A stretch of DNA of 64,000 bases from IMG/VR virus record IMGVR_UViG_3300049215_000771, positions 186,001 to 250,000 of that record; one strand, written 5' to 3'. How positions within the stretch are numbered: position 1 is the stretch's first letter; every line of letters begins with the position of its first letter. Shown here one piece after another: positions 1-64,000 of this stretch. Position numbers and translations under genes: made by a program. The notes below the pieces were generated by a model. The model was not told the origin of the DNA. It saw nothing but the letters and a program-made list of their open reading frames with translations, and did not search any database.

Positions 1-212
1 AGTTCACGGTTGTCCTGGAAGGCGTGCCTGACGCTACGAAGAAGCTGGGCGTGGTCAAGCTGTGGCGGGAAGTCACGTCCCAGGGCTTGAAGGAATCGAA
101 GGATTCGGTCGATCAAGCGCCCAAGGTGTTGAAGGAAAACATCCCGCTCGCCGAGGCCAATGCCTTGAAGGAAAAATTCGAGGCGGCTGGGGCGAAGATC
201 ACGATCAAGTGA
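1..212 (+). CDS. rplL: ribosomal protein bL12 (L7/L12) C-terminal domain, 5' partial
   Basis: FTVVLEG...KLGVVKLWREVTSQGLKESKDSVDQAPKVLKENIPLAEANALKEKFEAAGAKITIK matches the bL12 CTD pattern (GLKEAKDLVE.AP..LKE...K.EAE..K..LE.AGA.V..K). Confidence 0.92.
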   Translation, partial: FTVVLEGVPDATKKLGVVKLWREVTSQGLKESKDSVDQAPKVLKENIPLAEANALKEKFEAAGAKITIK

Positions 213-797
213 AGCCATTGATGGGGGCGGCGACTGCCTGTTGGCAACGAAAGTCGTTGGTTTGGTATGCACCACTTAGGAAGTTACACGGATAGCAACC
301 GAGTAACGACTGATAGACGCATAACCCGTTCTGACATGCAGGGCAAGTATGTCCGGGTAAGGCTGGCCCGTTAGACCCGCAAGGTCGGCCCGCACCAACA
401 GCGCAAAATGGCCCGTCCTTTGTAGGGAATACGAGGGCGACTAGCACAGGTCGAAAACGCCGTCCGTAGTTGACGCTAAACGACTCTTCTTGATACCGAA
501 GTAAAACCCTATCGGCCTGGATACCGGCCTTAAACCGTATCGGTCCTGGTTTGACCTTAAACTAACCCTGTTTTAACCAAGTTTGTCGGTACAAACTGTA
601 TCTTTCAGCAGGTTGAGGTTTCAACCGCCGTTTCTTGCCGAAGTCCCCGTGAAGGGAATCGGTCGTCTGGTAGAAGGCCGTGAAGCCGGGTTGCTAACCA
701 CTCGTCCTGCGTGTGGTTCGCCATTGCAGGGAGATGCAACCCCTTGATATTGATCGGTCCATATCAGTCGCAATCATTCGTGGAGGGGAGGATAGCT
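213..797 (+). ncRNA. candidate large structured ncRNA (unassigned)
   Basis: 585-nt gap with no credible ORF in a gene-dense region; many hairpins, a UUCG loop, GNRA-like loops; long-range TAGCAACC/GGTTGCTA pairing (293-300 with ~689-696). Confidence 0.5.
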
Positions 798-1085
798 GTG
801 ACCGAGTTTCGCAAAGATGATGAAGGCTATCCTCCCCTTCCACGTTCCTGGATTCACCCTTTGGACGCCGCCCGCTATCACCGGGCCGCAAGAATGATCG
901 AGGATGATGCCGAGCAAGCCTACTTCACGGTTAGAAGGTTGTTCGGCCCCGACGTGGCTGGCGTATTGTTGGTTATGTACATGCGGCAAAAACTCAACAA
1001 GCATCCCGACCAGTGGCCCCCGCCCGAAGACTTGATTGAAGAAGTCAACAACTTCCTTCGAGAGAAAGGACTGATGGAATCATGA
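798..1085 (+). CDS. hypothetical protein
   Basis: GTG start after GGAGG SD; coupled to next gene. Confidence 0.7.
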   Translation: MTEFRKDDEGYPPLPRSWIHPLDAARYHRAARMIEDDAEQAYFTVRRLFGPDVAGVLLVMYMRQKLNKHPDQWPPPEDLIEEVNNFLREKGLMES

Positions 1086-1522
1086 TTAACCAAGCACCCG
1101 AAGTGACTTCTTTCGTAATTTGCGACAACGCCTTCCGTTGTTGCACGAGTGGTAAGTACATGCTCCAGGGCATCTACAACGGATTCATGCTCCCCTGCAT
1201 TCCGTTCACCATCCCCGTTCCCGTCGTCATGTACATCGCCGTGACCGATGGACGGGGACAGATGACCTTCACCGTCAAGATCGTCGATGATGATGAGGAA
1301 ACCACACTCGTCGAATCCAACTGCCCCGCCGAGTTCGATAACCCCATGAACGTCGGCGAAATGATTTGTGCCATCGGCCCTATTACTTTTCAGCACGAAG
1401 GCGTCTACCGCTTCGAGTTGTGGGCCGGCGACGAACTGCTGAAGGTGCGGCGCATCCAGGCCAGTTTCTACAAACAGCCCAAGAACATCAACGACGAAGG
1501 CGAGGAGTGGAAGAAGAAATGA
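1082..1522 (+). CDS. DUF6941-like protein
   Basis: ICD...GKY.L.GIY N-terminus and G.YRFELW...L..R C-terminus. Confidence 0.6.
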   Translation: MINQAPEVTSFVICDNAFRCCTSGKYMLQGIYNGFMLPCIPFTIPVPVVMYIAVTDGRGQMTFTVKIVDDDEETTLVESNCPAEFDNPMNVGEMICAIGPITFQHEGVYRFELWAGDELLKVRRIQASFYKQPKNINDEGEEWKKK

Positions 1523-1980
1523 GCATCTTCGGCGAACAACAACCTGAAAAAACCGACTTCGAGAAGCTGGGCGTGAACGTGGTCCGGCCCTACAAGAAGG
1601 ACGGCAAGTGGTTGTTCAACAAGAACGGTGCTGCCTGGCCGATGGCCCCGGCTGGCATCACCGATGTTGCCCTCTCGCCCGTTGTTGTTGGTGCTGACCG
1701 TGCTATCAACATCGCCTGCCAGATGAAAGGAATCAGCAACCCGGAAGATGGTTTTTGTTTGTTGTTTTCCGAAACCTACTTCCCGACCTGCGACGTGAAA
1801 TTCACCTACCGGGAAAACAAATTCGATGGTTGGGTGTACGACGTGCATGAGGAAAACCTCAAGGGTTTGATGACCGACCAGCAGGCGTGGGTTTGTCCTT
1901 ACTTGGGGTTTTATTTCGACAAGCCGCCTCAGACACTCTATCTAAAGGTGGAACCCCATGACGGAAGAAGTGATTCCTGA
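1519..1980 (+). CDS. DUF6717-like protein
   Basis: V.RPYK..G.W.F ... GF.LLFSE..FP ... W.CP.L..YFD.PP..LY; paralogue of 10639-11067. Confidence 0.7.
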   Translation: MSIFGEQQPEKTDFEKLGVNVVRPYKKDGKWLFNKNGAAWPMAPAGITDVALSPVVVGADRAINIACQMKGISNPEDGFCLLFSETYFPTCDVKFTYRENKFDGWVYDVHEENLKGLMTDQQAWVCPYLGFYFDKPPQTLYLKVEPHDGRSDS

Positions 1981-2260
1981 TGGACAAACCCGGCACGAGC
2001 CGGTCGTCAACGTGATGAACTGCTTCTTCTGCATGAAGGACAAGAAGAACTGCGGCGCTTACCTCGTCCAGTTCAGGGAGAATTGTGATCCGATCCTTCG
2101 ACCGTATCGAGGGCAACGATTCGCAATGTGCCCTGAATGCCAGGAGCGGGCCAGAAAAGAAGAACAATACCCCGCTCATTGTATCCTCAGTTGGATTCTT
2201 TCGGAGAAGAAACTGAAGGAGTTGGAGGGCCGCAAACGCAAACGCAAAGGAAAAAAATGA
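1958..2260 (+). CDS. hypothetical zinc-finger protein
   Basis: CxxC...CxxC, basic tail. Confidence 0.65.
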   Translation: MTEEVIPDGQTRHEPVVNVMNCFFCMKDKKNCGAYLVQFRENCDPILRPYRGQRFAMCPECQERARKEEQYPAHCILSWILSEKKLKELEGRKRKRKGKK

Positions 2261-2688
2261 AGGCTGTTTTACATCTCGACATGGAGTTGATGCCCAGGAC
2301 GTTCGATACGCCCGATGAGGCAATCACGTTCGTCGAGAGAAAGTTCCAAGACCCGGAACTGAAAATCAAATGGAGGCGAGACGACAACTACCCCAACAAC
2401 TACACAGACTACACCAGGCAACAGTTGTTGGAAGAATACAACAGAACCGGCGAAATCTGCCTGCAACTCGTCGGCGGCGAAGGTGAAGACATTATCATTG
2501 GCGAAATCGCCAACATCATCACCGAGGAGAAGGAAAACCAGGACGTTGCCGAAGCTGAGGCGGAACTGACCAAAGTTGGGCAAGAACTGGCCGACACCTA
2601 CCAGACCAAGATCAGTCTCGGCTGGCAAGGCTACAACCAGAAAACTTTCAAGCCCAAGAAAGCCAGGATCAAAAGAAAGAAGAAATGA
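2257..2688 (+). CDS. hypothetical protein
   Basis: ATGA overlap with upstream stop. Confidence 0.7.
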   Translation: MKAVLHLDMELMPRTFDTPDEAITFVERKFQDPELKIKWRRDDNYPNNYTDYTRQQLLEEYNRTGEICLQLVGGEGEDIIIGEIANIITEEKENQDVAEAEAELTKVGQELADTYQTKISLGWQGYNQKTFKPKKARIKRKKK

Positions 2689-2948
2689 AACAACAACGAC
2701 CCAAGGGTGTTCCCGACACTGCCAGGTTGTCTATGTTGTACAACGCCCTGGACTTCATCAAGACCGCCAACGCCTTGCTCAAGCCCCACGGCCTTCGCCT
2801 CCGCACCAAAGCCTCCCAGCGGGGCGGCGGCGTGCCTTCCTGGGTGTGGATTGAAGAAACCGGCACACCACCCGTCGTGCCCATCAAACCAGTGGATTGG
2901 GAAGGATTGAACAAACACCTGGCAAGCATGGGCCTCCCTAGCAAGTAG
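2685..2948 (+). CDS. hypothetical protein
   Basis: ATGA overlap. Confidence 0.65.
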   Translation: MKQQRPKGVPDTARLSMLYNALDFIKTANALLKPHGLRLRTKASQRGGGVPSWVWIEETGTPPVVPIKPVDWEGLNKHLASMGLPSK

Positions 2949-2955
2949 GTTTGAC

Positions 2956-3282
2956 ATGGCCTGGTTCGGTGCCAAAATCCTGATGCGTAGCTTCATTCCC
3001 AAGACAGGTGAAGAACTGCTTGGCGAAGAAACCGTCCGTCTCGTGTCGGCTAAAAACCTGGAGGATGCTGAGAAGAAAGCCATCAAGCTGGGCAAGACCC
3101 TGCAACACAAGTACAAAAGCGCCGATGGAGCGATGATTCATGTCAGGTTCCAGGAAGTCCTCGATGTCTATGACATTCAAGAACGGATTCATGATGGTGT
3201 GGAAATTTACTCTTTACTCATCACGCCAAAAGAGGTAGCCTACTACATGAAGATGTATCGCCCCAAGGGTTTCAGGAAATGA
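2956..3282 (+). CDS. DUF4288-like protein
   Basis: W..A..L...EE...L.SA...EDA..KA..LG ... DG.E.YS pattern. Confidence 0.65.
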   Translation: MAWFGAKILMRSFIPKTGEELLGEETVRLVSAKNLEDAEKKAIKLGKTLQHKYKSADGAMIHVRFQEVLDVYDIQERIHDGVEIYSLLITPKEVAYYMKMYRPKGFRK

Positions 3283-3465
3283 ACTTCCTCAAATGGCTGG
3301 TGCGTAGGGAACTTGACAGGATGATTGGCAACTTGCGAAAGGCTGGGATTCACTGTGAGTTCCAAGAAGAAGACGACCGAGAAGAAATTGAAGTCCTCGA
3401 AAGACTACCGGGCGGCATCCGAGGCATCCTTCGCCCAGGCGCAAACGCTCGCCGGCACGAAAATA

Positions 3466-3759
3466 ATGAGCGACGAAGCCTTTATCGAAAGTATGTCAAG
3501 AAGCGACGACTTGGCAGACCACCCCGATGCGTGGACGGAAGCAGGAACGTGCGGACATTGCGGCATGATGATTTGCATGGCGCAAACTGCCCGTGACATG
3601 CTCGCCGCTGGTGACACTGGCCCCGGAGCTATTGGCCGCTGGAGCGATGAAAGCCACAAACGCTGGCAGGCTGGCAAATACTTTCAGTTTTACCAAAGCG
3701 AGAAAGCCGCTGGGCGTGATCCCAACAAATCCTTCGAGGAGCGGGGATGGGAAATGTGA
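3466..3759 (+). CDS. hypothetical protein
   Basis: ORF in gene-dense run; start uncertain. Confidence 0.55.
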   Translation: MSDEAFIESMSRSDDLADHPDAWTEAGTCGHCGMMICMAQTARDMLAAGDTGPGAIGRWSDESHKRWQAGKYFQFYQSEKAAGRDPNKSFEERGWEM

Positions 3760-3959
3760 CGCCAGAACGTGAGTTCTCCAACTTCGTCCTCGAAGAAGCC
3801 AAACGCCGTGGCCTGGGCGTTTTCGTCTGCGTCGTCAATGAGCAAACCGAACAAATTGCCTACGACATGCGGATCGAAACTGGCAACAAAATGGCCGCTG
3901 CCTTCTTTCAATGGCTTCAGGACAACTTGTCGAAAGTTACAAGGAAACCCAATGGCTAA
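3747..3959 (+). CDS. hypothetical protein
   Basis: ORF in coupled run. Confidence 0.6.
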   Translation: MGNVTPEREFSNFVLEEAKRRGLGVFVCVVNEQTEQIAYDMRIETGNKMAAAFFQWLQDNLSKVTRKPNG

Positions 3960-4179
3960 AGTTACCATCACCCTCGTCGATGAAAACGACAAGGGAACAA
4001 TTACTGTCAAGATTGAGTCTGACCCTGGTTTCCCTGGACCTGCTGCCCCGCCCGAAGAACAAAGCGTGACCGTGGCCCAAAGCCTGGGTTTGCAACTCAT
4101 GGAACACCTGAACAATATCATCAAAGGTCAAGGTGACAACCATGACAACGAACCAGAACCCGCCATCGTCGAAAGATGA
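3952..4179 (+). CDS. hypothetical protein
   Basis: AGGA SD, coupled. Confidence 0.65.
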   Translation: MAKVTITLVDENDKGTITVKIESDPGFPGPAAPPEEQSVTVAQSLGLQLMEHLNNIIKGQGDNHDNEPEPAIVER

Positions 4180-4552
4180 TGACGACAGCATTTGGGACGT
4201 GTTCAAAGTCCTCAAGCACGAGCGCCAAGTGCAAGGCCGGAAGCGCCGCAGCCAAGCGTGGGAAGATTTCAAGCCCGCTGCTCAGGCTGCCTCGCAGTTT
4301 GGTATGGTGCTGATCCAACATACGGAGACGCATTACTCGCTCCGTCATCAGCGTGGATGGATTCTCAACATCTATCCAGGCAACCGCCGCCTGTATCGTG
4401 ACCCAAACACCAAGGTTCGCAGCCCCTACCTCCAACTGCCCGAAGAATGGAATCTGATCGACGTTGTTGAAGCGTGTGCCAGGCATGAAGAAAAAGAACA
4501 ACTCAAAGCATCTGAAGTTGTTCGAGGCGAATTGCAAGACGGAGACAAATGA
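4133..4552 (+). CDS. hypothetical protein
   Basis: ORF in coupled run. Confidence 0.6.
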   Translation: MTTMTTNQNPPSSKDDDDSIWDVFKVLKHERQVQGRKRRSQAWEDFKPAAQAASQFGMVLIQHTETHYSLRHQRGWILNIYPGNRRLYRDPNTKVRSPYLQLPEEWNLIDVVEACARHEEKEQLKASEVVRGELQDGDK

Positions 4553-5118
4553 TGGATGCTTTGTTCTGTTCGCTCACGCCTGATATGACCGATGATGAGT
4601 TGAAAGAGTGCATCCACAGAATGTACCCTAAAGCCGTGAACTCGGAACAGGGCTTCCTGCTCACCATCAGCGGTTACGACCAAGACCCTCGTGAACTTTG
4701 GGAAATTCCTGAAGTCATCACGTTTTTCAACAGGCTCATCGACATTGGCTTCCTGGGCCTGCTCGCCCTCAATGCCCAAACCGTCATGCCCGGCACGCCT
4801 GGGTTCGGCGCAGCAGAAGTCTGGATGGTCGCTACGGGCAAGATCACCCGTAGGGCCAAGTTCCCCATTCTCCCCGAATACCTCAAGGAAGTCATGAGGA
4901 TCGTACTGGAAAGCAATGAGAAGATCGCCCAAGTCCTCAAGGAGCCATGCCCCAACACCGGCATCAAGGAACATGAGGAACGCTTGGGTCGCAACAGCCT
5001 CCAGGAAATCGGCAAGCGACTCAGGACTGTTGAAACCCTCGACAAGTTGAAAGGCCAAGTGCCTGACGCCCCACAACGTCATGGCGACCGCTGGTGGAAT
5101 CATCGCAAGAAGAAATAA
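4549..5118 (+). CDS. hypothetical protein
   Basis: ATGA overlap, GGAG SD. Confidence 0.7.
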   Translation: MMDALFCSLTPDMTDDELKECIHRMYPKAVNSEQGFLLTISGYDQDPRELWEIPEVITFFNRLIDIGFLGLLALNAQTVMPGTPGFGAAEVWMVATGKITRRAKFPILPEYLKEVMRIVLESNEKIAQVLKEPCPNTGIKEHEERLGRNSLQEIGKRLRTVETLDKLKGQVPDAPQRHGDRWWNHRKKK

Positions 5119-5127
5119 GGAGACGCT

Positions 5128-5520
5128 ATGTTCTGGAAAGGCAAAGAACTCAAAACCATCGAAGACCTAATGCTTCGTGGTATTGACCAGTGCAACAACA
5201 AGGAAGAAGCACAACAGTTCATCCTCCAGTATGTCGAGGAAAATATCCATGCCAGGGAGAACATTGGCTATCTGGCTGGTTACTATGACCGAGATGACCA
5301 GGCTCGCATCTTCGACTGGTTTGATGTCTGTCACCCCATCTACGGCAGGAATCCACTCCCTACCAAAATCATGATGGAGATGGGGATGCGCATGGGCGAA
5401 CGGATGAGGAACCCCGAAAAGTTCAAAACCGATGATCTCAACGTCGCTGACTTCATCCGGGCCAACATCGACATCGCCGCCAAGGAGGGGAAACTTCCAA
5501 ACTTCCGATGGCATACATGA
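5128..5520 (+). CDS. hypothetical protein
   Basis: AAGGAG SD. Confidence 0.7.
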   Translation: MFWKGKELKTIEDLMLRGIDQCNNKEEAQQFILQYVEENIHARENIGYLAGYYDRDDQARIFDWFDVCHPIYGRNPLPTKIMMEMGMRMGERMRNPEKFKTDDLNVADFIRANIDIAAKEGKLPNFRWHT

Positions 5521-5897
5521 AAATTACACCCTGGCTGTTCCTCAAATGCTGGCTTCAGGTCAGCTTTTGTAAGGATATGTGGGGCAGTTGGTACTTCCTT
5601 CTGCTTTACTTGGTGATTATCATCTCCAATGCCAGCGAACCATCTACGATCCATAAGTGGCCGGGCCAGATTGTTGTACTGGTCGTGATTGCCCTGTTTT
5701 TCGGCATGATGGGTACGGTCATGGGTTTGATGAAACATCGCCAGCAACAAAGGGTACAACGAGAAATAGAACAACGCATGGGCCGTGCCAAAGCAACATC
5801 GCAGTTTGACAACCTGGAGGTTGAGGCTGTTGGTAATGCCGACAATGCCGACATCAACCTGATAAAATCCTACTGGCTGAGAAAGAAAAATGGCTGA
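5508..5897 (+). CDS. hypothetical membrane protein
   Basis: two hydrophobic segments. Confidence 0.6.
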   Translation: MAYMKITPWLFLKCWLQVSFCKDMWGSWYFLLLYLVIIISNASEPSTIHKWPGQIVVLVVIALFFGMMGTVMGLMKHRQQQRVQREIEQRMGRAKATSQFDNLEVEAVGNADNADINLIKSYWLRKKNG

Positions 5898-6225
5898 CCC
5901 TATTCCTGGCACTGTTCGCCCTATCGACCTTACTGGTTGTTTCTTCCCTGCCCGGCCCAGCGGTCGCATCGGCATCCCCGATCAACCATGCTATTTTGAG
6001 ATGCCGGATACGCCCAACACATTGTTCTTGCCCGTTTTCTCGGACGTGGATGATCTGAAGAAGGCGATGGAGTTGGTCGGGATCGAAGAATACAAAATCA
6101 AACACATCGACGACGGAAAACAATTTACGGAGTCCGTGTTGGAAACCGGCATCTGTCGTGTGATGCTCAACCCCCGTCGTACTGAAAGAGGTACAACCCG
6201 ATGGACGGAAGTGATCTTGGACTGA
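5890..6225 (+). CDS. SseB N-terminal-like protein
   Basis: LPVFSD.DDL ... V.LNP motif. Confidence 0.45.
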   Translation: MADPIPGTVRPIDLTGCFFPARPSGRIGIPDQPCYFEMPDTPNTLFLPVFSDVDDLKKAMELVGIEEYKIKHIDDGKQFTESVLETGICRVMLNPRRTERGTTRWTEVILD

Positions 6226-6614
6226 AAGGGAAACCCTTGTCCTTCCAGAAATGCTACCTGGGCGACGTTCAACCGCCTCCTGGTGGCATTACGCCCATTA
6301 CCGAGCCTATCCTGGCCGAGAATCCCAGCATCATCCTCGAAGCCCAGGACATTGAAGCTGCTATCCGTGAAGGCGCTGCTGCCAACCCTGCCAACATTCA
6401 CAGCCGAGAAGTGATGGCTACCTATGCCGCCAATCCCGAATATGGGAAGTTGCGGTACTACATGCACCCCAAAGATGCCCGCCAGCTTACTTGTGGCTTG
6501 ATCTACGCCCTCGCCGACATGGACGACAGGGTTGCCAAACGCCTCGCTGAAGTTCTGGATGAAATGTACGCACAAGGCCCAACGATGGGCTTCGAGGAGG
6601 AGGAAAATGGCTGA
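6201..6614 (+). CDS. hypothetical protein
   Basis: ORF in coupled run. Confidence 0.65.
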   Translation: MDGSDLGLKGKPLSFQKCYLGDVQPPPGGITPITEPILAENPSIILEAQDIEAAIREGAAANPANIHSREVMATYAANPEYGKLRYYMHPKDARQLTCGLIYALADMDDRVAKRLAEVLDEMYAQGPTMGFEEEENG

Positions 6615-6867
6615 TGCTTTCACCTACGATGTCATCATAACTGGCATGGAAAACATTCCATTGCGCACTACCAAGGAAGGTGCTAAAGCCTTGATGACGG
6701 CTTTTGACAACGGCGACAAAGCCTGTGAGGTTCTTGTCAACGCAATGGCTGAAGGGATTGAATTCAACAACAATCTCGTCACCATCAGGAAAGGGGCAAC
6801 AAATGAGCCAGGAACCGGAGACAAGCCTGCTCGTGTGCAAAAATCTCGAACAACTAAGCGAAGCTGA
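6607..6867 (+). CDS. hypothetical protein
   Basis: GGAGG SD. Confidence 0.6.
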   Translation: MADAFTYDVIITGMENIPLRTTKEGAKALMTAFDNGDKACEVLVNAMAEGIEFNNNLVTIRKGATNEPGTGDKPARVQKSRTTKRS

Positions 6868-7099
6868 TGCCGCTAGAACAAACTCCATCAAGATAGCCTG
6901 CGAATACTGCGCCAGCGTCGTGTGGGTCGTACCTCGCAATCTCATCATCAAGGAAAAGAAAAATGCCAAGATTGCTTGTACGAAATGCGCCCGCAGGCTG
7001 GTGAAGGAAGAAATCGACAAGGGTGAGGAAGTGTTTGAAATTCCTGCCGCCCCTGTTGCCGAGAAACTGCTGAAGGAAGAAAAACTGTCGAATGGCTAA
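6803..7099 (+). CDS. hypothetical zinc-finger protein
   Basis: CEYC...W..P...CTKC; same spacing as 61426-61713. Confidence 0.6.
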   Translation: MSQEPETSLLVCKNLEQLSEADAARTNSIKIACEYCASVVWVVPRNLIIKEKKNAKIACTKCARRLVKEEIDKGEEVFEIPAAPVAEKLLKEEKLSNG

Positions 7100-7107
7100 A
7101 TAATGCC

Positions 7108-7860
7108 ATGAGAACTTTCAGGCAGTATCATCAGTGGCGGGAAGCCTTCCTTGGCGCAGGTAATTCATACCATCCTGACGGAAACAGTGGTGGACAACCA
7201 CCACCAGACCGAACCTCCGAGTACATCCCGCCCCTGCCGCCTGGAGGCCCACCCCGCCCAGGACCGCATGGCACGATACAAGATGGCGATTTCCTCCGCA
7301 AGCTGTTGGCGATATTGACCAAAATAGATGCCTTCCGGGACGACAGAATTACTCCCAGCGGAGCCAGTGTGCGAGGCATGGCCGGCACACCTGATTATAT
7401 GTCCCCGGAGATGGGACAACGGACACAATCGCCCGGAGGTTTTGAAGAAGAAAACGAACACGATGACCTGGAATCTTTCCTGGTCAACGGGGCACGCATT
7501 TTCCCCGAAGTTGCAGCCGAGGCCCAGCAAGTCATGCGAGCCTGGTTGCAGTTTCGGAATTTGTTCCTTCCTGCCCTGCATAGTCGTTACACCCAACAGG
7601 AACAACAACAAAACTATCTCTACTACAAGGTCACACTCAGAAACTACAACAATGTGACCCCGTTATTGAAGGAATTGGATAAACTCATCATGGGCGAGAG
7701 CGGCCAGCACAACCCCGCTATCTCGACCAACTGGACCGCATTTATCCAGCAATGGCGGCGACTCGCCCCAAAACTGGCCGGGATGCTCAACCAGGCAATG
7801 GCAGAACACCCGAATCCATACCAGGCCGAGCCTATACAAATGACGCAAGACGTGGTATAA
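7108..7860 (+). CDS. putative virion/internal head protein
   Basis: CTAAATA-N5-ATG upstream; N-terminus MRTFRQYHQWRE. Confidence 0.6.
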   Translation: MRTFRQYHQWREAFLGAGNSYHPDGNSGGQPPPDRTSEYIPPLPPGGPPRPGPHGTIQDGDFLRKLLAILTKIDAFRDDRITPSGASVRGMAGTPDYMSPEMGQRTQSPGGFEEENEHDDLESFLVNGARIFPEVAAEAQQVMRAWLQFRNLFLPALHSRYTQQEQQQNYLYYKVTLRNYNNVTPLLKELDKLIMGESGQHNPAISTNWTAFIQQWRRLAPKLAGMLNQAMAEHPNPYQAEPIQMTQDVV

Positions 7861-7880
7861 TCCCCATCATCGGAGTGATT

Positions 7881-8273
7881 ATGGAAACGGTCAGCGATTT
7901 TCTCAGTGCCCATCGGGATGAAGTCAGCACCGCTTTGAATGAAGTGGGCGGCTGGCGTGGCTTGTTTGACCCTTACTGTGCCGAATGGCAGGAGGCTGAC
8001 CTTCGCCAGAAAGCCGGCGTGCTGCGTTTGCTGATGCAGCATCGCACATTCCCTCAACTTGTTGCTATCTTTCTCAACTCCGAGAGAAGGGAATACATCC
8101 GACAAGATGTGCCATGCGCTATCTTCAAGTTGATGGATCACCTGCCCGAAGCCAAGGAATTTTTCCTCAACGACCCGATTTGCGTCAACAGTGTGTACCA
8201 CGAGTGCCTGACGAGAAAACTCGATGCTGAAAGATGGACAGCACCAGCACGGCCATCAGATAACCACACTTGA
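7881..8273 (+). CDS. hypothetical protein
   Basis: GGAG SD. Confidence 0.65.
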   Translation: METVSDFLSAHRDEVSTALNEVGGWRGLFDPYCAEWQEADLRQKAGVLRLLMQHRTFPQLVAIFLNSERREYIRQDVPCAIFKLMDHLPEAKEFFLNDPICVNSVYHECLTRKLDAERWTAPARPSDNHT

Positions 8274-8511
8274 AGTTGAGAATGATGGGCTGATTCTCGT
8301 AGCCCTCCACTTCAGAACTGGTTGTTCTGTCCTTGGCAAAATGCTTCGCCCTGAAGATTCCGTGCCCGTAGAATTAGTCTTGGAGGATGCAGACCCCAAT
8401 CTTGCAACCGTTGTTTGCGGCGCTTGCAAGCAGAAATTGGGAAAATGCAAAGTAAAACAACAAAATGTTCAAATCGGTAGGAAGACTTCGGTACAGCCCG
8501 AAGCTGAATAA
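8224..8511 (+). CDS. hypothetical protein
   Basis: ORF, Cys-rich; start uncertain. Confidence 0.5.
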   Translation: MLKDGQHQHGHQITTLEVENDGLILVALHFRTGCSVLGKMLRPEDSVPVELVLEDADPNLATVVCGACKQKLGKCKVKQQNVQIGRKTSVQPEAE

Positions 8512-8911
8512 GGGCACCACGGATCGCCGGGATGGAGGTTCTACGAAGTGGTGGCTTGTTATCGACGTTAGCCCCGGCATCGGTCGCTATTACCGTGACT
8601 TGTATGCCATGTCCCGCTGGAACGTCGATACCCTCCAGCGACCCCTGTGGGAAGCGCACATCTCGGTCATTCGAGATGAGAAGCCAAAACCTGGATTCGA
8701 GCCATTGTGGAACAAATACAACGGCAAGAAGATCGAATTCCTTTATGATGGCTACAACGCAACAGGTGACGGCGTTTACGTTTGGCTGCCCGTCGTCTGC
8801 GAGGAAGCATTGAGGATTCGGGAAGAACTCGGCCTGCCCAAGCATCCGTACTTCCCCTTGCACCTGACATTCGGCAATGCTAAAGGACAAACGCAATCGC
8901 TGCCTGAATGA
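8465..8911 (+). CDS. 2H phosphoesterase superfamily protein
   Basis: two Hx(S/T)x motifs: AHISV and LHLTF. Confidence 0.7.
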   Translation: MFKSVGRLRYSPKLNKGTTDRRDGGSTKWWLVIDVSPGIGRYYRDLYAMSRWNVDTLQRPLWEAHISVIRDEKPKPGFEPLWNKYNGKKIEFLYDGYNATGDGVYVWLPVVCEEALRIREELGLPKHPYFPLHLTFGNAKGQTQSLPE

Positions 8912-9302
8912 ACATTGCAACAAACAGCGCAGATCAAACCATATGGTTTGTGCTTTCTGTTGGAATTTGTTGCCAAGAAGCTGGAGGGTTGCAGTACCAA
9001 ACCAATGCACCAGTTTTACCAGAAAGGAATGGGAAGATCGTATCATCCGATTCTTCCGACTGACTAGCTTCCCAATGCCCAAGGTGAAATGTTGGCCGGA
9101 CGCCGATCTCGACAACTACGACCTGGTTAAGTTCGAGATTAAGCTGATGCAACATTTGTACCCCGAACTTGAAGATGACGGCCCACCGTGGGACGGCATC
9201 GAACGCTGCGAATGGTTGAAGCAGCAAATCACTGAAAGGTTTCAGGCCGAGGCCGCTGAAGTCGTGCGAGTGGAGTTAAAACGTGGAACCACCCCTCAGT
9301 AA
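8877..9302 (+). CDS. hypothetical protein
   Basis: ORF, N-terminal Cys cluster. Confidence 0.55.
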   Translation: MLKDKRNRCLNEHCNKQRRSNHMVCAFCWNLLPRSWRVAVPNQCTSFTRKEWEDRIIRFFRLTSFPMPKVKCWPDADLDNYDLVKFEIKLMQHLYPELEDDGPPWDGIERCEWLKQQITERFQAEAAEVVRVELKRGTTPQ

Positions 9303-9474
9303 AGAAGAATTGTACCGTCAACACGCCGATGATCTGGAAAAGTTCAGGAAAATGACCGAGGCTGCTGTGAGGGGTTGGGTTCTACTTCGACGACGTTGGA
9401 CTTGAAGAAGGGAAGGAAATCCTTGAACATTATCGTTGGATAGACTCCGAGAGAGTCCGAGAGGAATTAACATC

Positions 9475-9879
9475 ATGAGTAACACCGTGACGGTTGGGAA
9501 GATTAAACTACAAGATCATCCCACCAACCCTGACTTGCAAATCGGCACCATCAACGGACATCAAGTCGTTGTCGGTCGCCACTACGATCCAGACACCTTG
9601 GGATTTTTTATCCCCGAAGGTGCTATCGTGCCTGACAAACTGGCCGACGAGATGTGGGTCCGTGGACGACTCGCCGGCAAACAACGCAACCGTGTCAAAA
9701 CCAGGGAACTCCACGGCGTTCACTCGGAAGGACTGTTCTACGGCTCATGCTACTGGACCAAACAAGGCAACCAGTGGATCGAAGTCAGCAGCCCTTCTTG
9801 GAACAACAACTGGAAGGAAGGGGATGATGTCGCCAAAGAAGTCGGCATCACCTTCGCTGAAGAATTGGTCGAAGCATGA
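9475..9879 (+). CDS. stand-alone OB-fold like the N-terminal domain of DRB0094-family RNA ligases
   Basis: HP.NPDL ... VVVG......GFFIPEGAIVP ... RVKT..L.GV.SEGL. Confidence 0.6.
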   Translation: MSNTVTVGKIKLQDHPTNPDLQIGTINGHQVVVGRHYDPDTLGFFIPEGAIVPDKLADEMWVRGRLAGKQRNRVKTRELHGVHSEGLFYGSCYWTKQGNQWIEVSSPSWNNNWKEGDDVAKEVGITFAEELVEA

Positions 9880-10070
9880 TCCAAGAACCCCAACTTCATT
9901 GGTGGGAGAAATTGTTTTATTTTACGCTATGGTGTTTCATCATTGCCATGATTATCCCCATAGCTTCCCTGGTGTTCTTTCTCACCGGCACCTGGTACGG
10001 CAGCGGTGTTTATGGGGCACTATACCATCGCAGCGAACTTGGTAAATGGCCACCGAAGGAGAAGAAATGA
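9876..10070 (+). CDS. small membrane protein
   Basis: hydrophobic, ATGA overlap. Confidence 0.55.
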   Translation: MIQEPQLHWWEKLFYFTLWCFIIAMIIPIASLVFFLTGTWYGSGVYGALYHRSELGKWPPKEKK

Positions 10071-10288
10071 ACTGTGCTTGCGGTCGCCCACTTCACTACA
10101 ACGATCCCAATGCCCAGGCTCAGGTCCAACGCCTCGTGGATCAACTTGGTGAATATACCACCATTACCGTCCCTGGCATCGGTAGCTACAAGGTCCAGCG
10201 CCACTATATCGGGCTGCATGGCGTTGTCGCTGCCGAACTCCCTAAACTCGCCCGCAAAGGTATTGTTGAGGAAATCCACAATGGATGA
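10067..10288 (+). CDS. hypothetical protein
   Basis: ATGA overlap. Confidence 0.6.
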   Translation: MNCACGRPLHYNDPNAQAQVQRLVDQLGEYTTITVPGIGSYKVQRHYIGLHGVVAAELPKLARKGIVEEIHNG

Positions 10289-10649
10289 CCCGAAAGCGTT
10301 TGTTGAAGATTTCATCAAGGCCAACTTCGACCTGACACCTGGCATGATCCTCGAAGTCCATGACACTGAGGAAATCAACAGCCTCGCCGCCACGGTCAAG
10401 AACCTCGACTACGACTACCAGGCCGAACAGTGGGTCCAGGACATCATGACCGATGAAGTCAATGGTGGGCCACGCAAATTCGCCCTCGCCAAGTTCATCC
10501 TGAAAGACGACCAAGGCATCCGGGCCGTCTGGAAGGTTCTGCCCAACATGGATGTCGCAATTGTCGAAAAATCACCCCGCTTTACCGGCGAGTGGGTGTT
10601 GAATTTACCATTCACGCCGAGACGGAAGGAACAGTACGATGGCGAATAG
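10281..10649 (+). CDS. hypothetical protein
   Basis: GAGG SD. Confidence 0.65.
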   Translation: MDDPKAFVEDFIKANFDLTPGMILEVHDTEEINSLAATVKNLDYDYQAEQWVQDIMTDEVNGGPRKFALAKFILKDDQGIRAVWKVLPNMDVAIVEKSPRFTGEWVLNLPFTPRRKEQYDGE

Positions 10650-11067
10650 CCTCATGGTCATCAAACCCTACCAGTGGGAAGGCATTTGGGTGTTTGATGA
10701 CGAAACCACCGGCCTCGTCAAAGAAGCCTTGGTCGCAGGGACCGACAAAATCCTTGAAGGACTTTGTAACTTCAACAACATCCCGATGGAGTCCGCCAAG
10801 AAGGGCTTCCGGCTCATCTTCTCCGAGACGCCGTTCCCCGGCTGGCAACTCCACGCCAAACACGACAAGTCCGACGTGGGCGATGGCGACCTGGGCAGCG
10901 ACCAGGTGTTTGGCAACTGGTACGAAGTCGTTGACATGCTCGACCACACCGGCAAGTCCCAGCAATACGTCAAGGGCATGAAGGGATGGCTGTGCCCCGC
11001 CCTGTTCAAATACTTCGACCACACGCCCAAAAACCTCTACGCCAAGGCCGAGGAAATCAAGGACTGA
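10639..11067 (+). CDS. DUF6717-like protein
   Basis: IKPY..EG.WVFDD...GL..E.LV.G.D ... WLCPAL.KYF...P.N.Y. Confidence 0.75.
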   Translation: MANSLMVIKPYQWEGIWVFDDETTGLVKEALVAGTDKILEGLCNFNNIPMESAKKGFRLIFSETPFPGWQLHAKHDKSDVGDGDLGSDQVFGNWYEVVDMLDHTGKSQQYVKGMKGWLCPALFKYFDHTPKNLYAKAEEIKD

Positions 11068-11080
11068 TAACACCAACAAA

Positions 11081-11117
11081 ACAACGCCTACAGCCGGCAT
11101 TCCTGCCGGCTGTTGTC
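11081..11117 (+). terminator. intrinsic terminator-like hairpin
   Basis: CAGCCGGCA-TTCC-TGCCGGCTG followed by T-rich bases. Confidence 0.55.
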
Positions 11118-11128
11118 ATTTATACGGT

Positions 11129-11344
11129 ATGAACAACCTCAAATATCGTGAGTGGGAAAATAAGAGATTCCGTTTCAACGACGGCACGTTCTACCACGAC
11201 CGCTTCAAGGATAACACAGGCACTATCCTCAAGATCGGACCAATACTTGCGCATTACCAGATGGATGACGATAAAACTGTGTACACCATGCCGCTGCAAA
11301 ACCTCGACAAAAAAATGGATGTGGTCACTTTAGTTCAGGATTGA
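11129..11344 (+). CDS. hypothetical protein
   Basis: ORF. Confidence 0.55.
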   Translation: MNNLKYREWENKRFRFNDGTFYHDRFKDNTGTILKIGPILAHYQMDDDKTVYTMPLQNLDKKMDVVTLVQD

Positions 11345-11373
11345 TTTACAAGCTAATCGCTCCGTGGTATAAT
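11345..11373 (+). promoter_or_regulatory. sigma70-type promoter, leaderless
   Basis: TTTACA-N17-TATAAT, ATG 5 nt downstream. Confidence 0.75.
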
Positions 11374-11378
11374 CCGGC

Positions 11379-11585
11379 ATGAAGTACATCATCACCGTGG
11401 AAATCACAAAGGACGACCGGCCTGTTAAACCCAAAGACCTGCGTGGGCAAATGGTCGCCAAGTTCCCCAGGGTCGCCCCAAAATTGTTCAAGAAAGCCAT
11501 TCGCCTTCTGTGCTGGCCGTTCGGAGCCAACATCAAAGTGGAATTCGTCGAAGAAGACGAAAAACCCAGGAAGAACAACAAGTGA
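11379..11585 (+). CDS. hypothetical protein
   Basis: directly after promoter. Confidence 0.65.
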   Translation: MKYIITVEITKDDRPVKPKDLRGQMVAKFPRVAPKLFKKAIRLLCWPFGANIKVEFVEEDEKPRKNNK

Positions 11586-11959
11586 CCATCGACGTGGATG
11601 CTCCTGAATACCAACTCGACCCTCCTCCACCACGATATTCCAAGTGGAAGGTCGGCTTGTTCTGTTGGTTTACGTTCTTGCTGTTGATTTGTTTCTTCTA
11701 TCCCTACGAGGATGGACAAATCAACTGGCTCGGCGTGGGGATCAATTCGTTGTTCATGCTGGTGTACGGACTGGAAATCTACAGAAGGCGAAAACAGGTC
11801 ATGCTCCTGGAACGCCTCCATCGACACTTTGAGGCGCTGAAACGCATTGTCAAAACACCTACAATGCGTTATGATGAGGAAACCAAGACATACTTCCTGA
11901 CCTGGCTGTTCAGCCTCACGCCGGAAGATGTTGACAAAATGATGATGAGGAAACAATGA
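11582..11959 (+). CDS. hypothetical membrane protein
   Basis: two TM-like segments. Confidence 0.6.
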   Translation: MTIDVDAPEYQLDPPPPRYSKWKVGLFCWFTFLLLICFFYPYEDGQINWLGVGINSLFMLVYGLEIYRRRKQVMLLERLHRHFEALKRIVKTPTMRYDEETKTYFLTWLFSLTPEDVDKMMMRKQ

Positions 11960-12381
11960 AAGAAACCATCGAACGCATTATGGATATTGTCTACCAGGAC
12001 AAGGCCCGCATTACTGGTCATATGGCCCAGGCACTTGCACTTACCATCAAGCCTATCCTGGAAGCACTCGGTAAACCCGAAGACGCCCCAGCAGTCTGCG
12101 AACAACTCGCCGAACAACTCACACCACTCGGCGAAGAAATCGGGCGGGAAGCATACGCCAAGTTCTACACGGATGAGCAACTGAATCGCCTTGCCGACTT
12201 CCACGAAGCAAACCCGTGGTATACCGGCACCCAAGGCGATGCCCAGGTGTGGATCACTGAACAGGTCGCTCAACGAAGCCGCCCGTTCGTCGAAGCGATC
12301 CTCAACAAATACATCGAGGACGACGATGAGCCTGCAACAGCAATCACCGACAACTCTCAAATTCCCGAAGCCCTTCAGTGA
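11956..12381 (+). CDS. DUF2059-like helical protein
   Basis: YAKFYTDEQL..LA.F pattern. Confidence 0.5.
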   Translation: MKETIERIMDIVYQDKARITGHMAQALALTIKPILEALGKPEDAPAVCEQLAEQLTPLGEEIGREAYAKFYTDEQLNRLADFHEANPWYTGTQGDAQVWITEQVAQRSRPFVEAILNKYIEDDDEPATAITDNSQIPEALQ

Positions 12382-12796
12382 TTACGCCGACGAAGTTCTC
12401 TACCTGCTTGTCAACCGTGGCCCACAAGCAGGTAGAGAACTTCGTGCTGCCCTCAATGAAGGCAAAACCTGGTTCTGGCAACGCTGGTCCACTGCCGGGT
12501 TCTACAAACTGATGTCCGACCTGGAAGATGCCGGCATCGTGCAGTTCACCGTCGATTGCCATATTGAAGGCTTCGATGACTACATGCTGCACCCACGCCA
12601 TCGCATCTATAACCCTGCCGAAATCGACAACGTGGCTGGGAAACAAGTCCTGTTCACCACGGCCTTCGGCAAGCCCCAAAAAGGAACTGTCAGCTATCAG
12701 GAAGGACACAAACTGTTCATCAACTGGTTGAATCCAAACCTCAACATCATGCAGGCTGTTCGTTTCGCCCACAAAGTTTTACTTACGGGGAAATGA
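12326..12796 (+). CDS. winged-helix (PadR-like) DNA-binding protein
   Basis: L.LL..GP..G.EL...L ... FY..M..LE..G.V. Confidence 0.5.
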   Translation: MSLQQQSPTTLKFPKPFSDYADEVLYLLVNRGPQAGRELRAALNEGKTWFWQRWSTAGFYKLMSDLEDAGIVQFTVDCHIEGFDDYMLHPRHRIYNPAEIDNVAGKQVLFTTAFGKPQKGTVSYQEGHKLFINWLNPNLNIMQAVRFAHKVLLTGK

Positions 12797-13128
12797 TGCA
12801 CGATCCAACCCACGAATACTCGGATGATTGTGAGGGCTGCCGCCCCTGTATGCAAGACCGTAATACCGGCGAAGTCCTGCCGGATGACCACCCCGACGTG
12901 ATCGCCATGCGCAAGGTCTTCTATGAAGACTTCACCCTGGCCGAACGCCGGGCCTACCATCGTGCTATTTTCCAAAACAGCAAAAATGCCTTCGACCACG
13001 CCTGCGCCAACCGGATCATGGAGGCAATGGTGAAGGCAATCGGCGGCACAATCGAACGCTGGGCCAAACCCGGCGAGATCGAGGCGATGCAGGAAGAGTT
13101 TCAAAGGAGAAAGAACAATGCCGGATGA
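12793..13128 (+). CDS. hypothetical protein
   Basis: ATGA overlap. Confidence 0.65.
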   Translation: MMHDPTHEYSDDCEGCRPCMQDRNTGEVLPDDHPDVIAMRKVFYEDFTLAERRAYHRAIFQNSKNAFDHACANRIMEAMVKAIGGTIERWAKPGEIEAMQEEFQRRKNNAG

Positions 13129-13801
13129 TTTCCAATACTTCAAGGGTCTGAACCCCAAGAAGAAACAACCCGAAGGTTTCGCCGAGATTCCTCCTCAGCC
13201 GCCCGAAGTTCGACAACCTGCCAACCCGCAAGGTTATGTTGAATTCGCCCAGGCATGGAACCCCGCTGCCCAGGCAGAAATCGACGAGATGTTCCGGGCC
13301 TTCAACGAGTCCGGGCAAGACTCCCAGCGTGTTTTCTCCAGCGCCCTCGTCGGCAACATCAACGGCCCCCACGGAATGCACACCCTGCATATCCAACGTG
13401 GTAAACCAGAAGGTACAATCTGGCCCAACGGCAGCACGGCGGGTGATAGCCTCGAAGATGAATACAACAGCTTGCGACAGGTCATGCTCGAAGCCCAACC
13501 GCCAAACCCGCCTTACCACAACGGCATCCCGGCTGAAGACATCGGCCCCATCGACCAGGCATGGTTCGTGCTGTTTGATGACTGCACCAGGCTCGATCCG
13601 CCCCTCATGGATGAGTACAACAGGCCATTTCACGATGAGTGGAATGCCTTGATGAATTGCTGGCCCAACAACGCCCTCATCGCCGACATCTGGAATCGCC
13701 GCCGCATGACCTTCGCCCAACTCGTCGAGCGTGTGCGCAATATGGTTGTCGCCCCCGAAGACCCCAACCTCAAATATCACTGGTATGACAGGACGGAGTA
13801 A
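13118..13801 (+). CDS. hypothetical protein
   Basis: AGGAG SD. Confidence 0.7.
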   Translation: MPDDFQYFKGLNPKKKQPEGFAEIPPQPPEVRQPANPQGYVEFAQAWNPAAQAEIDEMFRAFNESGQDSQRVFSSALVGNINGPHGMHTLHIQRGKPEGTIWPNGSTAGDSLEDEYNSLRQVMLEAQPPNPPYHNGIPAEDIGPIDQAWFVLFDDCTRLDPPLMDEYNRPFHDEWNALMNCWPNNALIADIWNRRRMTFAQLVERVRNMVVAPEDPNLKYHWYDRTE

Positions 13802-13804
13802 ACC

Positions 13805-14119
13805 ATGCGCAGACTCATCCAACGGATCAGAAACTTCATCAGCCCGCCCGAACCACCGAAACCGCATCTGCCTGTCCTCTACACCAAGGAGCAGGCGGAA
13901 CAAATCCTGCAACTTGTCATCGACGGATGCTGGCAACAACGAAACTTCTGCATCCGTGAAGGACATCAGGGCATGGCCGGATTGTTCGGCGAAGAAGCAC
14001 AACGAGTCCAACGTGCCAAAGATGAACTCCAGGATTTCAACGATTCGGATGTCATTCTCGCCAATACCCGCCCTTACTTCAGCCTGCTACAGACCAGGTA
14101 TCCAACAAGGGCCAACTAA
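13805..14119 (+). CDS. hypothetical protein
   Basis: GGAG SD. Confidence 0.65.
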   Translation: MRRLIQRIRNFISPPEPPKPHLPVLYTKEQAEQILQLVIDGCWQQRNFCIREGHQGMAGLFGEEAQRVQRAKDELQDFNDSDVILANTRPYFSLLQTRYPTRAN

Positions 14120-14293
14120 ATGTACGAAATAAGGAAAGAAAGCGCCGTCCTCTCCCAAGGACAAACTCCCGAAGAAGCCATCAGCAAACTCACTGGCCGG
14201 CACGAGAAAACTGAATTGTGGTTCCGGGGCCAATTCGTCGCTGAACTCGAACATACGGAAGAAAAAATCCACACGCATTGGGTGGGAGACTGA
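14120..14293 (+). CDS. small hypothetical protein (57 aa)
   Basis: fills gap; stop overlaps next ATG. Confidence 0.5.
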   Translation: MYEIRKESAVLSQGQTPEEAISKLTGRHEKTELWFRGQFVAELEHTEEKIHTHWVGD

Positions 14294-14847
14294 TGGCAAT
14301 ACTCAAAGGCTTCCCTCCAAGCAGTAGCATCAGTCCTGGCCCACGCATCAGGACTGCTACCCGTTGGGAACAAACACAAGAAATCATCGACATGGCCGAA
14401 CCACTGACAATGCTCGACATGATGGGAAAAGTTCTCAACAATCCCACCATGTACCTCGCCGAAGCCAATATCTTCAAGTTTGAAGATTTCTGGCATGGGT
14501 GGACGCTGGGCAGGGTCCGGCCCGATGAGAATAAGTTCATGCTGGCGTTTTACGACTGGACAATAGAGAAAGTGAAAAGCAAATGCCCCCGTGAGAACGG
14601 CTGGGCCTTCATGTTTCACCAACTCGCCAAGGAGAAACAACGAGAAGAATCTGATTCCCTCAAAAACAAACCGCTCAGGAAGTCAGACGACATCTTGTTC
14701 TGCTCCAAGAGATCGGAAGAACTTGCCCTCGATTACCTTGCCACCTACTGGTTTCGCTTCATCCAAGAAACCCCAGCGGAGAATTTCCCCTATGACACCG
14801 AAAAAGCCAAACACGTCAAACCCTGGCGAACCATCGACGACCTATGA
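14293..14847 (+). CDS. hypothetical protein with C-terminal WRTIDDL motif
   Basis: TGATG coupling; C-terminal motif shared with five other ORFs. Confidence 0.7.
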   Translation: MAILKGFPPSSSISPGPRIRTATRWEQTQEIIDMAEPLTMLDMMGKVLNNPTMYLAEANIFKFEDFWHGWTLGRVRPDENKFMLAFYDWTIEKVKSKCPRENGWAFMFHQLAKEKQREESDSLKNKPLRKSDDILFCSKRSEELALDYLATYWFRFIQETPAENFPYDTEKAKHVKPWRTIDDL

Positions 14848-15058
14848 AGTGACCTTGCAACATAGCGTCAACGGCAAGGTCAAAGCTACCAAAGCCTGTG
14901 ATGTCACAGCCGACAGCGAAGATGAAGCTATCCAGTGCGCCCTCGAAGTCGCTGGAAGCTGCCAGGGCGGAATGTTCAACACATTCCTGGAAGGCAAACA
15001 TGAACTCACCGTCGTCTCCTGTACCATTGTGCCCCAACCACAACGCCCCATTCCATGA
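14792..15058 (+). CDS. hypothetical protein
   Basis: ORF; start uncertain. Confidence 0.5.
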   Translation: MTPKKPNTSNPGEPSTTYEVTLQHSVNGKVKATKACDVTADSEDEAIQCALEVAGSCQGGMFNTFLEGKHELTVVSCTIVPQPQRPIP

Positions 15059-15092
15059 CTGGCTTACATGCTACGATTGCTACATACTCTAC

Positions 15093-15458
15093 ATGAAAGC
15101 TACAAGGAACAAACGCAAGCGAGACAAACGACGGAAGTATCGTAACATCCGTATCCAAAGCCCCGCTAACAAGTGGACCCAACTTGAAGCCATCTTGGAT
15201 CATTGCAAAGAAGCCCTCGCCTATGCCTCCAAGAACAACGACTGGAATAACCTCGACTGGCCCCCAGGTTGGTCCTACGAGAAGTGGCGCTTCCTCCGAG
15301 ACTACGCCAGGGAGAAACTGGAAAACCATCACCAAGGTCGCATGAACCGTATCATGGGCGGTCCAAAACAAACCGAAGCCTTCAATGAGTGGCTGTTCGA
15401 TATGTGCGACATACTCCACCATGCTCGCCAAGAAGGAATCTTGCCCGACGAAAGGTGA
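15093..15458 (+). CDS. hypothetical protein
   Basis: CTACATA-N6-ATG upstream. Confidence 0.6.
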   Translation: MKATRNKRKRDKRRKYRNIRIQSPANKWTQLEAILDHCKEALAYASKNNDWNNLDWPPGWSYEKWRFLRDYAREKLENHHQGRMNRIMGGPKQTEAFNEWLFDMCDILHHARQEGILPDER

Positions 15459-15460
15459 AT

Positions 15461-15766
15461 ATGCTGGCCGTTCAAACCCAAAGCAAAATAGACGGACTTT
15501 GGCAAAACGTGAAGCGATTCCGTAAAAAAACCACCAAAACCGAAGTTGATCGTCAGTTTTTGTGGTGGAAGTGGAAAGGCGTTATCACAACACCCGAAGA
15601 TACGACTGCGTTCAGAAAACGAGTGGCGGAATTTGCCTCGTCAATCAACAACACTGGCGAAAACATCAGAATTCAAGAATACCTTCCAGCCTATGACGAA
15701 TATGGAATGAAATGGTATCCGAGCGACTGGTCTGAAACTGTGTGGCTTAATGGCGAATGGCTATGA
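15461..15766 (+). CDS. hypothetical protein
   Basis: AGGTG SD. Confidence 0.6.
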   Translation: MLAVQTQSKIDGLWQNVKRFRKKTTKTEVDRQFLWWKWKGVITTPEDTTAFRKRVAEFASSINNTGENIRIQEYLPAYDEYGMKWYPSDWSETVWLNGEWL

Positions 15767-15954
15767 ACGATCTCGACAAAGATTGGTCGCCCAATGACGA
15801 TTACTTCTATGAGATTCAAGATGCCAAGTTATGGACAACACCCATCAATGAAGAAGGATACCAAAAAATAATCGACCTTATCTTGGAACTGCCCAACCTG
15901 AAACCCAAGAAGAAACGCTGGCGATCTATCGACGACCCCATCGAACCGAGCTAA
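15757..15954 (+). CDS. hypothetical protein with C-terminal WRSIDDP motif
   Basis: ends KKKRWRSIDDPIEPS. Confidence 0.65.
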   Translation: MAMNDLDKDWSPNDDYFYEIQDAKLWTTPINEEGYQKIIDLILELPNLKPKKKRWRSIDDPIEPS

Positions 15955-15956
15955 TC

Positions 15957-16310
15957 ATGGAAAAAGAACTCAGCTTCCAAGTCCTCGACCTGGAAGACAT
16001 CAACGTGTGCTACTCCGAAGGCGTCCTGAAGGTCATCACCCTTCTCGACAAGCCTACCCACACCCTCAATGGCTACATCGAACTCCTCGCTCGTAAAGCC
16101 ATGCGTGACTACCCGCTCAAATTCGATCCCTCCGAGAACCCCTTCATCAATGCCGTCGCCAACGATAATGTCTTCAAAGCCCAAGTTGGCTACGTCAGTT
16201 TTATCTTCACCGCAGCTAACTACAACGGCAAGAACACCATCTTCGTGTTCCTTTGGGAAGAACTGGAGGAACAAGAAATCCAAGATGGCCAAACAAGGAG
16301 GAAAACATGA
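15957..16310 (+). CDS. hypothetical protein
   Basis: ORF in coupled run. Confidence 0.65.
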   Translation: MEKELSFQVLDLEDINVCYSEGVLKVITLLDKPTHTLNGYIELLARKAMRDYPLKFDPSENPFINAVANDNVFKAQVGYVSFIFTAANYNGKNTIFVFLWEELEEQEIQDGQTRRKT

Positions 16311-16807
16311 AGAAATGGATTATTTGCGTATTACTGCTACTGCCGGGTTGCCATCCCGATAAACCAGCCTACACCCCCGTCAATTGGGACGCTCCCACTA
16401 TCCCGCCTCAGTCCAAACCCTTCCCGCCAGCACCCCCGCCCGAACAACCCCAAACCGTCAATAGCCAACTCCTCGACCTGCATAATCACGAACGCACCAC
16501 CAAAGGTCGCCCAGCCCTGCAAATGGATGACCAACTCAACAAGTATGCCCAGGACCATGCCAACTGGATGGCCCAACATTCCAACTTGCAACACTCTAAT
16601 ATCTCCAATGTCCTCAAACTCGGCTACATGACCGCAGGGGAAAATATCGCCTGGAATCAGCAAACCCCACAAGAAGTCGTTAATGCCTGGATGCACAGTT
16701 CCGGCCACCGAGCTAATATCCTCAATAATCGCTTCACCAAAGTAGGTTTCGGTATGGCCTATAACCAACACGGAGAACCCTATTGGTGTACGGTTTTCGG
16801 TGGATGA
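16307..16807 (+). CDS. CAP (SCP-like) domain lipoprotein
   Basis: lipobox LPGC; HN.ER...G...L..D..L...AQ.HA..MA; GENIA; WM.S.GHRANIL. Confidence 0.9.
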   Translation: MKKWIICVLLLLPGCHPDKPAYTPVNWDAPTIPPQSKPFPPAPPPEQPQTVNSQLLDLHNHERTTKGRPALQMDDQLNKYAQDHANWMAQHSNLQHSNISNVLKLGYMTAGENIAWNQQTPQEVVNAWMHSSGHRANILNNRFTKVGFGMAYNQHGEPYWCTVFGG

Positions 16808-16823
16808 GAAGCTACATAAAGTC

Positions 16824-17555
16824 ATGAAGACTTTCTACGAATGGCTGCACGAAGCGAAATCAGCTAACATAGGACAAACTCCCGCCCAGCCTGCGCCCCA
16901 AGCAAAACCACCAGTAGCAAAACCATCAGTAGCAAAACCACAACCAATTAACCACGGTTATAACAAACCACAAGCCCCAGCCCCACAACCACAGCAACAA
17001 GCCCCAGCCCCAGCCCCAGCCCCACAAGCCCCAGCCCCAGCCCCAGCCCCACAACCACAGCAACAGCCCGCACAGCAGCCACAACAAGGGTCTGCGGGAA
17101 CCGCACCAGATGGCGAGCCGCTGGTGAAAACTCCCGATGGGAAAATCATCAGAAGTTCTGCTGTGTCCAATGCTATCTTCCAGCAATTTGATGAGTTGCT
17201 GAAAAAGAACGCTGATGGTTTCATCAAGAACAAAATAACCGATCCAATGCAACACCAGGGCTTCCAGAAACAAGTACAACAACTCATCAGCAAATGGAAC
17301 CTGCCGCCAGACCAGGCCAAACAAGTCCAAGATCAAATCTTCGGACCCCAAGGCTGGTACTACAAAGGACGTGGCGGACTCGGCGGAAATACCCTCGCCT
17401 TCATCCAACAATCCATCCAAGACCCTACAGCCTTCACAGGCGATAAAGGTGCAGCACAACGACAACAGCAGCAACAACAGCAAGTCCCCGTTGCCCAGGT
17501 AGCCCCACCCCAGCCTCAGAAAAAGTCCTGGATGAGTAGCTGGTTCGGCGGCTAA
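16824..17555 (+). CDS. Pro/Gln-rich putative internal head protein
   Basis: CTACATA-N5-ATG; N-terminus MKTFYEWLHE. Confidence 0.7.
   Translation: MKTFYEWLHEAKSANIGQTPAQPAPQAKPPVAKPSVAKPQPINHGYNKPQAPAPQPQQQAPAPAPAPQAPAPAPAPQPQQQPAQQPQQGSAGTAPDGEPLVKTPDGKIIRSSAVSNAIFQQFDELLKKNADGFIKNKITDPMQHQGFQKQVQQLISKWNLPPDQAKQVQDQIFGPQGWYYKGRGGLGGNTLAFIQQSIQDPTAFTGDKGAAQRQQQQQQQVPVAQVAPPQPQKKSWMSSWFGG
16973..17085 (+). repeat. coding tandem repeats (CCCCAG)n encoding AP/QP linker
   Basis: GCCCCAGCCCCA runs. Confidence 0.8.
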
Positions 17556-17561
17556 TCTGAC

Positions 17562-17590
17562 TTTACAATCCTCCAGAAACGGGGTAAAAT
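17562..17590 (+). promoter_or_regulatory. sigma70-type promoter
   Basis: TTTACA-N17-TAAAAT. Confidence 0.7.
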
Positions 17591-17611
17591 CCACCCCAAG
17601 GAGGATTGTTT

Positions 17612-18208
17612 ATGCTCCAGCAACTTCATGATGCGCTCGTCCGGCTTCCGGCCATGCTCGATGACCGTGCCCGCTGGGATAGCCTCATCATCAACCGCCG
17701 TAAGCCATTCACTTACCGGGTGTTCACCCAACTCGAAGAAGGCTTCCGGCTGTGCCTGCACAAATTCGACCCCTGCTTCACCCAGGAGGCGTTTTTCCAC
17801 CCCCACCCCTGGCCCGGTGCTTTCGTGCTGCTCCAGGGCGCTTACAAAATGAAAGTGGGATATTCCAAAGACGACACCGGCCAGCGACAGCATCGGCTCG
17901 CTAAACCCGATGAAGTCATGGAAATGGTCCTGAATCGCCACTCCATGTACGAGATCATCAACCCACTTACCTGGCATAGCGTCATTCCCCTGGAAACCAG
18001 CTACACAGTCATGCTCAACGGCTGGCCCTTCCCGCCCGAACACGCCCATGCCGAAGTCCGTACAACCAAAGGCAAAGACCTGGACAAAATGCCCGAAGAA
18101 GAACTCCTCGACCACCTGAGAACCTTCAAGAAACTCGTCCATGACTACATCACCACCTACGGCGCAACCCGCCAGTGGGCGCATCATGGGCATACCCTGG
18201 AGGAATAA
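17612..18208 (+). CDS. cupin-fold protein
   Basis: HPHPW...LL.G.Y and WHSV metal-binding motifs. Confidence 0.6.
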   Translation: MLQQLHDALVRLPAMLDDRARWDSLIINRRKPFTYRVFTQLEEGFRLCLHKFDPCFTQEAFFHPHPWPGAFVLLQGAYKMKVGYSKDDTGQRQHRLAKPDEVMEMVLNRHSMYEIINPLTWHSVIPLETSYTVMLNGWPFPPEHAHAEVRTTKGKDLDKMPEEELLDHLRTFKKLVHDYITTYGATRQWAHHGHTLEE

Positions 18209-18443
18209 CTTGAAGGCTGATACTTTCTTCGACAAGCTGACGCCCCAAGAATGCCATAAACCCATCCAGGCCGACATCGCCTGGCTACGGATGGTCTACC
18301 GACACCTGACCGACGCTTCCACCAGCTTGCACGACAAAGAAAAACCCGACGCCGAGCGTATCGACAACACCTTCTGCCCACTCGATAACGCCATCGTGTT
18401 TGTTGAAGATATGCTGTACAAGTCCCTTGAGGACAAAACTTGA
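18141..18443 (+). CDS. hypothetical protein
   Basis: ORF; start uncertain. Confidence 0.5.
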   Translation: MTTSPPTAQPASGRIMGIPWRNNLKADTFFDKLTPQECHKPIQADIAWLRMVYRHLTDASTSLHDKEKPDAERIDNTFCPLDNAIVFVEDMLYKSLEDKT

Positions 18444-18528
18444 CACGCAAAGAGAAAATCCTGTTCTGGACCGTGTTCACACTGCTTACAATTAAAGCAG
18501 CATTCTACATTTACTTCAGGATTCTCTA

Positions 18529-19140
18529 ATGGAAGTTTCAGTTGGCGATTACGGCAGAATGATGTTCGAGATGATGGTCGCAGAAAAATACTCCGATCTC
18601 CCCGAACACTGGCAATCTATCAAGAAAGAAGCCGAACCCCTCGTTCGTAAACTCCTCGCCCTCAACAACAAAATGTCCAACGGTGGCTACAAAATCCACG
18701 GCTACGTCGAGAAGAAAGGTAAGAAGAAAGTCAAAGTCCTCTCCGACCACGAGAAAATCAATATCGCCCAGGCCCAACTCGCTGTCGATGCCGGCACACT
18801 CCAGGAAGGTGATTACTTCTGGTTGTACAAACACTACGACCATGAAATGTATATCGGACAAGACGACCCACTGTCCGTCACGGAAGTCACCAAGAAAGCT
18901 GTTTACTTCGAGATGTCCCACTGCGGCGGACATCACACCGAATCCATCGCCCTTAACGACAAGGTGCTGAAAGCGCCAGATTTCTACAAGGAATACGACG
19001 AAACCTGCTCCAGACTACACAACGGGACCATCACCCACGAAGAGTTCAATAGGCTTCAGAAAGAACACTACGCCAAGGAAGATGAGTTCACGTCCGATGC
19101 CTACTGGCTCAAGAAGTACGAAGAACTGCACAAGGAGTAA
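18529..19140 (+). CDS. hypothetical protein
   Basis: ORF. Confidence 0.7.
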   Translation: MEVSVGDYGRMMFEMMVAEKYSDLPEHWQSIKKEAEPLVRKLLALNNKMSNGGYKIHGYVEKKGKKKVKVLSDHEKINIAQAQLAVDAGTLQEGDYFWLYKHYDHEMYIGQDDPLSVTEVTKKAVYFEMSHCGGHHTESIALNDKVLKAPDFYKEYDETCSRLHNGTITHEEFNRLQKEHYAKEDEFTSDAYWLKKYEELHKE

Positions 19141-19143
19141 ACC

Positions 19144-19902
19144 ATGAAGCGCACTGGCTACAGGGATTCCAACCAGCCCAAGGTTGCCCCTAAGTTCACC
19201 GCCACTCGCAACGGTAAGCCCATCACGCCCACCGTCGCCAATGTTGACGCCGCTGACGTTCTCGCCCAGCCTGATACCGTCCCCGACTTCCTCAAGTGGC
19301 TCAACAACTGGCCCAAGGAACCGCCCAAGTGGTCCGAAGTCGGCCCCAACCACTACAAACTCACCCTCGATGGCGTGAGAATGGAAGTGTTCTCCCAACA
19401 ACGGGACCACTCCAATAAACCTATCTTCGGCTTCACCCTGTTCGGCGTGTGGGGAACCCTCCATACCGTCCCCGTCCTTTCCTTCAACCTCAAGGAAACC
19501 CAACAGGCAGCTATCAACTGCATCGACTGGATCAACAACGGCCAGAAAACCACGGCCCCCTATACCATCGACCCTAGCCTCGCTCCTCAAGATCAACCAC
19601 AGCCTCGCCCCCGCCCCGTTCGACCCGTTCGCCCCCTCCTGCCCCTGCCCCCTGCCGAAGTCGTCACCCTGCCCGCTATCCGTCCCGATGGCGAAGTCGT
19701 CCCCATGCGCCCCGATGGCGCTGGCACCGCACCACAACGCCAACACCCAATGCAGTGGTTCAACGAATTCTTCCAGACCGATGTGCTGAGGCCCGAAGAT
19801 GGCGAAGGAATCGACGAAGATGGGTTCATTGAAGAATTCGAGGACGACATCCCCGATGACCAAATCGACGATGACGAAATCGACGAGGAACCCGATGCCT
19901 GA
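19144..19902 (+). CDS. hypothetical protein, Pro-rich linker and acidic tail
   Basis: AAGGAG SD. Confidence 0.7.
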   Translation: MKRTGYRDSNQPKVAPKFTATRNGKPITPTVANVDAADVLAQPDTVPDFLKWLNNWPKEPPKWSEVGPNHYKLTLDGVRMEVFSQQRDHSNKPIFGFTLFGVWGTLHTVPVLSFNLKETQQAAINCIDWINNGQKTTAPYTIDPSLAPQDQPQPRPRPVRPVRPLLPLPPAEVVTLPAIRPDGEVVPMRPDGAGTAPQRQHPMQWFNEFFQTDVLRPEDGEGIDEDGFIEEFEDDIPDDQIDDDEIDEEPDA

Positions 19903-20062
19903 CCAGGAAAATGAACTCGCCCAACTTAAAGAAGAAAATCAACGCCTCCGGGCCACTATCCGCCAACTCCGTAAACAACTTGAAGCCTATCAGCTTCAGG
20001 CCCGGAGGCGATCTGTCCATGACTACGACCATCTTGAATATGATGACGATGATAGAAGGTAA
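19895..20062 (+). CDS. small coiled-coil protein
   Basis: LAQLKEENQRLRATIRQL. Confidence 0.55.
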   Translation: MPDQENELAQLKEENQRLRATIRQLRKQLEAYQLQARRRSVHDYDHLEYDDDDRR

Positions 20063-20068
20063 TTACCC

Positions 20069-20719
20069 ATGCTCCGATTCCTCCATAAAGGACCAAAAAA
20101 TCTGCCCATCACCATCGTTGAATGCGCCCCCACTAACCGTACACTCAACATTCTCGGCACTCACCACTTCCTCCCCTTCCCCTACCAGGTGTTCGCTGTC
20201 GCCTTCCACCCTGGCGAACGAACCGAACAACGGGGCGGCTCATTGTTCCATGCCTTCGGCTCCCTTAAACCCATAATCTCACCACACGACGAAGTTTTTA
20301 TCTTCCCCTTCCCGAATTCCTACAATAATGGCTCCGTGTGTATGGGTGAGAACTACATTCACTATAACGGCGACATTCGACAATACATTGACATTTATTT
20401 CAATTCGCCCTTCTCGTCGGCGGTAAGTGCAGCCTATTGGCATGGCGGCAATAACCCCAGCAAAGGAGCTAATTCCTACTGGCGCACAGGCACCGACCCC
20501 TTCAAACTGCCCTGGCATACCCCAAAACTCAAACTAATTAACGCCTTCCCAGGCCATAGCTTCCCCGACATCTTCGACCCGACCTTCACCGAACATACAA
20601 TCCGACAACTCGCTGAACAAATCCGATCCCACGCCAATGGCTACAGCGACGAACAAGTGTGGATCGCCGCCGAAAACCATCTGCTCAAACAATGCTACAA
20701 ACGTGGTACTTCCGGGTGA
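20069..20719 (+). CDS. prokaryotic E2 family D-like protein
   Basis: LPFPY.VF ... PFPN....G.VCMG ... YFNSPFS. Confidence 0.55.
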   Translation: MLRFLHKGPKNLPITIVECAPTNRTLNILGTHHFLPFPYQVFAVAFHPGERTEQRGGSLFHAFGSLKPIISPHDEVFIFPFPNSYNNGSVCMGENYIHYNGDIRQYIDIYFNSPFSSAVSAAYWHGGNNPSKGANSYWRTGTDPFKLPWHTPKLKLINAFPGHSFPDIFDPTFTEHTIRQLAEQIRSHANGYSDEQVWIAAENHLLKQCYKRGTSG

Positions 20720-21327
20720 ACCTTCCCAGGCTGAATCAAATAGCGATGGTATTCGTGCAAAATGATCTTGTTCGCCGCCCGACCCCAGGCTGATCCCGTT
20801 CGCCTCTCCGAACCAACAACATGCAACACCGCATGAATGCAGTTGCACACGTCCGATGACCCCGACAACGCCTGATAATCTACACTTCCACTCTCCAAAC
20901 GTGCCTTCTCAGCTACAGCACGTTGCCATAACTCCTCCTGAACCTCATACGGCCCCAACTCCTCGATAATCCGACCATCAGCACGAGCCTTGTCCAACGT
21001 CGAAGCTAAATCCCAATTCTTCCCAGCCTGACGTTTCAACAAACCAAGATCAGTCCGAGCCGGATACCACGAAATCGTCACCCGCTGTATGTCCGCACCA
21101 GCCCAACGTACAAATGTCGCAAAATTGTGCGAGTTCGCCGCCCGGTTCGGCATAGACTCATAACAATACAACGATGCGTAAAACTTCGGAGGAGGCGGCG
21201 GTGGAGGAGGCGGTACTACGATTTCTTTCTTCTCAACCAACCTGCCCGACACTGGCCCCGAAATAGGTTCAGATTGACTACAACCTACTACCAATACCAA
21301 CAAAAACAACGAAAATGCCTTGAACAT
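20695..21327 (-). CDS. hypothetical lipoprotein
   Basis: signal peptide with VVGC lipobox; only credible - strand gene in the left block. Confidence 0.65.
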   Translation of the reverse strand: MFKAFSLFLLVLVVGCSQSEPISGPVSGRLVEKKEIVVPPPPPPPPPKFYASLYCYESMPNRAANSHNFATFVRWAGADIQRVTISWYPARTDLGLLKRQAGKNWDLASTLDKARADGRIIEELGPYEVQEELWQRAVAEKARLESGSVDYQALSGSSDVCNCIHAVLHVVGSERRTGSAWGRAANKIILHEYHRYLIQPGKVHPEVPRL

Positions 21328-21381
21328 ACCCACTCCTTTACAATCAAACCATCTCGTGGTACTATCCCACAAAGGAAAAAC

Positions 21382-21834
21382 ATGGGCCTCAAACAAAATA
21401 GATCGACAATGCCATCATCATCTAACCTGCCCCGACGTGCCTGGTATCCGTCCGGCCCCTGGATCAACGGTGTTCGCCCACCCGAAGTAGCTACGCCTGA
21501 ACCCAAAATTCCACCAGGCAACCCCGACCCCGATAACTACAAGATCGTTCAAGCCGAGGAAATCGGCCAATACCTCATCATCAAGCTGAACTACCCGAAT
21601 TGTACCAACTTCGAGGGTAACAAAATCCTCGTGTTCAAAGACATCACCCTCCTCAAACTCATCAACCAGAAGAAAATCGACCCCCACTTCTTCAAACACA
21701 AAAACTTCGCCTCCCCCATCGCACGCTTCACCCCTACCCCCGAAGGCTGGGAAATGGCCAAAACCTTCGTCCATGCCATGCTCAACCTCGCTCGCATCAA
21801 GTTCGAGCAGGCCGTCCAAGGCAAGAAATCTTGA
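21382..21834 (+). CDS. conserved phage hypothetical protein
   Basis: AAGGA SD; YPNC.NFEG.KI, DPHF, SP.ARF.P...GW. Confidence 0.65.
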   Translation: MGLKQNRSTMPSSSNLPRRAWYPSGPWINGVRPPEVATPEPKIPPGNPDPDNYKIVQAEEIGQYLIIKLNYPNCTNFEGNKILVFKDITLLKLINQKKIDPHFFKHKNFASPIARFTPTPEGWEMAKTFVHAMLNLARIKFEQAVQGKKS

Positions 21835-21840
21835 AAACTT

Positions 21841-21873
21841 CCCGAACCTTGTAAGGATCACCCAGGTCTTCCC
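21841..21873 (+). promoter_or_regulatory. motif B (ECF-type promoter) outlying copy
   Basis: CCGAACCT-N16-GTCTTCC as in the 27-44 kb copies. Confidence 0.7.
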
Positions 21874-21906
21874 TTCGGAGACACGAAACCCGTAGGGACC
21901 AAGACC

Positions 21907-22926
21907 ATGCTGACCAATCTGACCGTCATCGAAACCGACCGCCGCCCCAACACCACCAGCGTCAAGCCCCTGGACTGGTACGACTACATTCTTGTATCTT
22001 TCAGCGGCGGCAAGGATTCCGTCGCCCTCGTCCTGAAACTTCTCAAAGATGGCGTCCCGACCAGCAAGATCGTCCTGATGCACCAGCACATCGACGGCGA
22101 GCCGGGCGTCGATGCCCCCTTCATGGACTGGCCTTGCACCCAGGGCTACTGCCGGGCCTTCGCCAAAGCCCTCAACCTCAAGCTGCTGTTCCAGTGGCGA
22201 CACGGCGGCTTCGAGAAGGAAATGACCAAGAACAACGCCCGTACCGCCCCCGTCAGCTTCGAGTACCTGAACGGCGGACGAGGCACCGCTGGCGGCGTCA
22301 AAGGCAAGATCAGCACCCGCCGCATGTTCCCCCAGGTCACGGCAGACCTCAGCAAGCGCTGGTGTTCCTCCACCCTGAAGATCGACGTTGCTGCCATCGC
22401 CATCAACAACGACCCGGCCTTCAAGGGCAAGAAAATCCTGTTCCTGACCGGCGAACGCCGCCAGGAATCCGCCGCTCGCTCCAAGTACGCCGAAATGGAA
22501 CAACACCGCACCCACTCCAACAAGCGCCACGTTGACCACTGGCGCATGGTCATCGACTGGACCGAGGAACAGGTCTGGAACATCATGCAGGAATTCAACG
22601 TCATCCCCCACCCCGCCTACCGCCTGGGCTGGGGCCGGGTGTCCTGCATGGCCTGCATCTTCGGCCTCGCCGATCAGTGGGCCTCCGTCCGCAAAATCGC
22701 CCCGGAACTGTTCGCCAAGATCGGCCACTACGAAGCCGACTTCGGCAAAACCATCCACCAGGGCAAAACCGTCACCCAACTGGCCGACAAAGGCACGCCG
22801 TTCGCCGAAACCAACAACCAGGCGCTCGTCGCTGAAGCCATGAGCGAAGATTACCCCTACGAAGTCATCACAACCAACTGGACCCTCCCCTCCGGTGCCT
22901 ACAAGCACGGCGGCGGGCCTTCCTAA
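21907..22926 (+). CDS. PAPS reductase family protein (PP-loop, possible DNA modification)
   Basis: SFSGGKDS; G.RRQES..RS; HPAY.LG..RVSC..CIF. Confidence 0.85.
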   Translation: MLTNLTVIETDRRPNTTSVKPLDWYDYILVSFSGGKDSVALVLKLLKDGVPTSKIVLMHQHIDGEPGVDAPFMDWPCTQGYCRAFAKALNLKLLFQWRHGGFEKEMTKNNARTAPVSFEYLNGGRGTAGGVKGKISTRRMFPQVTADLSKRWCSSTLKIDVAAIAINNDPAFKGKKILFLTGERRQESAARSKYAEMEQHRTHSNKRHVDHWRMVIDWTEEQVWNIMQEFNVIPHPAYRLGWGRVSCMACIFGLADQWASVRKIAPELFAKIGHYEADFGKTIHQGKTVTQLADKGTPFAETNNQALVAEAMSEDYPYEVITTNWTLPSGAYKHGGGPS

Positions 22927-22941
22927 CCCTGAAAGGAACCC

Positions 22942-23052
22942 ATGTTCCGCAAACTCGTTCTCGCCTTCGCCCAGGCCATCGCCAGCCTGTTCCCGCCCCT
23001 CGTCGGCCAACGGCCCTACACCGGCCCGGATACGACCTACCAGCGATTGTAA
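22942..23052 (+). CDS. small peptide (36 aa)
   Basis: AAGGA SD, GC-rich codon usage like the preceding gene. Confidence 0.45.
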   Translation: MFRKLVLAFAQAIASLFPPLVGQRPYTGPDTTYQRL

Positions 23053-23099
23053 CACCAAAACGCACGGTAACACCAACCATGTTACCGTGCGTTGTTTGC

Positions 23100-23128
23100 T
23101 TTACAAACCCCCTTCTGCGTGGTATCAT
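23100..23128 (+). promoter_or_regulatory. sigma70-type promoter, near-leaderless
   Basis: TTTACA-N17-TATCAT with TGn; ATG 7 nt downstream. Confidence 0.7.
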
Positions 23129-23135
23129 CCCAAAC

Positions 23136-23675
23136 ATGAAACCACTCCATGCCGATCACTGGTTGTACAAACGCACCATCCGACTGTTCGGACGTGAACG
23201 CCTCGAACAGTGGAAAGACCAAATCGCTAAGTATTGGGAAAAACAACTCGAAAAAATTGACGAGGATCAACTCCTCCGTGCCCTCACCCGCCTCTACGGT
23301 CGCCGGGAAGGAAAAAAGTTGCTCCGACTCTCACGCTCCGAACAAACCCGCCGCATCGTCGCCCAGGAAGAAGCCTACCTCATCGGTCGCTTCGCCCATA
23401 AACTCGCCTCCATCGCCCAGGACCAGTCCGATAGGTTCTCCACCAACGGCCTCACCCTGGAGGAACACGACTACTCCACCGCTACCGTCATCCACGAAGG
23501 CCAACGCTACACAGTGGACGTTGAAGGACTCATCGTCATCACCGGCACCGTCACAGCTTCCCATGCCGATGGTTCCGAATCCGTCGTCAATGTGTTCTCC
23601 CGCTGGATCACCCACCCCTTCTGGCAGTACGCCCATCTCACCGCCCACTGCCCACCACCCAAATCCAAAACCTAA
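23136..23675 (+). CDS. hypothetical protein
   Basis: after promoter. Confidence 0.65.
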   Translation: MKPLHADHWLYKRTIRLFGRERLEQWKDQIAKYWEKQLEKIDEDQLLRALTRLYGRREGKKLLRLSRSEQTRRIVAQEEAYLIGRFAHKLASIAQDQSDRFSTNGLTLEEHDYSTATVIHEGQRYTVDVEGLIVITGTVTASHADGSESVVNVFSRWITHPFWQYAHLTAHCPPPKSKT

Positions 23676-23725
23676 TCCCCCAAGGCCAGGCCCAAATCCT
23701 GGCCCACTCCTGCGTACATATCAAC

Positions 23726-24040
23726 ATGAGCAGCTACTACCCACTCGATTCACAGAAGAAAGCCTCCTACCTCACTCCACCCGTCCAGGTTATCTACAAA
23801 TCCCCTCAACCTACCAAAAACTCCCCCAACCTCGCCCCTACCTACTCCCAACAGCCTAACAGCCCTATGATCTTCTTCCAAGGCTGCGACCCCCAATCAC
23901 GCACCGGAGCCTGGCTGCCCTTCAATACCAGTAGGTTCTTCAACCCCACACTCCAAGGCAACTGTGACCCACTCCCACCAAAATTCACTCCCTACAACAC
24001 CGTCGCCCCTATCTCCCCGCCACGCATCAATAGCTTGTAG
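23726..24040 (+). CDS. hypothetical Pro-rich protein
   Basis: GTACATA-N5-ATG. Confidence 0.5.
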   Translation: MSSYYPLDSQKKASYLTPPVQVIYKSPQPTKNSPNLAPTYSQQPNSPMIFFQGCDPQSRTGAWLPFNTSRFFNPTLQGNCDPLPPKFTPYNTVAPISPPRINSL

Positions 24041-24070
24041 AAAATTAACTCGAAGTAAATATCTACCTGC

Positions 24071-24658
24071 ATGATCCAACTGCGGTTCAAATTGTGGCTC
24101 GAATTGTTCGATAGAAGCAGTGGCAAACCCCTCACCGGCACCTGGAAACCACCCCTCCAAAGCCCTCCTATCAACAGACAATACAAATATGTCTTCAACC
24201 TCGACTCCGATCCCACCAAAGACTGCCGGGGCCAACCTTGTTTTTGGGTCAACTTCTACGAAAATTACGACGGAGTATACACCGTCACCTTCGGTCATGC
24301 CGAAACCAAATTCCAGGACCGCTCCACAATCAATAAACAAATCCATCAACAAACAGGCACCGACCCAGGTATCGAAATGATGGGAACTGTCATGAGGGTC
24401 ATGGAGGAATTCGTCAACCAAAAACAACCTGTCGGCTTCTCCTGGACAGGCGTTAAGAAATCTACCCCAGGCGCTATCAACACCGACGCCAGAGCTAAAG
24501 TCTATGACCTGTGGGCCAGAAAAACCCTCGCAGGGAAATACACCAAATACCAAGGCATCTGGCTGCGCAATGATGTCTACGAGAAAGAAAGAACTAAACC
24601 CCCTACCCCACCCGACCACCTGACCCCTCTCGAATGGCCCGATGATGAAGAAATATAG
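24071..24658 (+). CDS. putative virion protein
   Basis: TAAATA upstream; N-terminus MIQLRFKLWLE. Confidence 0.6.
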   Translation: MIQLRFKLWLELFDRSSGKPLTGTWKPPLQSPPINRQYKYVFNLDSDPTKDCRGQPCFWVNFYENYDGVYTVTFGHAETKFQDRSTINKQIHQQTGTDPGIEMMGTVMRVMEEFVNQKQPVGFSWTGVKKSTPGAINTDARAKVYDLWARKTLAGKYTKYQGIWLRNDVYEKERTKPPTPPDHLTPLEWPDDEEI

Positions 24659-24662
24659 CCCC

Positions 24663-24726
24663 AGGAGCTATATCTTCAAGGAGCTATATCTTCAAGGAGC
24701 TATATCTTCAAGGAGCTATATCTTCA
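24663..24726. repeat. 4 x 16-bp tandem repeat AGGAGCTATATCTTCA
   Basis: exact tandem copies. Confidence 0.95.
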
Positions 24727-24787
24727 ACCCCTCTAACACTACATTCACTCCCATATCGCTACAACCAAGGTAATAAACCAACCCCTT

Positions 24788-24845
24788 CTTGTGAAGCCCA
24801 CCCCAATCATCTTGTGAAGCCCCTCACTATCTCCTTGTGAAGCCC
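24788..24845. repeat. 3 x CTTGTGAAGCCC at 23-bp period (iteron-like)
   Basis: copies at 24788, 24811, 24834. Confidence 0.85.
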
Positions 24846-24942
24846 GTCCCAAAAACCACACCATTCATAACTTCGCCTCCACCACTTTGTTGTTGTTTTT
24901 CCAACAAACTAGCGATATAGTAAAACCATCAAGCAATCCACC

Positions 24943-25515
24943 ATGCCCAAAGGAAACTCAACCATGATCCCCTTCCTTGCTGAACGCTTTCGCATCTGGA
25001 AATGGGCCATCTTGCTCGCCAGCACCATCACCCTCCTGCCTGGCATCGTCGCCCCACTGTTCGCCCAAAATGGCCGAGGCAGCGAAGCCGCCCTTCGCAC
25101 CGGCTGCCCACTGCTTTGCTGCAATGACGTTCAAACACCCGACATCGGACCCGGCGGCGCTCTCACCCTCCTGGGCGTCATCGCCTTTGCCATCATTCTT
25201 CTGGCCACAGTCCAACACTTCGACGAGAAACGCATCAAGAAAGAACAACAACAAAGGGAACACGAAGAACAAGCAAAACAACAAGCCATCGCCAAGAAAC
25301 AGGCCGAAGATGCCCTCAAATACCCCCAACTCAAAGGCAAGAAAGTCCGCCTCCCTGACTTCAATAACCAACCCACCCAGGGCATCGTTGTTTCCCAATA
25401 CGAAGATCAACTCACCATCCACTTCCTGTCCGATGACGGCCAACTCGAAATGACCAAGAAGAAAATCGAAGAAGTCCAAGTCATTAACCCGGAGACAAAC
25501 ACCAATGAGAAATAA
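24943..25515 (+). CDS. hypothetical membrane protein
   Basis: two TM-like segments, coiled coil, SH3-like tail. Confidence 0.6.
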   Translation: MPKGNSTMIPFLAERFRIWKWAILLASTITLLPGIVAPLFAQNGRGSEAALRTGCPLLCCNDVQTPDIGPGGALTLLGVIAFAIILLATVQHFDEKRIKKEQQQREHEEQAKQQAIAKKQAEDALKYPQLKGKKVRLPDFNNQPTQGIVVSQYEDQLTIHFLSDDGQLEMTKKKIEEVQVINPETNTNEK

Positions 25516-25864
25516 CAACCTGCCAGCATTGCAAGAACATATCAACAATCTGCTCAAACAATACCATCTCACCGCCCGCTGGGAGAAAAAACCCCGCCCA
25601 GGCCATTACTCCAACTTCGACTACAAAGCCCATACCCTCAAACGCCGTGCCTACCTGCCACGCATTACCAGCGAAATCGCCTACTGGACCAGCCTCCATG
25701 AAATCGGCCACCTGGTCGCTGATAACGAACCTACCAGGGAACTCGGCGAAATCTCAGCCTGGCTGTGGGCTACCCAAAATTCCATCATCCAAGTCAGCAA
25801 ACAAGCCCGTAACTACATCCGTGATTGCCTCAACTCCTATAACGTCCACGTCGATGGCCTCTAA
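25505..25864 (+). CDS. HExxH (zincin-like) motif protein
   Basis: SLHEIGH. Confidence 0.55.
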   Translation: MRNNNLPALQEHINNLLKQYHLTARWEKKPRPGHYSNFDYKAHTLKRRAYLPRITSEIAYWTSLHEIGHLVADNEPTRELGEISAWLWATQNSIIQVSKQARNYIRDCLNSYNVHVDGL

Positions 25865-25928
25865 ATCACCACCAAAACACAATGCCAACATCCAACAACA
25901 AACAGAAACAAATTCACTACATAACCTC

Positions 25929-26279
25929 ATGCCCCTGCAATCGTTCACCACCTGGCTCACTGAAAACCAAAAACAACGTATCCAGTTCGCCGGCTGGTTC
26001 AAAGATGGTACTGTTATCGTCTACCTCAATGGCATCCGTCATGTCTATATCACCGACGCCATCTACCACGAACGCTGGAAAGCACTCAGTAAGCGTAATC
26101 CCATGCTCGTAATGTCCCAAATCGCTCAACTCGTCCGTGCCGGCCACGCCCAACAAACTGAACCACCATCCGTGTCCAGAAAACCTATCCAACCCCCTAA
26201 CCCAAAACCTGTCATCAAACAGCCTAGCTTGTTCGATAACGAGGACGATCAGGAAAACGACCACCAACACACCTTGTAG
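25929..26279 (+). CDS. putative virion protein
   Basis: CTACATA-N5-ATG; MPLQSFTTWLTE. Confidence 0.6.
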   Translation: MPLQSFTTWLTENQKQRIQFAGWFKDGTVIVYLNGIRHVYITDAIYHERWKALSKRNPMLVMSQIAQLVRAGHAQQTEPPSVSRKPIQPPNPKPVIKQPSLFDNEDDQENDHQHTL

Positions 26280-26403
26280 CTTCTGCGCTCGTCCTGCGCA
26301 ATCCTGGCATCATTACAAGGCCATCCCATCTGTCCCCCTTCCTTACACCCAACAGTAACCAGATGGGTATTAACACTCCAGCATCCATCATAGAAAGGAA
26401 TTT

Positions 26404-26721
26404 ATGCAACAACCTCCCATAGCCCTTTGGCAAGAATTCAATAACAACACCTTGCCGCCAACACTACGCTTCACACTCCCCATCGACTTCTGTGAAGCCT
26501 GCCATCGACCTACCTTCTTCGGCCACTGGCTCCCCCAACACTCCATCTCCCAGGAAATCCAACTCGCTCAACTCGATTGCCCCCTCGATGACCCTCCCCT
26601 CTCCCGTGTCCGCTGCAAATCATGCTTCCTCGACCTCGTGGAACCAAATCACCAACAAAGTCGTGCGCCTCGCAAGTCCAAACGGCGCAAACAGTTAAAC
26701 AAGCATTCCGAACCCAGGTAA
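26404..26721 (+). CDS. hypothetical zinc-finger protein
   Basis: CxxC...CxxC. Confidence 0.55.
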   Translation: MQQPPIALWQEFNNNTLPPTLRFTLPIDFCEACHRPTFFGHWLPQHSISQEIQLAQLDCPLDDPPLSRVRCKSCFLDLVEPNHQQSRAPRKSKRRKQLNKHSEPR

Positions 26722-26871
26722 AAATTGAATTGACGTAAGGGTGTAGCCAGCCTTCATTTACGTCGAGGCCACCCCAGGCTAGAAAATTCTGAAAGTATTT
26801 GGAGGAAATGGTGAAAAAATTGCGAGCCTGGGGCGTAGGGAGGGGCTTGTAGGAGGAGTTTGGAGAGATTT

Positions 26872-26939
26872 CCAGCCGCCCCCGCCCGCCTCAGCTAGTC
26901 GTGTGGTGGCTCAGTGCTGAGGCGGGCGGGGGCGGCTGG
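26872..26939. repeat. perfect 24-bp GC-rich inverted repeat, 20-nt loop
   Basis: CCAGCCGCCCCCGCCCGCCTCAGC / GCTGAGGCGGGCGGGGGCGGCTGG. Confidence 0.95.
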
Positions 26940-27573
26940 CGATATGGAGGAGTGGGTTGAGCGAATTGAACATAAGCGCCATTATCGGACGTTGAGAAAT
27001 GCGCAACAAAAAGCCGAGAGGCTGCCCCAACGGGTGTCGCCCAATCACCCGTTAGCTGCAAACCTCTCGGCGTGCTTGAATGATACTACGATTTACCGAG
27101 GTTGTAAAGCACACGACCAGGAAATCTGAAAGAAATCCTGGTCGTGGCCGTGCGTCGAGAACCCATCCCGGTCCCCGATCCCTCCAGCCTATCCCACCAC
27201 CTGCCCCCTGTCCAGCAAAATCATCAACAATTTGACACTGTGCGTTTGTGCAGTATCAAAAATGAGGCGTCAGGTACAAAGGTTTGAAGTGGTGGTTTTA
27301 GAGATTTGTACCCTCCGGTCATTTTCTGCGCACGGATGTACACCAGGTTATTTGGGATAATGCCAGGGGGAGATTGAGGGGTGTTGCGCCGGGCTGGGGT
27401 TGGCTGGCAAAGGCTGTTTTTAGCATTTGTACAGTATTGTTTTAGGCATTTGTACCGTAGGGGTTGGCTGCGCCGGGCGTGGCTGGGGTGGGGTTGCGCC
27501 GAATTGCGTTGGGAGATTCCGAACCTTACGAGTTTGGGGCGGTCTTCCTGGCAACCCATAGGGAGGAATTTCG

Positions 27574-28665
27574 ATGTCGGTTCAACATTTCAAGGTGTTC
27601 TTCGGGCCGGACGATCCGTGGGGAGCGGTAGCGCCCACGGCGGACGAGCGCCGGGAGTTGGTGGAGAGTGGGTTTGCCGGTTTCATCGGCAACGAGCGGG
27701 CGATCAAGAAGCTGAAGGCGTCGGCGTTCGATGCCCTGGGCAAGCCCGACCATCTTTGCCGTGACCTGGCGTTCAGCATTTTCGGCCCGGCGTCGAGTGG
27801 CAAGACGACGCTGGCCCGGCTGTACGCCAAAACCGTCGATCTGCCCTTCGTGGAGGTTTCCCCGAAGGCGGTGAAGACGATGGACGACCTGTTCCGGGAG
27901 ATCGACCGGGTGTTGACGGTCGAGGGCGTGCCGGTGGTGGAAGTGGTCCGGCGCAACTACCATGTTCTGCCGCCCTGTGTGATCTTCATTGACGAGGTTC
28001 ACGCACTGGCGAAGGCAGTCGAGCAGGGCTTGCTGAAGGCGACGGAGTACAACGACGCCACGCTGGTCACGGAGTCCGGCAAAACGATCAACTGCCACAA
28101 TGTTTGCTGGATCATTGCCACGACGGACGAGGGGCGGCTGTTCGACGCATTCCGCACCCGGTTTTCGCCGGTCAACCTTCGCTATCTGAGCAAGGCGGAC
28201 ATTGCCAAGATCGTTCGCCTGGCTCACCCGGACTTCGACGAGGCGACGGCGGCGCTGGTTGCTCACTACAACAGCCGCATTCCCCGCAAGGCGTTGGAGT
28301 TCGCCCGTTACATGAAGTTGGTTCGGCAGATGGGCGCTGACCGCACCTGGGCGGACGTGGCGCAGGAAGTTGCCACGGATGAAGGGATCGACCAGTACGG
28401 CATGAGCGAGGTTCACCTTCGCATTCTGAAGGCGCTGGGCCAGGGTCCGGTGGCGGCAAACCGGATCGTGAATGTCGCAGGAGCGAAGAAGGAGGAAGTC
28501 GAGCGGTTCATCATGCCGTGGTTGCTGACGGTCACGGAAGACACGCCGGCGCTGGTCACGGTGACGAGCAGGGGATACACCATCACCGAGGCGGGCCTGG
28601 CCGAGTTGGACAAGCGAGGGATCGCCCATCGAGGGACGTTCGCCACGCCGAACTATCGCCCGTAG
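27574..28665 (+). CDS. ruvB: RuvB-like AAA+ branch-migration ATPase
   Basis: FIG.E; Walker A GPASSGKTT; Walker B FIDEVH; ATT.....DAFRTRF; C-terminal winged helix G.D..G......L....GP......RG..T. Confidence 0.8.
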   Translation: MSVQHFKVFFGPDDPWGAVAPTADERRELVESGFAGFIGNERAIKKLKASAFDALGKPDHLCRDLAFSIFGPASSGKTTLARLYAKTVDLPFVEVSPKAVKTMDDLFREIDRVLTVEGVPVVEVVRRNYHVLPPCVIFIDEVHALAKAVEQGLLKATEYNDATLVTESGKTINCHNVCWIIATTDEGRLFDAFRTRFSPVNLRYLSKADIAKIVRLAHPDFDEATAALVAHYNSRIPRKALEFARYMKLVRQMGADRTWADVAQEVATDEGIDQYGMSEVHLRILKALGQGPVAANRIVNVAGAKKEEVERFIMPWLLTVTEDTPALVTVTSRGYTITEAGLAELDKRGIAHRGTFATPNYRP

Positions 28666-28776
28666 TTCGGCGGCTGGCCGGGGGCTGCCCACTCCTGGCC
28701 TGGGCGCAATAGCCTACTGGTACAAACCTTCAAGTTGATGTTTTAGAGATTTGTACCCTACGGGCTGGAGGGAAGC

Positions 28777-28932
28777 ATGAAATACATCGTGTGGGTACGG
28801 GAGAAGGGGCGTTGGGAGCCGAACGGCGACGGGCCTTTGACGCAGAAGCAGGCCGAGCGGATTGCCAAGGAAATCCGTCAGGAGTGCAACGTGCCGACGA
28901 AGGTGTTGCCGGTGGGACAAGAACCGAAATAG
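28777..28932 (+). CDS. small hypothetical protein
   Basis: GGAGG SD after motif A. Confidence 0.6.
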   Translation: MKYIVWVREKGRWEPNGDGPLTQKQAERIAKEIRQECNVPTKVLPVGQEPK

Positions 28933-28940
28933 GAGGGGAT

Positions 28941-29141
28941 ATGGACCCTGTTGCTTGCATCGAGGAAGCCGAGGCGCAGATCGAATCCAACAACCCGGAC
29001 GATGCTGCCTGGGCGCTTCAGGACTATCGGGAGTGGCGGCGCAAGGGTGGATTCACCGACGCCGGCCTGGACGAGCGTGCCCGGATTGTCAACAAGGAAA
29101 TCAAGCAGACCGGGCATCCTGGGGTGAACCTGGGATTTTGA
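28941..29141 (+). CDS. small hypothetical protein
   Basis: AGGAGG SD. Confidence 0.65.
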   Translation: MDPVACIEEAEAQIESNNPDDAAWALQDYREWRRKGGFTDAGLDERARIVNKEIKQTGHPGVNLGF

Positions 29142-29197
29142 TGAAAGTTTCCGAACCTTGCTGGCCCGGCAAGGTCTTCCATGCGGGAGGGGACGAC

Positions 29198-29332
29198 ATG
29201 AAGAAAACGAATCGTGTGCGTAAACATCGTAGGGACAAGAACAACGGCAAGAACGGTTGGGTGGGTGGAAATCCCCGCTACGACCGTCGCAAGGCGACCG
29301 AGGGAAAGAATCGGTCGATGGGCCGCAATTAG
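29198..29332 (+). CDS. small basic protein
   Basis: after motif B. Confidence 0.55.
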   Translation: MKKTNRVRKHRRDKNNGKNGWVGGNPRYDRRKATEGKNRSMGRN

Positions 29333-29344
29333 GGAGGGGCTGCA

Positions 29345-29590
29345 ATGCCTGTTTCGTTGAATCGTGTTCTGACCGTGGCGAAGGGCAACGGGGGCTTCCT
29401 GGACCGCCTGGGCATTGAGACGATTGCCAGGGAGGACCGGCTTCGCCTGTTGCTGGTTCGGTGTGGCAATGGTCGTTTCCTGGCCCCGGCGCAGGACGTG
29501 AACCATTTCATCGCCATCATCGAGCGAGACAACCAGGACTACATTCGGGACGTGTCGCTGCCGACTTCCGACCCGATCTGGAAAACCTGA
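29345..29590 (+). CDS. hypothetical protein
   Basis: GGAGG SD; stop abuts motif B. Confidence 0.65.
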   Translation: MPVSLNRVLTVAKGNGGFLDRLGIETIAREDRLRLLLVRCGNGRFLAPAQDVNHFIAIIERDNQDYIRDVSLPTSDPIWKT

Positions 29591-29657
29591 AAGTTTCCGA
29601 ACCTTGCTGGCCCGGCAAGGTCTTCCATGCGAGTCGAGACAACCTGGATAGGGAGAA

Positions 29658-30179
29658 ATGAACATGGTCACTTTCAGCAAGGGCGACAACATCATCGACA
29701 GCCGGGACGTGATTTCCCGCATCGAGGAGTTGGAGTCCGAGCGTGAAGCCTTGTCCGATGCCGTGGACAGCGCTCGTGAGGCGTTGGAGGAACACCAAAG
29801 CAACGAGCCGGACGAGGACGCCGACGAAGAAGTACACGAAGCGTACCAGGAGAAGCTGTCGGAGTTGAAGGAAGCGCTGGTCGAGGCGGCTTCCGACCTG
29901 GACGATTGGGACGAGGACGACGACCAGGGCGGCGAGTTGAAGGAGCTTCGGGCCTTCAGCGAGGAGGGCGAGAGCGCCACGTCGGACTGGCCGCACGGCG
30001 CAATGTGCATCCTGGAAAGCTACTTCGAGGACTACTGCCAGGAGTTGCTGGCCGACATCGGCGACTTGCCGAAGGACTTGCCGCATTACATCGTGATCGA
30101 CTGGACGGCCACGGCGAAGAACCTGGAGGCCGACTATTCGAGCATCACCTGGGGCGGCGAGACGTATCTGGTCCGCTGA
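29658..30179 (+). CDS. acidic ArdA-like antirestriction (DNA mimic) protein
   Basis: very acidic; C-terminus FEDY..ELL.D.G.LP..L..YI.ID....A..L..DY resembles ArdA. Confidence 0.6.
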   Translation: MNMVTFSKGDNIIDSRDVISRIEELESEREALSDAVDSAREALEEHQSNEPDEDADEEVHEAYQEKLSELKEALVEAASDLDDWDEDDDQGGELKELRAFSEEGESATSDWPHGAMCILESYFEDYCQELLADIGDLPKDLPHYIVIDWTATAKNLEADYSSITWGGETYLVR

Positions 30180-30252
30180 TCCCGAACCTTAGACCATTCG
30201 CCCCGGTCTAAGGTATGCGTCGAGTATCCATTACCCTGGTAGGGAGAGAGTC

Positions 30253-30429
30253 ATGCAAGCAACGGTCGAGGGCAACGAGTTGGTGGTTCGCATTCCGCTT
30301 CAGAAGCCGGCTCCGAGTTCGACGGGCCGCACCCTGATCGTGGCGAACAGTGGCGGGCCGAAGGCGACCGAGGCCGAGGTCAACGGCAAGAAGATCACGG
30401 TCAACCTGAGCGCCTGGATCAAGCCCTAA
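30253..30429 (+). CDS. small beta-rich hypothetical protein
   Basis: GGGAG SD; followed by terminator. Confidence 0.65.
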   Translation: MQATVEGNELVVRIPLQKPAPSSTGRTLIVANSGGPKATEAEVNGKKITVNLSAWIKP

Positions 30430-30555
30430 CGTGTGGGCAACCGGCCTGGGGGATGCAGCCGCCCCCAGGCCGTTTCTTTGCGATAGGGAGCAGGTACAAA
30501 CCTTCAAGTTGTAGCTTTATAGGTTTGTACCCTACCGGCCAGGAGGTAACGGACC

Positions 30556-30714
30556 ATGAAAACTGTCACGATGCCGAAGAAGCCGGACATGACGATTCGC
30601 CTGGAGCCGATCAAGATGCGGCTTCCCTTCGTGGGTCGGGGGCGCAAGACCCGGCACGAGCCTCGCAGGAGTCGGCGGGGCGACAAGCAACGGATGGCGA
30701 AGGAAAGTTTCTGA
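30556..30714 (+). CDS. small basic protein
   Basis: AGGAGG SD after motif A; stop abuts motif B. Confidence 0.6.
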   Translation: MKTVTMPKKPDMTIRLEPIKMRLPFVGRGRKTRHEPRRSRRGDKQRMAKESF

Positions 30715-30789
30715 AAAGTTTCCGAACCTTGCTGGCCCGGCGAGGTCTTCCATGCGAGAGACGAGACAACCCCCAACGGGAGATATGGA

Positions 30790-32400
30790 ATGGCTGCTTT
30801 CCTGAAGATTCAGAATCCTGGCGTTGCTGATCCCCTGGCCTTCACCCTCCTGGGTGCTTCCACGAGCCGGTCCAGCGACAACAGCGCCACCATCGGCAAG
30901 TTCGGGTCGGGCAACAAGCACGGTGTCGCCGTGTGTCTCCGTGAGGAGTTGCCGCCCGTTGTGTTCGCCGGCACGCTCCGCATGACGTTCGGCACGACCG
31001 ACGTGAAGATGGACGCCGGCACGCACAGCAAGACGTTCGCTCGTGTGCAGGTGAAGTACGGCGGCAAGGACAAGGCCGGCGTCAACCGTTCGTCCACGGA
31101 AGACCTGGGCTATGTCCTGGAGTACGGGGCTTCCGACTGGCTGGGCATCGACCTGGCGCTTCGGGAGTTCGTGTCCAACGCCATCGACCGGGCGATTGTG
31201 GAAGGCGAGATCGCTTTCATCGCCAAGTTCGCTTTCGAGTACAACGAGCGCAACCCCGGCTTCCACGCCCTCCTGGACCAGAAGGACGCCGAGGCGGTTT
31301 CCATCTGCCACAAGGCGCTGGAAACCTACCGGCTGACGGCGCAGGACTTCAAGAACGTCCGGGTCGAGGTCGTGGAGGAGAACCAGGTCCGGGCGAAGGA
31401 CGGCTACACCACGGTTTTCGTGCCGCTGAATGCCGACGTTCTGGCGTTCTACCAGTCGCTTGGCAAGTGGTTCCTGCACTTCTCGGAGCCGGAACTGCTG
31501 AACAAGACGATTCTGCCGAAGAAGAATCGCAACCTGGGCAACCGGGTCGCAGCGGTGATCTACCGTCGTGGTGTTCGTGTTCGGGAGTTCGAGAGCAGCG
31601 ACGTTCCTTCGCTGTTCGATTACAACCTGCCGAACATCGAACTGGATGAGGCACGCAAGGCCGACGACTGGCGGATTCGGACGGCGGCGGGCAAGGCCGT
31701 CCGTGATGCCGACCAGGACACGCTTCGGGTGCTGTTCCAGTCGTTCCGCAGCAGCCAGCGCTATTGGGAACACGACTTCGACACCTACGGCCTGGAAGTG
31801 TCGTCGTGGGAGACGGACAAGCCGGAAGCGGCTGCCGCCCGTCAGACCAACTGGCAGAAGGCGTTCGAGCAGGTTTTCGACGCCAACGCTGTGATCGCCA
31901 CGGCGACGGGCGGCGAGTTTGCCGAGCGGAAGGGTTACAACGTCATCACGGCCCCGGAGCCGTTCGTCAAGGCGGCTGGCAAGCATGGCGTTCGCACCCC
32001 GGAGAAGGTGTTGACGCAGGACGACCGGGAAGGGCGAGAGATCATCGACGCCACGCCGGACGCTCTTGCCGCCCTGGACTTCGTGTGGGACGTGGTTCAG
32101 CGCTCTGGCATGACCAACGGCAAGGAGCGCCCGGCCTGCAAGGTGTTCCGCAAGATCATGTCGGGAGGGTCGCAGACGTTGGGGTTCTACCGTGACGCCA
32201 CGGTGTACATCAACGAGGACATCGCCGGCTATGGTTCGCTGACGGGCGGCTGGCAGGTGTTGACGCAGCAGCTTCTCGTGACGGCGCTGGAGGAAGTGGC
32301 CCATCACGTTACGGGGGCGACCGACAACAGCCGGGACTTCCAGGACTACGTTCTGAACCTGGCGATCAAGCTGGCGAAGGTCCAGGCCGGCTTGATCTGA
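30790..32400 (+). CDS. GHKL-type ATPase with permuted motif order and degenerate zincin-like tail
   Basis: LLGAS...IGKFGSG.K precedes DW...LREFVSNAID; C-terminal EEVAHH. Confidence 0.7.
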   Translation: MAAFLKIQNPGVADPLAFTLLGASTSRSSDNSATIGKFGSGNKHGVAVCLREELPPVVFAGTLRMTFGTTDVKMDAGTHSKTFARVQVKYGGKDKAGVNRSSTEDLGYVLEYGASDWLGIDLALREFVSNAIDRAIVEGEIAFIAKFAFEYNERNPGFHALLDQKDAEAVSICHKALETYRLTAQDFKNVRVEVVEENQVRAKDGYTTVFVPLNADVLAFYQSLGKWFLHFSEPELLNKTILPKKNRNLGNRVAAVIYRRGVRVREFESSDVPSLFDYNLPNIELDEARKADDWRIRTAAGKAVRDADQDTLRVLFQSFRSSQRYWEHDFDTYGLEVSSWETDKPEAAAARQTNWQKAFEQVFDANAVIATATGGEFAERKGYNVITAPEPFVKAAGKHGVRTPEKVLTQDDREGREIIDATPDALAALDFVWDVVQRSGMTNGKERPACKVFRKIMSGGSQTLGFYRDATVYINEDIAGYGSLTGGWQVLTQQLLVTALEEVAHHVTGATDNSRDFQDYVLNLAIKLAKVQAGLI

Positions 32401-32529
32401 TCTTTCTCCCTGGGTTGGCCCGGTGGGGGAGCAATCCCCTGCCGGGCTTTTTTGTCAGCACAGGCCAGGTACAATCCTACAAGTGGATGTTTTAGAGATT
32501 TGTACCCTACCAGTCGGGAGGAAAAAACC

Positions 32530-32622
32530 ATGATTGCAGTCAAGTTGTTCATTGGGTTCTACGGCATGGCCATCGTGTCGGCCATCATCGCCTGGTTGAC
32601 CAATGGTGAACGAAAACAGTAA
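32530..32622 (+). CDS. small membrane peptide (30 aa)
   Basis: GGAGG SD, single TM, between motif A and motif B. Confidence 0.55.
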   Translation: MIAVKLFIGFYGMAIVSAIIAWLTNGERKQ

Positions 32623-32824
32623 AAGTTTCCGAACCTTGCTGGCCCGGCGAGGTCTTCTATGCGAAGGACACAACGCCGAACGAAAAGGGGGTTAGATGCA
32701 GCTTCTCACTTGTTTAGCTGAGGCTTGTAAGGAACCATGAGCCTCGAACAAGGTTCCCCCTACGCCGCCTGCGACGGCGTAGGATTGGCCTGCGATTTCA
32801 ACAACCCATACGGAGGAAAGTTTC

Positions 32825-33379
32825 ATGGTGATGCACGGTTCCGATCACGCCCTTCGCAGTCAGTTCAAGGTGGGCGACAAGGTTTATTTCGGTCGCAAAC
32901 GGGGCGAGAAAACGCTCGGCGAGATCGTCCGCTTCGGCCCGAAGAACGCCAAGGTCAAGCAGTTGGAGGATCGGGGTTCGATTCGGGATTATCCCATCGG
33001 CACGACCTGGACGGTCCCGCTCAAGCTGCTGACGCTGGCCACGGTGCAGTTTCCCGCCGACAAGCTGCCCAGCAGCGCTCCGCCCCCGCCCGTGAAGCGG
33101 GAGCCGTTGAAGTACAACCCGTTCGCCGGCATCGACAACCTGCTCCTGGAAGCCCTGGCGTCGGCCTACAGCGGCCTCAGCCCGGAGAACCTGACCTGTG
33201 ACGGCGAGGCCAGCGCCGCCCATGTCCAGGCCACCCGGACGCACCTGAATCGTGTCATTCGTGGCTGCAAGCTGGCCCTGAACCGTGATGATCTCGACGA
33301 AGGCGAGGTCTTCACCTGGCTGATGACCAAGCGGGACTATGAGCGCCAGCGGGCCGAGCGAAAATCGGCCACGGCCTAA
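32825..33379 (+). CDS. hypothetical protein (SH3/KOW-like N-terminus)
   Basis: FKVGDKV.F..G......K..KV. Confidence 0.65.
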   Translation: MVMHGSDHALRSQFKVGDKVYFGRKRGEKTLGEIVRFGPKNAKVKQLEDRGSIRDYPIGTTWTVPLKLLTLATVQFPADKLPSSAPPPPVKREPLKYNPFAGIDNLLLEALASAYSGLSPENLTCDGEASAAHVQATRTHLNRVIRGCKLALNRDDLDEGEVFTWLMTKRDYERQRAERKSATA

Positions 33380-33448
33380 GAAATTTCCGAACCTCCGCTC
33401 GCCCCGGAGGTCTTCCTTGCGGGCAACGACAACCATAGGGAGAAGGAC

Positions 33449-33895
33449 ATGAAGCATATCGACGACCTGATGAAGTCGCAACAGGGCGAGCGCAACCCAG
33501 GGCAGCACATCGGCAAGTTCCTGTTGGAACATTCCAACTCGCCGGAATACCTGGTGAGCCAACTGTCGGCCTACCTGGAAGCGGCCCAGGCCGACCTGGA
33601 AGCCGAGCGAGCGATGTTTCGGCGTCTCACGAAGCGGCCCGACCCGCCGAAGCCCACCAAGTTCGCCGTCGTGCAGGTGAAGGGCGGGGCGTCCAACGCC
33701 CTGGGGACGAGCGGGCCGGTCCAGGTCTGCCAGTACAAGCAGGACGCACAAGACCTGGCGGTGAAGATCGCCCTTGAGGGGTTGACCGAGCCTGGTGATC
33801 CGGGCGAGGCCGAGGTTCGCAAGGAAATCTTGGAAACGGGAGGCTACATCGACAACAGCGGCGAGTGGGCCGTGTGCATCGAGAGCATCGAGTAA
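33449..33895 (+). CDS. hypothetical protein
   Basis: after motif B. Confidence 0.7.
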   Translation: MKHIDDLMKSQQGERNPGQHIGKFLLEHSNSPEYLVSQLSAYLEAAQADLEAERAMFRRLTKRPDPPKPTKFAVVQVKGGASNALGTSGPVQVCQYKQDAQDLAVKIALEGLTEPGDPGEAEVRKEILETGGYIDNSGEWAVCIESIE

Positions 33896-34094
33896 CAACA
33901 ACGAAGGGAGAGGTACTGTGGGCATTCAGCAGTACAACTAACGAGGCGTTGAACCTACGCCTACAACCCAACCGGCCAGGCATCCCCTGGCCGGTTCTGC
34001 TTGCGACACCATCTTGGTACAAACCTTCAAGTTGATGTTTTAGAGGTTTGTACCCTACGAGTCGGAAGGCAAGAAACCTCATAGGGAGAACGAC

Positions 34095-34379
34095 ATGGCT
34101 GCTGCACTGTCCACCGCCGAGAACCTGAACACCGTGGCCCGCTCCTGCCTGTTGGTGGCGGCTGCCCTGACCGACCCGAAGGACGAGACGCCGTACACCT
34201 TCAGGAAGGTCACGATCAAGGGCGAGGGCCACTTCCGCTTCACCCAGCGCATCCTGGTGAACGGCGAACTGGTCGAAGTGACCGTTCGCACCCTGAAGGA
34301 TGAGAGCCGGGGCGAGGGGCTGGCATCCCCGGAGAATGTCGAGCGCTTTCTCGACAACGTGATGCCGTCGATTTCCTGA
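34095..34379 (+). CDS. hypothetical protein
   Basis: after motif A; stop abuts motif B. Confidence 0.7.
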   Translation: MAAALSTAENLNTVARSCLLVAAALTDPKDETPYTFRKVTIKGEGHFRFTQRILVNGELVEVTVRTLKDESRGEGLASPENVERFLDNVMPSIS

Positions 34380-34444
34380 AAGTTTCCGAACCTCCGCTCG
34401 CCCCGGAGGTCTTCCTTGCGAGACAACCATAGGGAGGGCGAAAG

Positions 34445-34645
34445 ATGGAAGTTGATTTCACGGTCGAGAACCACGGCTCGATCTGGATGTTCACGCCCCT
34501 GACCGAGCGGGCCAGGAACTTCACCGCCACGGACCTGAACGTGGAAGGTTGGCAGTGGATGGGCAATTCCTTCGGGGTCGATCACTCGGTCGCCCCGCAA
34601 CTGGTGTCGGCGCTGATCGACGAAGGCTTCGAGGTCCAGGAGTAA
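34445..34645 (+). CDS. hypothetical protein
   Basis: after motif B. Confidence 0.7.
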   Translation: MEVDFTVENHGSIWMFTPLTERARNFTATDLNVEGWQWMGNSFGVDHSVAPQLVSALIDEGFEVQE

Positions 34646-34680
34646 CCATGCTATTCTTCCTGTTGGTGGGCCTGTTCACG

Positions 34681-34960
34681 GCCCGCCTACAGGAGCCGGT
34701 TCTGCTGAGAGCAACCGTTGTTCTGCCAGGGGCGAATCCCCAAGCAAACAACCCTCCAGCCGTAGCTCGCTGCTACACGAGCGGCTTCCTGTAGGTCGGG
34801 CGGCGTGAGGCCGCTAAGGTTATCGGGCCGGACCTGGCGAAGTCGGCCCTATGGCGAATGGCATTCAACCTGGGGTATCCCCCGCATGTGGACCAGCGGT
34901 TTTCTCTAGCAGTAGCCACACCTACTTACATTGAGGGGCGGGGAACGCCAACCCGTCCGC
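34681..34960 (+). ncRNA. candidate structured RNA
   Basis: 18-bp long-range stem 34681-34698 with 34782-34801, plus further hairpins. Confidence 0.4.
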
Positions 34961-34991
34961 TGCGTTGCCGAGCTATATCTTCATAGGGAGA

Positions 34992-35258
34992 ATGACCATG
35001 CCAAGCGTGAAGGGGACGGGCAAGCCGAACATTCGCCAGGCCATCGAGTTGACCCGCCAGGCCGACAACTTGCTGGAAGACATTCGCAACCACTTCGATA
35101 TGGAGTGGGGCGACGGCCAGAACACCGACCTGGACCTGGCCCTGTCGAGCGCTATCCGCAACCTGGCGGAAGCCCGCAGCGAACTCGACAAGGTTCTGGA
35201 CAAGTTCCAGGGCCGGGCGCTGAAGCCCAACTACCCCCGCAAGCGGCGGGCTTCCTGA
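34992..35258 (+). CDS. hypothetical helical protein
   Basis: GGGAG SD; stop abuts motif B. Confidence 0.7.
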   Translation: MTMPSVKGTGKPNIRQAIELTRQADNLLEDIRNHFDMEWGDGQNTDLDLALSSAIRNLAEARSELDKVLDKFQGRALKPNYPRKRRAS

Positions 35259-35328
35259 AAGTTTCCGAACCTCGCTGGCCCGGCGAGGTCTTCCTTGCGA
35301 GCAACGACAACCATAGGGAGGACTGAAC

Positions 35329-35583
35329 ATGGCCCAGGCCGATCTCGTGCCCGATCAGAACGTGAACTTTCCCGCCGACCGCAAGCTGGACCATCACGAC
35401 GGCAAGCGGTACAGCAAAGCCTGTGGGTTCAGTGCTAACCCGGCGACTTCCGAGCAGGACAACAAGCCCATCATCCAACTGTGGCAGATCAACAGCAAGG
35501 GCAACCTGTCCCGCTGCTACCTGTCCATTCCCATCGAGAGCGTGGACGACGTGATCGCCCTGCTGCAACGGACAAAATCTTGA
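35329..35583 (+). CDS. hypothetical protein
   Basis: flanked by motif B copies. Confidence 0.7.
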   Translation: MAQADLVPDQNVNFPADRKLDHHDGKRYSKACGFSANPATSEQDNKPIIQLWQINSKGNLSRCYLSIPIESVDDVIALLQRTKS

Positions 35584-35651
35584 AAGTTTCCGAACCTCCG
35601 CTCGCCCCGGAGGTCTTCCTTGCGGGTAACGACAACCATAGGGAGAACGAG

Positions 35652-35870
35652 ATGAGCAAGTATCTGACGGTCGTTCCGGCCTACGGGCGTGACTACAAGA
35701 GCCAGAAGGAAGTCAAGGAGGCGTGGGCGGCGGGCCATGACTTTCTGATCGCCGACGCCTCCAGCCCCGACAACGGGCGTTACGTCAACAAGGACGACGC
35801 CGTGAAGGGCATCACCTTCAACATCCGGTACAAGGGCAACACTGAGGTCTGTGTCATCAAGGCCAAGTGA
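35652..35870 (+). CDS. hypothetical protein
   Basis: after motif B; TVVPAYGRDYKS. Confidence 0.7.
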   Translation: MSKYLTVVPAYGRDYKSQKEVKEAWAAGHDFLIADASSPDNGRYVNKDDAVKGITFNIRYKGNTEVCVIKAK

Positions 35871-35970
35871 GTGCTGGACTGCTAGTGGTGCTAGTCCCTA
35901 ACTCGCAAACCACCAAGGGGGTGCAAAGCCCCCGCTGCGAAACCATCAACCCCATACGGAGAATCGACTC

Positions 35971-36363
35971 ATGGCGAAAACGATCAAGCGAAAGCCGGCC
36001 AAGAAGGTGAAGGGGCCGGATTGGGCGGCGCTCAAGGCGACGGTGCTGGCGACTCCCATCGACGTGCTGAAGAAGGCGATCCAGGTGGACGGCTGGACGA
36101 TCTACGAGCCGAGCAAGTTCACGGACGCCGGCCTGGATGCTTCGGTCGTGGCGGCGTTCTCCCGCAACATCAAAAGCGACACCCGTGACCCCAAGTCCAC
36201 GATCTTCGGGAGCCAGGGCCAGGTCATCAAGGAGTTGCAGGGCGTGTACGGCCTCGAACTGCTGGAGTTCATCGCCCGCTGCTTCGACGTGCATTCCGAC
36301 AAGTCCGGGCGTGGCTTCCGCCAGGGCCACTTGACCGAGCAGCTTTACGCCATCTGGAAGTAA
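35971..36363 (+). CDS. hypothetical protein
   Basis: stop abuts motif B. Confidence 0.7.
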   Translation: MAKTIKRKPAKKVKGPDWAALKATVLATPIDVLKKAIQVDGWTIYEPSKFTDAGLDASVVAAFSRNIKSDTRDPKSTIFGSQGQVIKELQGVYGLELLEFIARCFDVHSDKSGRGFRQGHLTEQLYAIWK

Positions 36364-36440
36364 TTTCCGAACCTCCGCTCGCCCCGGAGGTCTTCCTTGC
36401 GAGTGACGAAACCATCAACTTGATAGGGAGGGATTGAACC

Positions 36441-36647
36441 ATGTGGAGTCCTGAATCGCTTTCCACGCTGAACGCCTTGGCCTCGAAGGTCGGCAGCCGT
36501 GAGGCACACCGGCTGTTTACCAGCCGCCTCCGGTCGGATACCGACAAGGCCAACGCCATCCTCGCCGGCCAGTCGAAGGTCTGTGACTCGTGTGGCGACG
36601 GCTGCCCGGTCGCCAGTCTCGCCGAGGCCGATTCCGAGGCAGCGTGA
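36441..36647 (+). CDS. hypothetical protein
   Basis: flanked by motif B copies. Confidence 0.65.
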   Translation: MWSPESLSTLNALASKVGSREAHRLFTSRLRSDTDKANAILAGQSKVCDSCGDGCPVASLAEADSEAA

Positions 36648-36720
36648 GAAATTTCCGAACCTCCGCTCGCCCCGGAGGTCTTCCTTGCGAGTGATGACAA
36701 CCATAGGGAGGATTGAAATC

Positions 36721-37068
36721 GTGACGAGCCAAACCTTCAAGCTGCCTTCGTTCCGTTCCTACGGCAACTACAGCAGCGAGAACTACGGGGCGCATTGCCT
36801 CGTGATCGACTTCGGGCCGGTGACGGTCTGGTTCAGCTACAAAACGCCCATCGCCTTTCACGTCGAGGGGCATAGCCGGGTCGTGCTGAAGAACTACTGG
36901 TCCACCACGACCGGCAAGCACCTGAACGCCATCGACGGCGGCAACAAGAAGGGCCGGGTCGATCAGGAGACGTTCGACCGGCTGTGGGCCGAGCAGGTGG
37001 AGGCAGTGTTCAACCCGCAGCCCAAGTCCGACCCGGACAGCCCCTTCAACGTGGGGGCGCTGAACTAA
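36721..37068 (+). CDS. conserved phage hypothetical protein
   Basis: FSY.TPIA ... WS.TTGKHLN. Confidence 0.7.
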   Translation: MTSQTFKLPSFRSYGNYSSENYGAHCLVIDFGPVTVWFSYKTPIAFHVEGHSRVVLKNYWSTTTGKHLNAIDGGNKKGRVDQETFDRLWAEQVEAVFNPQPKSDPDSPFNVGALN

Positions 37069-37135
37069 CGAGTACGGCATGGAGCCGGGCAACTTCGCCC
37101 GGCTCTTTTTTGTGAAGCATCATAGGAGAGAAACC

Positions 37136-37453
37136 GTGTTCCCGACCCCGACCGACCGCCGAGGCGTGCATGGCGCTGCCCGGCCTGCCTTCACCGTCCA
37201 TCGCTTCAAGCGGACCATTTGCCTTCTGCTGAATGAGGAGATGGCCGAGGAGATCAACACCTTGCTGGTGGCGAACGAGCAACGGCTGGAGAACGCCCCC
37301 GGCCTGAAGCGTGTGCCTCCGTTCCTGTACGAGTTCACCACGCAGCTTCAGGAGGCGCTCGACCAGCCGCCCCCGGCCAAGGGTGAGAAGCCCGAAACGC
37401 TCGCTCCGGGCCGTCCCCGGCCTCGCCAAAACCCCGCTGTGAAGGCTGTCTGA
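37136..37453 (+). CDS. hypothetical protein
   Basis: AGGAG SD, GTG start. Confidence 0.6.
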   Translation: MFPTPTDRRGVHGAARPAFTVHRFKRTICLLLNEEMAEEINTLLVANEQRLENAPGLKRVPPFLYEFTTQLQEALDQPPPAKGEKPETLAPGRPRPRQNPAVKAV

Positions 37454-37510
37454 AGTTCGGTGTGCCATGCCCAGGCACACCCTTGCGACATCCAACATAG
37501 GGGGCTTACC

Positions 37511-37705
37511 ATGACGATGAAGTACATACTCCTGAAGGTCGAGATCGAACACGAGCCGGACGCCGAACCTGATGACATTGCCGCCGAGGTCGAGGTTCAC
37601 TATGATGACACGGATGGAAGCATCACCAAGTCCGAGGTCGTTGCTGTGGGGAATTCCCCTGGCCTGCTTCGCTACATCAGCGACAAGCCGAAGCCGAAAA
37701 GTTAG
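37511..37705 (+). CDS. small acidic protein
   Basis: ORF with SD. Confidence 0.6.
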   Translation: MTMKYILLKVEIEHEPDAEPDDIAAEVEVHYDDTDGSITKSEVVAVGNSPGLLRYISDKPKPKS

Positions 37706-37878
37706 AGGATTGTACCTGCACTGTCGGCTAAAGGTTGAGTGGCCCAGCCCGGCGCAAGCTGAAGCTGGGCCTCCCATATTCTCCCAAGCAGGCCAGGTCA
37801 GCCCTGGCCTGCTTCTCCCTGCGCCCAGCCTGTACAAATCTCAAAATATCACCATTAGACCATTGTACCCTAGCGGTT

Positions 37879-38051
37879 GCCTCCGCAACGCTCTAAGCCG
37901 AGAGGCGGGTAAACCTTGAAACCTGGATGCCAGTCCTGGCGGTAGGGGTGAGCGTGATTAGGCCAATTACACCCGACTGGCTTCAATGCCTGCATCGGTC
38001 CTGGCAGACTGGTGTGCCGTGGTGGTGTGGGTTCGAGTCCCACCGGAGGCT
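37879..38051 (+). ncRNA. tRNA-like RNA (acceptor stem and T arm with ~140-nt insert)
   Basis: GCCTCCG (37879-85) pairs with CGGAGGC (38044-50); T arm GTGGG-TTCGAGT-CCCAC; 5' end 7-8 nt after TACCCT of motif A. Confidence 0.7.
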
Positions 38052-38145
38052 GCAATTTTCTTTGGGATTTTGCGAACCTTGAAGACTTGCCAGCGTCTTC
38101 TATGCGTAACGAGTCGAAACCATCAACCTGTAGGGAGAATCGAAC

Positions 38146-38403
38146 ATGGCGAAGTGTATCGTGACCGTGAACCCGAAGCGTGGTCGTCCGGCGATCTTCG
38201 TTGGCGTCCTGAAGACCAACATCGTCCGTCTGCTCCGGGCGCACGGCCTGGTGAAGACCCAGCGCATCCTGGCATCCGAGGGCGTCAGCGCCAAGGTCGG
38301 GGCGAAGAAGTCCCCGGTCAAGATCAGCCTGCCGACCCTGAGCAAGCTGGCGACCGAGGCCGGCATCGAGTTCAAGCGTGGTCGCCCGGCACTGGCGGCG
38401 TGA
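38146..38403 (+). CDS. basic DNA-binding protein with two AT-hooks
   Basis: KRGRP near both termini. Confidence 0.65.
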   Translation: MAKCIVTVNPKRGRPAIFVGVLKTNIVRLLRAHGLVKTQRILASEGVSAKVGAKKSPVKISLPTLSKLATEAGIEFKRGRPALAA

Positions 38404-38490
38404 GCCACTAAGGGCGAGGGGTAGCGGTGTGGAACGCAATGACCCCCTCGCCCCCAAACTTGCGAGCTATATCTTCATAGGGAGAATGCC

Positions 38491-38796
38491 GTGGCTGCCG
38501 CTTTGGACAAAGAAATCAGCTTCCACCTTGACCGGGCCGCAACGCTGGCCCGTGCTGAGGTCGAGCGCCTGGCCCGCAAGCTGCTCCGGGAACACCCCAA
38601 CCTTGAAGCCTTCATCATGGCGATGGGGTTGGCGACGTTCAGCGTCAAAGGCCAGGCCGACAGCCTGGCCCTGTACGAACGGAAGTATTTCAAGCCCCTG
38701 GAAGACTTCATTGTGAAGTGGGACAGCGCCCTGGGGCTGACGGGTGATCCCATGTGGATTGAAGGGCCGGACGGCGAGATCAAAACGGAGTGGTAG
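38491..38796 (+). CDS. hypothetical protein
   Basis: ORF with SD. Confidence 0.65.
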   Translation: MAAALDKEISFHLDRAATLARAEVERLARKLLREHPNLEAFIMAMGLATFSVKGQADSLALYERKYFKPLEDFIVKWDSALGLTGDPMWIEGPDGEIKTEW

Positions 38797-38848
38797 TTAG
38801 AGGTTTGTACCCTACAACCTGGGCAACGAACCATAGGGAGACAAGACC

Positions 38849-39091
38849 ATGAAGTTTCTGCCGACCATCACCCTGACCGATGCCGTGTATGCGGCTCTCC
38901 GCAACGGCCAGCTTCGCCTCCAGTGTGGGCAGTGGATTCGTATTCCTGGCGACCCGCCTGGCGTGACCAGCAAGCCCAGCCGCTTCGTCAAGGCGAGCCG
39001 GGTTCACCTGGACATCGTACACCCTGACGGGCCGTTCGCCACGGGCCGGGTGAGCAACGAGCGTTTCAAGACCAGGGCGAAAAATCGTTGA
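38849..39091 (+). CDS. hypothetical protein
   Basis: after motif A half; stop abuts motif B. Confidence 0.7.
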   Translation: MKFLPTITLTDAVYAALRNGQLRLQCGQWIRIPGDPPGVTSKPSRFVKASRVHLDIVHPDGPFATGRVSNERFKTRAKNR

Positions 39092-39160
39092 AAGTTTCCG
39101 AACCTCCGCTCGCCCCGGAGGTCTTCCTTGCGAGCAACGACAACCATAGGGAGACAAGTC

Positions 39161-39640
39161 ATGCTGCATGATTGTTCGCACGATGGGTGCAAGGTCGGCG
39201 GCTGCATCAAGCTGGAAGTCCTGGTCGCCCCCGACTACGAGAAAGACCCGCAACGCTTCAAGTGGTTCTGTGAAGCCCACGCCGAGGCGTTCGAGGCCGA
39301 CCTGGAGAAGCGCCACGACTACGCCAAACGGGTCGAGGTCATCCCGGTCGTGGGCATGGGAGCGACGGCGGGCTATGGCAGCGACCGTTACCCGTACACG
39401 GTCATCAAGGTCAGCACCAACGGCAAGACCATCACCGTGCAGGCCGACGACTACAAGCCGGCCCCTGGCCATCACTACATCAACAACCAGGTGTATACCT
39501 ATACTCCGAACCCGCAGGGCGAGACGAAGGTTTTCACCCTCCGGGACAACGGGCGCTGGGTGTTGAGGGGCGAGAGCAAGCAGGGCGGGCTGTGCCTGGG
39601 CCTGGGCGTTCGCCGCCACTACCATGACCCGTCGTTCTGA
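39161..39640 (+). CDS. conserved phage hypothetical protein
   Basis: VGMGAT..YGSDRYPYTVI ... G.R..Y.DPSF. Confidence 0.75.
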   Translation: MLHDCSHDGCKVGGCIKLEVLVAPDYEKDPQRFKWFCEAHAEAFEADLEKRHDYAKRVEVIPVVGMGATAGYGSDRYPYTVIKVSTNGKTITVQADDYKPAPGHHYINNQVYTYTPNPQGETKVFTLRDNGRWVLRGESKQGGLCLGLGVRRHYHDPSF

Positions 39641-39774
39641 CGTACACTAAGACTTGGGGGTGGGTGGATAGTTTGCAAAAGCCCTGGGCGCAAGTCCAGG
39701 GCGAACCCCCACTGCGTTAAGCCTTTGTACCCTCCAGGATGGGACGAAGGGCATCACAAAGGGAGGATGAGGAA

Positions 39775-40041
39775 ATGACGCTGAGACGGAAACTCTTCAA
39801 CGGCATTACGCTGTGGCTGGGGATGTACGCCATCACGGTGTTCATCTACTGGTTGAAGGTGGGCCACTTCTACGACGGCCTGCTGTTCGCCCTGATGACG
39901 GCGAGCGCCAAAACGGTCTGGAGCCTGGTCCACAAGGCCATCACCCACCGGGAGCCGAGCAAGGTCATCATCACCGAAGAAGCGCTGCCCACGTCGGCCC
40001 AGCTTGAGGCCGAGGTCTGTGATTGCAAAGAAGCTGCTTGA
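39775..40041 (+). CDS. small membrane protein (DUF2061-like topology)
   Basis: two TM segments. Confidence 0.5.
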   Translation: MTLRRKLFNGITLWLGMYAITVFIYWLKVGHFYDGLLFALMTASAKTVWSLVHKAITHREPSKVIITEEALPTSAQLEAEVCDCKEAA

Positions 40042-40045
40042 ACGA

Positions 40046-40130
40046 CGGCACGGCCAGGCCAAGAGGTAGGCCATTCCGACAACTGGTTGCCTACGCTAGT
40101 TGTCGAAATGCTCTTGGCCCGGCACGGCCA
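40046..40130. mobile_element. miniature inverted-repeat element flanked by 11-bp direct repeats
   Basis: CGGCACGGCCA direct repeats abut a 63-bp unit with 9-bp terminal inverted repeats GGCCAAGAG/CTCTTGGCC. Confidence 0.45.
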
Positions 40131-40265
40131 AAACTGGTCCTGCAAACAGGGTAAGTGGGGCGGCAGCGGGCCGTTCCCCACCAGTTTTTTGCGACTATAG
40201 CCCGGTACAAAGGTCAAGAGCTATATCTTTGACCTTTGTACCCTATGGGGCAAAGGAGGGCTGCG

Positions 40266-40562
40266 ATGGAAACTTTCGATAAGGCCGAATGGCGGCGACA
40301 AGGGGGCATGACCCCGCACGGTCGCTACGTTCCGACAACCAGCACAGGGCGCAAGGTTGTGGCGAAAGCACACCGGCCACCCCTGAAGGGTGAGGTTTAC
40401 CTGAAGCCTTCGGGTCGGCGTGGCATCTACCTGGTGTTGACTGCTCAGAACGACTTCGCCCGGCGTTCGTACACCATCGTTCGTGTGGTCAAGGGCGAGA
40501 GCGAGGCAAGGGCGCATTGGGAACAGGCCCGGCGTGACTACCTCCGAATTACTGGAAGATAA
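40266..40562 (+). CDS. hypothetical basic protein
   Basis: after motif A; stop abuts motif B. Confidence 0.65.
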   Translation: METFDKAEWRRQGGMTPHGRYVPTTSTGRKVVAKAHRPPLKGEVYLKPSGRRGIYLVLTAQNDFARRSYTIVRVVKGESEARAHWEQARRDYLRITGR

Positions 40563-40613
40563 TTCCGAACCTTGCACGCCCAGCGAGGTCTTCCTTGCGA
40601 GGAGGGCAGAACG

Positions 40614-40844
40614 ATGAAACAAATGGACCATGCGGCTTATCAACGCAAGTGCCGTGGTCTGCCAGAAGCGTCCCTTCGCTACATCTTGAAGGATGCGAAG
40701 GAAGCTATCGACGCCCAACCGTTCGGCGAGAACGCTGGTTACTACGCCGATGAAATCCACTACGCTGCAATGGAGTTGCGACGGCGAGGCCAGGAGGCCA
40801 GCGACCTTCCCCCACTTGTGAAGGACATAGGGATCAAATCATGA
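40614..40844 (+). CDS. conserved phage hypothetical protein
   Basis: L.YI..DA.EA ... G.Y.DE.HY...EL.RR. Confidence 0.7.
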   Translation: MKQMDHAAYQRKCRGLPEASLRYILKDAKEAIDAQPFGENAGYYADEIHYAAMELRRRGQEASDLPPLVKDIGIKS

Positions 40845-41344
40845 ACGTGGAACTTGTGAAGCGTCTGTTCGCCCACTTCGCCCCCGCCCCCGAAGTCAAG
40901 ATCGACAAGTACAGCGAGGATGGCTGTTGCCCTGCCATCATCATCGGCCCCTTCACCATCAGTCAGTCGCTTACCGTCGTCAAGGGGCTGAAGGGCGACC
41001 ACGAGGTTCCCAACTACAGCCTGGACGTTCACGTTGGCGACGGCGACATTATCGACCTGGCGACTGCCACGAACTTCGCCGACGTGGTTGTGGCTGCCGT
41101 CGAGAACTACGCCGGCTGGCTGGCACGGGCTGAACTGGACCGCATCGCTGACGACGCCTATGCCGCTGACCTGGAGAGCGAGCGTCTGGCCTTGCAAGCC
41201 GCCTTCAACGAGGGGCTGGAATACTACAGGACGACTGCCCCCGGCGAGCGTAGCAAGGACGCCAACCCCTACCCCCACGGCATCGAGCATTACTACAAGT
41301 GGGCGTCCGGCTACAGCCAGGGCGAGGCGGAAGCGGTGTTTTGA
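40841..41344 (+). CDS. hypothetical protein
   Basis: ATGA overlap. Confidence 0.7.
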   Translation: MNVELVKRLFAHFAPAPEVKIDKYSEDGCCPAIIIGPFTISQSLTVVKGLKGDHEVPNYSLDVHVGDGDIIDLATATNFADVVVAAVENYAGWLARAELDRIADDAYAADLESERLALQAAFNEGLEYYRTTAPGERSKDANPYPHGIEHYYKWASGYSQGEAEAVF

Positions 41345-41460
41345 CCTTTGTACCCTGTCGGTTGTCGAGGCCGGGCCGGACGAAAAAAGTTTCCGAACCT
41401 TCAACGTCCGGCCCGGTCTTCCTGGTGGGCAACGAACTCTTCAACGAAAGGCAGGTTGCG

Positions 41461-42117
41461 ATGAACACTTTCCGAGCCGGCAGCGACCAGTCCCAGCGTT
41501 TCATCAACGAGGGGCGGCGTCGTGAGAAGCAGATTGCGGACGCCTTGAAGAAACAGCACGGCCTGAACCTGGTCGAGCCGACTGACGCCGAAGACCGTTA
41601 CCAGAAGATCGACCGCTGGCTGGTCGAGGGCGACAAGCGGACGGCGGTTCAGATCAAGTACAGGGAGAGCGGCGACGACTTGCTGGTGGAAGTGTTCGAC
41701 CGTTGGCACGGTTGGGACCATCCCCGCAACAAAACGGGCCGGGACGTGGTTGGCGATAGCAAGCTGTACGCTGTGCTTCGCCTGGACCGGGAAACCGTCG
41801 TTCTCACCAGCGCCGCCATCCTCAAGGGGATTGTGCAGGAGATGGTGACGGCAGCGCAGGCGACGGGCTGGACCGTGGACCGTGGCACGCACAGCAAAGT
41901 CCTCCGCTACTTCAAGGCGGGTGGGTGCTGTGAGTTGAAGGTCCAGTCCGACCCCAACGACGGCAGGCCGAAGATGGTTGCATACATCCCGGCCAACGTC
42001 CTGATCTTCGAGCAGCAGGCCGAGGTCTACAAGGTCCGCCTGCCTGCCGACTGGTCAGGAGAGGGCAAGAAGAAGGAACGGCCACGCCGCACCGACCTTC
42101 GGGGCGGCACGAACTAG
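41461..42117 (+). CDS. PD-(D/E)XK nuclease-like protein
   Basis: G..RE ... D....ID ... VQIKYR. Confidence 0.6.
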   Translation: MNTFRAGSDQSQRFINEGRRREKQIADALKKQHGLNLVEPTDAEDRYQKIDRWLVEGDKRTAVQIKYRESGDDLLVEVFDRWHGWDHPRNKTGRDVVGDSKLYAVLRLDRETVVLTSAAILKGIVQEMVTAAQATGWTVDRGTHSKVLRYFKAGGCCELKVQSDPNDGRPKMVAYIPANVLIFEQQAEVYKVRLPADWSGEGKKKERPRRTDLRGGTN

Positions 42118-42239
42118 GCTAGTAGCAGGGACAACCAGGAGCAGCGACGGCTGACTCCTGGCCCCTGCGAACGCTGCGTTAGACCATTGTACCCTAGTTC
42201 GATGTGAGCTATATCTTCAACCTGGATATGGAGAAAGTC

Positions 42240-42887
42240 ATGGGTCGCAAACTGGTGGTGCGAATCGAACACGATTCCGACGTTGAAGTGCCGGACAGCG
42301 GGTATGACGGCTGGAAGCTGGTGTCCTTCGGACGCCGGCACAGCAACTACGAAGACCCCGACAACTACATCAAGGGCGTGAACGAGTTCCGGGAAATCAC
42401 CCCGGCCAACATCGGCCTTCGCCGCAAGCTGAACGTCGGCCTGGCCTTCTGGCTGTCCTACTACGAACACAGCCTTGGTTGCTGGTCCCTCAAGGGCGAA
42501 GGTCCGCAATGCCAGTGGGACACGGCGCAACTGGCCGGCATCCTGCTGTGGACCGGCAAGCCCGGCGACATTGGAGCGAAGACCCTGGAGGATCGGGCGA
42601 AAGATGCTCGCTGCTTCCTGGAGAGCTACAACGATTGGGCTAACGGCAACTGCTACTGGTACAGCGTCGAGAAAACGGACGGCACGGACGTTGAGAGCGT
42701 CGGCGGGTTCATCGGCGAAGAAGCTGTGAACGAGGCGCTGGCCGAAGTCCTTGAGGCCGGCGACGTTGTGACCGTCGAAGGTGACGCCGCCTGGACCTTC
42801 GACGCACCGGAAGGCGTCGAAGTGGTGGACGAACACGAGGAGGACGAGGAGGAGGAAGCGACGGTCAGCGACGGTGCAGGCATCTGA
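42240..42887 (+). CDS. acidic hypothetical protein
   Basis: GGAG SD; acidic tail. Confidence 0.7.
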   Translation: MGRKLVVRIEHDSDVEVPDSGYDGWKLVSFGRRHSNYEDPDNYIKGVNEFREITPANIGLRRKLNVGLAFWLSYYEHSLGCWSLKGEGPQCQWDTAQLAGILLWTGKPGDIGAKTLEDRAKDARCFLESYNDWANGNCYWYSVEKTDGTDVESVGGFIGEEAVNEALAEVLEAGDVVTVEGDAAWTFDAPEGVEVVDEHEEDEEEEATVSDGAGI

Positions 42888-43209
42888 CACGACAAGCCCC
42901 AGGCTGGCCCGGCCTGGGGCATTTTGGGAAATCCCCATCAGGTACAAACTTTCAAGTTGATGTTTTAGGCCATTGTACCCTAGCGGTTGGCCCGATGGCT
43001 GCCGGTGGCACGGTGGCATCGGACAACCTTCTGACGGCTCTAGGGGTAAGGGGCCGTATGGGGTTGCTGTGCTTGTGCGTTCGTCGCCACAACGACGCAT
43101 CGGCCTGCAATCTTTGCAACCATCCGTCAGAATTCTTGAAAGTTTCCGAACCTTGTTGGTTCGGCGCAGTCTTCCTTGCGGGTAGGACAGTCATACGGAG
43201 AATCGAGTC

Positions 43210-43575
43210 ATGTTGAAGCATCGTGTTGCGGTTATCATCCCCTCCACCGTCAAGGGCAACGAGCCGGCTCCTGCCGACCTGGTTGCCAAGTGGGTCAAGG
43301 CGGCGAAGATCAAGCTGGGAACCCTGTTCGGTGGCTTCACTGCCACGAAGGGCGAAGGCGGCTGGGTTTCCCCCGTCCACGGCTTGATTGAAGAGCCGGT
43401 CACTGTTGTCGCCGCCCACTGTGACGAAGAGGCTTTCAACCGTCACGCCCAGGACGTTCGTGAATTCGCCTTGACCGTCGCCGTGGCGCTGGAGCAGGAA
43501 GCCGTTTCCGTCCAGTTCGACAACACGCTGGAATTCGTCAGCGTGCCGCCCGCCGTCGCCGTCAACGTGGTCTGA
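43210..43575 (+). CDS. DUF3574/SAM-lyase-like protein
   Basis: FGG.T...G.GGW ... IEE...V ... EQEAV. Confidence 0.5.
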   Translation: MLKHRVAVIIPSTVKGNEPAPADLVAKWVKAAKIKLGTLFGGFTATKGEGGWVSPVHGLIEEPVTVVAAHCDEEAFNRHAQDVREFALTVAVALEQEAVSVQFDNTLEFVSVPPAVAVNVV

Positions 43576-43788
43576 TCGGAAGGCCAGGGTCGCCCACCCT
43601 GGCCTTTGTTGGTAATACCCTACAGGTACAAAGGCTGAAGCGTTGCTTTAGAGGTTTGTACCCTAGTGGTCGGGTGAAAACCCTCGCAACAACAATCCTG
43701 GGCGGCGAGCGCCGGCCCTTGTAAGTTTCCGAACCTTGTGGTCTTGTGAAGCGTCTTCCCTGCGAAGCATACGGAAAGGACAATAACC

Positions 43789-44532
43789 ATGCTGACCTAC
43801 ACGCAAGCCGTCGCCAAGCTGGGCAATCGGGAGCGTAAGAAGCTCGCCAGCAACACCTACCTGGAGCGCAACGGCGAGCATACCATCAACGTCGTGCTGC
43901 ACCGCACCGCCATCGTCCAGATTCACGACAACGGCACTTACACGCTCAACAGCGGGGGCTGGCGCACCGTCACGACGAAAGCCCGCATCAACGACTATAG
44001 CCCCGCCAGGCTACACCAGAGCAACAACATCTGGTATGTCGGCAATGCCATTTTCCATGATGGCATCGTCGTGGACGGCAACGGCACGCCGACTGTCGAA
44101 ACGGCCAACGTCGCCGAGACTGTGAAGGCCAAGCGAGCGCTGGATCGCAAGGTCAACGCCTACATCAAGGCTTTCGCTGCCGATGCCGTGGCGAATGGGG
44201 GCTTGACCGCTCCCAGCAATGGCGACTGCTGGGGCTGCCTGTTCAAGCGGGACAGCGCCAATGGCGAGCAGGGCCGGCTGTTCAGCAAGGGCGTGGACGT
44301 TCACGCCGACAACCCGATGGGATTCGACCATTTGCTACAGCACATGGAGGAGAATTACTTCGTGCCGTCCTTGCTCCACAAGGCGATTGTGGCGCACGGC
44401 TACGTCAACCCTGGCATCATCTGGGCGCATATCGACAGCGACATCAAGGCGGGTCGCACCGATAGCCTGATCCGAGAACTACGCTTCTACTTCACCCGCC
44501 TGAAGCCCGAACTGCTGAAGCTGGCTGCCTGA
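43789..44532 (+). CDS. conserved phage hypothetical protein
   Basis: LH.TAIV ... LNSGGW.T.TTK.RIN. Confidence 0.7.
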   Translation: MLTYTQAVAKLGNRERKKLASNTYLERNGEHTINVVLHRTAIVQIHDNGTYTLNSGGWRTVTTKARINDYSPARLHQSNNIWYVGNAIFHDGIVVDGNGTPTVETANVAETVKAKRALDRKVNAYIKAFAADAVANGGLTAPSNGDCWGCLFKRDSANGEQGRLFSKGVDVHADNPMGFDHLLQHMEENYFVPSLLHKAIVAHGYVNPGIIWAHIDSDIKAGRTDSLIRELRFYFTRLKPELLKLAA

Positions 44533-44601
44533 AATTTGTGAAGGGCGATCTTTAGGGCTTTGTACCCTAGAGGTCGCCCTACTTTCACCAACGAGGTCAA
44601 C

Positions 44602-44922
44602 ATGACGAATCAAGAAGTCCTGGAACTGGCAACCTTGCGTCAACGTGGTCAAGCCGACAGCGATGAAGTGGGCGTTGACATTCGCACGCATCATCCGACG
44701 CTAGGGCATCAGGGCGGGTATCTGACCGTCGATGAAGCCGGCGAGAGTGTCAGCTTCCACTATGACGATCTATGGTTCACTGGCACGGGTTGGGAGTCGG
44801 AAGATAATCTCGGCCTCTACAACGAAGACGGCGACCGCAATGAAGATGCCGAAGTGCCCGAAGTGAGCGCAGCCGAATTCTCCGCTTGGTTCACGGGCGC
44901 TGACTGGAAGCTGCTCAACTAG
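44602..44922 (+). CDS. acidic hypothetical protein
   Basis: GAGG SD after motif A half. Confidence 0.65.
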   Translation: MTNQEVLELATLRQRGQADSDEVGVDIRTHHPTLGHQGGYLTVDEAGESVSFHYDDLWFTGTGWESEDNLGLYNEDGDRNEDAEVPEVSAAEFSAWFTGADWKLLN

Positions 44923-45015
44923 CTGGACAGGCCAGGGCTGACCCGCCCTGGCCCTTGTTGGCGGACAGCACCAGGTACAAACTTTCAAGTTGTAGCTTTA
45001 GACCATTGTACCTTA

Positions 45016-45315
45016 GTGGTCGTCCGACAAACAACTCCCCCTGACGGGGGAAACGCCGAGAGTCAAGAGGGAGGGATCGAAAGTGCCCCCGCAAGGGGCC
45101 GACCCGGAATAAGCGTTGCGGAGTAACCGGATGCAGTCTGCCTGGTCCTAACGGATAATGAGTAGCTACCCCAGGCCAACGCAGTCTCGACGCAAGCGAC
45201 GAAGAAGGGCAATCCTGAAGCCTTGAACGGGCGACTAAGCCGAAAGGCAGTCAGTCACCGGCTTACAACACGGTGCGACGAAGGGAGCAGGCAGGCCGCT
45301 GCTCCCTTCGTTCTT
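45016..45315 (+). ncRNA. candidate ~300-nt structured ncRNA
   Basis: between two motif A copies, no ORF, several GNRA hairpins, terminal 13-bp hairpin. Confidence 0.6.
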
Positions 45316-45409
45316 CAACCCAAGGTCCGGTACAATCCTTCAAGTTGATGATTTAAGCCTTTGTACCCTAACGGCTGTCGCCCGACACCTTCACTCAGGA
45401 GCCTTGACC

Positions 45410-45736
45410 ATGCGTTGCGAAGACTTCCCCTGCTGCGGCCACGAACCCGGTTGCTGCCCGAACTTCGACGAGGCGGGCCGGCAGACCGACATGGTTTGCA
45501 CCTGTGGCGCTCGCCTCCCCATCACGTCTCGCTACTCCATCTGTGAGGCGTGCCTCCGGGCCGGCGACGAGGACTTCGACGAGCCGCCCTTCGACGACGA
45601 GGACTTCGACGACGAGCCGGACCCGTTCCACGGCGACGACGCCGCAGCGGACGCCGATGCCCTGGCCTCCGCTGGCTGGGGCACGGATGAGGACTACGGC
45701 GGATACGAGGACTTCGGCGACTATTGGGGCGATTGA
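45410..45736 (+). CDS. Cys-rich/acidic small protein
   Basis: RCEDFPCCG..CC; DADALASAGWGTDEDYG. Confidence 0.7.
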   Translation: MRCEDFPCCGHEPGCCPNFDEAGRQTDMVCTCGARLPITSRYSICEACLRAGDEDFDEPPFDDEDFDDEPDPFHGDDAAADADALASAGWGTDEDYGGYEDFGDYWGD

Positions 45737-45871
45737 TCGCCTGGCCAGGGCAGCCCAGCCCTGGCCTTTTTTGTTCGGTATAGGCCAGGTACAAACCTTC
45801 AAGTTGATGATTTAAGCCTTTGTACCCTAGTGGGCGGAAGGTCCGAATCTCTCAACCCTGCGAGGTGCGCT

Positions 45872-46660
45872 ATGCAGTTCACGAACTCCCGTACCGGCGA
45901 AGTCATCAACACCAACCTGGACCGTGCGGGCATCCTGGCCGCTTTCGGCGAAGTCGCTCAGGCCGATAGCTGGTTGTGGTATTGGCTGGTCAAGACCATC
46001 AACGATGCGGCCAGCGCCGCCGGCAACAAGGACATGATCGCTTTCCTGGCCGATTCCTTCGTGTTCGCCGTGGGCATGGGCTTGAAAGCCCCCATGATTC
46101 GCCTGGGCTTCCAGGAGCGCCGCTACAAGATTTACCTCTCCCGTCGTGGTACACTGTGCTTCAAGTCGGGCGCTGTCCGGCCTGGCACGTCCGATCCCAT
46201 CGGCGATGAGGAATACGTCGGCTGCCTGTATCAAGGGCGCTTCCTGCCCAACAAGGAGCGCCGCCCGCTGGCCGTGGAAAACGAATTCTTCGCTCGCCTG
46301 AGCGCCGACCCGGTTGGCTTCATGGCCGCTTGCTCGAAAGACATGAATCGCTGTTGCTACTGCAACCTCCCCCTGGAGGATGAGCGTAGCAAGGAAGTCG
46401 GCTACGGCAAGATTTGTGCAGAGCGCTGGGGCTTGCCCTGGGGCAAGGGCAGCGGCTCTCACGTCGTCAGCTTCGCCCAGCTTTGGGAACGGGCTGGCAC
46501 GACGGAAGCCCGCAACATCAGGGGCTTGTGCCAGGCCATTCGCCAGCAACCCCGCCAGGAAGAACTCTGGCTTATCCTGGGCGATGCCCTGGAGGAAGCG
46601 GGCTGGACCGGCAAGAAGCCGCAAGCCCCGCAGGGCAGCGTAGTCGTGCCCGCCCTGTAA
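45872..46660 (+). CDS. DUF6011-like zinc-binding protein with C-terminal TIGR02996-like domain
   Basis: CCYC..PL.D.RS...GYG.ICA..WGLPWG; L..AIR..P..E..WL.L.D.LEE.G. Confidence 0.65.
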   Translation: MQFTNSRTGEVINTNLDRAGILAAFGEVAQADSWLWYWLVKTINDAASAAGNKDMIAFLADSFVFAVGMGLKAPMIRLGFQERRYKIYLSRRGTLCFKSGAVRPGTSDPIGDEEYVGCLYQGRFLPNKERRPLAVENEFFARLSADPVGFMAACSKDMNRCCYCNLPLEDERSKEVGYGKICAERWGLPWGKGSGSHVVSFAQLWERAGTTEARNIRGLCQAIRQQPRQEELWLILGDALEEAGWTGKKPQAPQGSVVVPAL

Positions 46661-46771
46661 CGCTGAAGGGGGCTGACTTCATGTCAGCCCCCTTTTCTTC
46701 AACCTGTTGCTTTAGGCATTTGTACCTTAGTGGTTGTCGCCCGACACACTCAACACTGCGAGGTCAGAATC

Positions 46772-47164
46772 ATGGGCATCCGTCTCTACCCGAACACGAA
46801 GAACGTCGCCTCCCTGGAAACCATCTGCGGCGTGCCCGCTGGCACGGCTGCCCGCCTGGAGGCCGTGGAAGCCCGCCACGCCGAAGAGTTGAAGCCGCTG
46901 GCCGGCAAAGCCCCCTGGGAGCGCCAGGACGTTGAATATCGCCAGTGGTGCGAAATCAACGATGATGCGGCGCTGGGCGATTACCACGCCTTCCTGTTGT
47001 ACGGTTGGGGCAAATTCAACGACCCGCACGGCGTTACGGTGCGGGACGGCGAGCGCACCTGTTCGGGAAGCGTCAGCGATCCCGTCAAGGTCGTGCTGCT
47101 GTTGCGACCGAACGGGCTGGACGAAACGCACCTGGCCCTGATGGAAGGGGTTCACTGGTGCTGA
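46772..47164 (+). CDS. hypothetical protein
   Basis: GAGG SD after motif A half. Confidence 0.7.
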   Translation: MGIRLYPNTKNVASLETICGVPAGTAARLEAVEARHAEELKPLAGKAPWERQDVEYRQWCEINDDAALGDYHAFLLYGWGKFNDPHGVTVRDGERTCSGSVSDPVKVVLLLRPNGLDETHLALMEGVHWC

Positions 47165-47273
47165 GTCACCAGGCCGCAGGGGGCTTCAACCCCCTGCGGC
47201 TTTTTTAGTCCGACTTCTTTAGACCATTGTACCCTAGTGGTTGTCGCCCGACACCTTCAACCCGGAGAGTTCG

Positions 47274-47618
47274 ATGAAGCGTTTCACCCTGTCCGCCCTC
47301 GCCCTGCTCGCCATCGCCATCGCCGCCGTCCTGTTCTTCGTCAAGCCGCTCGGCAACAACAGCGCCAGCGCTCAGTCGCCCGTCGTGGCGCAGCCGCTCG
47401 TTGCCAACACCAGCGCCACCACGAGCGCCACGCCGATCACGCCGGCGCAGTATCATGCCCAGCGGATCGCCCAGCAGCAAGCCGCCGCAGCGCAACAGCG
47501 TATCATCGGCCTGCAACGGGCGCAGATTCGCAACGCCCAGCAGCAAGAGGCGCAACAGCGCTTCTTGAACTATCGCTGGGCATTGCAACAGCAGCGCTTG
47601 CAACGTGGTCAACCATGA
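47274..47618 (+). CDS. secreted/membrane-anchored Gln-rich protein
   Basis: N-terminal signal/TM segment. Confidence 0.6.
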   Translation: MKRFTLSALALLAIAIAAVLFFVKPLGNNSASAQSPVVAQPLVANTSATTSATPITPAQYHAQRIAQQQAAAAQQRIIGLQRAQIRNAQQQEAQQRFLNYRWALQQQRLQRGQP

Positions 47619-47627
47619 TGCAATGAT

Positions 47628-47662
47628 AAGCGCTCAGCGCCATGCAAAGGCGCTGAGCGCTT
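47628..47662. terminator. 14-bp inverted repeat at convergent block boundary
   Basis: AAGCGCTCAGCGCC-N7-GGCGCTGAGCGCTT. Confidence 0.75.
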
Positions 47663-47875
47663 TAGACTTTGGCTGTTGCAAAACTAACAATCAAACAATT
47701 CCGATGCAAAAAGTTTAGACCTTAGTATCATCCCCGGCCCCCGTATACGCAATGACGGCCCATCTTCTTATTTGTTGCAAAGATTTTCCGGCCCGCCAGG
47801 GAAAATGATTGCCAAGGGGCCAAAATTCTCGATTTTGCGGCTTTGCAAAAATACAGCCGGCGATATTTTTCTGGC

Positions 47876-48637
47876 CTACAGGGATTCGAGGTAGTCGGCG
47901 AAGGTCCGCAATCGAGGCCACAAGAAAGGATTGAACAACATGCTCCCCACCGCCACATGATCGGCCCCGGCCCGAACATAATCCTTCACGTCCTGCAAAC
48001 ACGTCACCCCGCCACCCCCGATCAACGTCACTCGCCTGCCAAACTTGGCCCGGAAATTCTCGACAGCTACCAACGAAATTTTCTTCAGGGGCTTGCCGGA
48101 CTTCCCGCCCGCCTCACAAGGGATCGTGTTGCACAGATGGAAATAGCGAATGCCCTGGTCGAATAATGCCACCCCATCTTCCACAGGGCTGACCGGCGAC
48201 AACTTGGCAATGATCGTCTGCTTGAATCCATTGATGGTTCGGATGGGTAGATGATGAACTTTCTCGACAGCAGTGATGTTGGGACAAGAAAGATTCAACT
48301 CCACAGGCACATCCAACAACTTCGCCGTTTCCAACAAGTGAACCCACTCGTTGATGTTGAACCCGTGAATGCTCAAAATGCAGTCTTCAGGAACTCGATG
48401 CGTCCACAGGCCATAGTACCAGTGCTTCTTCCACAGGGAATGGATGCCGGGATTGGGCAGGCCCAGCTTGTTGACCCAGGACTGTTCCTGGAAGTTATAA
48501 CGAACGGTCGTGAGAATTTTCCAGACCCGCCACCAGAACCCACCACGATTCTGAACGGTATAAGTTCCCAGCGTTGGCGTGGCGTGACGGAAATGCAAGT
48601 AGTTGCCGAAGGGCGCAGACACGATCAGTTTCTTCAT
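47876..48637 (-). CDS. pyrD: dihydroorotate dehydrogenase-like FMN oxidoreductase
   Basis: N..GL.NPG; LN.SCPN; KLSP; NT...GG.SG.PL; IG.GGV......GAD.V.VGS. Confidence 0.8.
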   Translation of the reverse strand: MKKLIVSAPFGNYLHFRHATPTLGTYTVQNRGGFWWRVWKILTTVRYNFQEQSWVNKLGLPNPGIHSLWKKHWYYGLWTHRVPEDCILSIHGFNINEWVHLLETAKLLDVPVELNLSCPNITAVEKVHHLPIRTINGFKQTIIAKLSPVSPVEDGVALFDQGIRYFHLCNTIPCEAGGKSGKPLKKISLVAVENFRAKFGRRVTLIGGGGVTCLQDVKDYVRAGADHVAVGSMLFNPFLWPRLRTFADYLESL

Positions 48638-48721
48638 GGCATCCTCCTTACCCAAGGATACCAAAACCAAGACTAAATACAAGCAGTTCTAACACTGCTT
48701 TCAGCAGAAAGGAGTCTGCGC

Positions 48722-49129
48722 ATGAGATGTTTTGCGTTTGCCCTTGCGCTTCTCGTGGCTTTATGTCATGGATGCGCCAACGAAACCCCAACGCCCGTCA
48801 TGGCTCCAGAAGCCGTTGAATCTTTGGATGAGGTTAATGCGGTGCGTGCCAAGCGAGGGCTTCCTCCCTTCATCAAAGATGAAGGTTTGACGGAAGGCGC
48901 TTTGAAAATTGCTCCCTACCGAGCCGAGCGTTTGATCGCCGGCCACACCAGCAATGACTTCGCTTTCTTGCCCAAGGGCGTTGAAGCGTCAGCAGCAGGG
49001 TGTGCCGCCTGGACACCGGATTGGGGTTGGGGTGCTTGTTGTACCTATGATCGCTACAAGTACGCTGGTGCGGCCTGGGCGATGGGCCGGGATGGAAGGC
49101 GCTACATGCACCTATTTGTCAGGCGTTGA
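48722..49129 (+). CDS. planctomycete-type CAP-like lipoprotein
   Basis: lipobox CHGC; L.EVN..RA.RGL.PF..D..L...A. Confidence 0.65.
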   Translation: MRCFAFALALLVALCHGCANETPTPVMAPEAVESLDEVNAVRAKRGLPPFIKDEGLTEGALKIAPYRAERLIAGHTSNDFAFLPKGVEASAAGCAAWTPDWGWGACCTYDRYKYAGAAWAMGRDGRRYMHLFVRR

Positions 49130-49648
49130 TTCGTTGAGATAATGGTCAACCCTTGTCTCGGCGATGGGAAGATACTCGATGTCTTCCCTCCAGTCGTAAT
49201 CGCAGCCCTCGTATTTGAGGGGAATCTCCTCCGAGGGCTGCCCTTCCATATACACTGCCTCGTGCATGAAAGCCATCTCCCGGTCAATCCCCACGGTTTG
49301 CCAATTGTACAAATCCAATGCCGACACCTGGTCCCCCGGCTTGTATCTCACTCCCCTTGTCGCCCGGAGGAAGTCGTGCATTCCAGCTTTTTCTTCTGCT
49401 TCATTCATCCACATGGCACCATGCTCCGTGTCCGGCCAGCCCGTGTCCGATGAGTCATCTCGACGTTCGTACTCCTCATACAACTCACGGTAGTAAATTG
49501 TGCTGTAGGGGCGTCCGGCACTATCACGAAAATTGGTTTTGTTCGGCCCACAATAGTTGTAGGCGTTACGCTTGTCCTTGTCCCGTAGCTTCCACAACGC
49601 AGCTTGTTCCGGCTGCTGGAGCCATTCCTGGTAATCGTTCCAATTCAT
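49112..49648 (-). CDS. hypothetical protein (F(M/A)H paralogue family)
   Basis: EMAFMHEAVY ... RVDHYL. Confidence 0.65.
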   Translation of the reverse strand: MNWNDYQEWLQQPEQAALWKLRDKDKRNAYNYCGPNKTNFRDSAGRPYSTIYYRELYEEYERRDDSSDTGWPDTEHGAMWMNEAEEKAGMHDFLRATRGVRYKPGDQVSALDLYNWQTVGIDREMAFMHEAVYMEGQPSEEIPLKYEGCDYDWREDIEYLPIAETRVDHYLNESTPDK

Positions 49649-49976
49649 CTTGCTTTGCCTCCAAAGTTTTAACTCTGGCTTGCAGGTCTTTCACAATCTC
49701 CCATACCCTTTCAAGTTCGGGCACCACTTCCTTCTTCATCTGATCCCAAACATCCACATTCTCGATCTTCTCATTATCCGAGTAGATAACATCGTGCATG
49801 AACATCATCTCAGGCGGCAGTTCGCACACTTCTGAGTTGTAGGGAAATGGCTGCCCGACAATCGGAATGCGTTCGATGAAACGCCTGACCCGTTCTTCCG
49901 GCGAAACTTCATAGAAGAATTCCTCGCCAACGTCCTCATCTTCGCTCTCAACCCTTAGTTTTTCTGTTGTGTCCAT
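49566..49976 (-). CDS. hypothetical protein (F(M/A)H paralogue family)
   Basis: CELPPEMMFMHDVIY. Confidence 0.6.
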   Translation of the reverse strand: MDTTEKLRVESEDEDVGEEFFYEVSPEERVRRFIERIPIVGQPFPYNSEVCELPPEMMFMHDVIYSDNEKIENVDVWDQMKKEVVPELERVWEIVKDLQARVKTLEAKQDELERLPGMAPAAGTSCVVEATGQGQA

Positions 49977-49981
49977 GAAAA

Positions 49982-51232
49982 TCACCAACCCCGCCCGCCT
50001 CTCGATACTAAGTTAGAAACGTAGACCGAAACTTTCGATAGGTCAACACTAGGCTCGAACTTGATCGACGTACCGTAATGATTGCCCCCAGGAACCATGT
50101 AAGTAAGCGATACATAAGTTTTTGTTTTCTTCACGTCAATCTTCGCCCCACTTTGCGCCGCCAACTTGCCCACCCCAGGTGCCTCCGATGTACCAAAATC
50201 TTTCCCAATGGCACCACTCCAGCCGGGTTCCCCAATGTTCCTAACTAACATCCGATAGGCTGGCAAAGTTTCAGCCCCACCCGTAACCAACAATTCCAAC
50301 AATTTTGCGAAACGACGTGGGCCGGCATTTCTACGGGCAGCTTTCTCGAACATAGAGAGGACGAGTTCAGGTCTTTCCGAATCTTCGTAGAGAGGGTTAG
50401 TGAGAATGTCCTTGAGTGCCTTGATGTTTTTACCTCCCAACAGGGCGTAGGATTTGCCGAGGCCGAAGCTGCGCACTTCGATCTGTGTCTCGGTGACGGC
50501 CTTGAGAGAGAAGCCCAGGGAGGAGCGGTCGGCCCCTGCTGCGGAGGAGCAAATGAGGCGCAGGTCGGCGGTGTCGGATTTGAGTTTACCGGCTCCAGCG
50601 CCCCAGCCTGCCCCACCCAGGAACTCGATGGAGTCGATGATGCAGGCCCGAATCAAGGCCGAAGATTTCTGGAAGATCAACTCGCCCATACCTCCACTGC
50701 CACCGCCCGCATGAATCCTGATGAATTCACAAACCAACTTGCCGAGATTGGGGTCTTTCAACTTGGTGGCAATCTCCCCTTCCAGGCGAGTTTTTTCCGC
50801 CGTGGCCGAGGCCAGATTCATGGTGCCGACAGGACTCAATTTGTGGGTGTTCAGAAGATACAAAAACACTTCAATCTCGAACAGGAGGCCCATCTCCTTG
50901 CCCACGACGGAAGGCAGAGATTTCTTGCCTGCATCCATCGCCTTCTCAAACGACGCCTTCTCCGCAGGCTTCCAGTGTCCGATCTGGCCAGCAATGGCTC
51001 CCGTCGCTGCCGGTCCCTTCCAACCCTTCTGTGTGATTTCTACCAAATCTCCGGGATGGACGACGCTGGCCGCAAGACGCATGGGAGTAGGCGCTGCCAT
51101 CTCGTCGGCGATCTTGGGGAAGGTAATACTCACATACCCCTCTCCTGTCGAGAAACGTACCCCTTGTTTGAGCCGGGTCACAAATGGCATTAGCTCCGCA
51201 TCAACACCAACAAATTCTTTGAATTGAAACAT
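49982..51232 (-). CDS. putative virion protein
   Basis: CTAAATA-N5-ATG; MFQFKEFV. Confidence 0.65.
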   Translation of the reverse strand: MFQFKEFVGVDAELMPFVTRLKQGVRFSTGEGYVSITFPKIADEMAAPTPMRLAASVVHPGDLVEITQKGWKGPAATGAIAGQIGHWKPAEKASFEKAMDAGKKSLPSVVGKEMGLLFEIEVFLYLLNTHKLSPVGTMNLASATAEKTRLEGEIATKLKDPNLGKLVCEFIRIHAGGGSGGMGELIFQKSSALIRACIIDSIEFLGGAGWGAGAGKLKSDTADLRLICSSAAGADRSSLGFSLKAVTETQIEVRSFGLGKSYALLGGKNIKALKDILTNPLYEDSERPELVLSMFEKAARRNAGPRRFAKLLELLVTGGAETLPAYRMLVRNIGEPGWSGAIGKDFGTSEAPGVGKLAAQSGAKIDVKKTKTYVSLTYMVPGGNHYGTSIKFEPSVDLSKVSVYVSNLVSRGGRGW

Positions 51233-51240
51233 GCAGATAT

Positions 51241-51690
51241 TTAGCACAAGCACGAAATCTTCTTGGAGTTCTTCAGGTAATCATCCACCCGGTTATCCAT
51301 GTTGCCACGGGCCACAATGTTCCGGTCGGCCTCAACCTCGTCCCACCAGTTCTCCCGATACTCCGGGAACGATAAATCAACATCTTCTACGGGTTCATCC
51401 TCCGGGAAGATCGCCTCGTGCGCAAACATCAAGTCGGGAGGCAACTCGCAATACTTTGGATCGTATGCCAACGACTTGCGGATCGGTTCTTCATTTTTTA
51501 CGTCCGGCCCCACAATCCCAAAGTAAGAAGGACAATCTTTCCATAACTTCTTCTGCTCAGGTTCGTTCAACCAGCGAGCAAACTCCTCGTCACTCATTAC
51601 TTCAAGCCAGTGACGAAACTCCGCTATGTTCTCAGGATTCAATGACTGCGTGACACACATATTGAACATGCCAGGAACACAAAATGCCAT
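51241..51690 (-). CDS. hypothetical protein (F(M/A)H paralogue family)
   Basis: CELPPDLMFAHEAIF ... RVDDYL. Confidence 0.65.
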   Translation of the reverse strand: MAFCVPGMFNMCVTQSLNPENIAEFRHWLEVMSDEEFARWLNEPEQKKLWKDCPSYFGIVGPDVKNEEPIRKSLAYDPKYCELPPDLMFAHEAIFPEDEPVEDVDLSFPEYRENWWDEVEADRNIVARGNMDNRVDDYLKNSKKISCLC

Positions 51691-51711
51691 AACTACCTCC
51701 TACATAATCAC

Positions 51712-52167
51712 ATGAACTTCAAACATTGGCTACACACCGAAGAAGCCCAACCTATCCAGCCCGCACAAGTTCAACAAATTCTTTCTGCGCATCGTGGACC
51801 CCTCAATACAGGGAATATCAGAACCGACCTCCTGGTAAGTGCCGCCAACCGAGGCGAACACATTATGTTCGATCAAGACTTCCCAATCACAAACATCGGA
51901 CGGCGCATCCAAGGGTATGATATGAATCATGTCATGACAATGATAAACACCATCTTCAAAACCATCGGCCTGCCCGCCATCCAAGATCGTACCCAAATCC
52001 AACCCCAAACAATCCAACCTCATATCGAACAAATCAAAGAAGCCCTGCCGCCCCTCATCGTGTCCCTCATGCCCGATGAATCGTACCACCTGGATGATGG
52101 CAACCATCGCCTGGGTGTCGCTAGAACTCTTGGCCTCCAAACCGTCAAAGCCTTCATCATTCAATAA
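51712..52167 (+). CDS. ParB/sulfiredoxin-like domain protein, putative virion protein
   Basis: PP.IV......Y...DGNHR..A...G...V.A; CTACATA-N5-ATG; MNFKHWLHTEE. Confidence 0.7.
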   Translation: MNFKHWLHTEEAQPIQPAQVQQILSAHRGPLNTGNIRTDLLVSAANRGEHIMFDQDFPITNIGRRIQGYDMNHVMTMINTIFKTIGLPAIQDRTQIQPQTIQPHIEQIKEALPPLIVSLMPDESYHLDDGNHRLGVARTLGLQTVKAFIIQ

Positions 52168-52621
52168 GATCAATCAACCACGGATCGTCAATACTACGGT
52201 ATTTATGCTGTTTGGAAAGATTTTTACCAGGTTCCAGTACAGCTTCGATTTGAACGAGTTTGTAGGAGGAGCCGACCTGGAGGATGCCCTGGTCGTCCAC
52301 TCGTCCGTTGCCGACGCCGACCATTTTGAAGCCAACGCCGTTGGGGTTATAGTTGAGGACGGACTGAAGGGTTTGGCCTGCGGGGGTGGAGAGGATTTTA
52401 ACTTCGGCCATGAGTTTATCGTCATCCATCCACAATTTTTCGATGGAGTGGGAGACATTGGTGAAGTGGATGATGGAATCCGTAACGGGGCCGAGTTCGC
52501 ACAACATGCCCCGGCCATCAATGATAGGTTTGAGCCGATCCACCTGTGCCTGGAGAAGTTCCTTGCTATAAACACGATTGGTCGGCGTTACCTTATCAGC
52601 GACACAAACAGTAACGATCAT
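52157..52621 (-). CDS. T4 gp21-like prohead protease paralogue, probably inactive
   Basis: N.RVY....L ... EL ... VSH.I..L ... KIL.TP.G; catalytic SSRG replaced by KMVG; ends YRSIDDPW. Confidence 0.7.
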   Translation of the reverse strand: MIVTVCVADKVTPTNRVYSKELLQAQVDRLKPIIDGRGMLCELGPVTDSIIHFTNVSHSIEKLWMDDDKLMAEVKILSTPAGQTLQSVLNYNPNGVGFKMVGVGNGRVDDQGILQVGSSYKLVQIEAVLEPGKNLSKQHKYRSIDDPWLIDLIE

Positions 52622-52630
52622 ACGCACTCC

Positions 52631-53038
52631 TTATGTACTGTCACGCAGATAGCGTTTTACTTTCTCCGTGGCGGGCAATCTATCATCGTACTGGCGAAGG
52701 TAATCGTTGTCATCCAGGACCGGGATGTAATACTCATCATTTTTGCCCCAACGTGCCCCTTCTTCCTTGGCAGAAAATGTCGTGTCCCACGAGGAATTGT
52801 CCCCGGAATCGAACACGGCATTGTGCATGAACAAGGTTTCGGCGGCGAAGGGCAACTCACCTGTTTGCAGGGACTTCAGCAGCGCCTCCTTCACTTCCAG
52901 ACAGTACGCATCCGTGTCGAACATCCGTTGGTCCTCCCGAATCCAGGTTTTGGGTCGGCCCGGCTTGTTGTCCATCTGGTATGGAGGTTTGCTGTAGTCC
53001 GACTCCTTCACTTCCTGGATGTATTTCTCTTCCGCCAT
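52631..53038 (-). CDS. hypothetical protein (F(M/A)H paralogue family)
   Basis: ELPFAAETLFMHNAVF ... KVKRYL. Confidence 0.6.
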   Translation of the reverse strand: MAEEKYIQEVKESDYSKPPYQMDNKPGRPKTWIREDQRMFDTDAYCLEVKEALLKSLQTGELPFAAETLFMHNAVFDSGDNSSWDTTFSAKEEGARWGKNDEYYIPVLDDNDYLRQYDDRLPATEKVKRYLRDST

Positions 53039-53669
53039 CTTCCCCTCCTAACATCACCCCAATTTCTTCTGGCGGCAACATGGTAACAATGGTAGCAATC
53101 TGGCCCAAGTCCAATGGCTCGCCCGGCTCTTCTTCCGTCCCCAAACTGTCGTAGTAGGCACGAGCCGCCGCACACGAAGCATACAACTCCGGTTCGTTCA
53201 AACCTACACAAGCACAAGCCGCATGACCCGGCCCGACATAATCCAAAAACATCTGCTCCAACAACTCCTCCGCTAACTGCTGCGCCCGCTCCTGACTCCG
53301 ATCCCGGCCCCGCAACCACCCCAATCCCCACTCGGAGAACATCTGGTTGGTCACAGTGTTCAAGGCGCAAACAATTCCAAAGGCTTGTCGCTGTGCCAAG
53401 GTCGGAACAACAACTTCTACCTCCTGAAGCAACTTCATCTCCTTGGAAACAAACCGATAATCGTATTTCAACTTGTCGGCCCCAAGTTCGGCCAGCCAAA
53501 CACGGGGATTCTTGTACTGGTCCGTGCCCGGATTCATCAGCAGGGCAACCAAAGGGTGGTCATAACAAAGAAACCAGTAGTTTGGATTCTCCTCCGTGAA
53601 AGAAGTCCCCACCGCCCACTGGCGACCGAGCCAGTCCTTGCCGTCGCTATTCGTTGTGAAGTAGTACAT
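52857..53669 (-). CDS. conserved phage hypothetical protein
   Basis: HPL.A...NP ... Q...F.I.CA ... W...WL.G.DRS; 3' end overlaps next gene. Confidence 0.6.
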   Translation of the reverse strand: MYYFTTNSDGKDWLGRQWAVGTSFTEENPNYWFLCYDHPLVALLMNPGTDQYKNPRVWLAELGADKLKYDYRFVSKEMKLLQEVEVVVPTLAQRQAFGIVCALNTVTNQMFSEWGLGWLRGRDRSQERAQQLAEELLEQMFLDYVGPGHAACACVGLNEPELYASCAAARAYYDSLGTEEEPGEPLDLGQIATIVTMLPPEEIGVMLGGEDGGREIHPGSEGVGLQQTSIPDGQQAGPTQNLDSGGPTDVRHGCVLSGSEGGAAEVPANR

Positions 53670-53689
53670 ATCGCATTATACATACCTGC

Positions 53690-54337
53690 ATGAAAAAATA
53701 TCTTGCCTCCATCTTGTTTGTCGCCGCTCTCCTGGCCCTTATCATCGGTCGTGCCTTCATCGACACCACCCACCCCGACGCCTACGAAAATCAAGGCTTT
53801 GAATTCATCGCCCAACCCGACAACATCACCTGCGGCCCCACCAGCACCACCATGCTGCTCAAATACTACGGCAAAGATGTTACCATCGCCCAGGTCGAGA
53901 AAGAAACCCGCACCAAATGGTTTCACTGGAAAGGAGAAGACATCGGTATGACCGCCCCGGAATATGTAGAAATCGCCCTCCGTCGCTTTGGCGTCCCCGC
54001 CAAAATGCAACGAGGTAGTTTCAACAACCTCAAACATTATGTTTCCCAGGGCCGTCCCGTCATCGTCAACGTCCGCTCCGGGCAAACTACCTGGCATTAC
54101 GTCGTTGTCATCGGCTACACTAACGATCAAGTTATCTTGGCTGATCCCGGCGATGGCGCTCGGATCACCATCTCCGCTGAGAATTTCCTTGGTTGTTGGT
54201 CGTTCCAGACAGATATGGATGGAACTGTTTGCGGGCATTCTGATCCGCTGTGGGGGCGAGTCGATCCACTCAAAGATTTGCTGTGGGCTGGTGAAGTGTA
54301 CCCCTACACCATGATCGTACCGGAAAGGAAGAAATGA
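53690..54337 (+). CDS. C39-like cysteine peptidase, membrane anchored
   Basis: Q.....CGPTS..MLL.YYG; HYVVV.GY; L.DP. Confidence 0.8.
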   Translation: MKKYLASILFVAALLALIIGRAFIDTTHPDAYENQGFEFIAQPDNITCGPTSTTMLLKYYGKDVTIAQVEKETRTKWFHWKGEDIGMTAPEYVEIALRRFGVPAKMQRGSFNNLKHYVSQGRPVIVNVRSGQTTWHYVVVIGYTNDQVILADPGDGARITISAENFLGCWSFQTDMDGTVCGHSDPLWGRVDPLKDLLWAGEVYPYTMIVPERKK

Positions 54338-54352
54338 CCACTATATACCAGC

Positions 54353-55228
54353 ATGAGGAAAGAATGGATTCTTATCCTGGTTCTGGTTCTCGGTATTGGA
54401 TTCGCCTACCAGCACAAGATGAAGCAAAGGCAAACCCAAGTACCGCCCGCCCAGGTTCCGCCTGTACCGACACTGCCAGTCCAGCCCCCAACAAACCCTA
54501 CACCCCCACAACCACCCAGCCGCCCGCCTGTCGTTGTAGACATCATCAACTGGCCCGCCGTGCGCCAGGTCAGTCCTGATGGTATTGGCAGCGTCCTGGC
54601 CGATATAGACAGCCATATGCCTGCGGGCCATCAATATCGGGCTGCCAACAAGATTACCTGGGCACACGAAACCACGCACGGTATCAACGCCAATATCCGA
54701 AACAAACACTTCCAAAGTGGCCGGAAAGTCAACGCTTTCTACGTCCTCCAGAACCGAGCCATCGTGGTGGAGGAACCCAAAACCACCATCGCTGCCGTTG
54801 CCAACAATGTGCCGCAGTCCTGGAAGGGAACTTGCTACCAACTCTACTTGGTTCAGCAAAGGAGTGGCTGGAACAATGAACCTCTCTACCTGTGTGATGA
54901 ATGGGTTGCGTACACAAATGGGGCCGCTTGTAGGAAAGATTTGAACATGGAGGACGGGGCCAGTGAGATGGAATTTACTTGCGAGTTCACGGGCTATGTG
55001 CTGTCCCTGACTTATACCATCAAGCAAAATTGTCCGAATTACGACGACAAGCAGTTCAAGGCGTTCGTGATGTGGAGTGTAGAAAGGACAATGCAGATAT
55101 ACAACAACGAAAGTGGGGCTAATACCCGCCTGACAGCTATCCGTACAGCCCCGGATGGCGAGACTATTAGACAATTCGCCCGTTCCTATTTCGGTACGGA
55201 TTGGTGTAAGGAAGTATTGGGATTCTAG
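54353..55228 (+). CDS. membrane-anchored HExxH metalloprotein
   Basis: TM segment, Pro linker, WAHETTHG. Confidence 0.65.
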   Translation: MRKEWILILVLVLGIGFAYQHKMKQRQTQVPPAQVPPVPTLPVQPPTNPTPPQPPSRPPVVVDIINWPAVRQVSPDGIGSVLADIDSHMPAGHQYRAANKITWAHETTHGINANIRNKHFQSGRKVNAFYVLQNRAIVVEEPKTTIAAVANNVPQSWKGTCYQLYLVQQRSGWNNEPLYLCDEWVAYTNGAACRKDLNMEDGASEMEFTCEFTGYVLSLTYTIKQNCPNYDDKQFKAFVMWSVERTMQIYNNESGANTRLTAIRTAPDGETIRQFARSYFGTDWCKEVLGF

Positions 55229-55938
55229 GCAGTACGGCGTAGAAGTCGATTGGCGTAACTGTCCATATCTTCCGAGCTACGCTGGCGTGGTGTGGAAGCG
55301 TAGTTGAACACATCATCAGCGTCGTTCCAGCGGCTTAACTGATCTTGCCGGTCCTTGGTGACGCTGGCCCGCTTGTTGTTCATAGCTCGTTGATGATCGT
55401 CTACTTGTCCCCGCATCATATTGGCGTGGCTTTGTCCGAAGCGTTGAACGTCTTTACGGAACGAATCTTTACGGACCAGCTTGCTACCCATTTGGGCGTA
55501 GGGTTGTTTCGATTGGCGGTTGACTACGGATACGACAAGTCGCATTAGCGAGTCTGAGGTAAGCTGACCCCTGCTGGCGGTATTGCCTTGCATAATCACT
55601 GCGAATTCATCCCAAACCTGAAAGAGTCTTTGGCAATCCAGGTGTCCGGGGTTGCGTTCGAGGATGAATTTACCGATGGCCCCGGCAACCAGTTTCATAA
55701 GTTGGGGGATGTTGTCCTTGATTTGGCTCCAGAACTCGTTGTCTCCACGGTTGCTGATGAAGGATCGGTCGCCGGGGAGGGATACGGATGCGCCGTCGCC
55801 TTCAGGATGGAAGACGAGGAAGTAGCCGAATTTGGTTTTGAATTGGGGGCTGTGGGCTGTGATAGCTCCACCCTGATCTTGGAGGGTGATGGAGTTGTCA
55901 GTCATTCTCTCAGCGATTTCGAGCCATAAACTAAACAT
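55225..55938 (-). CDS. putative virion protein
   Basis: CTAAATA-N4-ATG; MFSLWLEIAE. Confidence 0.6.
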   Translation of the reverse strand: MFSLWLEIAERMTDNSITLQDQGGAITAHSPQFKTKFGYFLVFHPEGDGASVSLPGDRSFISNRGDNEFWSQIKDNIPQLMKLVAGAIGKFILERNPGHLDCQRLFQVWDEFAVIMQGNTASRGQLTSDSLMRLVVSVVNRQSKQPYAQMGSKLVRKDSFRKDVQRFGQSHANMMRGQVDDHQRAMNNKRASVTKDRQDQLSRWNDADDVFNYASTPRQRSSEDMDSYANRLLRRTA

Positions 55939-56009
55939 GCCATATTTAGCCCTCCCTGGAAGATTTTCTGACCAGGGTGAATTTAATACCGTGGGGCATG
56001 TAGGAACAA

Positions 56010-56270
56010 CTAAGACAATGGCTCGAACTCGACTGCCACAACCTTTCCCTTGTTATGGGAGATGTTGAAGCGGTAGTCGAGCGAGCCATGTTCTACAAAC
56101 AGCTTCAGATCGTCTGAATGCGCTTTGAAGTAGCGTAAAACTTCCTTTCTCATTTCCGCTACAAGTTGTTCCATCGGGTCGATAGAATAACCAACAAATC
56201 GTTTCAGACAACGATTGAGTTCATCAACAACCCGTCTGCGTCCACGTCGTTTGAGCCATACGTTCTTCAT
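56010..56270 (-). CDS. hypothetical protein
   Basis: ORF in - strand run. Confidence 0.55.
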   Translation of the reverse strand: MKNVWLKRRGRRRVVDELNRCLKRFVGYSIDPMEQLVAEMRKEVLRYFKAHSDDLKLFVEHGSLDYRFNISHNKGKVVAVEFEPLS

Positions 56271-56278
56271 GAACGTAT

Positions 56279-56704
56279 CTAGTCATCTTCTTCTGCGCTT
56301 TTTCCAGGCATGGTTTTGCGCTGTTGGGCAATCAATTCGTCAAGCCGCCGTTCTTCTTCCTCGTCGGCGGACTTGTCACGCTTGGGAAGTTTCGGGGGCG
56401 GGGGTTCGACGACTTTGACGGCAGGTGGAGGCGGCGGGGCGGGAGGGTCGAACTTGCGGTCTGCGTAGTGTTGGGCCTTCTCGAAGTTGTGATGGTCCAG
56501 GGCTTTCCGCATCTTCTTCTTGTCGAGAATATGGGCGACGGCTTGTAGCTCGTCAAAGGTGATGGCTCGTGGGAACCACACCTGATCGTGTTCTCCGATG
56601 ATGCAAACTGTTGAGCCATAGGCATTGGAAAGTCTCACCACGTTCTTTCCGAAGCCAGCGTAAGTGTTGTCATGCGACTCCGTTAGATGGGCCAGTTCCC
56701 CCAT
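56279..56704 (-). CDS. hypothetical protein
   Basis: AAGGA SD. Confidence 0.65.
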   Translation of the reverse strand: MGELAHLTESHDNTYAGFGKNVVRLSNAYGSTVCIIGEHDQVWFPRAITFDELQAVAHILDKKKMRKALDHHNFEKAQHYADRKFDPPAPPPPPAVKVVEPPPPKLPKRDKSADEEEERRLDELIAQQRKTMPGKSAEEDD

Positions 56705-56882
56705 TGTGGTCGTTTCCTTTCAGGATGATGAATGCACGAATATCCTTCTTCATGACCCGGCCTGTGTCGAGTTCAACCCAGCGACTCGTCCGGTCCATGA
56801 ACTTCCCCTCCAGCTTCGTCCCGTTCCGAAGGATGATACGGACCTTCTTCCCCCGGTTCGTCCCCGTGTGCGGCACCCTCAT
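56670..56882 (-). CDS. small Sm/SH3-like beta-barrel protein
   Basis: GKKVRI.L.NG....G. Confidence 0.5.
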   Translation of the reverse strand: MRVPHTGTNRGKKVRIILRNGTKLEGKFMDRTSRWVELDTGRVMKKDIRAFIILKGNDHNGGTGPSNGVA

Positions 56883-57090
56883 TGTGGCCCCGCTTCCGGC
56901 GCTTCCGGTTCTTGCCATCCCGCCCATTGAGGGCAGATGACTGATCGTGTCCGTAGTCGTACTCGTCCCATTGTGCTTCTTCCGGGTGGTCGTCAAGTGC
57001 TTTTTTGAAGAACAGGCGGGCTTTCTTGTTACCCGTCTTCTTGACGTGACGCTTCAACTCCCTGTAAAATCGTTTGTCGTCGTTACTCAT
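56773..57090 (-). CDS. hypothetical basic protein
   Basis: AGGA SD; overlaps next gene. Confidence 0.5.
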   Translation of the reverse strand: MSNDDKRFYRELKRHVKKTGNKKARLFFKKALDDHPEEAQWDEYDYGHDQSSALNGRDGKNRKRRKRGHNEGAAHGDEPGEEGPYHPSERDEAGGEVHGPDESLG

Positions 57091-57122
57091 GGTAATGTTC
57101 CTGTCGGTATGTACCCTCCTGA

Positions 57123-57488
57123 CTAAGAAACCTCCATCACTTCGCCCTGGAGAACCAGTTCCTCCACCGGAACCCATTCCTCCAAGTTGTTACTCATGAC
57201 CGGCTTGCCACCCTTCATCCGATTCACGGCCAGCGTGACATGCTTGCGAGCGTTGGTTGAAGGAACTACACATTCGACTCCCGCCGCCAGCACTAAAGGA
57301 TTGATGGCCAAGGACTTAACGATCACGTCCACGGTCTGGCCGAGGAACGGCTGAACAGTTTCGGGGGCCGAACCCATGTTGCAAGTCATGTGGTGGGCGA
57401 TAACTTCCCAGCCTTCCGGCAAGTCCTTCTTGAAGGCGACGAGCAGTTTGGCCTGGGATTCCAGCGTCAAAACAACAGCGGTGTACAT
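57123..57488 (-). CDS. 2H phosphoesterase (tRNA-ligase CPDase-like)
   Basis: HHMT and HVTL motifs, GKP..SN. Confidence 0.7.
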   Translation of the reverse strand: MYTAVVLTLESQAKLLVAFKKDLPEGWEVIAHHMTCNMGSAPETVQPFLGQTVDVIVKSLAINPLVLAAGVECVVPSTNARKHVTLAVNRMKGGKPVMSNNLEEWVPVEELVLQGEVMEVS

Positions 57489-57490
57489 TT

Positions 57491-57715
57491 CTACGATCCT
57501 CCTTGGTAGTATAGACCGCAGATGTCCATCTTAGGTTCGGAAAGTTCTTCTCGAACGCTTTCTTCAGCTTCCAGGGCGTTGAACAAGGCATCGAGTTGGG
57601 AAGCCTCACGAGCAAACTTGGGTTGATTGCTCAACGCTTCAATCGCCAGCTTCCAGACACGAAGGGTTTCCAGCCCTTTGGGTTCGGCGTCAGCGAGTTC
57701 CATCAGGTCGAACAT
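57491..57715 (-). CDS. hypothetical protein
   Basis: ORF in run. Confidence 0.55.
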   Translation of the reverse strand: MFDLMELADAEPKGLETLRVWKLAIEALSNQPKFAREASQLDALFNALEAEESVREELSEPKMDICGLYYQGGS

Positions 57716-58094
57716 CTTTTCGATCCTTGACGGTTTGCGGCCTTGAGTCGAACGGGCTGCCGGCGAACTTCTTGATGTCGCCGCTTTCGTAGCCCGGCCT
57801 GAGAATGCCTTCGATTTCATCGAAGTAGGCGATGAAGTTTCGCCTGATCCCTTCCATGTCCTCGATGAAAACAACAGAAATCTTGCGGTCGGAGGGCGGA
57901 TACATCAACCGGATCATGTACATTTTTTCAACAGAAATGTCCACGCCCCGGTTGATGCGGGCTTGCTCCGCTGTCGCAACCATGCCGTCAAGAACGTCTC
58001 GTGGGATGGCATCCATGATGGAACCAGTCACCCTGTACTCCAGGATACCAATTACCAGTGTCGGACCCATGCTGTCCCAATTGAACCCGTTCAT
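57690..58094 (-). CDS. hypothetical protein
   Basis: ATGA coupling. Confidence 0.65.
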   Translation of the reverse strand: MNGFNWDSMGPTLVIGILEYRVTGSIMDAIPRDVLDGMVATAEQARINRGVDISVEKMYMIRLMYPPSDRKISVVFIEDMEGIRRNFIAYFDEIEGILRPGYESGDIKKFAGSPFDSRPQTVKDRKDVRPDGTR

Positions 58095-58852
58095 TGCTCG
58101 TCATCCCCCACTTCCTCATTTTCCCATTTCTCGATTTCTTCCTCCTCCTTGGGACGAGCCGCCGCCATTTCTTCCTTCGTGGACAGGTGATAGATGCGCC
58201 GGTAGAGTTCGGACTGGACGAAATCGAGGGCGTTCAACTCCTGAAGGTCCAGCTTCCTCTCCCGACTGAGTTTGCAGAACTGTGCCTGGGCAGCTTGCAA
58301 ATCTTCATCCGTGAGTTCGGGCTGGCGTTTGTCCATCGCCGGGCTGCGGCTTTCCAGGGTGGTCGGTTCACAGCGGCCTCGCTTGATGATCGGTTTCGCC
58401 TTGCCCGACTTGTTACCGATCATGACGGTTTCGCCGTTCTCGTCCTCATCCATCGTGTAGTAGGAATCACCATCTTCCCCGAACGGGCAGTAGTCGGAAA
58501 GCAAGATGATTTGTTCCGGGTGGTGTTGGAAATCGAGCGCCGAGTGAGTGGACTGGACATTCTCGCCCTTGTCGTCGCTACACATCTCCTGCACGGAGCC
58601 AATGGCGAAGGCAGGTTCCAGCATGATAGAATCGCTGATGCTGCCGCCTGGACTCAGGATTTGAACCTGTTGGGCCAGTTGTTCGGGCGTCATTTTGTCC
58701 AGGTATGCCTTCAGATCGGCGTAGGTGAAGTCAGGCTTGCGCTCGTATTTCAGGTTGTCCTTATTGCACCGTTTTTGCAGCATCAGGCGTTCCTTCTTCT
58801 GCTTGTGGTGCCGGTCGAACGCTTTGTTGGTTTGTTCCTTGCGTGTTGCCAT
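58091..58852 (-). CDS. hypothetical protein
   Basis: AAGGGA SD. Confidence 0.7.
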   Translation of the reverse strand: MATRKEQTNKAFDRHHKQKKERLMLQKRCNKDNLKYERKPDFTYADLKAYLDKMTPEQLAQQVQILSPGGSISDSIMLEPAFAIGSVQEMCSDDKGENVQSTHSALDFQHHPEQIILLSDYCPFGEDGDSYYTMDEDENGETVMIGNKSGKAKPIIKRGRCEPTTLESRSPAMDKRQPELTDEDLQAAQAQFCKLSRERKLDLQELNALDFVQSELYRRIYHLSTKEEMAAARPKEEEEIEKWENEEVGDDEQ

Positions 58853-58911
58853 ATGTCGATCCCTTTCTCGAACGGGTCCGGGGGCGATTCTTACGCCTAC
58901 GATGGCCTCGT

Positions 58912-59268
58912 TTACCCCTGCTCACCGTAGTCTCCTTCATCGTCAATGGATCGGTATTGGGTTTTGTTTTTTCCTTTCTTCTTGGCGGCTTCAGCCTTCT
59001 TCTTGCGGATTGTCTCCCAGGCTTTCTTGGCAGCAGCAGATCGCTTGGCGTGCAAAGCAGCTTTTTTGGCCTGTTCCTCCAGGGCTTTCTTATCCTGGGC
59101 AGTACCGTTGACCACGGTGGTCGGGATGTAGACAGGCTGTGCGGCCTGGTGCCCTCCGCTGCGTGGCTTGCGAAAGTGCCCTGCCCTAACGTGTTTCGTC
59201 TTCGTGTTGAACAGTTTGTTGTTCATTGCCGCCAATCGCTCAATAAAAAAATCTGCTACCGTAGGCAT
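58912..59268 (-). CDS. Lys/Ala-rich basic protein with C-terminal YRSIDD motif
   Basis: AAKKAWET.R motif; leaderless sigma70 promoter. Confidence 0.65.
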   Translation of the reverse strand: MPTVADFFIERLAAMNNKLFNTKTKHVRAGHFRKPRSGGHQAAQPVYIPTTVVNGTAQDKKALEEQAKKAALHAKRSAAAKKAWETIRKKKAEAAKKKGKNKTQYRSIDDEGDYGEQG

Positions 59269-59274
59269 TCAGGG

Positions 59275-59303
59275 ATGATACCACGAAAAAAGCCGAGTGT
59301 AAA
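59275..59303 (-). promoter_or_regulatory. sigma70-type promoter, leaderless
   Basis: TTTACA-N17-TATCAT on - strand, ATG 6 nt downstream. Confidence 0.7.
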
Positions 59304-59363
59304 CCACTCGGCTTCTTCCGGCCCAAGGCCAGCCCCCTTATGGCCCTGGGACTTCTCTCTGGA

Positions 59364-60536
59364 TCAAAGTATATCGGACACTGGCGGGGTCCGCAAGATC
59401 ACCCTGCCAAAATTCCGGGGACCAACTTTGACCACTTGGCCCGGACATACAGAACCATCTTGGTCTACTTTCTGTCCATCAACACTCACGCCGCCCTGCG
59501 CCAGCAAACGCTTGGCTTCTGTTTTACTGCATTTGCGAATGGCGATAATCGCCTGCATAAGTGTATCCACTTGCACAAAGGGAATATCTTTCGGGACTTC
59601 CTTCTGCACAATGGTCTTGGTGAAATGCTCCCAGGCGGCATTGGCTTCTGCTTGGCCGTATAGCTGCTTTGTAATATCCCAGGCCAGTTGCATTTTTTCT
59701 TCCATCGGACCAAGCACAGCGGCCTCGTTCGGCTCCGAGGACAACAAGGGAATCCACTCCCTCATTACGTCGTCGGAAATACTCATCACCTTGCCGAAAA
59801 CATCCACCGGATCGTCGTCCAGCCAGATGCAGTTGTTGTAAGATTTACTCATCTTCCTGCCATCCGTGCCGTTGATGATCGGCGTCAGCACGGACAACTG
59901 CGGCTTCTGGCCCCATTGTTCCTGAAGGAACCGGGCGATCTGGAAGTTGAAGAGTTGATCTTGACCGCCGATCTCAATTTCTGTTTTCAGGGCGACTGAA
60001 TCCCAGCCCTGGAGAATGGGCACCAGAAGTTCGTGGAGGCCGAGCGGGTTGTTGTTTTGCATCCTGGTCTGGAAAGAAGCACGAGCCAGCATTTGCTGGA
60101 CGGTGAACTTGCTCGCCAGAAGCATCATATCCGGCACTTTCATTTGATTGAAAGATGCCTCCCCGTTGTTGAAGATCGGGATGTCATGTCCCAAAATACG
60201 CCGGACCATGACCGTGATATGGCTGGCGTTATTCAGGACTTCTTCTTCGGTAAGAATAGGCCGTGTGGTATCCCGGCCAGAAGGGTCGCCCATTTGCGCC
60301 GTGAAGGTGCCGATGACAATGGTGACATCGTGGCCATTGTCCTGAAATTTCTTGACGACTCGGAGCGGTACAAGATGTCCCAGGTGCAAGCGGGGGAAGG
60401 TCGGATCAATACCGAACTTGACCCTGGCTTTTGTGGGAATGGTGTTGTGTGTTGGGCAGCCGTAGGGGGCAAACGAAGCATCAATGGGGAACTTCGTACA
60501 ATTGAGCGTCAGTCCGTGTTCTGTCCATTTCTTCAT
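59364..60536 (-). CDS. tyrS: tyrosine--tRNA ligase
   Basis: G.DPT...LHLGH (HIGH), GG.DQ.FN, KMSKS, C-terminal S4 domain. Confidence 0.95.
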   Translation of the reverse strand: MKKWTEHGLTLNCTKFPIDASFAPYGCPTHNTIPTKARVKFGIDPTFPRLHLGHLVPLRVVKKFQDNGHDVTIVIGTFTAQMGDPSGRDTTRPILTEEEVLNNASHITVMVRRILGHDIPIFNNGEASFNQMKVPDMMLLASKFTVQQMLARASFQTRMQNNNPLGLHELLVPILQGWDSVALKTEIEIGGQDQLFNFQIARFLQEQWGQKPQLSVLTPIINGTDGRKMSKSYNNCIWLDDDPVDVFGKVMSISDDVMREWIPLLSSEPNEAAVLGPMEEKMQLAWDITKQLYGQAEANAAWEHFTKTIVQKEVPKDIPFVQVDTLMQAIIAIRKCSKTEAKRLLAQGGVSVDGQKVDQDGSVCPGQVVKVGPRNFGRVILRTPPVSDIL

Positions 60537-60694
60537 CAGTCACCGACCTTTGCGAGAAAATAGCCAATGGCGACCCCGATCAGCAGCACAACGACCGTGC
60601 GAGACAAATGAATGAGGCTCCAGTAGGTGTACGGGTTCAGGGTACTGACCAGAAAAAGCACCACCAGAATGATGAGTATCCATTTGCCTTTCAT
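60536..60694 (-). CDS. small two-TM membrane protein
   Basis: MKGKWILIILVVLFL...VVVLLIGVAIGYFL; coupled on both sides. Confidence 0.55.
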   Translation of the reverse strand: MKGKWILIILVVLFLVSTLNPYTYWSLIHLSRTVVVLLIGVAIGYFLAKVGD

Positions 60695-61074
60695 TTTGGC
60701 TCCCAGGGATCGTCAATGGAACGATGATGCTTCAGGCCCATAGCAACCAGATAATCATCAAGGTTCATCTTCATGTGTTTCAAAATAGCGTCCCGTATTT
60801 GGGGGTGGCTATCCCAGCGGGCGGTCCCACGTCCGTACCCCACACCTGTTTGCCTTTCAACCTCGAAGTAGAACTCAGCAAGTTTCTTCCTGAAGTTGTC
60901 GATTTGGATAGGGTTAGCCCCTACCAGTTCATCAATCATACATTCCACCTGGAACATTATGATGGAGTCCCCGGTGGAATACTGTGTGCCCTGATGGTAG
61001 GCTAGGATGGCCTCCAGGAACAAGGCGAACACTTTGTTCGCTTCCTCATCCAGTTTCTTCTGCTTGCCAGTCAT
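60691..61074 (-). CDS. stand-alone PrkA C-terminal domain-like protein, ends HRSIDDPW
   Basis: A.K.F..FL..I.AY ... DNFR.....F ... WDSH..IR.AI. Confidence 0.55.
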   Translation of the reverse strand: MTGKQKKLDEEANKVFALFLEAILAYHQGTQYSTGDSIIMFQVECMIDELVGANPIQIDNFRKKLAEFYFEVERQTGVGYGRGTARWDSHPQIRDAILKHMKMNLDDYLVAMGLKHHRSIDDPWEPK

Positions 61075-61429
61075 CGTCGATGCTTCTGTATTTGCCTGTG
61101 ATTCCCTCCCATTTCGGGATAGGCTGGCCCTGTTTCAAATATAACTGAATAGCATGAGCCAGCGTGGGATTGCAATCCCAGGTTATCTTCTTCCCATTGT
61201 AGTTGAGATGGCCGAAGAAAGCGAAAACCATCCGGCGAAAGTCATCAGCCCCTTGTTCCGGGATGTCGGCACACTCCTCAACGGCTCGCATGAATTGATG
61301 TTCTTCATCCGAGAGTCTGCGAGTTTTCTCGTACAACGGATAGCCTTGACGGTCGCTCATGCCAACAGTGAGGTAGTGATCTACACACGAGGCATAATAC
61401 CCGAATAGCCTCTCCCGGTCATCCATCAT
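61046..61429 (-). CDS. stand-alone PrkA C-terminal domain-like protein, ends YRSIDDDW
   Basis: FMR.VEE...IPE...DDFRR.V..F.G.L...GK...WD.N..L..AI...L. Confidence 0.65.
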   Translation of the reverse strand: MMDDRERLFGYYASCVDHYLTVGMSDRQGYPLYEKTRRLSDEEHQFMRAVEECADIPEQGADDFRRMVFAFFGHLNYNGKKITWDCNPTLAHAIQLYLKQGQPIPKWEGITGKYRSIDDDWQAEETG

Positions 61430-61713
61430 TTACCCTCGAAAATTTCTCGAATGGATTTTGGCTCACTGACACCTTCATCGGTAAGGTGGTGCATCTTCAT
61501 GTTGTCGAGAGTTTCCTTGTCGGAAAGTATGATGATACACTTCATGCAAGCGACCCCAGCTTCTTGCAACTTGATTTTCTCAAGTTGTTTCGGGCCGAGC
61601 CACATGCTGTTTTTGCAGACTGGACAGTGGACGAGTTTGAACCCATCTTGGGTTGTCCAGTTGGGTGCCCCGAAAGGCATCCCGGCGATGATGGGAATGA
61701 TTTCGTCGCTCAT
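61426..61713 (-). CDS. hypothetical zinc-finger protein
   Basis: CPVC...W..P...CMKC. Confidence 0.6.
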   Translation of the reverse strand: MSDEIIPIIAGMPFGAPNWTTQDGFKLVHCPVCKNSMWLGPKQLEKIKLQEAGVACMKCIIILSDKETLDNMKMHHLTDEGVSEPKSIREIFEGK

Positions 61714-62123
61714 TGTGGGTCCACCTTCTCCATCAGCGTTTCCTGCGATGAGTTGTTGCGATCAGCCCATAGCATCTGAACAGGATCGGCTGTAGTGACG
61801 GTAATGATAACCTCACCTGCCAATTTTTCATTAGCATCGGTTTTGGTGTACAGTTTGACTGCCGATTTGTCGGCATTGAACTCCAGGCGAAGCTGTTGTG
61901 TTTGGCCCTGCTGATCCTTGCCGGCCACGAACTGAGTGGCAACACCATCTTTGATGTCGATATAGACATCGTTGCACTCGTAACCCTTGCCATCAGGCCC
62001 GACGATCTGAAGGATATACCACCGACCCTCGATTTCCTTCAGGTCAGTGATACCCTTCGTCACGGGCTTGTTGCTGGAGCAGCCAACCAGGGCGAACAAG
62101 ATGATGGGAAGTAACTTTCTCAC
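61710..62123 (-). CDS. lipoprotein, lipocalin/TIGR03067-like
   Basis: LVGC lipobox; DLK.IEG.W. Confidence 0.55.
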   Translation of the reverse strand: MRKLLPIILFALVGCSSNKPVTKGITDLKEIEGRWYILQIVGPDGKGYECNDVYIDIKDGVATQFVAGKDQQGQTQQLRLEFNADKSAVKLYTKTDANEKLAGEVIITVTTADPVQMLWADRNNSSQETLMEKVDPQ

Positions 62124-63673
62124 TTTGGCCTCTGATGAGGGAAGGTGATGACATCCCTGATGGCGTCCGTCTCGGCGTAGAGCATGGCGAGGCGGTCGAT
62201 GCCAATGCCCAACCCTCCTGCGGGCGGCATCCCGACAATCAAGGCGTCAAGGAAGTCGTAGTCGATCCTTGGATCGTGTTGTCCCGGCTGGAGGCCCAAC
62301 TGCTTCTCGAAGTTGGCCTGTTGCACGTCGGGGTTGTTGAGTTCAGTGTAAGCGTTGGCGATCTCCATACCGTTGACGAACAACTCCCAGCGGTCACAAA
62401 TCCAGCCCTGCCACTGTTCGTCGTCACGAGGCTTCGCCAGTGGACAAAGGACGGATGGGTAGCCGAACACGAAGGTTGGCTCGGTCAACTGCGGCTGGAT
62501 GATCTTGTCGAACACAGCCTCCAGACGATCAACCAGCGGCGTCAACAGGGGCAGACCGGACTTGTGCGCCAGTTCTGCGTCCAGGTCGTGGTGCCACTGA
62601 ATGACGTACCTTGGGTCGCCCTGCATCAAACTAGGGCTGTTTGGATCGTACTGCCATTCCGGGGCAAGGACGTGTTCCAACAAGGTGATGTTGCAATACT
62701 CCTGAAAAAGATCGCCGTAGGTCGTCGTCCTGGCATTGGCGATGTTGTTTAGGCCGAGAGCGCCGGCGATCTGGCGAGTGATGTAGGCCATCGACTCGAC
62801 ATCACCGTAGGCTTCGTACAATTCGAGCATCGTAAACTCAGGATTGTGGGTCCGATCCACGCCCTCGTTCCTGAAGTTCTTGCCGATCTCGTAAATCTTC
62901 TCCATACCGCCAACGAGCAACTTCTTCAGGTACAACTCCGGGGCAATGCGAAGGTACAAGTTGGCGTTGTAGGCGTTGTGATGGGTTTGGAACGGACGAG
63001 CAGCGGCCCCACCTGCAATGGGTTGTAGGATTGGGGTTTCTACTTCCGTGAAGCCGTGCTTGTTGAGACACTGCCTGATCTTCCAGACCATCTCGCTCCG
63101 CTTCTGGAGAGTTTTCACCGCCCCTTCCCGGTAGATCAGTTCCAGGTGTCGGTTGCGGGAAAAGACTTCAGGATCGGTAATTCCGTGGAACTTGTCGGGA
63201 GGCGTAGCCAGGCTTTTGCAAAGCATGGTGATCTCGTTAATGCGAAGGCTGATCTCGCCGGTCCTGGTGGCCGTGAGGTAGCCTTGAACGCCAACGATGT
63301 CGCCCGGCAAGAGATTCTGGACGATGTACCAGGGCATCGGGTAATCGGTGCCATTGATGCTGCAAGAACTTACGCCGTCCCACAGGTCGCCCTTGGAAGC
63401 CCAAATCTGAATGGTTTCCGTGGAGTCCCGGAGATGGAAAAATACCAGCTTGCCGAAGTCATTCTTGGACATGACCCGGCCAGCAGCCTTGAATGTGACT
63501 TCCTTGTTGTCCTTGTGCGTCTCGAATTGCCGGCGAATGGTGTCGATGGGCGTGATGCCCTCGAACTTCTGGCCGTAGGGGTCCAGATCGCCGTGCATGA
63601 TGCCGGTCGAGAGTTGTGACAGGATTTCCCGCCTGCGGAGGCGGTCTTGGTAGAGTTGATCTGCGGTGTGCAT
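62120..63673 (-). CDS. lysS: lysine--tRNA ligase (class II)
   Basis: OB anticodon domain AGR.M....FGK..F; F.EVETP.LQ...GGA.ARPF.THHN; YLRIAPELYLK; FRNEG.D.THNPEFT.LE.Y; GMPP.GG.G.GIDRL. Confidence 0.97.
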   Translation of the reverse strand: MHTADQLYQDRLRRREILSQLSTGIMHGDLDPYGQKFEGITPIDTIRRQFETHKDNKEVTFKAAGRVMSKNDFGKLVFFHLRDSTETIQIWASKGDLWDGVSSCSINGTDYPMPWYIVQNLLPGDIVGVQGYLTATRTGEISLRINEITMLCKSLATPPDKFHGITDPEVFSRNRHLELIYREGAVKTLQKRSEMVWKIRQCLNKHGFTEVETPILQPIAGGAAARPFQTHHNAYNANLYLRIAPELYLKKLLVGGMEKIYEIGKNFRNEGVDRTHNPEFTMLELYEAYGDVESMAYITRQIAGALGLNNIANARTTTYGDLFQEYCNITLLEHVLAPEWQYDPNSPSLMQGDPRYVIQWHHDLDAELAHKSGLPLLTPLVDRLEAVFDKIIQPQLTEPTFVFGYPSVLCPLAKPRDDEQWQGWICDRWELFVNGMEIANAYTELNNPDVQQANFEKQLGLQPGQHDPRIDYDFLDALIVGMPPAGGLGIGIDRLAMLYAETDAIRDVITFPHQRPK

Positions 63674-63676
63674 TGA

Positions 63677-63738
63677 TTGATCCTTTACAAACAGCCTTGG
63701 AGATGATACCCCGTTTCCGGCTGTTTGTAAAGGATCAA
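63677..63738 (-). promoter_or_regulatory. 20-bp hairpin occluding the lysS SD, with an embedded sigma70 promoter
   Basis: perfect IR 63677-96/63719-38; TTTACA(63731-26)-N17-TATCAT(63708-03) on - strand. Confidence 0.8.
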
Positions 63739-63744
63739 CGGGGA

Positions 63745-64000
63745 TTACTCGAACGTGTATGTCACGCCAACGTCGTACTTGAGTTCAGGGATGCCGATGT
63801 GGGTGCAAAGGTTATGTTTTTTCGCCTCCTTCGCCGTCAGATACCACTCGGCGTGGCCCTTGTCATGGATGATCTCGGTGAAATAGTTGTCGGGTTTGCC
63901 AACATTCTTCGAGATGATGGAGAAGATCAATTTATGCAATCTTTCCGTCTCCTTGGTGTCGGCTTTAACTTCTTCGACCTTTCCCCAGGAGGCGCTGGAA
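63745..64000 (-). CDS. clpP: ClpP-like protease C-terminus (5' partial)
   Basis: WG...E...D..E.ERL ... G ... EWYLTA.EA..H.L...IG. Confidence 0.7.
   Translation of the reverse strand, partial: SSASWGKVEEVKADTKETERLHKLIFSIISKNVGKPDNYFTEIIHDKGHAEWYLTAKEAKKHNLCTHIGIPELKYDVGVTYTFE

What the first reader, a model, noticed from the sequence alone, without database searches (positions are those of the whole stretch)
26723..27520. Sharp strand-skew switch with a 24-bp perfect palindrome: origin or genome junction
The + strand is strongly C/A-rich approaching 26.7 kb and abruptly G-rich after ~26.8 kb, although genes on both sides are on +. Two GC-rich + strand genes differ at third codon positions (PAPS: GTC/GCC/ACC; RuvB-like: GTG/GCG/ACG), so the skew is not transcriptional. 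At the switch lie a TGACGTAA..TTACGTC inverted pair, a perfect 24-bp GC hairpin with G-runs (26872-26939) and G-rich tracts (27380-27500). This fits a bidirectional replication origin or the joined ends of a linear genome whose first-entering end holds the early module.
Basis: partly seen in the sequence, partly recalled or inferred. Interest (0 to 1): 0.6.

Follow-up and report, generated by a model that had tools for sequence, protein, structure and literature searches.

The report
Origin-like strand-bias flip in huge phage
An 852-base gene-free stretch in a huge (over 530 kb) T4-like phage from moss is where a strong, strand-specific mutation bias abruptly changes sign. Two related phages show the same layout, so it is probably a fixed start point of DNA replication, or less likely a joined genome end, sitting at the head of a GC-rich, promoter-packed gene module.

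Summary
The G/C skew change at window 26,650-26,715 (stop codon of the last left-hand gene, 26721) is the sharpest in the whole 532,729-bp phage record. The 24-bp hairpin is the longest perfect inverted repeat in it.

The bias follows the DNA strand, not gene direction. It grows toward the site over about 20 kb at four-fold degenerate codon positions (G/C skew there, 'GC4 skew': -0.35 to -0.77). It then jumps to +0.20 and decays again.

Two relatives (LR756511.1 and an IMG/VR contig) have the same layout: a 0.9-1.1 kb non-coding junction, their sharpest or largest upward skew jump, and a roughly 20-kb GC-rich module packed with a GTAC-core promoter-like repeat. In LR756511.1, genes of both orientations show the strand-specific flip. 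A rare inverted repeat, GACGTA..TACGTC, lies in both that junction and ours.

The junction also holds three copies of that repeat, an ECF-sigma-like promoter and two G-quadruplex motifs upstream of a RuvB-like gene.

Best reading: a fixed replication start. Joined genome ends, or a purely compositional or transcriptional boundary, are not excluded.

The raw-skew global extremes lie elsewhere but follow gene orientation. A 3-4-fold depth step at the hairpin in one sample is unexplained. No raw reads were available.

The parts
12000..26721 (+). Left block of about 30 small + strand genes whose + strand becomes steadily more C/A-rich toward the junction. GC4 skew (G/C skew at four-fold degenerate codon positions): -0.44 at 12-16 kb, -0.62, -0.68, then -0.77 at 24-26.7 kb. 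Includes a CAP-domain lipoprotein (16307-16807) and a PAPS-reductase-like gene (21907-22926).
20695..21327 (-). The only minus-strand gene in the left block (lipoprotein-like signal peptide). On its own coding strand GC3 skew is +0.63 and AT3 skew -0.35, the mirror image of its + strand neighbours (-0.65, -0.52). This shows the bias belongs to the DNA strand.
26404..26721 (+). Last gene of the left block (105 aa, two CxxC pairs, no Pfam family). The skew change point coincides with its stop codon.
26722..27573 (.). 852-nt non-coding junction ('J'). It is highly structured if single-stranded (RNA fold z -4.5) and has no Rfam family at gathering score.
26732..26764 (.). Inverted repeat GACGTA-N21-TACGTC. 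The pattern (N10-30) occurs twice per genome here and in LR756511.1, and one copy lies in each junction. Candidate site for a dimeric DNA-binding protein.
26872..26939 (.). Perfect 24-bp GC-rich (88% GC arms) inverted repeat with a 20-nt loop, and no T/U run on either side. Longest perfect inverted repeat in the genome. In run X3 the contigs break inside it (26895 | 26924) and depth steps from 3.6 to 14.2.
26944..27146 (+). Possible 61-aa ORF (26944-27129; not called by the metagenome gene caller, unsupported). A 16-bp near-perfect hairpin (27112-27146) overlaps its stop codon.
27269..27320 (+). First full copy of the module-specific 'class A' element: terminal GGTACAA / TTGTACC arms around a conserved core ending TTTGTACCCT. 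No gene starts directly downstream.
27354..27493 (+). G-rich leader. Two G-quadruplex motifs (27354-27393, 27460-27493) flank two tandem half copies of class A (27416-27433 weak, 27438-27467). Direct repeats GGGGTTGGCTG x2 and TTGCGCCG x3.
27517..27547 (+). 'Class B' promoter-like site of ECF-sigma type (TTCCGAACC-N15-GGTCTTC). It lies 27 nt before the RuvB-like ATG, with an RBS (GGGAGGAA) between.
27574..28665 (+). RuvB-like AAA+ ATPase (363 aa). Aligns over residues 37-339 to solved RuvB structures. First gene of the GC-rich module.
27574..47662 (+). GC-rich module (GC 0.608 against 0.527 for the genome; GC3 about 0.81) of about 40 small, mostly orphan + strand genes. It holds 12 full plus about 8 half class A copies (all +, found nowhere else in the genome) and 20 of the genome's 34 class B sites. 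Intrinsic terminators at 46668-46696, 47176-47206 and 47628-47662. GC4 skew decays from +0.20 to -0.27 along it.

Best explanation
The non-coding stretch 26722-27573 is a conserved junction of this family of huge T4-like phages. Replication forks, or another process that leaves one strand single-stranded, diverge from it. The most likely reading is a fixed bidirectional replication start.

Shown:
- The + strand is A/C-rich on the left and G/T-rich on the right. The strand left G/T-rich on each side carries the classic single-strand deamination signature (C to T, A to G).
- The bias follows the DNA strand whatever the gene direction.
- It is strongest next to the junction and fades over 15-35 kb on both sides.
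- The same pattern sits at the homologous position in relatives.

Inferred:
- Forks leaving this site always move outward, so nearby DNA has a fixed leading/lagging polarity. Farther away, other starts (a second junction near G000 513 kb, and recombination-dependent starts as in T4) randomise fork direction, so the bias averages out.
- The GACGTA..TACGTC inverted repeat, the 24-bp hairpin and the G-rich non-template tract downstream of a class A promoter with no gene directly downstream are candidate origin parts: a protein-binding site, a structure-forming element and an R-loop or primer-forming leader.

The same stretch is also the control region of the adjacent GC-rich module. Three class A copies and one ECF-type class B promoter precede the RuvB-like gene, and the module carries about 40 such sites for about 40 small genes.
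For: - Sharpest skew change in the genome, located at a gene end.
- Third-position and four-fold-site bias, with all three codon positions shifted the same way: GC skew at positions 1/2/3 is +0.10/-0.17/-0.42 in the left block against about +0.23/-0.04/-0.07 elsewhere.
- The lone minus-strand gene has the mirror-image bias.
- Monotonic position gradients: Spearman rho -0.71 (p 1e-9, 55 genes) on the left and -0.69 (p 1e-6, 39 genes) on the right. GC4 skew jumps from -0.77 to +0.20.
- The orientation-corrected strand component is near zero over most of the genome. It has upward jumps only here (-0.52 to +0.17/+0.35) and near 510-513 kb.
- LR756511.1 (major capsid protein 81% identical, broad synteny). 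Its largest upward skew jump and a GC step from 0.41 to 0.50 lie at the record start. Left of the junction, + genes have GC4 skew -0.46/-0.44 and minus genes +0.22 on their own strand. Right of it, + genes have +0.32/+0.28 and minus genes -0.57/-0.51/-0.28 on their own strand. So the flip is strand-specific across genes of both orientations.
- The junction lies between the same syntenic backbone blocks in both genomes.
- The rare GACGTA..TACGTC inverted repeat is in both junctions.
- The third relative, G002: its sharpest jump (295.4 kb) is a roughly 1.1-kb non-coding stretch at the head of a GC-rich, repeat-dense module, and that stretch shares motifs with the LR756511.1 junction.
- The authors of LR756511.1 state that genome starts were moved to intergenic regions that were in some cases suspected origins.
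- The junction is physically continuous in an independent contig.
Against: - The raw cumulative skew extremes are at G000 189,773 and 512,998, not here.
- The amplitude here (strand component about -0.5 to -0.64) is larger than at the other jump (about 0.2-0.35). Fork direction alone should give equal maxima, so an extra or different process is needed, for example long-lived single strands.
- No E. coli-type DnaA box is present. There is no clear AT-rich unwinding element and no recognisable initiator gene. The RuvB-like gene is 150 kb from the junction in the relative.
- The only depth signal is a one-sided 3-4-fold step at the hairpin in run X3, not a symmetric peak.
- Within this genome, strand-specificity rests on one minus-strand gene.
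- Gene calls outside the window come from a crude home-made caller, and the orientation correction assumes a constant coding-strand component.
- It is not known that LR756511.1 was one of the 'some cases' where the start was set at a suspected origin.
Confidence: 0.45

Rival explanations
1. Joined physical ends. Virion DNA is linear with fixed ends at the junction, perhaps with the GC-rich module as a long direct terminal repeat, as in T5 or SPO1 where the repeat carries the first-expressed genes. The assembly closed the ends. End-initiated strand displacement would give the same skew sign.
For: - Same sign and end-graded bias as for an origin.
- The module looks like a host-takeover region: about 40 small orphan genes, each with its own promoter-like site, plus terminators. 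In the relative it holds DUF932 and RNA ligase genes.
- In run X3, depth steps from 3.6 to 14.2 exactly at the hairpin. No alternative flank appears among the pieces and loose ends listed, though 75 pieces and 64 loose ends were not shown.
- In that sample the module assembled as one 23.9-kb contig, while neighbouring regions gave 2.3-6.5 kb contigs.
- In X1, if module depth (89.4) holds up to the hairpin, the 64.7 mean of the spanning contig implies about 44 on the left, a ratio near 2. This is my arithmetic and depends on that assumption.
- The LR756511.1 record begins exactly at the module.
Against: - The ratio in X3 is about 3.4, not 2, and differs between samples.
- Depths are whole-contig means, not profiles.
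- End resection, the usual fate of ends in T4-type recombination-dependent replication, predicts the opposite skew sign. This is inference from established knowledge.
- The relative was reported as circularised.
- No read ends could be examined.
Confidence: 0.2
2. A module boundary with no role in replication. Two gene blocks of different history or expression meet here. The bias comes from acquisition from a strongly skewed donor, or from transcription-associated mutation (divergent or antisense transcription from the junction). The junction is only a terminator or insulator plus promoter cluster.
For: - GC content and codon usage change at the same point.
- Window 0-64 kb is a non-syntenic accessory zone, whose few homologues are scattered in the relative.
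- The PAPS-reductase gene's best phage match is an unrelated Pseudoalteromonas phage.
- The right side is extremely promoter-dense and has a strongly T-rich third position (AT4 skew -0.42 to -0.69), as expected from heavy transcription.
- Transcription architecture switches from tightly packed operons to one promoter per gene.
- Other long hairpins in the genome sit right after stop codons, like terminators.
Against: - A smooth gradient over 55 genes is not expected from patchwork acquisition.
- Coding-strand (sense) transcription predicts G/T-rich coding strands, but the left block's coding strand is C/A-rich.
- No class A or B site points leftward.
- In the relative, genes convergent with the module (20-35 kb) and genes pointing toward the junction (580-590 kb) carry the strand bias. 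Antisense read-through would have to cross many terminators to explain this.
- The same layout is conserved in three genomes whose module genes are not homologous.
- No flanking direct or inverted repeats of an inserted element.
Confidence: 0.25
3. Assembly artefact: a chimeric join of two unrelated sequences.
For: Composition changes abruptly, and in run X3 the contigs break inside the hairpin with different depths on the two sides.
Against: - A 4,050-nt contig from run X1 crosses 24698-28747 with no differences. X1 may be the sample the window came from, so the independence is of assembler only.
- The 23.9-kb contig from a second sample starts 1,187 nt upstream of the RuvB-like gene, 485 nt left of the hairpin.
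- Both sides belong to the same phage lineage, since homologues of both are in LR756511.1.
Confidence: 0.02

Closest known systems
Skew-inferred replication origins of huge phages (Al-Shayeb et al. 2020, PMC7162821)
   Same: A huge phage from a metagenome, with an origin proposed from a G/C skew sign change in an intergenic region. The closest relative found (LR756511.1) starts at the equivalent junction.
   Different: Here the flip is local, fading within 15-35 kb. It is not the raw cumulative-skew extreme. Genes on both sides point the same way. There is a second such jump about 300 kb away. That paper describes whole-genome bidirectional or unidirectional patterns.
T4 origins oriF/oriG (a promoter-made R-loop primes the leading strand; later replication is recombination-dependent). 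From my own knowledge, not tested here.
   Same: A T4-like phage (portal, sheath, gp23-type capsid). A promoter-like element with no gene directly downstream (27269-27320) reads into a structured leader. Random later starts would explain why the bias fades with distance.
   Different: The T4 downstream element is an AT-rich unwinding region, whereas here it is G-rich with G-quadruplex motifs. No transcript or primer has been mapped.
Terminal-redundancy early modules of SPO1 and T5 (from my own knowledge)
   Same: A roughly 20-kb block of many small genes, each with its own strong promoter and terminator, starting at a genome discontinuity. Extra depth is seen over the block in one sample.
   Different: The depth ratio is not 2, and no ends have been shown. 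The promoters appear to need phage sigma factors, so immediate-early timing is doubtful.
'Factory-roof' or N-domain skew profiles of multi-origin chromosomes, and mitochondrial strand asymmetry (from my own knowledge)
   Same: Upward jumps followed by gradual declines. G002 shows three teeth of 16-21 kb. An A/C-rich versus G/T-rich strand pair with four-fold-site G/C skew near -0.8, as in the vertebrate mitochondrial light strand.
   Different: Those are eukaryotic or organelle systems. As far as I know, nothing comparable has been described at this scale in a phage.
ECF (group 4) sigma-factor promoters
   Same: Class B has GAAC, a 17-nt spacer, then GTC, 25-45 nt before start codons. It follows gene orientation genome-wide. 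The phage has two sigma-70-family genes.
   Different: Which sigma reads it, and the transcription start sites, are unknown. The spacer is itself a variable inverted repeat.

Membership tests
Bidirectional replication origin inferred from strand asymmetry | One strand changes from C-rich to G-rich at the site | tested here: met
   change point 26,650-26,715, the largest in the genome.
Bidirectional replication origin inferred from strand asymmetry | The asymmetry follows the DNA strand, not gene direction | tested here: met
   (one minus-strand gene here, GC3 skew +0.63 on its own strand). (about 35 genes of both orientations around the junction of LR756511.1).
Bidirectional replication origin inferred from strand asymmetry | The site is the global minimum of cumulative G/C skew | tested here: not met
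   minimum at G000 512,998; this site is only a local minimum. After correcting for gene orientation it is one of two upward jumps.
Bidirectional replication origin inferred from strand asymmetry | Initiator-binding repeats (DnaA boxes or iterons) and an AT-rich unwinding element | tested here: inconclusive
   No E. coli-type DnaA box within one mismatch. Short direct repeats and a conserved inverted repeat are present. There is only a modest 45-nt AT-rich patch at 26780-26825. The host and the initiator are unknown.
Bidirectional replication origin inferred from strand asymmetry | Depth maximum centred on the site in replicating populations | tested here: inconclusive
   Only contig-mean depths are available. 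X3 shows a one-sided step (3.6 to 14.2) at the hairpin, and X1 has one contig across it.
Long direct terminal repeat / fixed genome ends | Exactly two-fold depth over the repeat, with sharp edges | tested here: inconclusive
   about 3.4-fold in X3. In X1, a ratio near 2 follows only under an assumption.
Long direct terminal repeat / fixed genome ends | Read starts and ends pile up at the edges | not testable with these tools
   All runs found are held as contigs only.
Intrinsic (factor-independent) terminator, for the 24-bp hairpin | GC-rich stem, short loop, then a T/U run | tested here: not met
   The loop is 20 nt and there is no T run on either strand. True terminators with T runs exist at 46668-46696 and 47176-47206.
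Hairpin-telomere (protelomerase) site | Uninterrupted palindrome; flanks form an inverted duplication in assemblies | tested here: not met
   The loop is 20 nt and non-palindromic, and the flanks are unrelated.
ECF-sigma-type promoter (class B site 27517-27547) | A GAAC-type -35 and a GTC-type -10 spaced 16-17 nt apart, upstream of genes, with a cognate sigma gene present | tested here: met
   34 sites follow gene strand. 15 exact matches in the window against 0 expected. Sigma70_r2 genes at G000 413540-413710 and 90692-90868. Transcription starts not mapped.
RuvB branch-migration ATPase (27574-28665) | AAA+ core plus C-terminal winged helix, aligned over full length | tested here: met
   Pfam AAA 1.6e-13, RuvB_N 5.9e-9, RuvB_C 9.6e-5 (below its cut-off). 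PDB RuvB chains match residues 37-339, best E 2.8e-13. No RuvA partner was looked for.

The most novel reading that the evidence does not exclude
Huge T4-like phages of this family carry fixed, closely spaced replication starts. These give a 'factory-roof' skew profile with mitochondria-like strand bias. The start at this junction selectively over-replicates the adjacent GC-rich, promoter-dense accessory module. The 3-4-fold depth step at the hairpin would then reflect programmed local amplification, or sub-genomic copies, of a host-takeover module.
Probability: 0.12. Interest if true: 0.85.

Novelty: new variant of a known kind. Interest (0 to 1): 0.6.

Why it matters
How phages with genomes above 500 kb start and organise replication is unknown, because none of this family is in culture. 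This junction gives a precise, conserved 0.85-1.1 kb candidate with nameable parts to test: an inverted repeat, a hairpin and a G-rich leader.

It also shows that raw cumulative skew can point to the wrong place when gene orientation dominates. Four-fold-site, orientation-corrected skew finds local flips instead.

The neighbouring module is a conserved architecture with fast-changing content. It is GC-rich, about 20 kb long, has about one promoter per gene, and uses a family-wide GTAC-core motif. That is what one expects of a host-takeover or counter-defence region, and it defines two phage promoter classes that can be checked by transcript 5'-end mapping.

Tried and rejected
- My first argument, that the global skew extremes lie elsewhere so this is just a module edge, was dropped. 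Those extremes track gene orientation, and the bias here is strand-specific and graded.
- Codon-usage selection as the sole cause: rejected because of the mirror-image minus-strand gene.
- The C-rich stretch at G000 290-300 kb has a different cause. It reflects second-position bias (-0.63) in a repetitive 2048-aa protein.
- Class A repeats as CRISPR repeats, integron attC sites or RNA hairpins: rejected. They are 350-4000 bp apart and sit 20-55 nt before start codons. Half copies lack the left arm, and arm extensions do not covary consistently.
- The 24-bp hairpin as a terminator or telomere site: rejected (see membership tests). Rfam gives only sub-threshold matches to generic microRNA hairpin models.
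- An inserted mobile element: no flanking direct or inverted repeats. Only 13-nt GC-rich matches to the hairpin arm at 48104 and 49989, at chance level.
- The 552-aa minus-strand ORF 21418-23076, called as a gene in the metagenome annotation, is a shadow of the + strand genes (GC1 0.78; the PAPS-reductase gene lies on +).
- Searches that found nothing: the RuvB-like protein in IMG/VR contigs; class A and class B patterns in IMG/VR; a junction 32-mer in metagenome contigs; Rfam at gathering score over the window; tRNA genes in the window.
- The sigma-70 consensus scan was not enriched.
- No RNA polymerase family was found in the genome. The control search for PF00940 did not ring, so that result is uninformative.
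- There is no skew switch at the RuvB-like gene of the relative.
- G001 (343 kb, 69% complete) shows no such module.
- The GACGTA..TACGTC pattern was absent from four of five partial relatives, and the one hit is of a different kind.
Full report
CONTEXT. The window is G000:C1:186001-250000 of a 532,729-bp IMG/VR record. That record was cut as a 'provirus' from a 673,178-bp scaffold; record coordinate = G000 + 709. The genome is a huge T4-like myovirus. It has a T4-type portal containing an intein, a tail sheath, a P2-I-like baseplate protein and a gp23-type major capsid protein. It also encodes a class I aminoacyl-tRNA synthetase, an SNF2 helicase, a Ro60-like protein and two sigma-70-family proteins. 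It occurs in moss metagenomes.

- + strand G/C skew is -0.19 to -0.375 over 16-27 kb and +0.13 to +0.16 over 27-30 kb.
- The change point is 26,650-26,715, at the stop codon (26721) of the last left-hand gene.
- It is the largest skew change in the whole record at 1.5, 3 and 5 kb scales.
- The 24-bp hairpin is perfect. It is the longest perfect inverted repeat in the genome and is very stable.
- The G-rich tracts contain two of the 21 + strand G-quadruplex motifs in the genome.
- In addition, GC content rises from 0.53 to 0.61 for 27574-47618.

WHAT CAUSES THE SKEW.
- My first reading was that this is only a local minimum, because raw cumulative skew peaks at G000 189,773 and bottoms at 512,998. 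Those extremes coincide with changes of gene orientation, so they are weak evidence about replication.
- By codon position, the left block has G/C skew +0.10/-0.17/-0.42 at positions 1/2/3, against about +0.23/-0.04/-0.07 for other + strand genes. All positions shift toward C, the third most. That is the mark of mutation pressure.
- The only minus-strand gene in the block (20695-21327) has GC3 skew +0.63 on its own strand, while its neighbours have -0.65 and -0.52. So the bias belongs to the DNA strand, not the coding strand.
- At four-fold degenerate sites the skew falls smoothly from -0.35 (0-12 kb) to -0.77 (24-26.7 kb). It jumps to +0.20 (28-32 kb) and falls again to -0.27 (44-48 kb). Spearman rho is -0.71 (p 1e-9) on the left and -0.69 (p 1e-6) on the right.
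- The + strand on the left is A/C-rich, so its partner strand is G/T-rich, as after deamination of a strand that spends time single-stranded. The right side is the mirror image.
- After removing a constant coding-strand component, the strand-specific part is near zero over most of the genome. It has upward jumps only here and near 510-513 kb. The second jump lies in a 650-bp divergent intergenic region.

ANATOMY OF THE JUNCTION (26722-27573). No gene is called here. In order it holds:
- an inverted repeat GACGTA-N21-TACGTC (26732-26764);
- an imperfect inverted repeat (26772-26833);
- the 24-bp hairpin (26872-26939);
- an unsupported 61-aa ORF that ends in a second hairpin (27112-27146);
- a full copy of a roughly 50-nt 'class A' element (27269-27320);
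- a G-rich leader with two half copies of class A (27416-27467);
- a 'class B' site (27517-27547);
- a ribosome-binding site and the RuvB-like start codon.

Class A has 12 full and about 8 half copies. All are on the + strand and all lie within 27269-47243. The core TTGTACCYTA occurs 16 times in the window against 0.05 expected. Copies sit 20-55 nt before start codons and, at the right end of the module, directly after intrinsic terminators.

Class B (TTCCGAACC, then 13-16 nt, then GTCTTC) looks like an ECF-sigma promoter. There are 34 sites genome-wide, all following gene orientation, and 20 are in the module. The motif usually begins right after the previous stop codon.

The left side is tightly packed operons. 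The right side has about one promoter-like site per small orphan gene.

RELATIVES.
- LR756511.1 (595 kb, GC 0.42) shares the capsid protein at 81% identity and broad synteny. Window 0-64 kb lies in a non-syntenic zone between two conserved blocks. In LR756511.1 the same zone contains the record's start.
- At that start, GC steps from 0.41 to 0.50 and skew from about -0.18 to +0.2. This is its largest upward jump.
- Its first 19 kb is a GC-rich + strand module with 47 copies of a motif of the form TATAAAGCTGTAC. These again lie after terminators and before ribosome-binding sites.
- Genes of both orientations show a strand-specific flip there. Left of the junction, + genes have GC4 skew -0.46/-0.44 and minus genes +0.22. 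Right of it, + genes have +0.32/+0.28 and minus genes -0.57/-0.51/-0.28, each measured on its own coding strand.
- The pattern GACGTA-N10-30-TACGTC occurs twice per genome, with one copy in each junction. This was noticed after the fact, but chance placement in both roughly 1-kb junctions is about 1e-5.
- A third relative, G002 (341 kb, GC 0.43), has a GC-rich stretch (274-295 kb) with about 60 copies of a motif ending ATTGTACC. Its sharpest skew jump is at 295.4 kb, in a roughly 1.1-kb non-coding stretch. That stretch shares TCCCTAAGTC and GAACGCTnGCGTTC motifs with the LR756511.1 junction. Further jumps lie at 274.1 and 258.4 kb.
- The module genes are not homologous between genomes at E 1e-6 or better. 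What is conserved is the architecture and the GTAC-core motif.

INTERPRETATION. A process that treats the two strands differently diverges from this junction, acts most strongly nearby, and is conserved in position.
- A fixed bidirectional replication start fits best. The fading with distance would reflect random fork direction elsewhere.
- Sense transcription predicts the wrong sign on the left, and no class A or B site points left.
- In the relative, antisense read-through would have to cross many terminators.
- Fixed genome ends with end-initiated strand displacement give the same sign and cannot be excluded.
- End resection predicts the opposite sign.
- The larger amplitude here than at the second jump suggests long-lived single strands. 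Leftward forks would meet the left block's genes head-on, which might contribute. Both points are inference.

UNEXPLAINED: THE DEPTH STEP.
- In run X3, contigs left of the hairpin have mean depth 2.4-4.5. Those to the right have 9.4-15.1, with a break at 26895 | 26924. In X1 one contig crosses the site.
- In the assembly of the second sample, the module with short flanks is one 23.9-kb contig (about 26,387 to about 50,280). Neighbouring regions are in 2.3, 2.7 and 6.5 kb contigs.
- A step of about 3.4-fold is neither a symmetric origin peak nor the exact two-fold of a terminal repeat. An 8-point GC difference is unlikely to explain it.

LIMITS.
- Gene models outside the window come from a simple self-trained ORF scorer (67-73% of bases called).
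- The orientation correction assumes one coding-strand value.
- Within this genome, strand-specificity rests on one gene.
- Promoter function, timing of the module and any origin activity are all inferred.

Noticed in passing
window 27517-43174; genome-wide in G000: A genome-wide ECF-sigma-like promoter motif (TTCCGAACC, 13-16 nt, GTCTTC). There are 34 sites that follow gene orientation. The motif usually starts right after the previous stop codon, and its spacer is a variable inverted repeat. One site precedes the PAPS-reductase gene (21840).
   Followed up: partly
window 37997-38050: A tRNA-like minihelix (T-arm GGTTCGAGTCC plus an acceptor-like stem) lies between a class A copy (37828-37879) and a class B site (38070). 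It gives a sub-threshold Rfam match to the tRNA-like mascRNA model (24.7 bits, E 0.006). ARAGORN calls no tRNA.
   Followed up: partly
G000 512593-513246 (outside the window): A second origin-like upward jump of the orientation-corrected strand bias, in a 650-bp divergent intergenic region. It has no GC-rich module and no counterpart in LR756511.1, where the syntenic place (about 395 kb) shows no flip.
   Followed up: partly
window 12390-12445 and 63677-63738; G000 344849-344913: Three more unusually long perfect inverted repeats (22, 20 and 22 bp stems, 12-22 nt loops), each starting within a few bases of a stop codon. The one at 12390 lies where the strong C-bias of the left block begins.
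   Followed up: no
window 26895-26924 (runs X3/X4): Contig break inside the hairpin with a 3-4-fold depth step. The module assembled as one 23.9-kb contig in a sample where the rest of the phage is in 2-7 kb pieces.
   Followed up: partly
window 21418-23076 (-) and 23897-24619 (-): The public gene calls in the left block include long minus-strand shadow ORFs (first-position GC about 0.78) laid over real + strand genes such as the PAPS-reductase gene. The unusual composition misleads the gene caller.
   Followed up: yes
window 1-212 (gene starts at G000 185745): A phage-encoded ribosomal protein L7/L12 homologue (Pfam Ribosomal_L12 in the public annotation). A tRNA-synt_1b gene at 59364-60536 (-) and a dihydroorotate dehydrogenase-like gene at 47876-48637 (-) are also present.
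   Followed up: no
G000 293649-299795: A 2048-aa highly repetitive protein (11-mers repeated about 30 times) with second-codon-position G/C skew -0.63. It produces the second-largest skew edges in the genome for a purely protein-composition reason.
   Followed up: partly
whole record: IMG/VR labels the record a provirus and trims 140 kb from a 673-kb scaffold. Gene content and synteny with a 595-kb phage suggest the scaffold may be phage throughout. The trimmed part was not examined.
   Followed up: no
G002 (IMGVR_UViG_3300014202_001521) 258-296 kb: A saw-tooth skew with three upward jumps 16-21 kb apart (295.4, 274.1 and 258.4 kb) in a relative. This resembles a multi-origin 'factory-roof' profile.
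   Followed up: partly

What the first reader, a model, noticed from the sequence alone, without database searches (positions are those of the whole stretch)
27273..47662. 20-kb array of ~40 small genes built as repeat-delimited expression cassettes
Nearly every gene or gene pair has its own unit: [terminator hairpin]-[motif A and/or motif B]-[ACAACCATAGGGAG leader]-ORF. In 14 of 19 motif B copies the previous stop codon lies immediately upstream of the repeat (e.g. TGA-AAGTTTCCGAACC), as if ORFs are exchanged between repeats with no spare DNA. The module is GC-richer than its flanks. Its cargo is typical counter-defence or host-takeover material: ArdA-like, SAM-lyase-like, AT-hook, nuclease, acidic proteins and ncRNAs. 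It resembles the PeSL promoter-stem-loop cassettes that shuffle genes in T4-type phages, but uses two different, much more numerous elements and is headed by a RuvB-like ATPase. It may be an undescribed modular gene-shuffling system.
Basis: partly seen in the sequence, partly recalled or inferred. Interest (0 to 1): 0.9.

Follow-up and report, generated by a model that had tools for sequence, protein, structure and literature searches.

The report
Megaphage early-gene array with promoter cassettes
A 20-kb block of about 40 small genes in a 673-kb uncultivated megaphage is wired by two families of repeated promoter/terminator cassettes, much like the PeSL cassettes of T4-type phages; this gives a first regulatory map for the clade, but evidence that the repeats shuffle genes is only indirect.

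Summary
The repeats are real and far beyond chance. Motif A (TTTAG-N4-TTGTACCCTA) occurs 20 times and motif B (TTTCCGAACC-N16-GTCTTCC) 18 times. All copies are on the + strand and intergenic, between 27.3 and 47.7 kb. The window belongs to a 673-kb megaphage scaffold.

Relatives, found through the RuvB-like ATPase, carry the same layout: ATPase, then 12-20+ kb of small + strand genes. Each lineage has its own versions of both motifs.

In 68 B copies from four genomes, the boxes GAAC and GTCT stay exactly 17 nt apart. The stem-loop between them changes sequence and register with compensatory substitutions. B copies elsewhere in the genome keep the boxes, a ribosome-binding site and an ATG, but mostly lack the hairpin.

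I read B as an ECF-sigma-like promoter with an added attenuator hairpin, placed 4-11 nt after the previous stop codon. I read A as a compact phage-specific promoter that follows strong terminators. This matches the published PeSL anatomy except for the promoter type.

Gene content turns over heavily between relatives on a largely collinear backbone. The only base-resolved indel ends in two Shine-Dalgarno boxes.

The claimed ArdA, SAM-lyase and nuclease cargo is not supported. An active shuffling machine is not shown. Verdict: new variant of a known kind.

The parts
27273..47662 (+). Whole array: about 40 small + strand genes and 3 ORF-less units, with 20 motif A and 18 motif B copies
   Evidence: GC 0.60 and GC3 0.81 against flanks 0.52 and 0.645
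26722..27573 (+). 850-nt non-coding head of the array. It holds a perfect 24-bp inverted repeat (26872-26939), two A copies and one B copy
   Evidence: relatives have a similar 0.5-1.3 kb gap before the ATPase
27574..28665 (+). RuvB-like AAA+ ATPase (363 aa), first gene of the array in all relatives examined
   Evidence: Pfam AAA, RuvB_N and RuvB_C; PDB RuvB E=3e-16; 559 homologues
30790..32400 (+). Conserved 536-aa protein of unknown function, second core gene of the array
   Evidence: 717 homologues; no Pfam hit; no PDB sequence or fold match
27297..27315 (+). motif A copy
27441..27459 (+). motif A copy
28742..28760 (+). motif A copy, 16 nt before the ATG; hairpin 28670-28707 upstream
30516..30534 (+). 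motif A copy; terminator hairpin 30442-30472 upstream
32491..32509 (+). motif A copy; terminator 32417-32448 plus T-run upstream
34039..34057 (+). motif A copy; hairpin 33970-33996 upstream
37854..37872 (+). motif A copy heading the tRNA-like RNA; hairpin 37786-37814 upstream
38796..38814 (+). motif A copy without left arm
39716..39734 (+). motif A copy without left arm
40227..40245 (+). motif A copy; with its left arm (from 40205) it forms a 14-bp perfect inverted repeat
41339..41357 (+). motif A copy, followed by B at 41390
42178..42196 (+). motif A copy; hairpin 42135-42161 upstream
42964..42982 (+). motif A copy heading an ORF-less unit; terminator 42896-42920 upstream
43647..43665 (+). 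motif A copy; terminator 43579-43607 upstream
44551..44569 (+). motif A copy
44997..45015 (+). motif A copy heading the conserved ORF-less unit; terminator 44930-44953 upstream
45352..45370 (+). motif A copy; hairpin 45277-45312 upstream
45811..45829 (+). motif A copy; terminator 45743-45766 plus T6 upstream
46711..46729 (+). motif A copy; terminator 46665-46695 upstream
47218..47236 (+). motif A copy; terminator 47171-47202 upstream
27516..27547 (+). motif B copy before the ATPase; follows A rather than an ORF; no spacer hairpin
29148..29179 (+). motif B copy with hairpin. The orthologous copy in L089 and L090 carries a compensatory T-A to C-G change
29594..29625 (+). motif B copy with hairpin, starting directly after a TGA stop
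30719..30750 (+). motif B copy with hairpin (one G-U pair)
32626..32657 (+). motif B copy with hairpin
33384..33415 (+). motif B copy with hairpin and full leader
34383..34414 (+). motif B copy with hairpin and leader
35262..35293 (+). motif B copy with hairpin and leader
35587..35618 (+). motif B copy with hairpin and leader; shares 69 nt (at most 4 mismatches) with the copy at 39095
36364..36395 (+). motif B copy with hairpin
36652..36683 (+). motif B copy with hairpin and leader
38069..38100 (+). motif B variant (GCGAACC) after the tRNA-like RNA
39095..39126 (+). motif B copy with hairpin and leader
40562..40593 (+). motif B copy with hairpin
41390..41421 (+). motif B copy after A; no local hairpin
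43143..43174 (+). motif B copy after an ORF-less unit
43726..43758 (+). motif B variant with an 18-nt gap, after A
21839..21871 (+). motif B-type promoter outside the array, before a PAPS-reductase-domain gene; no hairpin
37081..37106 (+). intrinsic-terminator-like hairpin plus T6 inside the array, not followed by A or B
47628..47662 (+). last hairpin; end of the array, facing convergent - strand genes
37873..38056 (+). tRNA-like RNA candidate (acceptor-like stem and T-arm), an A-headed cargo unit without an ORF
42983..43140 (+). ORF-less A-headed unit, structured (z = -2.5)
45016..45330 (+). ORF-less A-headed unit, 74% identical over 221 nt to a gene-free stretch of relative L109

Best explanation
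The region is the hyperplastic small-gene block of a ~673-kb megaphage, probably expressed early for host takeover. It is transcribed from two classes of repeated regulatory cassettes.

Class A is a compact, roughly 19-24-nt promoter (TTTAG-N4-TTGTACCCTA, with transcription probably starting just after CCCTA). It sits right behind strong GC-rich terminator hairpins and opens about 20 short transcription units.

Class B is an internal promoter with an ECF-sigma-like -35 box (GAAC) and -10 box (GTCT) held exactly 17 nt apart. It is placed 4-11 nt after the stop codon of the preceding gene and 22-47 nt before the next ATG. A GC-rich stem-loop is built into its spacer. I infer that this stem-loop attenuates or insulates transcription coming from upstream, as in PeSLs.

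The 'leader' is a CA-rich 5' UTR ending in an extended Shine-Dalgarno sequence (ATAGGGAG or ATAAGGAG).

Because the cassettes share 50-69 nt of near-identical sequence, they are also passive substrates for homologous recombination. This probably contributes to the high whole-gene turnover seen between relatives.

Shown: the anatomy, its conservation, the covariation and the gene turnover. Inferred: promoter activity, which polymerase or sigma reads each class, the attenuator role, early timing, and recombination at the repeats.
For: - Strand, position and spacing. All copies are on the + strand and intergenic. GAAC-N17-GTCT occurs 16 times on the + strand against 2 on the - strand, and 0-4 times at other spacings. 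Distances to stop and start codons are tight.
- Conservation of B. In 68 B copies from the window, L073/L109, L075/L110 and L077, only the boxes (t)GAAC(c) and (g)GTCT plus a downstream TGCG are invariant. The spacer is lineage-specific: identity is 0.54-0.76 within a genome and 0.24-0.49 between genomes.
- Hairpin independent of the boxes. The hairpin sits in two different registers relative to the boxes. So the boxes are read at a fixed distance, independently of the hairpin.
- Hairpin covariation. 89.6% and 93.3% of cells are paired, against 25-49% when the partner is slid. Compensatory changes occur at 4 and at 2 pairs. One orthologous T-A to C-G swap is seen against L089 and L090.
- Copies outside the array. 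B copies at contig positions about 99, 150 and 155 kb and at window 21842 keep the boxes, SD and ATG, but 4 of 5 lack the hairpin.
- Where the hairpin occurs in the window. The canonical hairpin is predicted in the 12 array copies that directly follow a stop codon, and not in the 4 of the 5 copies following A or non-coding DNA that were folded (43726 was judged by eye only).
- ECF resemblance. ECF promoters share an AAC -35 motif and a CGT(C/A) -10 motif with 14-17 bp spacers (PMC5758882). L077 has CGTCT.
- Not sigma-70. Sigma-70-type sites are at chance level: 4 found against 3.2 expected.
- Conservation of A. The A core is kept in 89 copies from 7 genomes with GC 0.40-0.60. 15 of 20 window copies follow a strong hairpin. 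The ATG lies 16-43 nt after it.
- L113 has its own A and B versions with the same placement rules.
- The PeSL anatomy is the same.
- Gene turnover between relatives. Shared near-identical stretches between cassettes.
- The GC3 shift suggests a separate expression class.
Against: - No transcript data: no start site or termination has been measured.
- No sigma factor or RNA polymerase gene lies in the 64-kb window. The rest of the genome could not be read.
- The B hairpins lack a proper U-run, so they are not canonical terminators.
- G-T wobbles outnumber A-C mismatches 23 to 10 in the stems. This fits an RNA-level role as well as an attenuator role.
- 12 of 20 A copies carry an upstream inverted arm (GGTACAAA), up to 14 bp, that a simple promoter does not need.
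- Early timing is inferred only from gene size, position and codon usage.
- Positional clustering of B variants is only marginal (Mantel p = 0.05).
Confidence: 0.68

Rival explanations
1. Motif B, and perhaps motif A, works on RNA rather than as a promoter. The array would be transcribed as long polycistronic RNAs. The conserved hairpin with its flanks would then be a processing, stabilising or translational-control site bound by a phage or host RNA-binding protein or RNase, like the RNase III sites between T7 early genes.
For: - The hairpin shows compensatory changes.
- G-U wobbles on the sense strand outnumber A-C mismatches 23 to 10.
- In the window the hairpin occurs where B follows an ORF.
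- B hairpins have no U-run.
Against: - The invariant letters are the single-stranded flanks GAAC and GTCT, fixed 17 nt apart, while the hairpin shifts register by 5 nt between lineages.
- Copies outside the array keep the boxes without any hairpin, yet still precede SD and ATG.
- Units that follow strong terminators still need a promoter, and A is the only conserved element there.
Confidence: 0.12
2. The repeats are the recombination sites of a dedicated, integron-like or otherwise active gene-shuffling system. The conserved RuvB-like ATPase at the head would help to exchange ORFs between hairpin repeats.
For: - The hairpin repeat lies immediately after the stop codon of most genes.
- The head gene is a RuvB-like ATPase in every relative.
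- Gene content is patchy and some genes are translocated between relatives.
- Cassettes are homogenised within each genome.
Against: - No recombinase, integrase or transposase family is found in the window.
- The backbone of shared genes is largely collinear.
- The only base-resolved indel ends in SD boxes, consistent with ordinary short-homology recombination.
- There are no paralogues or duplicated cassettes.
- B-type boxes work as ordinary gene-proximal elements outside the array.
- RuvB-like AAA+ proteins have many other roles, and no RuvA or RuvC partner was seen.
Confidence: 0.07
3. Motif A is mainly an operator: a palindromic binding site (GGTACAAA ... TTTGTACC) for a phage regulator that switches the units on or off. 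The real promoter would be something less conserved nearby.
For: - 12 of 20 copies in the window, and copies in L073, L075 and L093, have the inverted left arm. Some form perfect 10-14-bp palindromes.
Against: - 8 of 20 copies in the window and nearly all copies in L092, L093 and L094 lack the left arm, yet sit at the same distance from SD and ATG.
- Between the terminator T-run and the SD nothing else is conserved.
- The conserved block is asymmetric: TTTAG lies upstream and CCCTAG downstream.
Confidence: 0.08
4. The repeats are selfish miniature mobile elements (MITE- or REP-like) that have spread through intergenic DNA and have no regulatory role.
For: - Many near-identical copies with hairpin potential.
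Against: - There is a strict single orientation and a fixed distance to stop and start codons.
- There are no target-site duplications or terminal inverted repeats around the units.
- The same two-class system occupies equivalent positions in diverged relatives with different repeat sequences.
Confidence: 0.02

Closest known systems
PeSL (promoter-early stem-loop) cassettes of T4-type phages (Arbiol et al. 2010, PMC2839356; Comeau et al. 2014, PMC4122927)
   Same: - Dense repeats in a hyperplastic block of small ORFan genes.
- Same order of parts: upstream stop codon in an A/T-rich stretch, -35 box, stem-loop between or overlapping the boxes, -10 box, SD, ATG (one search compared).
- Composite terminator/promoter logic.
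- A PeSL crossover was mapped between the SD and -10 boxes. The one indel mapped here ends in SD boxes.
   Different: - The boxes are not the sigma-70 consensus but GAAC-N17-GTCT.
- There are two distinct cassette classes, A and B, with different placement rules.
- The host genome is a 673-kb megaphage clade rather than a T4-type phage.
- Each lineage has its own homogenised version.
- Promoter, terminator and mini-circle activities are untested here.
ECF (group IV) sigma-factor promoters, such as the sigmaE/AlgU and B. subtilis sigmaW/X/M types (PMC5758882)
   Same: - AAC-containing -35 box.
- GTC/CGTC-type -10 box.
- Rigid 16-17-nt spacing.
- A/T-rich stretch upstream.
   Different: - No cognate sigma gene has been identified.
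- The -10 box reads GGTCT in three of the four lineages rather than CGTC.
- A conserved stem-loop fills the spacer.
- The usage is about 20 promoters in a phage gene array.
Integron gene cassettes (ORF plus attC hairpin, headed by IntI and Pc)
   Same: - An array of small single-gene units.
- A hairpin-forming repeat directly after each ORF.
- One conserved head gene.
   Different: - No tyrosine recombinase.
- The hairpin is 21-28 nt and sits inside promoter boxes, so it is not an attC site.
- The units carry their own promoters.
Single-subunit phage RNA polymerase promoters (T7, T3, SP6 type). This is from my own knowledge and is only a lead.
   Same: - Motif A is one contiguous conserved block of about 19-24 nt with no separate -35 box.
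- It starts with an A/T-rich TTTAG(GT) and ends in ...CTA followed by G.
- It sits immediately after terminators.
   Different: - It is about 3 nt longer than SP6- or T7-type promoters.
- The sequence differs.
- It often has an inverted upstream arm.
- No polymerase gene could be looked for.

Membership tests
PeSL cassettes | Located in a hyperplastic region of small, poorly conserved genes | tested here: met
   There are 40 genes, mean length 129 aa. Only 16-18 have homologues in L109, 8 in L110 and 7 in L113.
PeSL cassettes | Stop codon of the upstream gene in an A/T-rich stretch at the 5' edge | tested here: met
   13 of 19 B copies have a stop codon 4-11 nt before GAAC, within (TGA)AAGTTT. 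The same holds in L073, L075, L077 and L113.
PeSL cassettes | Strong sigma-70-consensus -35 and -10 boxes (host-read early promoter) | tested here: not met
   The sigma-70 scan finds 4 sites against 3.2 expected, and none lies in the cassettes. The boxes are GAAC and GTCT.
PeSL cassettes | Stable stem-loop between or overlapping the boxes | tested here: met
   Mean folding z-score is -2.0 to -5.2. 89.6% and 93.3% of cells are paired, with compensatory changes.
PeSL cassettes | Shine-Dalgarno sequence and start codon at the 3' edge | tested here: met
   GGGAG or GGAGG lies 5-9 nt before the ATG. The distance from GTCT to the ATG is 22-47 nt.
PeSL cassettes | Indels or replacements between close relatives whose crossovers lie inside the cassettes | tested here: inconclusive
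   One case only. The 158-bp, 51-aa gene (28774-28931) is absent from L090, and both ends lie in SD boxes, just after motif A on the left. No other close relatives were available.
PeSL cassettes | Measured promoter and terminator activity; excised mini-circles | not testable with these tools
   This needs reporter assays, inverse PCR or raw reads.
ECF sigma-dependent promoter | -35 box with an AAC core and -10 box with a CGT/GTC core, 14-17 nt apart | tested here: met
   GAAC-N17-GTCT (16 nt between the CGAACCT and TCTTC type boxes) is invariant in 68 copies. L077 reads CGTCT. Consensus taken from PMC5758882.
ECF sigma-dependent promoter | A cognate ECF sigma factor encoded by the phage or available in the host | not testable with these tools
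   No sigma family is found among 130 window proteins. The other roughly 600 kb of the scaffold and the host genome could not be read.
ECF sigma-dependent promoter | Transcription start about 6-9 nt after the -10 box | not testable with these tools
   No transcript data. A conserved TGCG(A/G) lies at that distance.
Integron | IntI tyrosine recombinase next to the array | tested here: not met
   No integrase or recombinase family is found in the window.
Integron | attC sites (55-140 bp imperfect palindromes) bounding promoterless cassettes | tested here: not met
   The repeats are 32-nt promoter-like units with a 7-10-bp stem, and each unit has its own boxes and SD.
Single-subunit RNAP (T7/SP6-type) promoter, for motif A | One contiguous conserved block of about 20 bp ending at the start site | tested here: inconclusive
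   The block tTAG-N5-TGTACCCTAG is conserved in 89 copies. The start site is unknown.
Single-subunit RNAP (T7/SP6-type) promoter, for motif A | Phage-encoded single-subunit RNA polymerase | not testable with these tools
Intrinsic terminators (hairpins upstream of motif A) | GC-rich stem-loop followed by a U-run | tested here: met
   15 of 20 A copies have a hairpin of -15 kcal/mol or stronger upstream. Clear T-runs follow at 32448, 45766, 47201 and 37106; others have short T-rich tails.

The most novel reading that the evidence does not exclude
The cassettes are more than promoters. The hairpin placed right after each stop codon, together with the conserved RuvB-like ATPase at the head of every array, would form an active cassette-exchange system, a phage analogue of an integron. 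It would swap host-takeover or counter-defence genes between co-infecting megaphages. The lineage-specific homogenisation of the repeats would be its footprint.
Probability: 0.07. Interest if true: 0.85.

Novelty: new variant of a known kind. Interest (0 to 1): 0.45.

Why it matters
Nothing is known experimentally about how megaphages of 500-700 kb organise transcription. This analysis yields concrete, testable promoter models for a widespread uncultivated clade:
- The clade is large. The search reported 559 ATPase homologues (E <= 1e-20) and 717 homologues of the 536-aa protein (E <= 1e-30) among the 8,000 best candidates scored.
- A two-tier wiring rule emerges: terminator plus A opens a unit, and stop codon plus B re-initiates inside it.
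- The small-gene block uses clearly different codons (GC3 0.81 against 0.65) from the rest of a genome that carries its own aaRS and ribosomal-protein genes.
- PeSL-style composite cassettes are not restricted to T4-type phages or to sigma-70 promoters. This supports the idea that such cassettes are a general solution for insulating accessory phage genes and making them exchangeable.
- The cargo is almost entirely of unknown function and is a reasonable hunting ground for host-takeover or anti-defence genes. That remains a hypothesis, not a finding.

Tried and rejected
- Megablast of the whole array against 50,697 phage records found no match.
- By tblastn, the only phage-record relative of the 536-aa protein, and the only close one of the ATPase (50%; the other 24 hits are 23-27% RuvB-type), is the 595-kb LR756511.1. 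It has 35-50% identity, the two genes lie 82 kb apart, and the 41 kb read around its ATPase lacks both motifs.
- Scans of IMG/VR and of JGI metagenome contigs for exact motif B or A patterns found multiple hits only on the source contig and single chance hits elsewhere.
- The genome-collection scan found only the MAG contig already in hand.
- No tRNA and no Rfam family at gathering score. At E < 1 only two chance-level hits appeared.
- The standard sigma-70 promoter and terminator scans were at or below shuffle level. Many terminator tails are short, so I scored hairpins separately.
- The 536-aa core protein has no Pfam hit and no PDB sequence match. A confident AlphaFold model (pLDDT 83) has no PDB fold match with E below 0.1.
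- The ArdA, SAM-lyase and nuclease cargo claim finds no family support even at E = 0.1 for the acidic proteins.
- There are no paralogues inside any array, which argues against tandem duplication as the source of the units.
- Positional clustering of B spacer variants is only marginal.
- A search for strain variants failed. L111 and L112 are 100% identical to the window. L078 against L077 and L074 against L073 differ by 1-2 events, none in a cassette.
- A literature search for the A core sequence returned only unrelated papers.
- One relative locus (P0248) came back without DNA.
- A T7-like reading of the leader (ACGAC..ATAGGGAGA) was rejected. GGGAG sits at SD distance from every ATG, and relatives have ATAAGGAG, the extended SD, at that place.

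Full report
**Origin of the window.** The window is part of IMG/VR contig IMGVR_UViG_3300049215_000771 (532,729 bp; window coordinate + 186,000 = contig coordinate). The same sequence, 100% identical, lies on a 673,178-bp ENA/JGI/NCBI scaffold and on a 23.9-kb contig from another sample. The flanks encode a ribosomal L7/L12 C-terminal domain, two aminoacyl-tRNA synthetases and a DHODH-like protein. This is the repertoire described for huge phages (PMC7162821). For the 536-aa protein the only relative in GenBank phage records, and for the ATPase the only close one, is the 595-kb uncultured phage LR756511.1; both matches are distant.

**Checking the observation.** A self-trained gene caller gives 40 + strand genes between 27574 and 47618, with convergent - strand genes starting at 47876.
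- Motif A (TTTAG-N4-TTGTACCCTA) has 20 copies, all + strand and all within 27.3-47.3 kb.
- Motif B, reduced to GAAC-N17-GTCT, has 16 + strand hits against 2 on the - strand, and 0-4 at any other spacing. Two more copies have an 18-nt gap.
- The 14-nt leader has 6 exact copies against 0.3 expected.
- 13 of 19 B copies begin 4-11 nt after the stop codon of the preceding gene. The ATG follows the GTCT box by 22-47 nt once three starts are corrected with the public gene calls.
- 15 of 20 A copies have a strong GC-rich hairpin 25-100 nt upstream; coordinates are.
- The array has GC 0.60 against 0.52 in the flanks. The difference lies in codon usage: GC3 is 0.81 against 0.645.

The architecture is therefore confirmed. 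The cargo description is not. Pfam and PHROGs scans of all 40 proteins show only the RuvB-like AAA+ ATPase, DUF6011, Kyano_Gp96 and two very weak hits. There is no ArdA, SAM lyase or nuclease. Several proteins are very acidic. Three A-headed units have no ORF.

**Relatives.** The ATPase has hundreds of metagenomic homologues at 57-96% identity. I fetched contexts at 96% (L089), 91% (L090), 78% (L073/L109), 72% (L075/L110) and 70% (L077). I also fetched 17 IMG/VR loci at 42-66% and L113. In all those examined, the ATPase is followed by a one-directional run of small genes (12.5 kb in L110, 17.4 kb in L109, more than 20 kb in L113). In the two arrays read to their end (L109, L110) the run finishes at convergent genes. 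The GC excess of the array recurs in L073, L077, L093, L094 and L097.

**What motif B is.** L073, L075 and L077 each have 15-20 copies of their own B version.
- Across 68 copies from four genomes, the invariant letters are (t)GAAC(c) and (g)GTCT, always 17 nt apart, plus a TGCG about 6 nt further on. The 16-17 nt between the boxes is lineage-specific: identity is 0.54-0.76 within genomes and 0.24-0.49 between them.
- The spacer always folds into a GC-rich stem-loop (mean z -2.0 to -5.2). Its register relative to the boxes differs by 5 nt between the window/L110 pair and the L109/L077 pair.
- Named-structure counts give 89.6% and 93.3% paired cells, against 25-49% for slid partners. Compensatory changes occur at 4 and at 2 pairs.
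- The orthologous copy at 29148 differs from L089 and L090 by a T-A to C-G double change.
- Boxes read at a fixed distance regardless of where the hairpin sits are what a -35/-10 promoter predicts. The letters fit the ECF-sigma class: an AAC -35 motif, a CGT(C) -10 motif and 14-17-nt spacers (PMC5758882). Sigma-70-type sites are at chance.
- Four further exact B copies lie at about 99, 150 and 155 kb on the contig, and one at window 21842. Each precedes an SD and ATG, but four of the five have no hairpin.
- Within the array, the canonical hairpin is predicted in the 12 copies that directly follow a stop codon, and not in the 4 folded copies that follow A or non-coding DNA (43726 was judged by eye only).

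I therefore treat the hairpin as a separate add-on whose job concerns transcription or translation arriving from upstream. An attenuator or insulator is most likely, although it lacks a U-run. The excess of G-T over A-C mismatches in the stems (23 to 10) shows that the sense strand matters, and so leaves an RNA-level role open.

**What motif A is.** The block tTAG-N5-TGTACCCTAG is conserved in 89 copies from seven genomes whose GC ranges from 0.40 to 0.60. In L092 and L093 it is the main per-gene element (18-19 copies). L113 has a variant, TAGGTCTTAGGGTGTACCTGAAA, in 17 copies, often right after T-runs.
- In the window it lies 16-43 nt before the ATG or before a B copy. In most cases it follows a terminator so closely that no separate -35 box can exist.
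- It is the only conserved element between terminator and SD, so it is most simply a compact promoter read by a phage-specified factor.
- Its resemblance in form to T7/SP6-type promoters is only a lead.
- Twelve copies carry an inverted left arm, up to 14 bp and with covarying positions. I cannot explain this arm.

**The leader.** GGGAG lies at SD distance from every ATG. Relatives have ATAAGGAG, the extended SD, at the same place, preceded by a CA-rich stretch. It is a strong ribosome-binding leader. Its long identity among six or seven cassettes reflects their shared recent ancestry.

[quoted passage not shown] They act as promoter plus terminator/attenuator and are concentrated in hyperplastic regions. 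Crossovers were mapped even between the SD and -10 boxes (PMC2839356; PMC4122927). Motif B fits every structural point except the sigma-70 consensus. The terminator-plus-A units are a second composite type. L113 shows the same design with TAA as part of its repeat.

**Is it a gene-shuffling system?**
- Against L109, 16-18 of 40 window genes have homologues. These are collinear except for three or four genes (28777, 28941, 34095 weakly, 45410).
- L110 and L113 share 7-8 genes, with more rearrangement. One example is the 184-aa gene at 32825: it is next to the 536-aa gene here but 7 kb downstream, beyond the DUF8033 gene, in L113.
- That gene is absent from the complete arrays of the closer relatives L109 and L110, so its distribution is patchy.
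- No array contains paralogues.
- The only indel I could resolve to the base is the 51-aa gene at 28777-28932, present in the window and in L089 and absent from L090. Both ends fall in the SD boxes GGAGGG. This is recombination in the repeated regulatory DNA, but not in motif A or B.
- The cassettes offer 50-69-nt near-identical stretches, and their spacers are homogenised within each genome. Both are compatible with gene conversion among copies.
- Positional clustering of variants is marginal.
- No strain-level variants exist in the data I could reach.
- No recombinase is encoded in the window.

So turnover is high and the repeats are plausible passive substrates, as for PeSLs. An active system headed by the ATPase remains speculation.

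**Verdict.** The best-supported reading is a two-class promoter/terminator cassette system that wires a hyperplastic, probably early, small-gene block of a megaphage clade. It is a new variant of the PeSL kind, with ECF-like and phage-specific promoters instead of sigma-70 ones. Interest is moderate.

Noticed in passing
window 37873-38056 (+): A roughly 175-nt tRNA-like RNA candidate directly after an A copy. It has an acceptor-like stem (GCCTCCG / CGGAGGC) and a T-arm (GTGGG-TTCGAGT-CCCAC), followed by ATTTTCTTT. ARAGORN does not call it, and Rfam gives only a weak mascRNA-like hit (E = 0.39). L092 and L093 carry similar uncalled T-arm elements just before an A copy. L092 has two real tRNA-Glu genes and L098 a tRNA-Met in their arrays.
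   Followed up: partly
window 45016-45330 (+); L109 13685-13900: An A-headed, terminator-bounded unit without an ORF. It is 74% identical over 221 nt to a gene-free stretch at the corresponding place in relative L109. It is a conserved ncRNA candidate. A second ORF-less unit at 42983-43140 folds well (z = -2.5).
   Followed up: partly
window 27574-47618 compared with the flanks: Array genes have GC3 0.81 against 0.645 in both flanks, and GC1 and GC2 are also higher. The array is GC-richer than its upstream flank in five relatives too. This may reflect host-like codon usage for genes expressed before the phage's own translation genes act.
   Followed up: partly
L094 11060-11774 and 13003-13118 (IMGVR_UViG_3300037189_025222); the same in L097: Directly after the ATPase gene of this GC-0.40 relative there are more than 20 head-to-tail 35-bp units, AGTGAACCA-N9-GATTTTACAT-N8. 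This is a tandem array of B-type -35-like boxes with no genes between them. It could be a decoy or titration site, or a CRISPR-like array. It remains unexplained.
   Followed up: no
window 26722-27573: An 850-nt non-coding head of the array. It holds a perfect 24-bp GC-rich inverted repeat (26872-26895 / 26916-26939) and two other inverted repeats. It lies where the strongly negative GC skew of the left flank (-0.2 to -0.3) ends. It could be an origin, a boundary terminator or an entry-end control region.
   Followed up: no
window 28720-28760, 40205-40245 and 10 other A copies; L073 11139-11177; L075 4521-4570: Many A copies have an inverted left arm (GGTACAAA...), giving palindromes of 8-14 bp arms around a 10-22-nt loop. 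Non-conserved positions covary. In L075 the full 10-mer is mirrored. The function is unknown; an operator, a cruciform or a bidirectional element are possibilities.
   Followed up: partly
L075/L091 (JAYVUD010000138.1, GCA_043788335.1): The 48-kb relative contig is binned in a MAG named Chloracidobacterium sp. This is a weak hint that this megaphage clade infects Acidobacteriota. It may also be a binning artefact.
   Followed up: no
window 24-212 (+), 59364-60536 (-), 62120-63673 (-), 47876-48637 (-), 21907-22926 (+): The flanks encode a ribosomal L7/L12 C-terminal domain, a TyrRS/TrpRS-type and a class II (Asp/Lys/Asn-type) aminoacyl-tRNA synthetase, a DHODH-like protein and a PAPS-reductase-domain protein. 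The last is driven by a hairpin-less B promoter.
   Followed up: partly
window 37081-37136: The gene at 37136 follows a clean terminator (stem plus T6) with no A or B copy in between. This is the only unit in the array without an obvious promoter.
   Followed up: no
L113 (ENA ERZ27280223 k141_2388023): This relative has replaced both motifs by its own versions: TAAGTGAAAGT-N13-GGGTATTGT (23 copies, with the TAA stop inside the repeat) and TAGGTCTTAGGGTGTACCTGAAA (17 copies). Both promoter classes therefore co-evolve lineage by lineage.
   Followed up: partly
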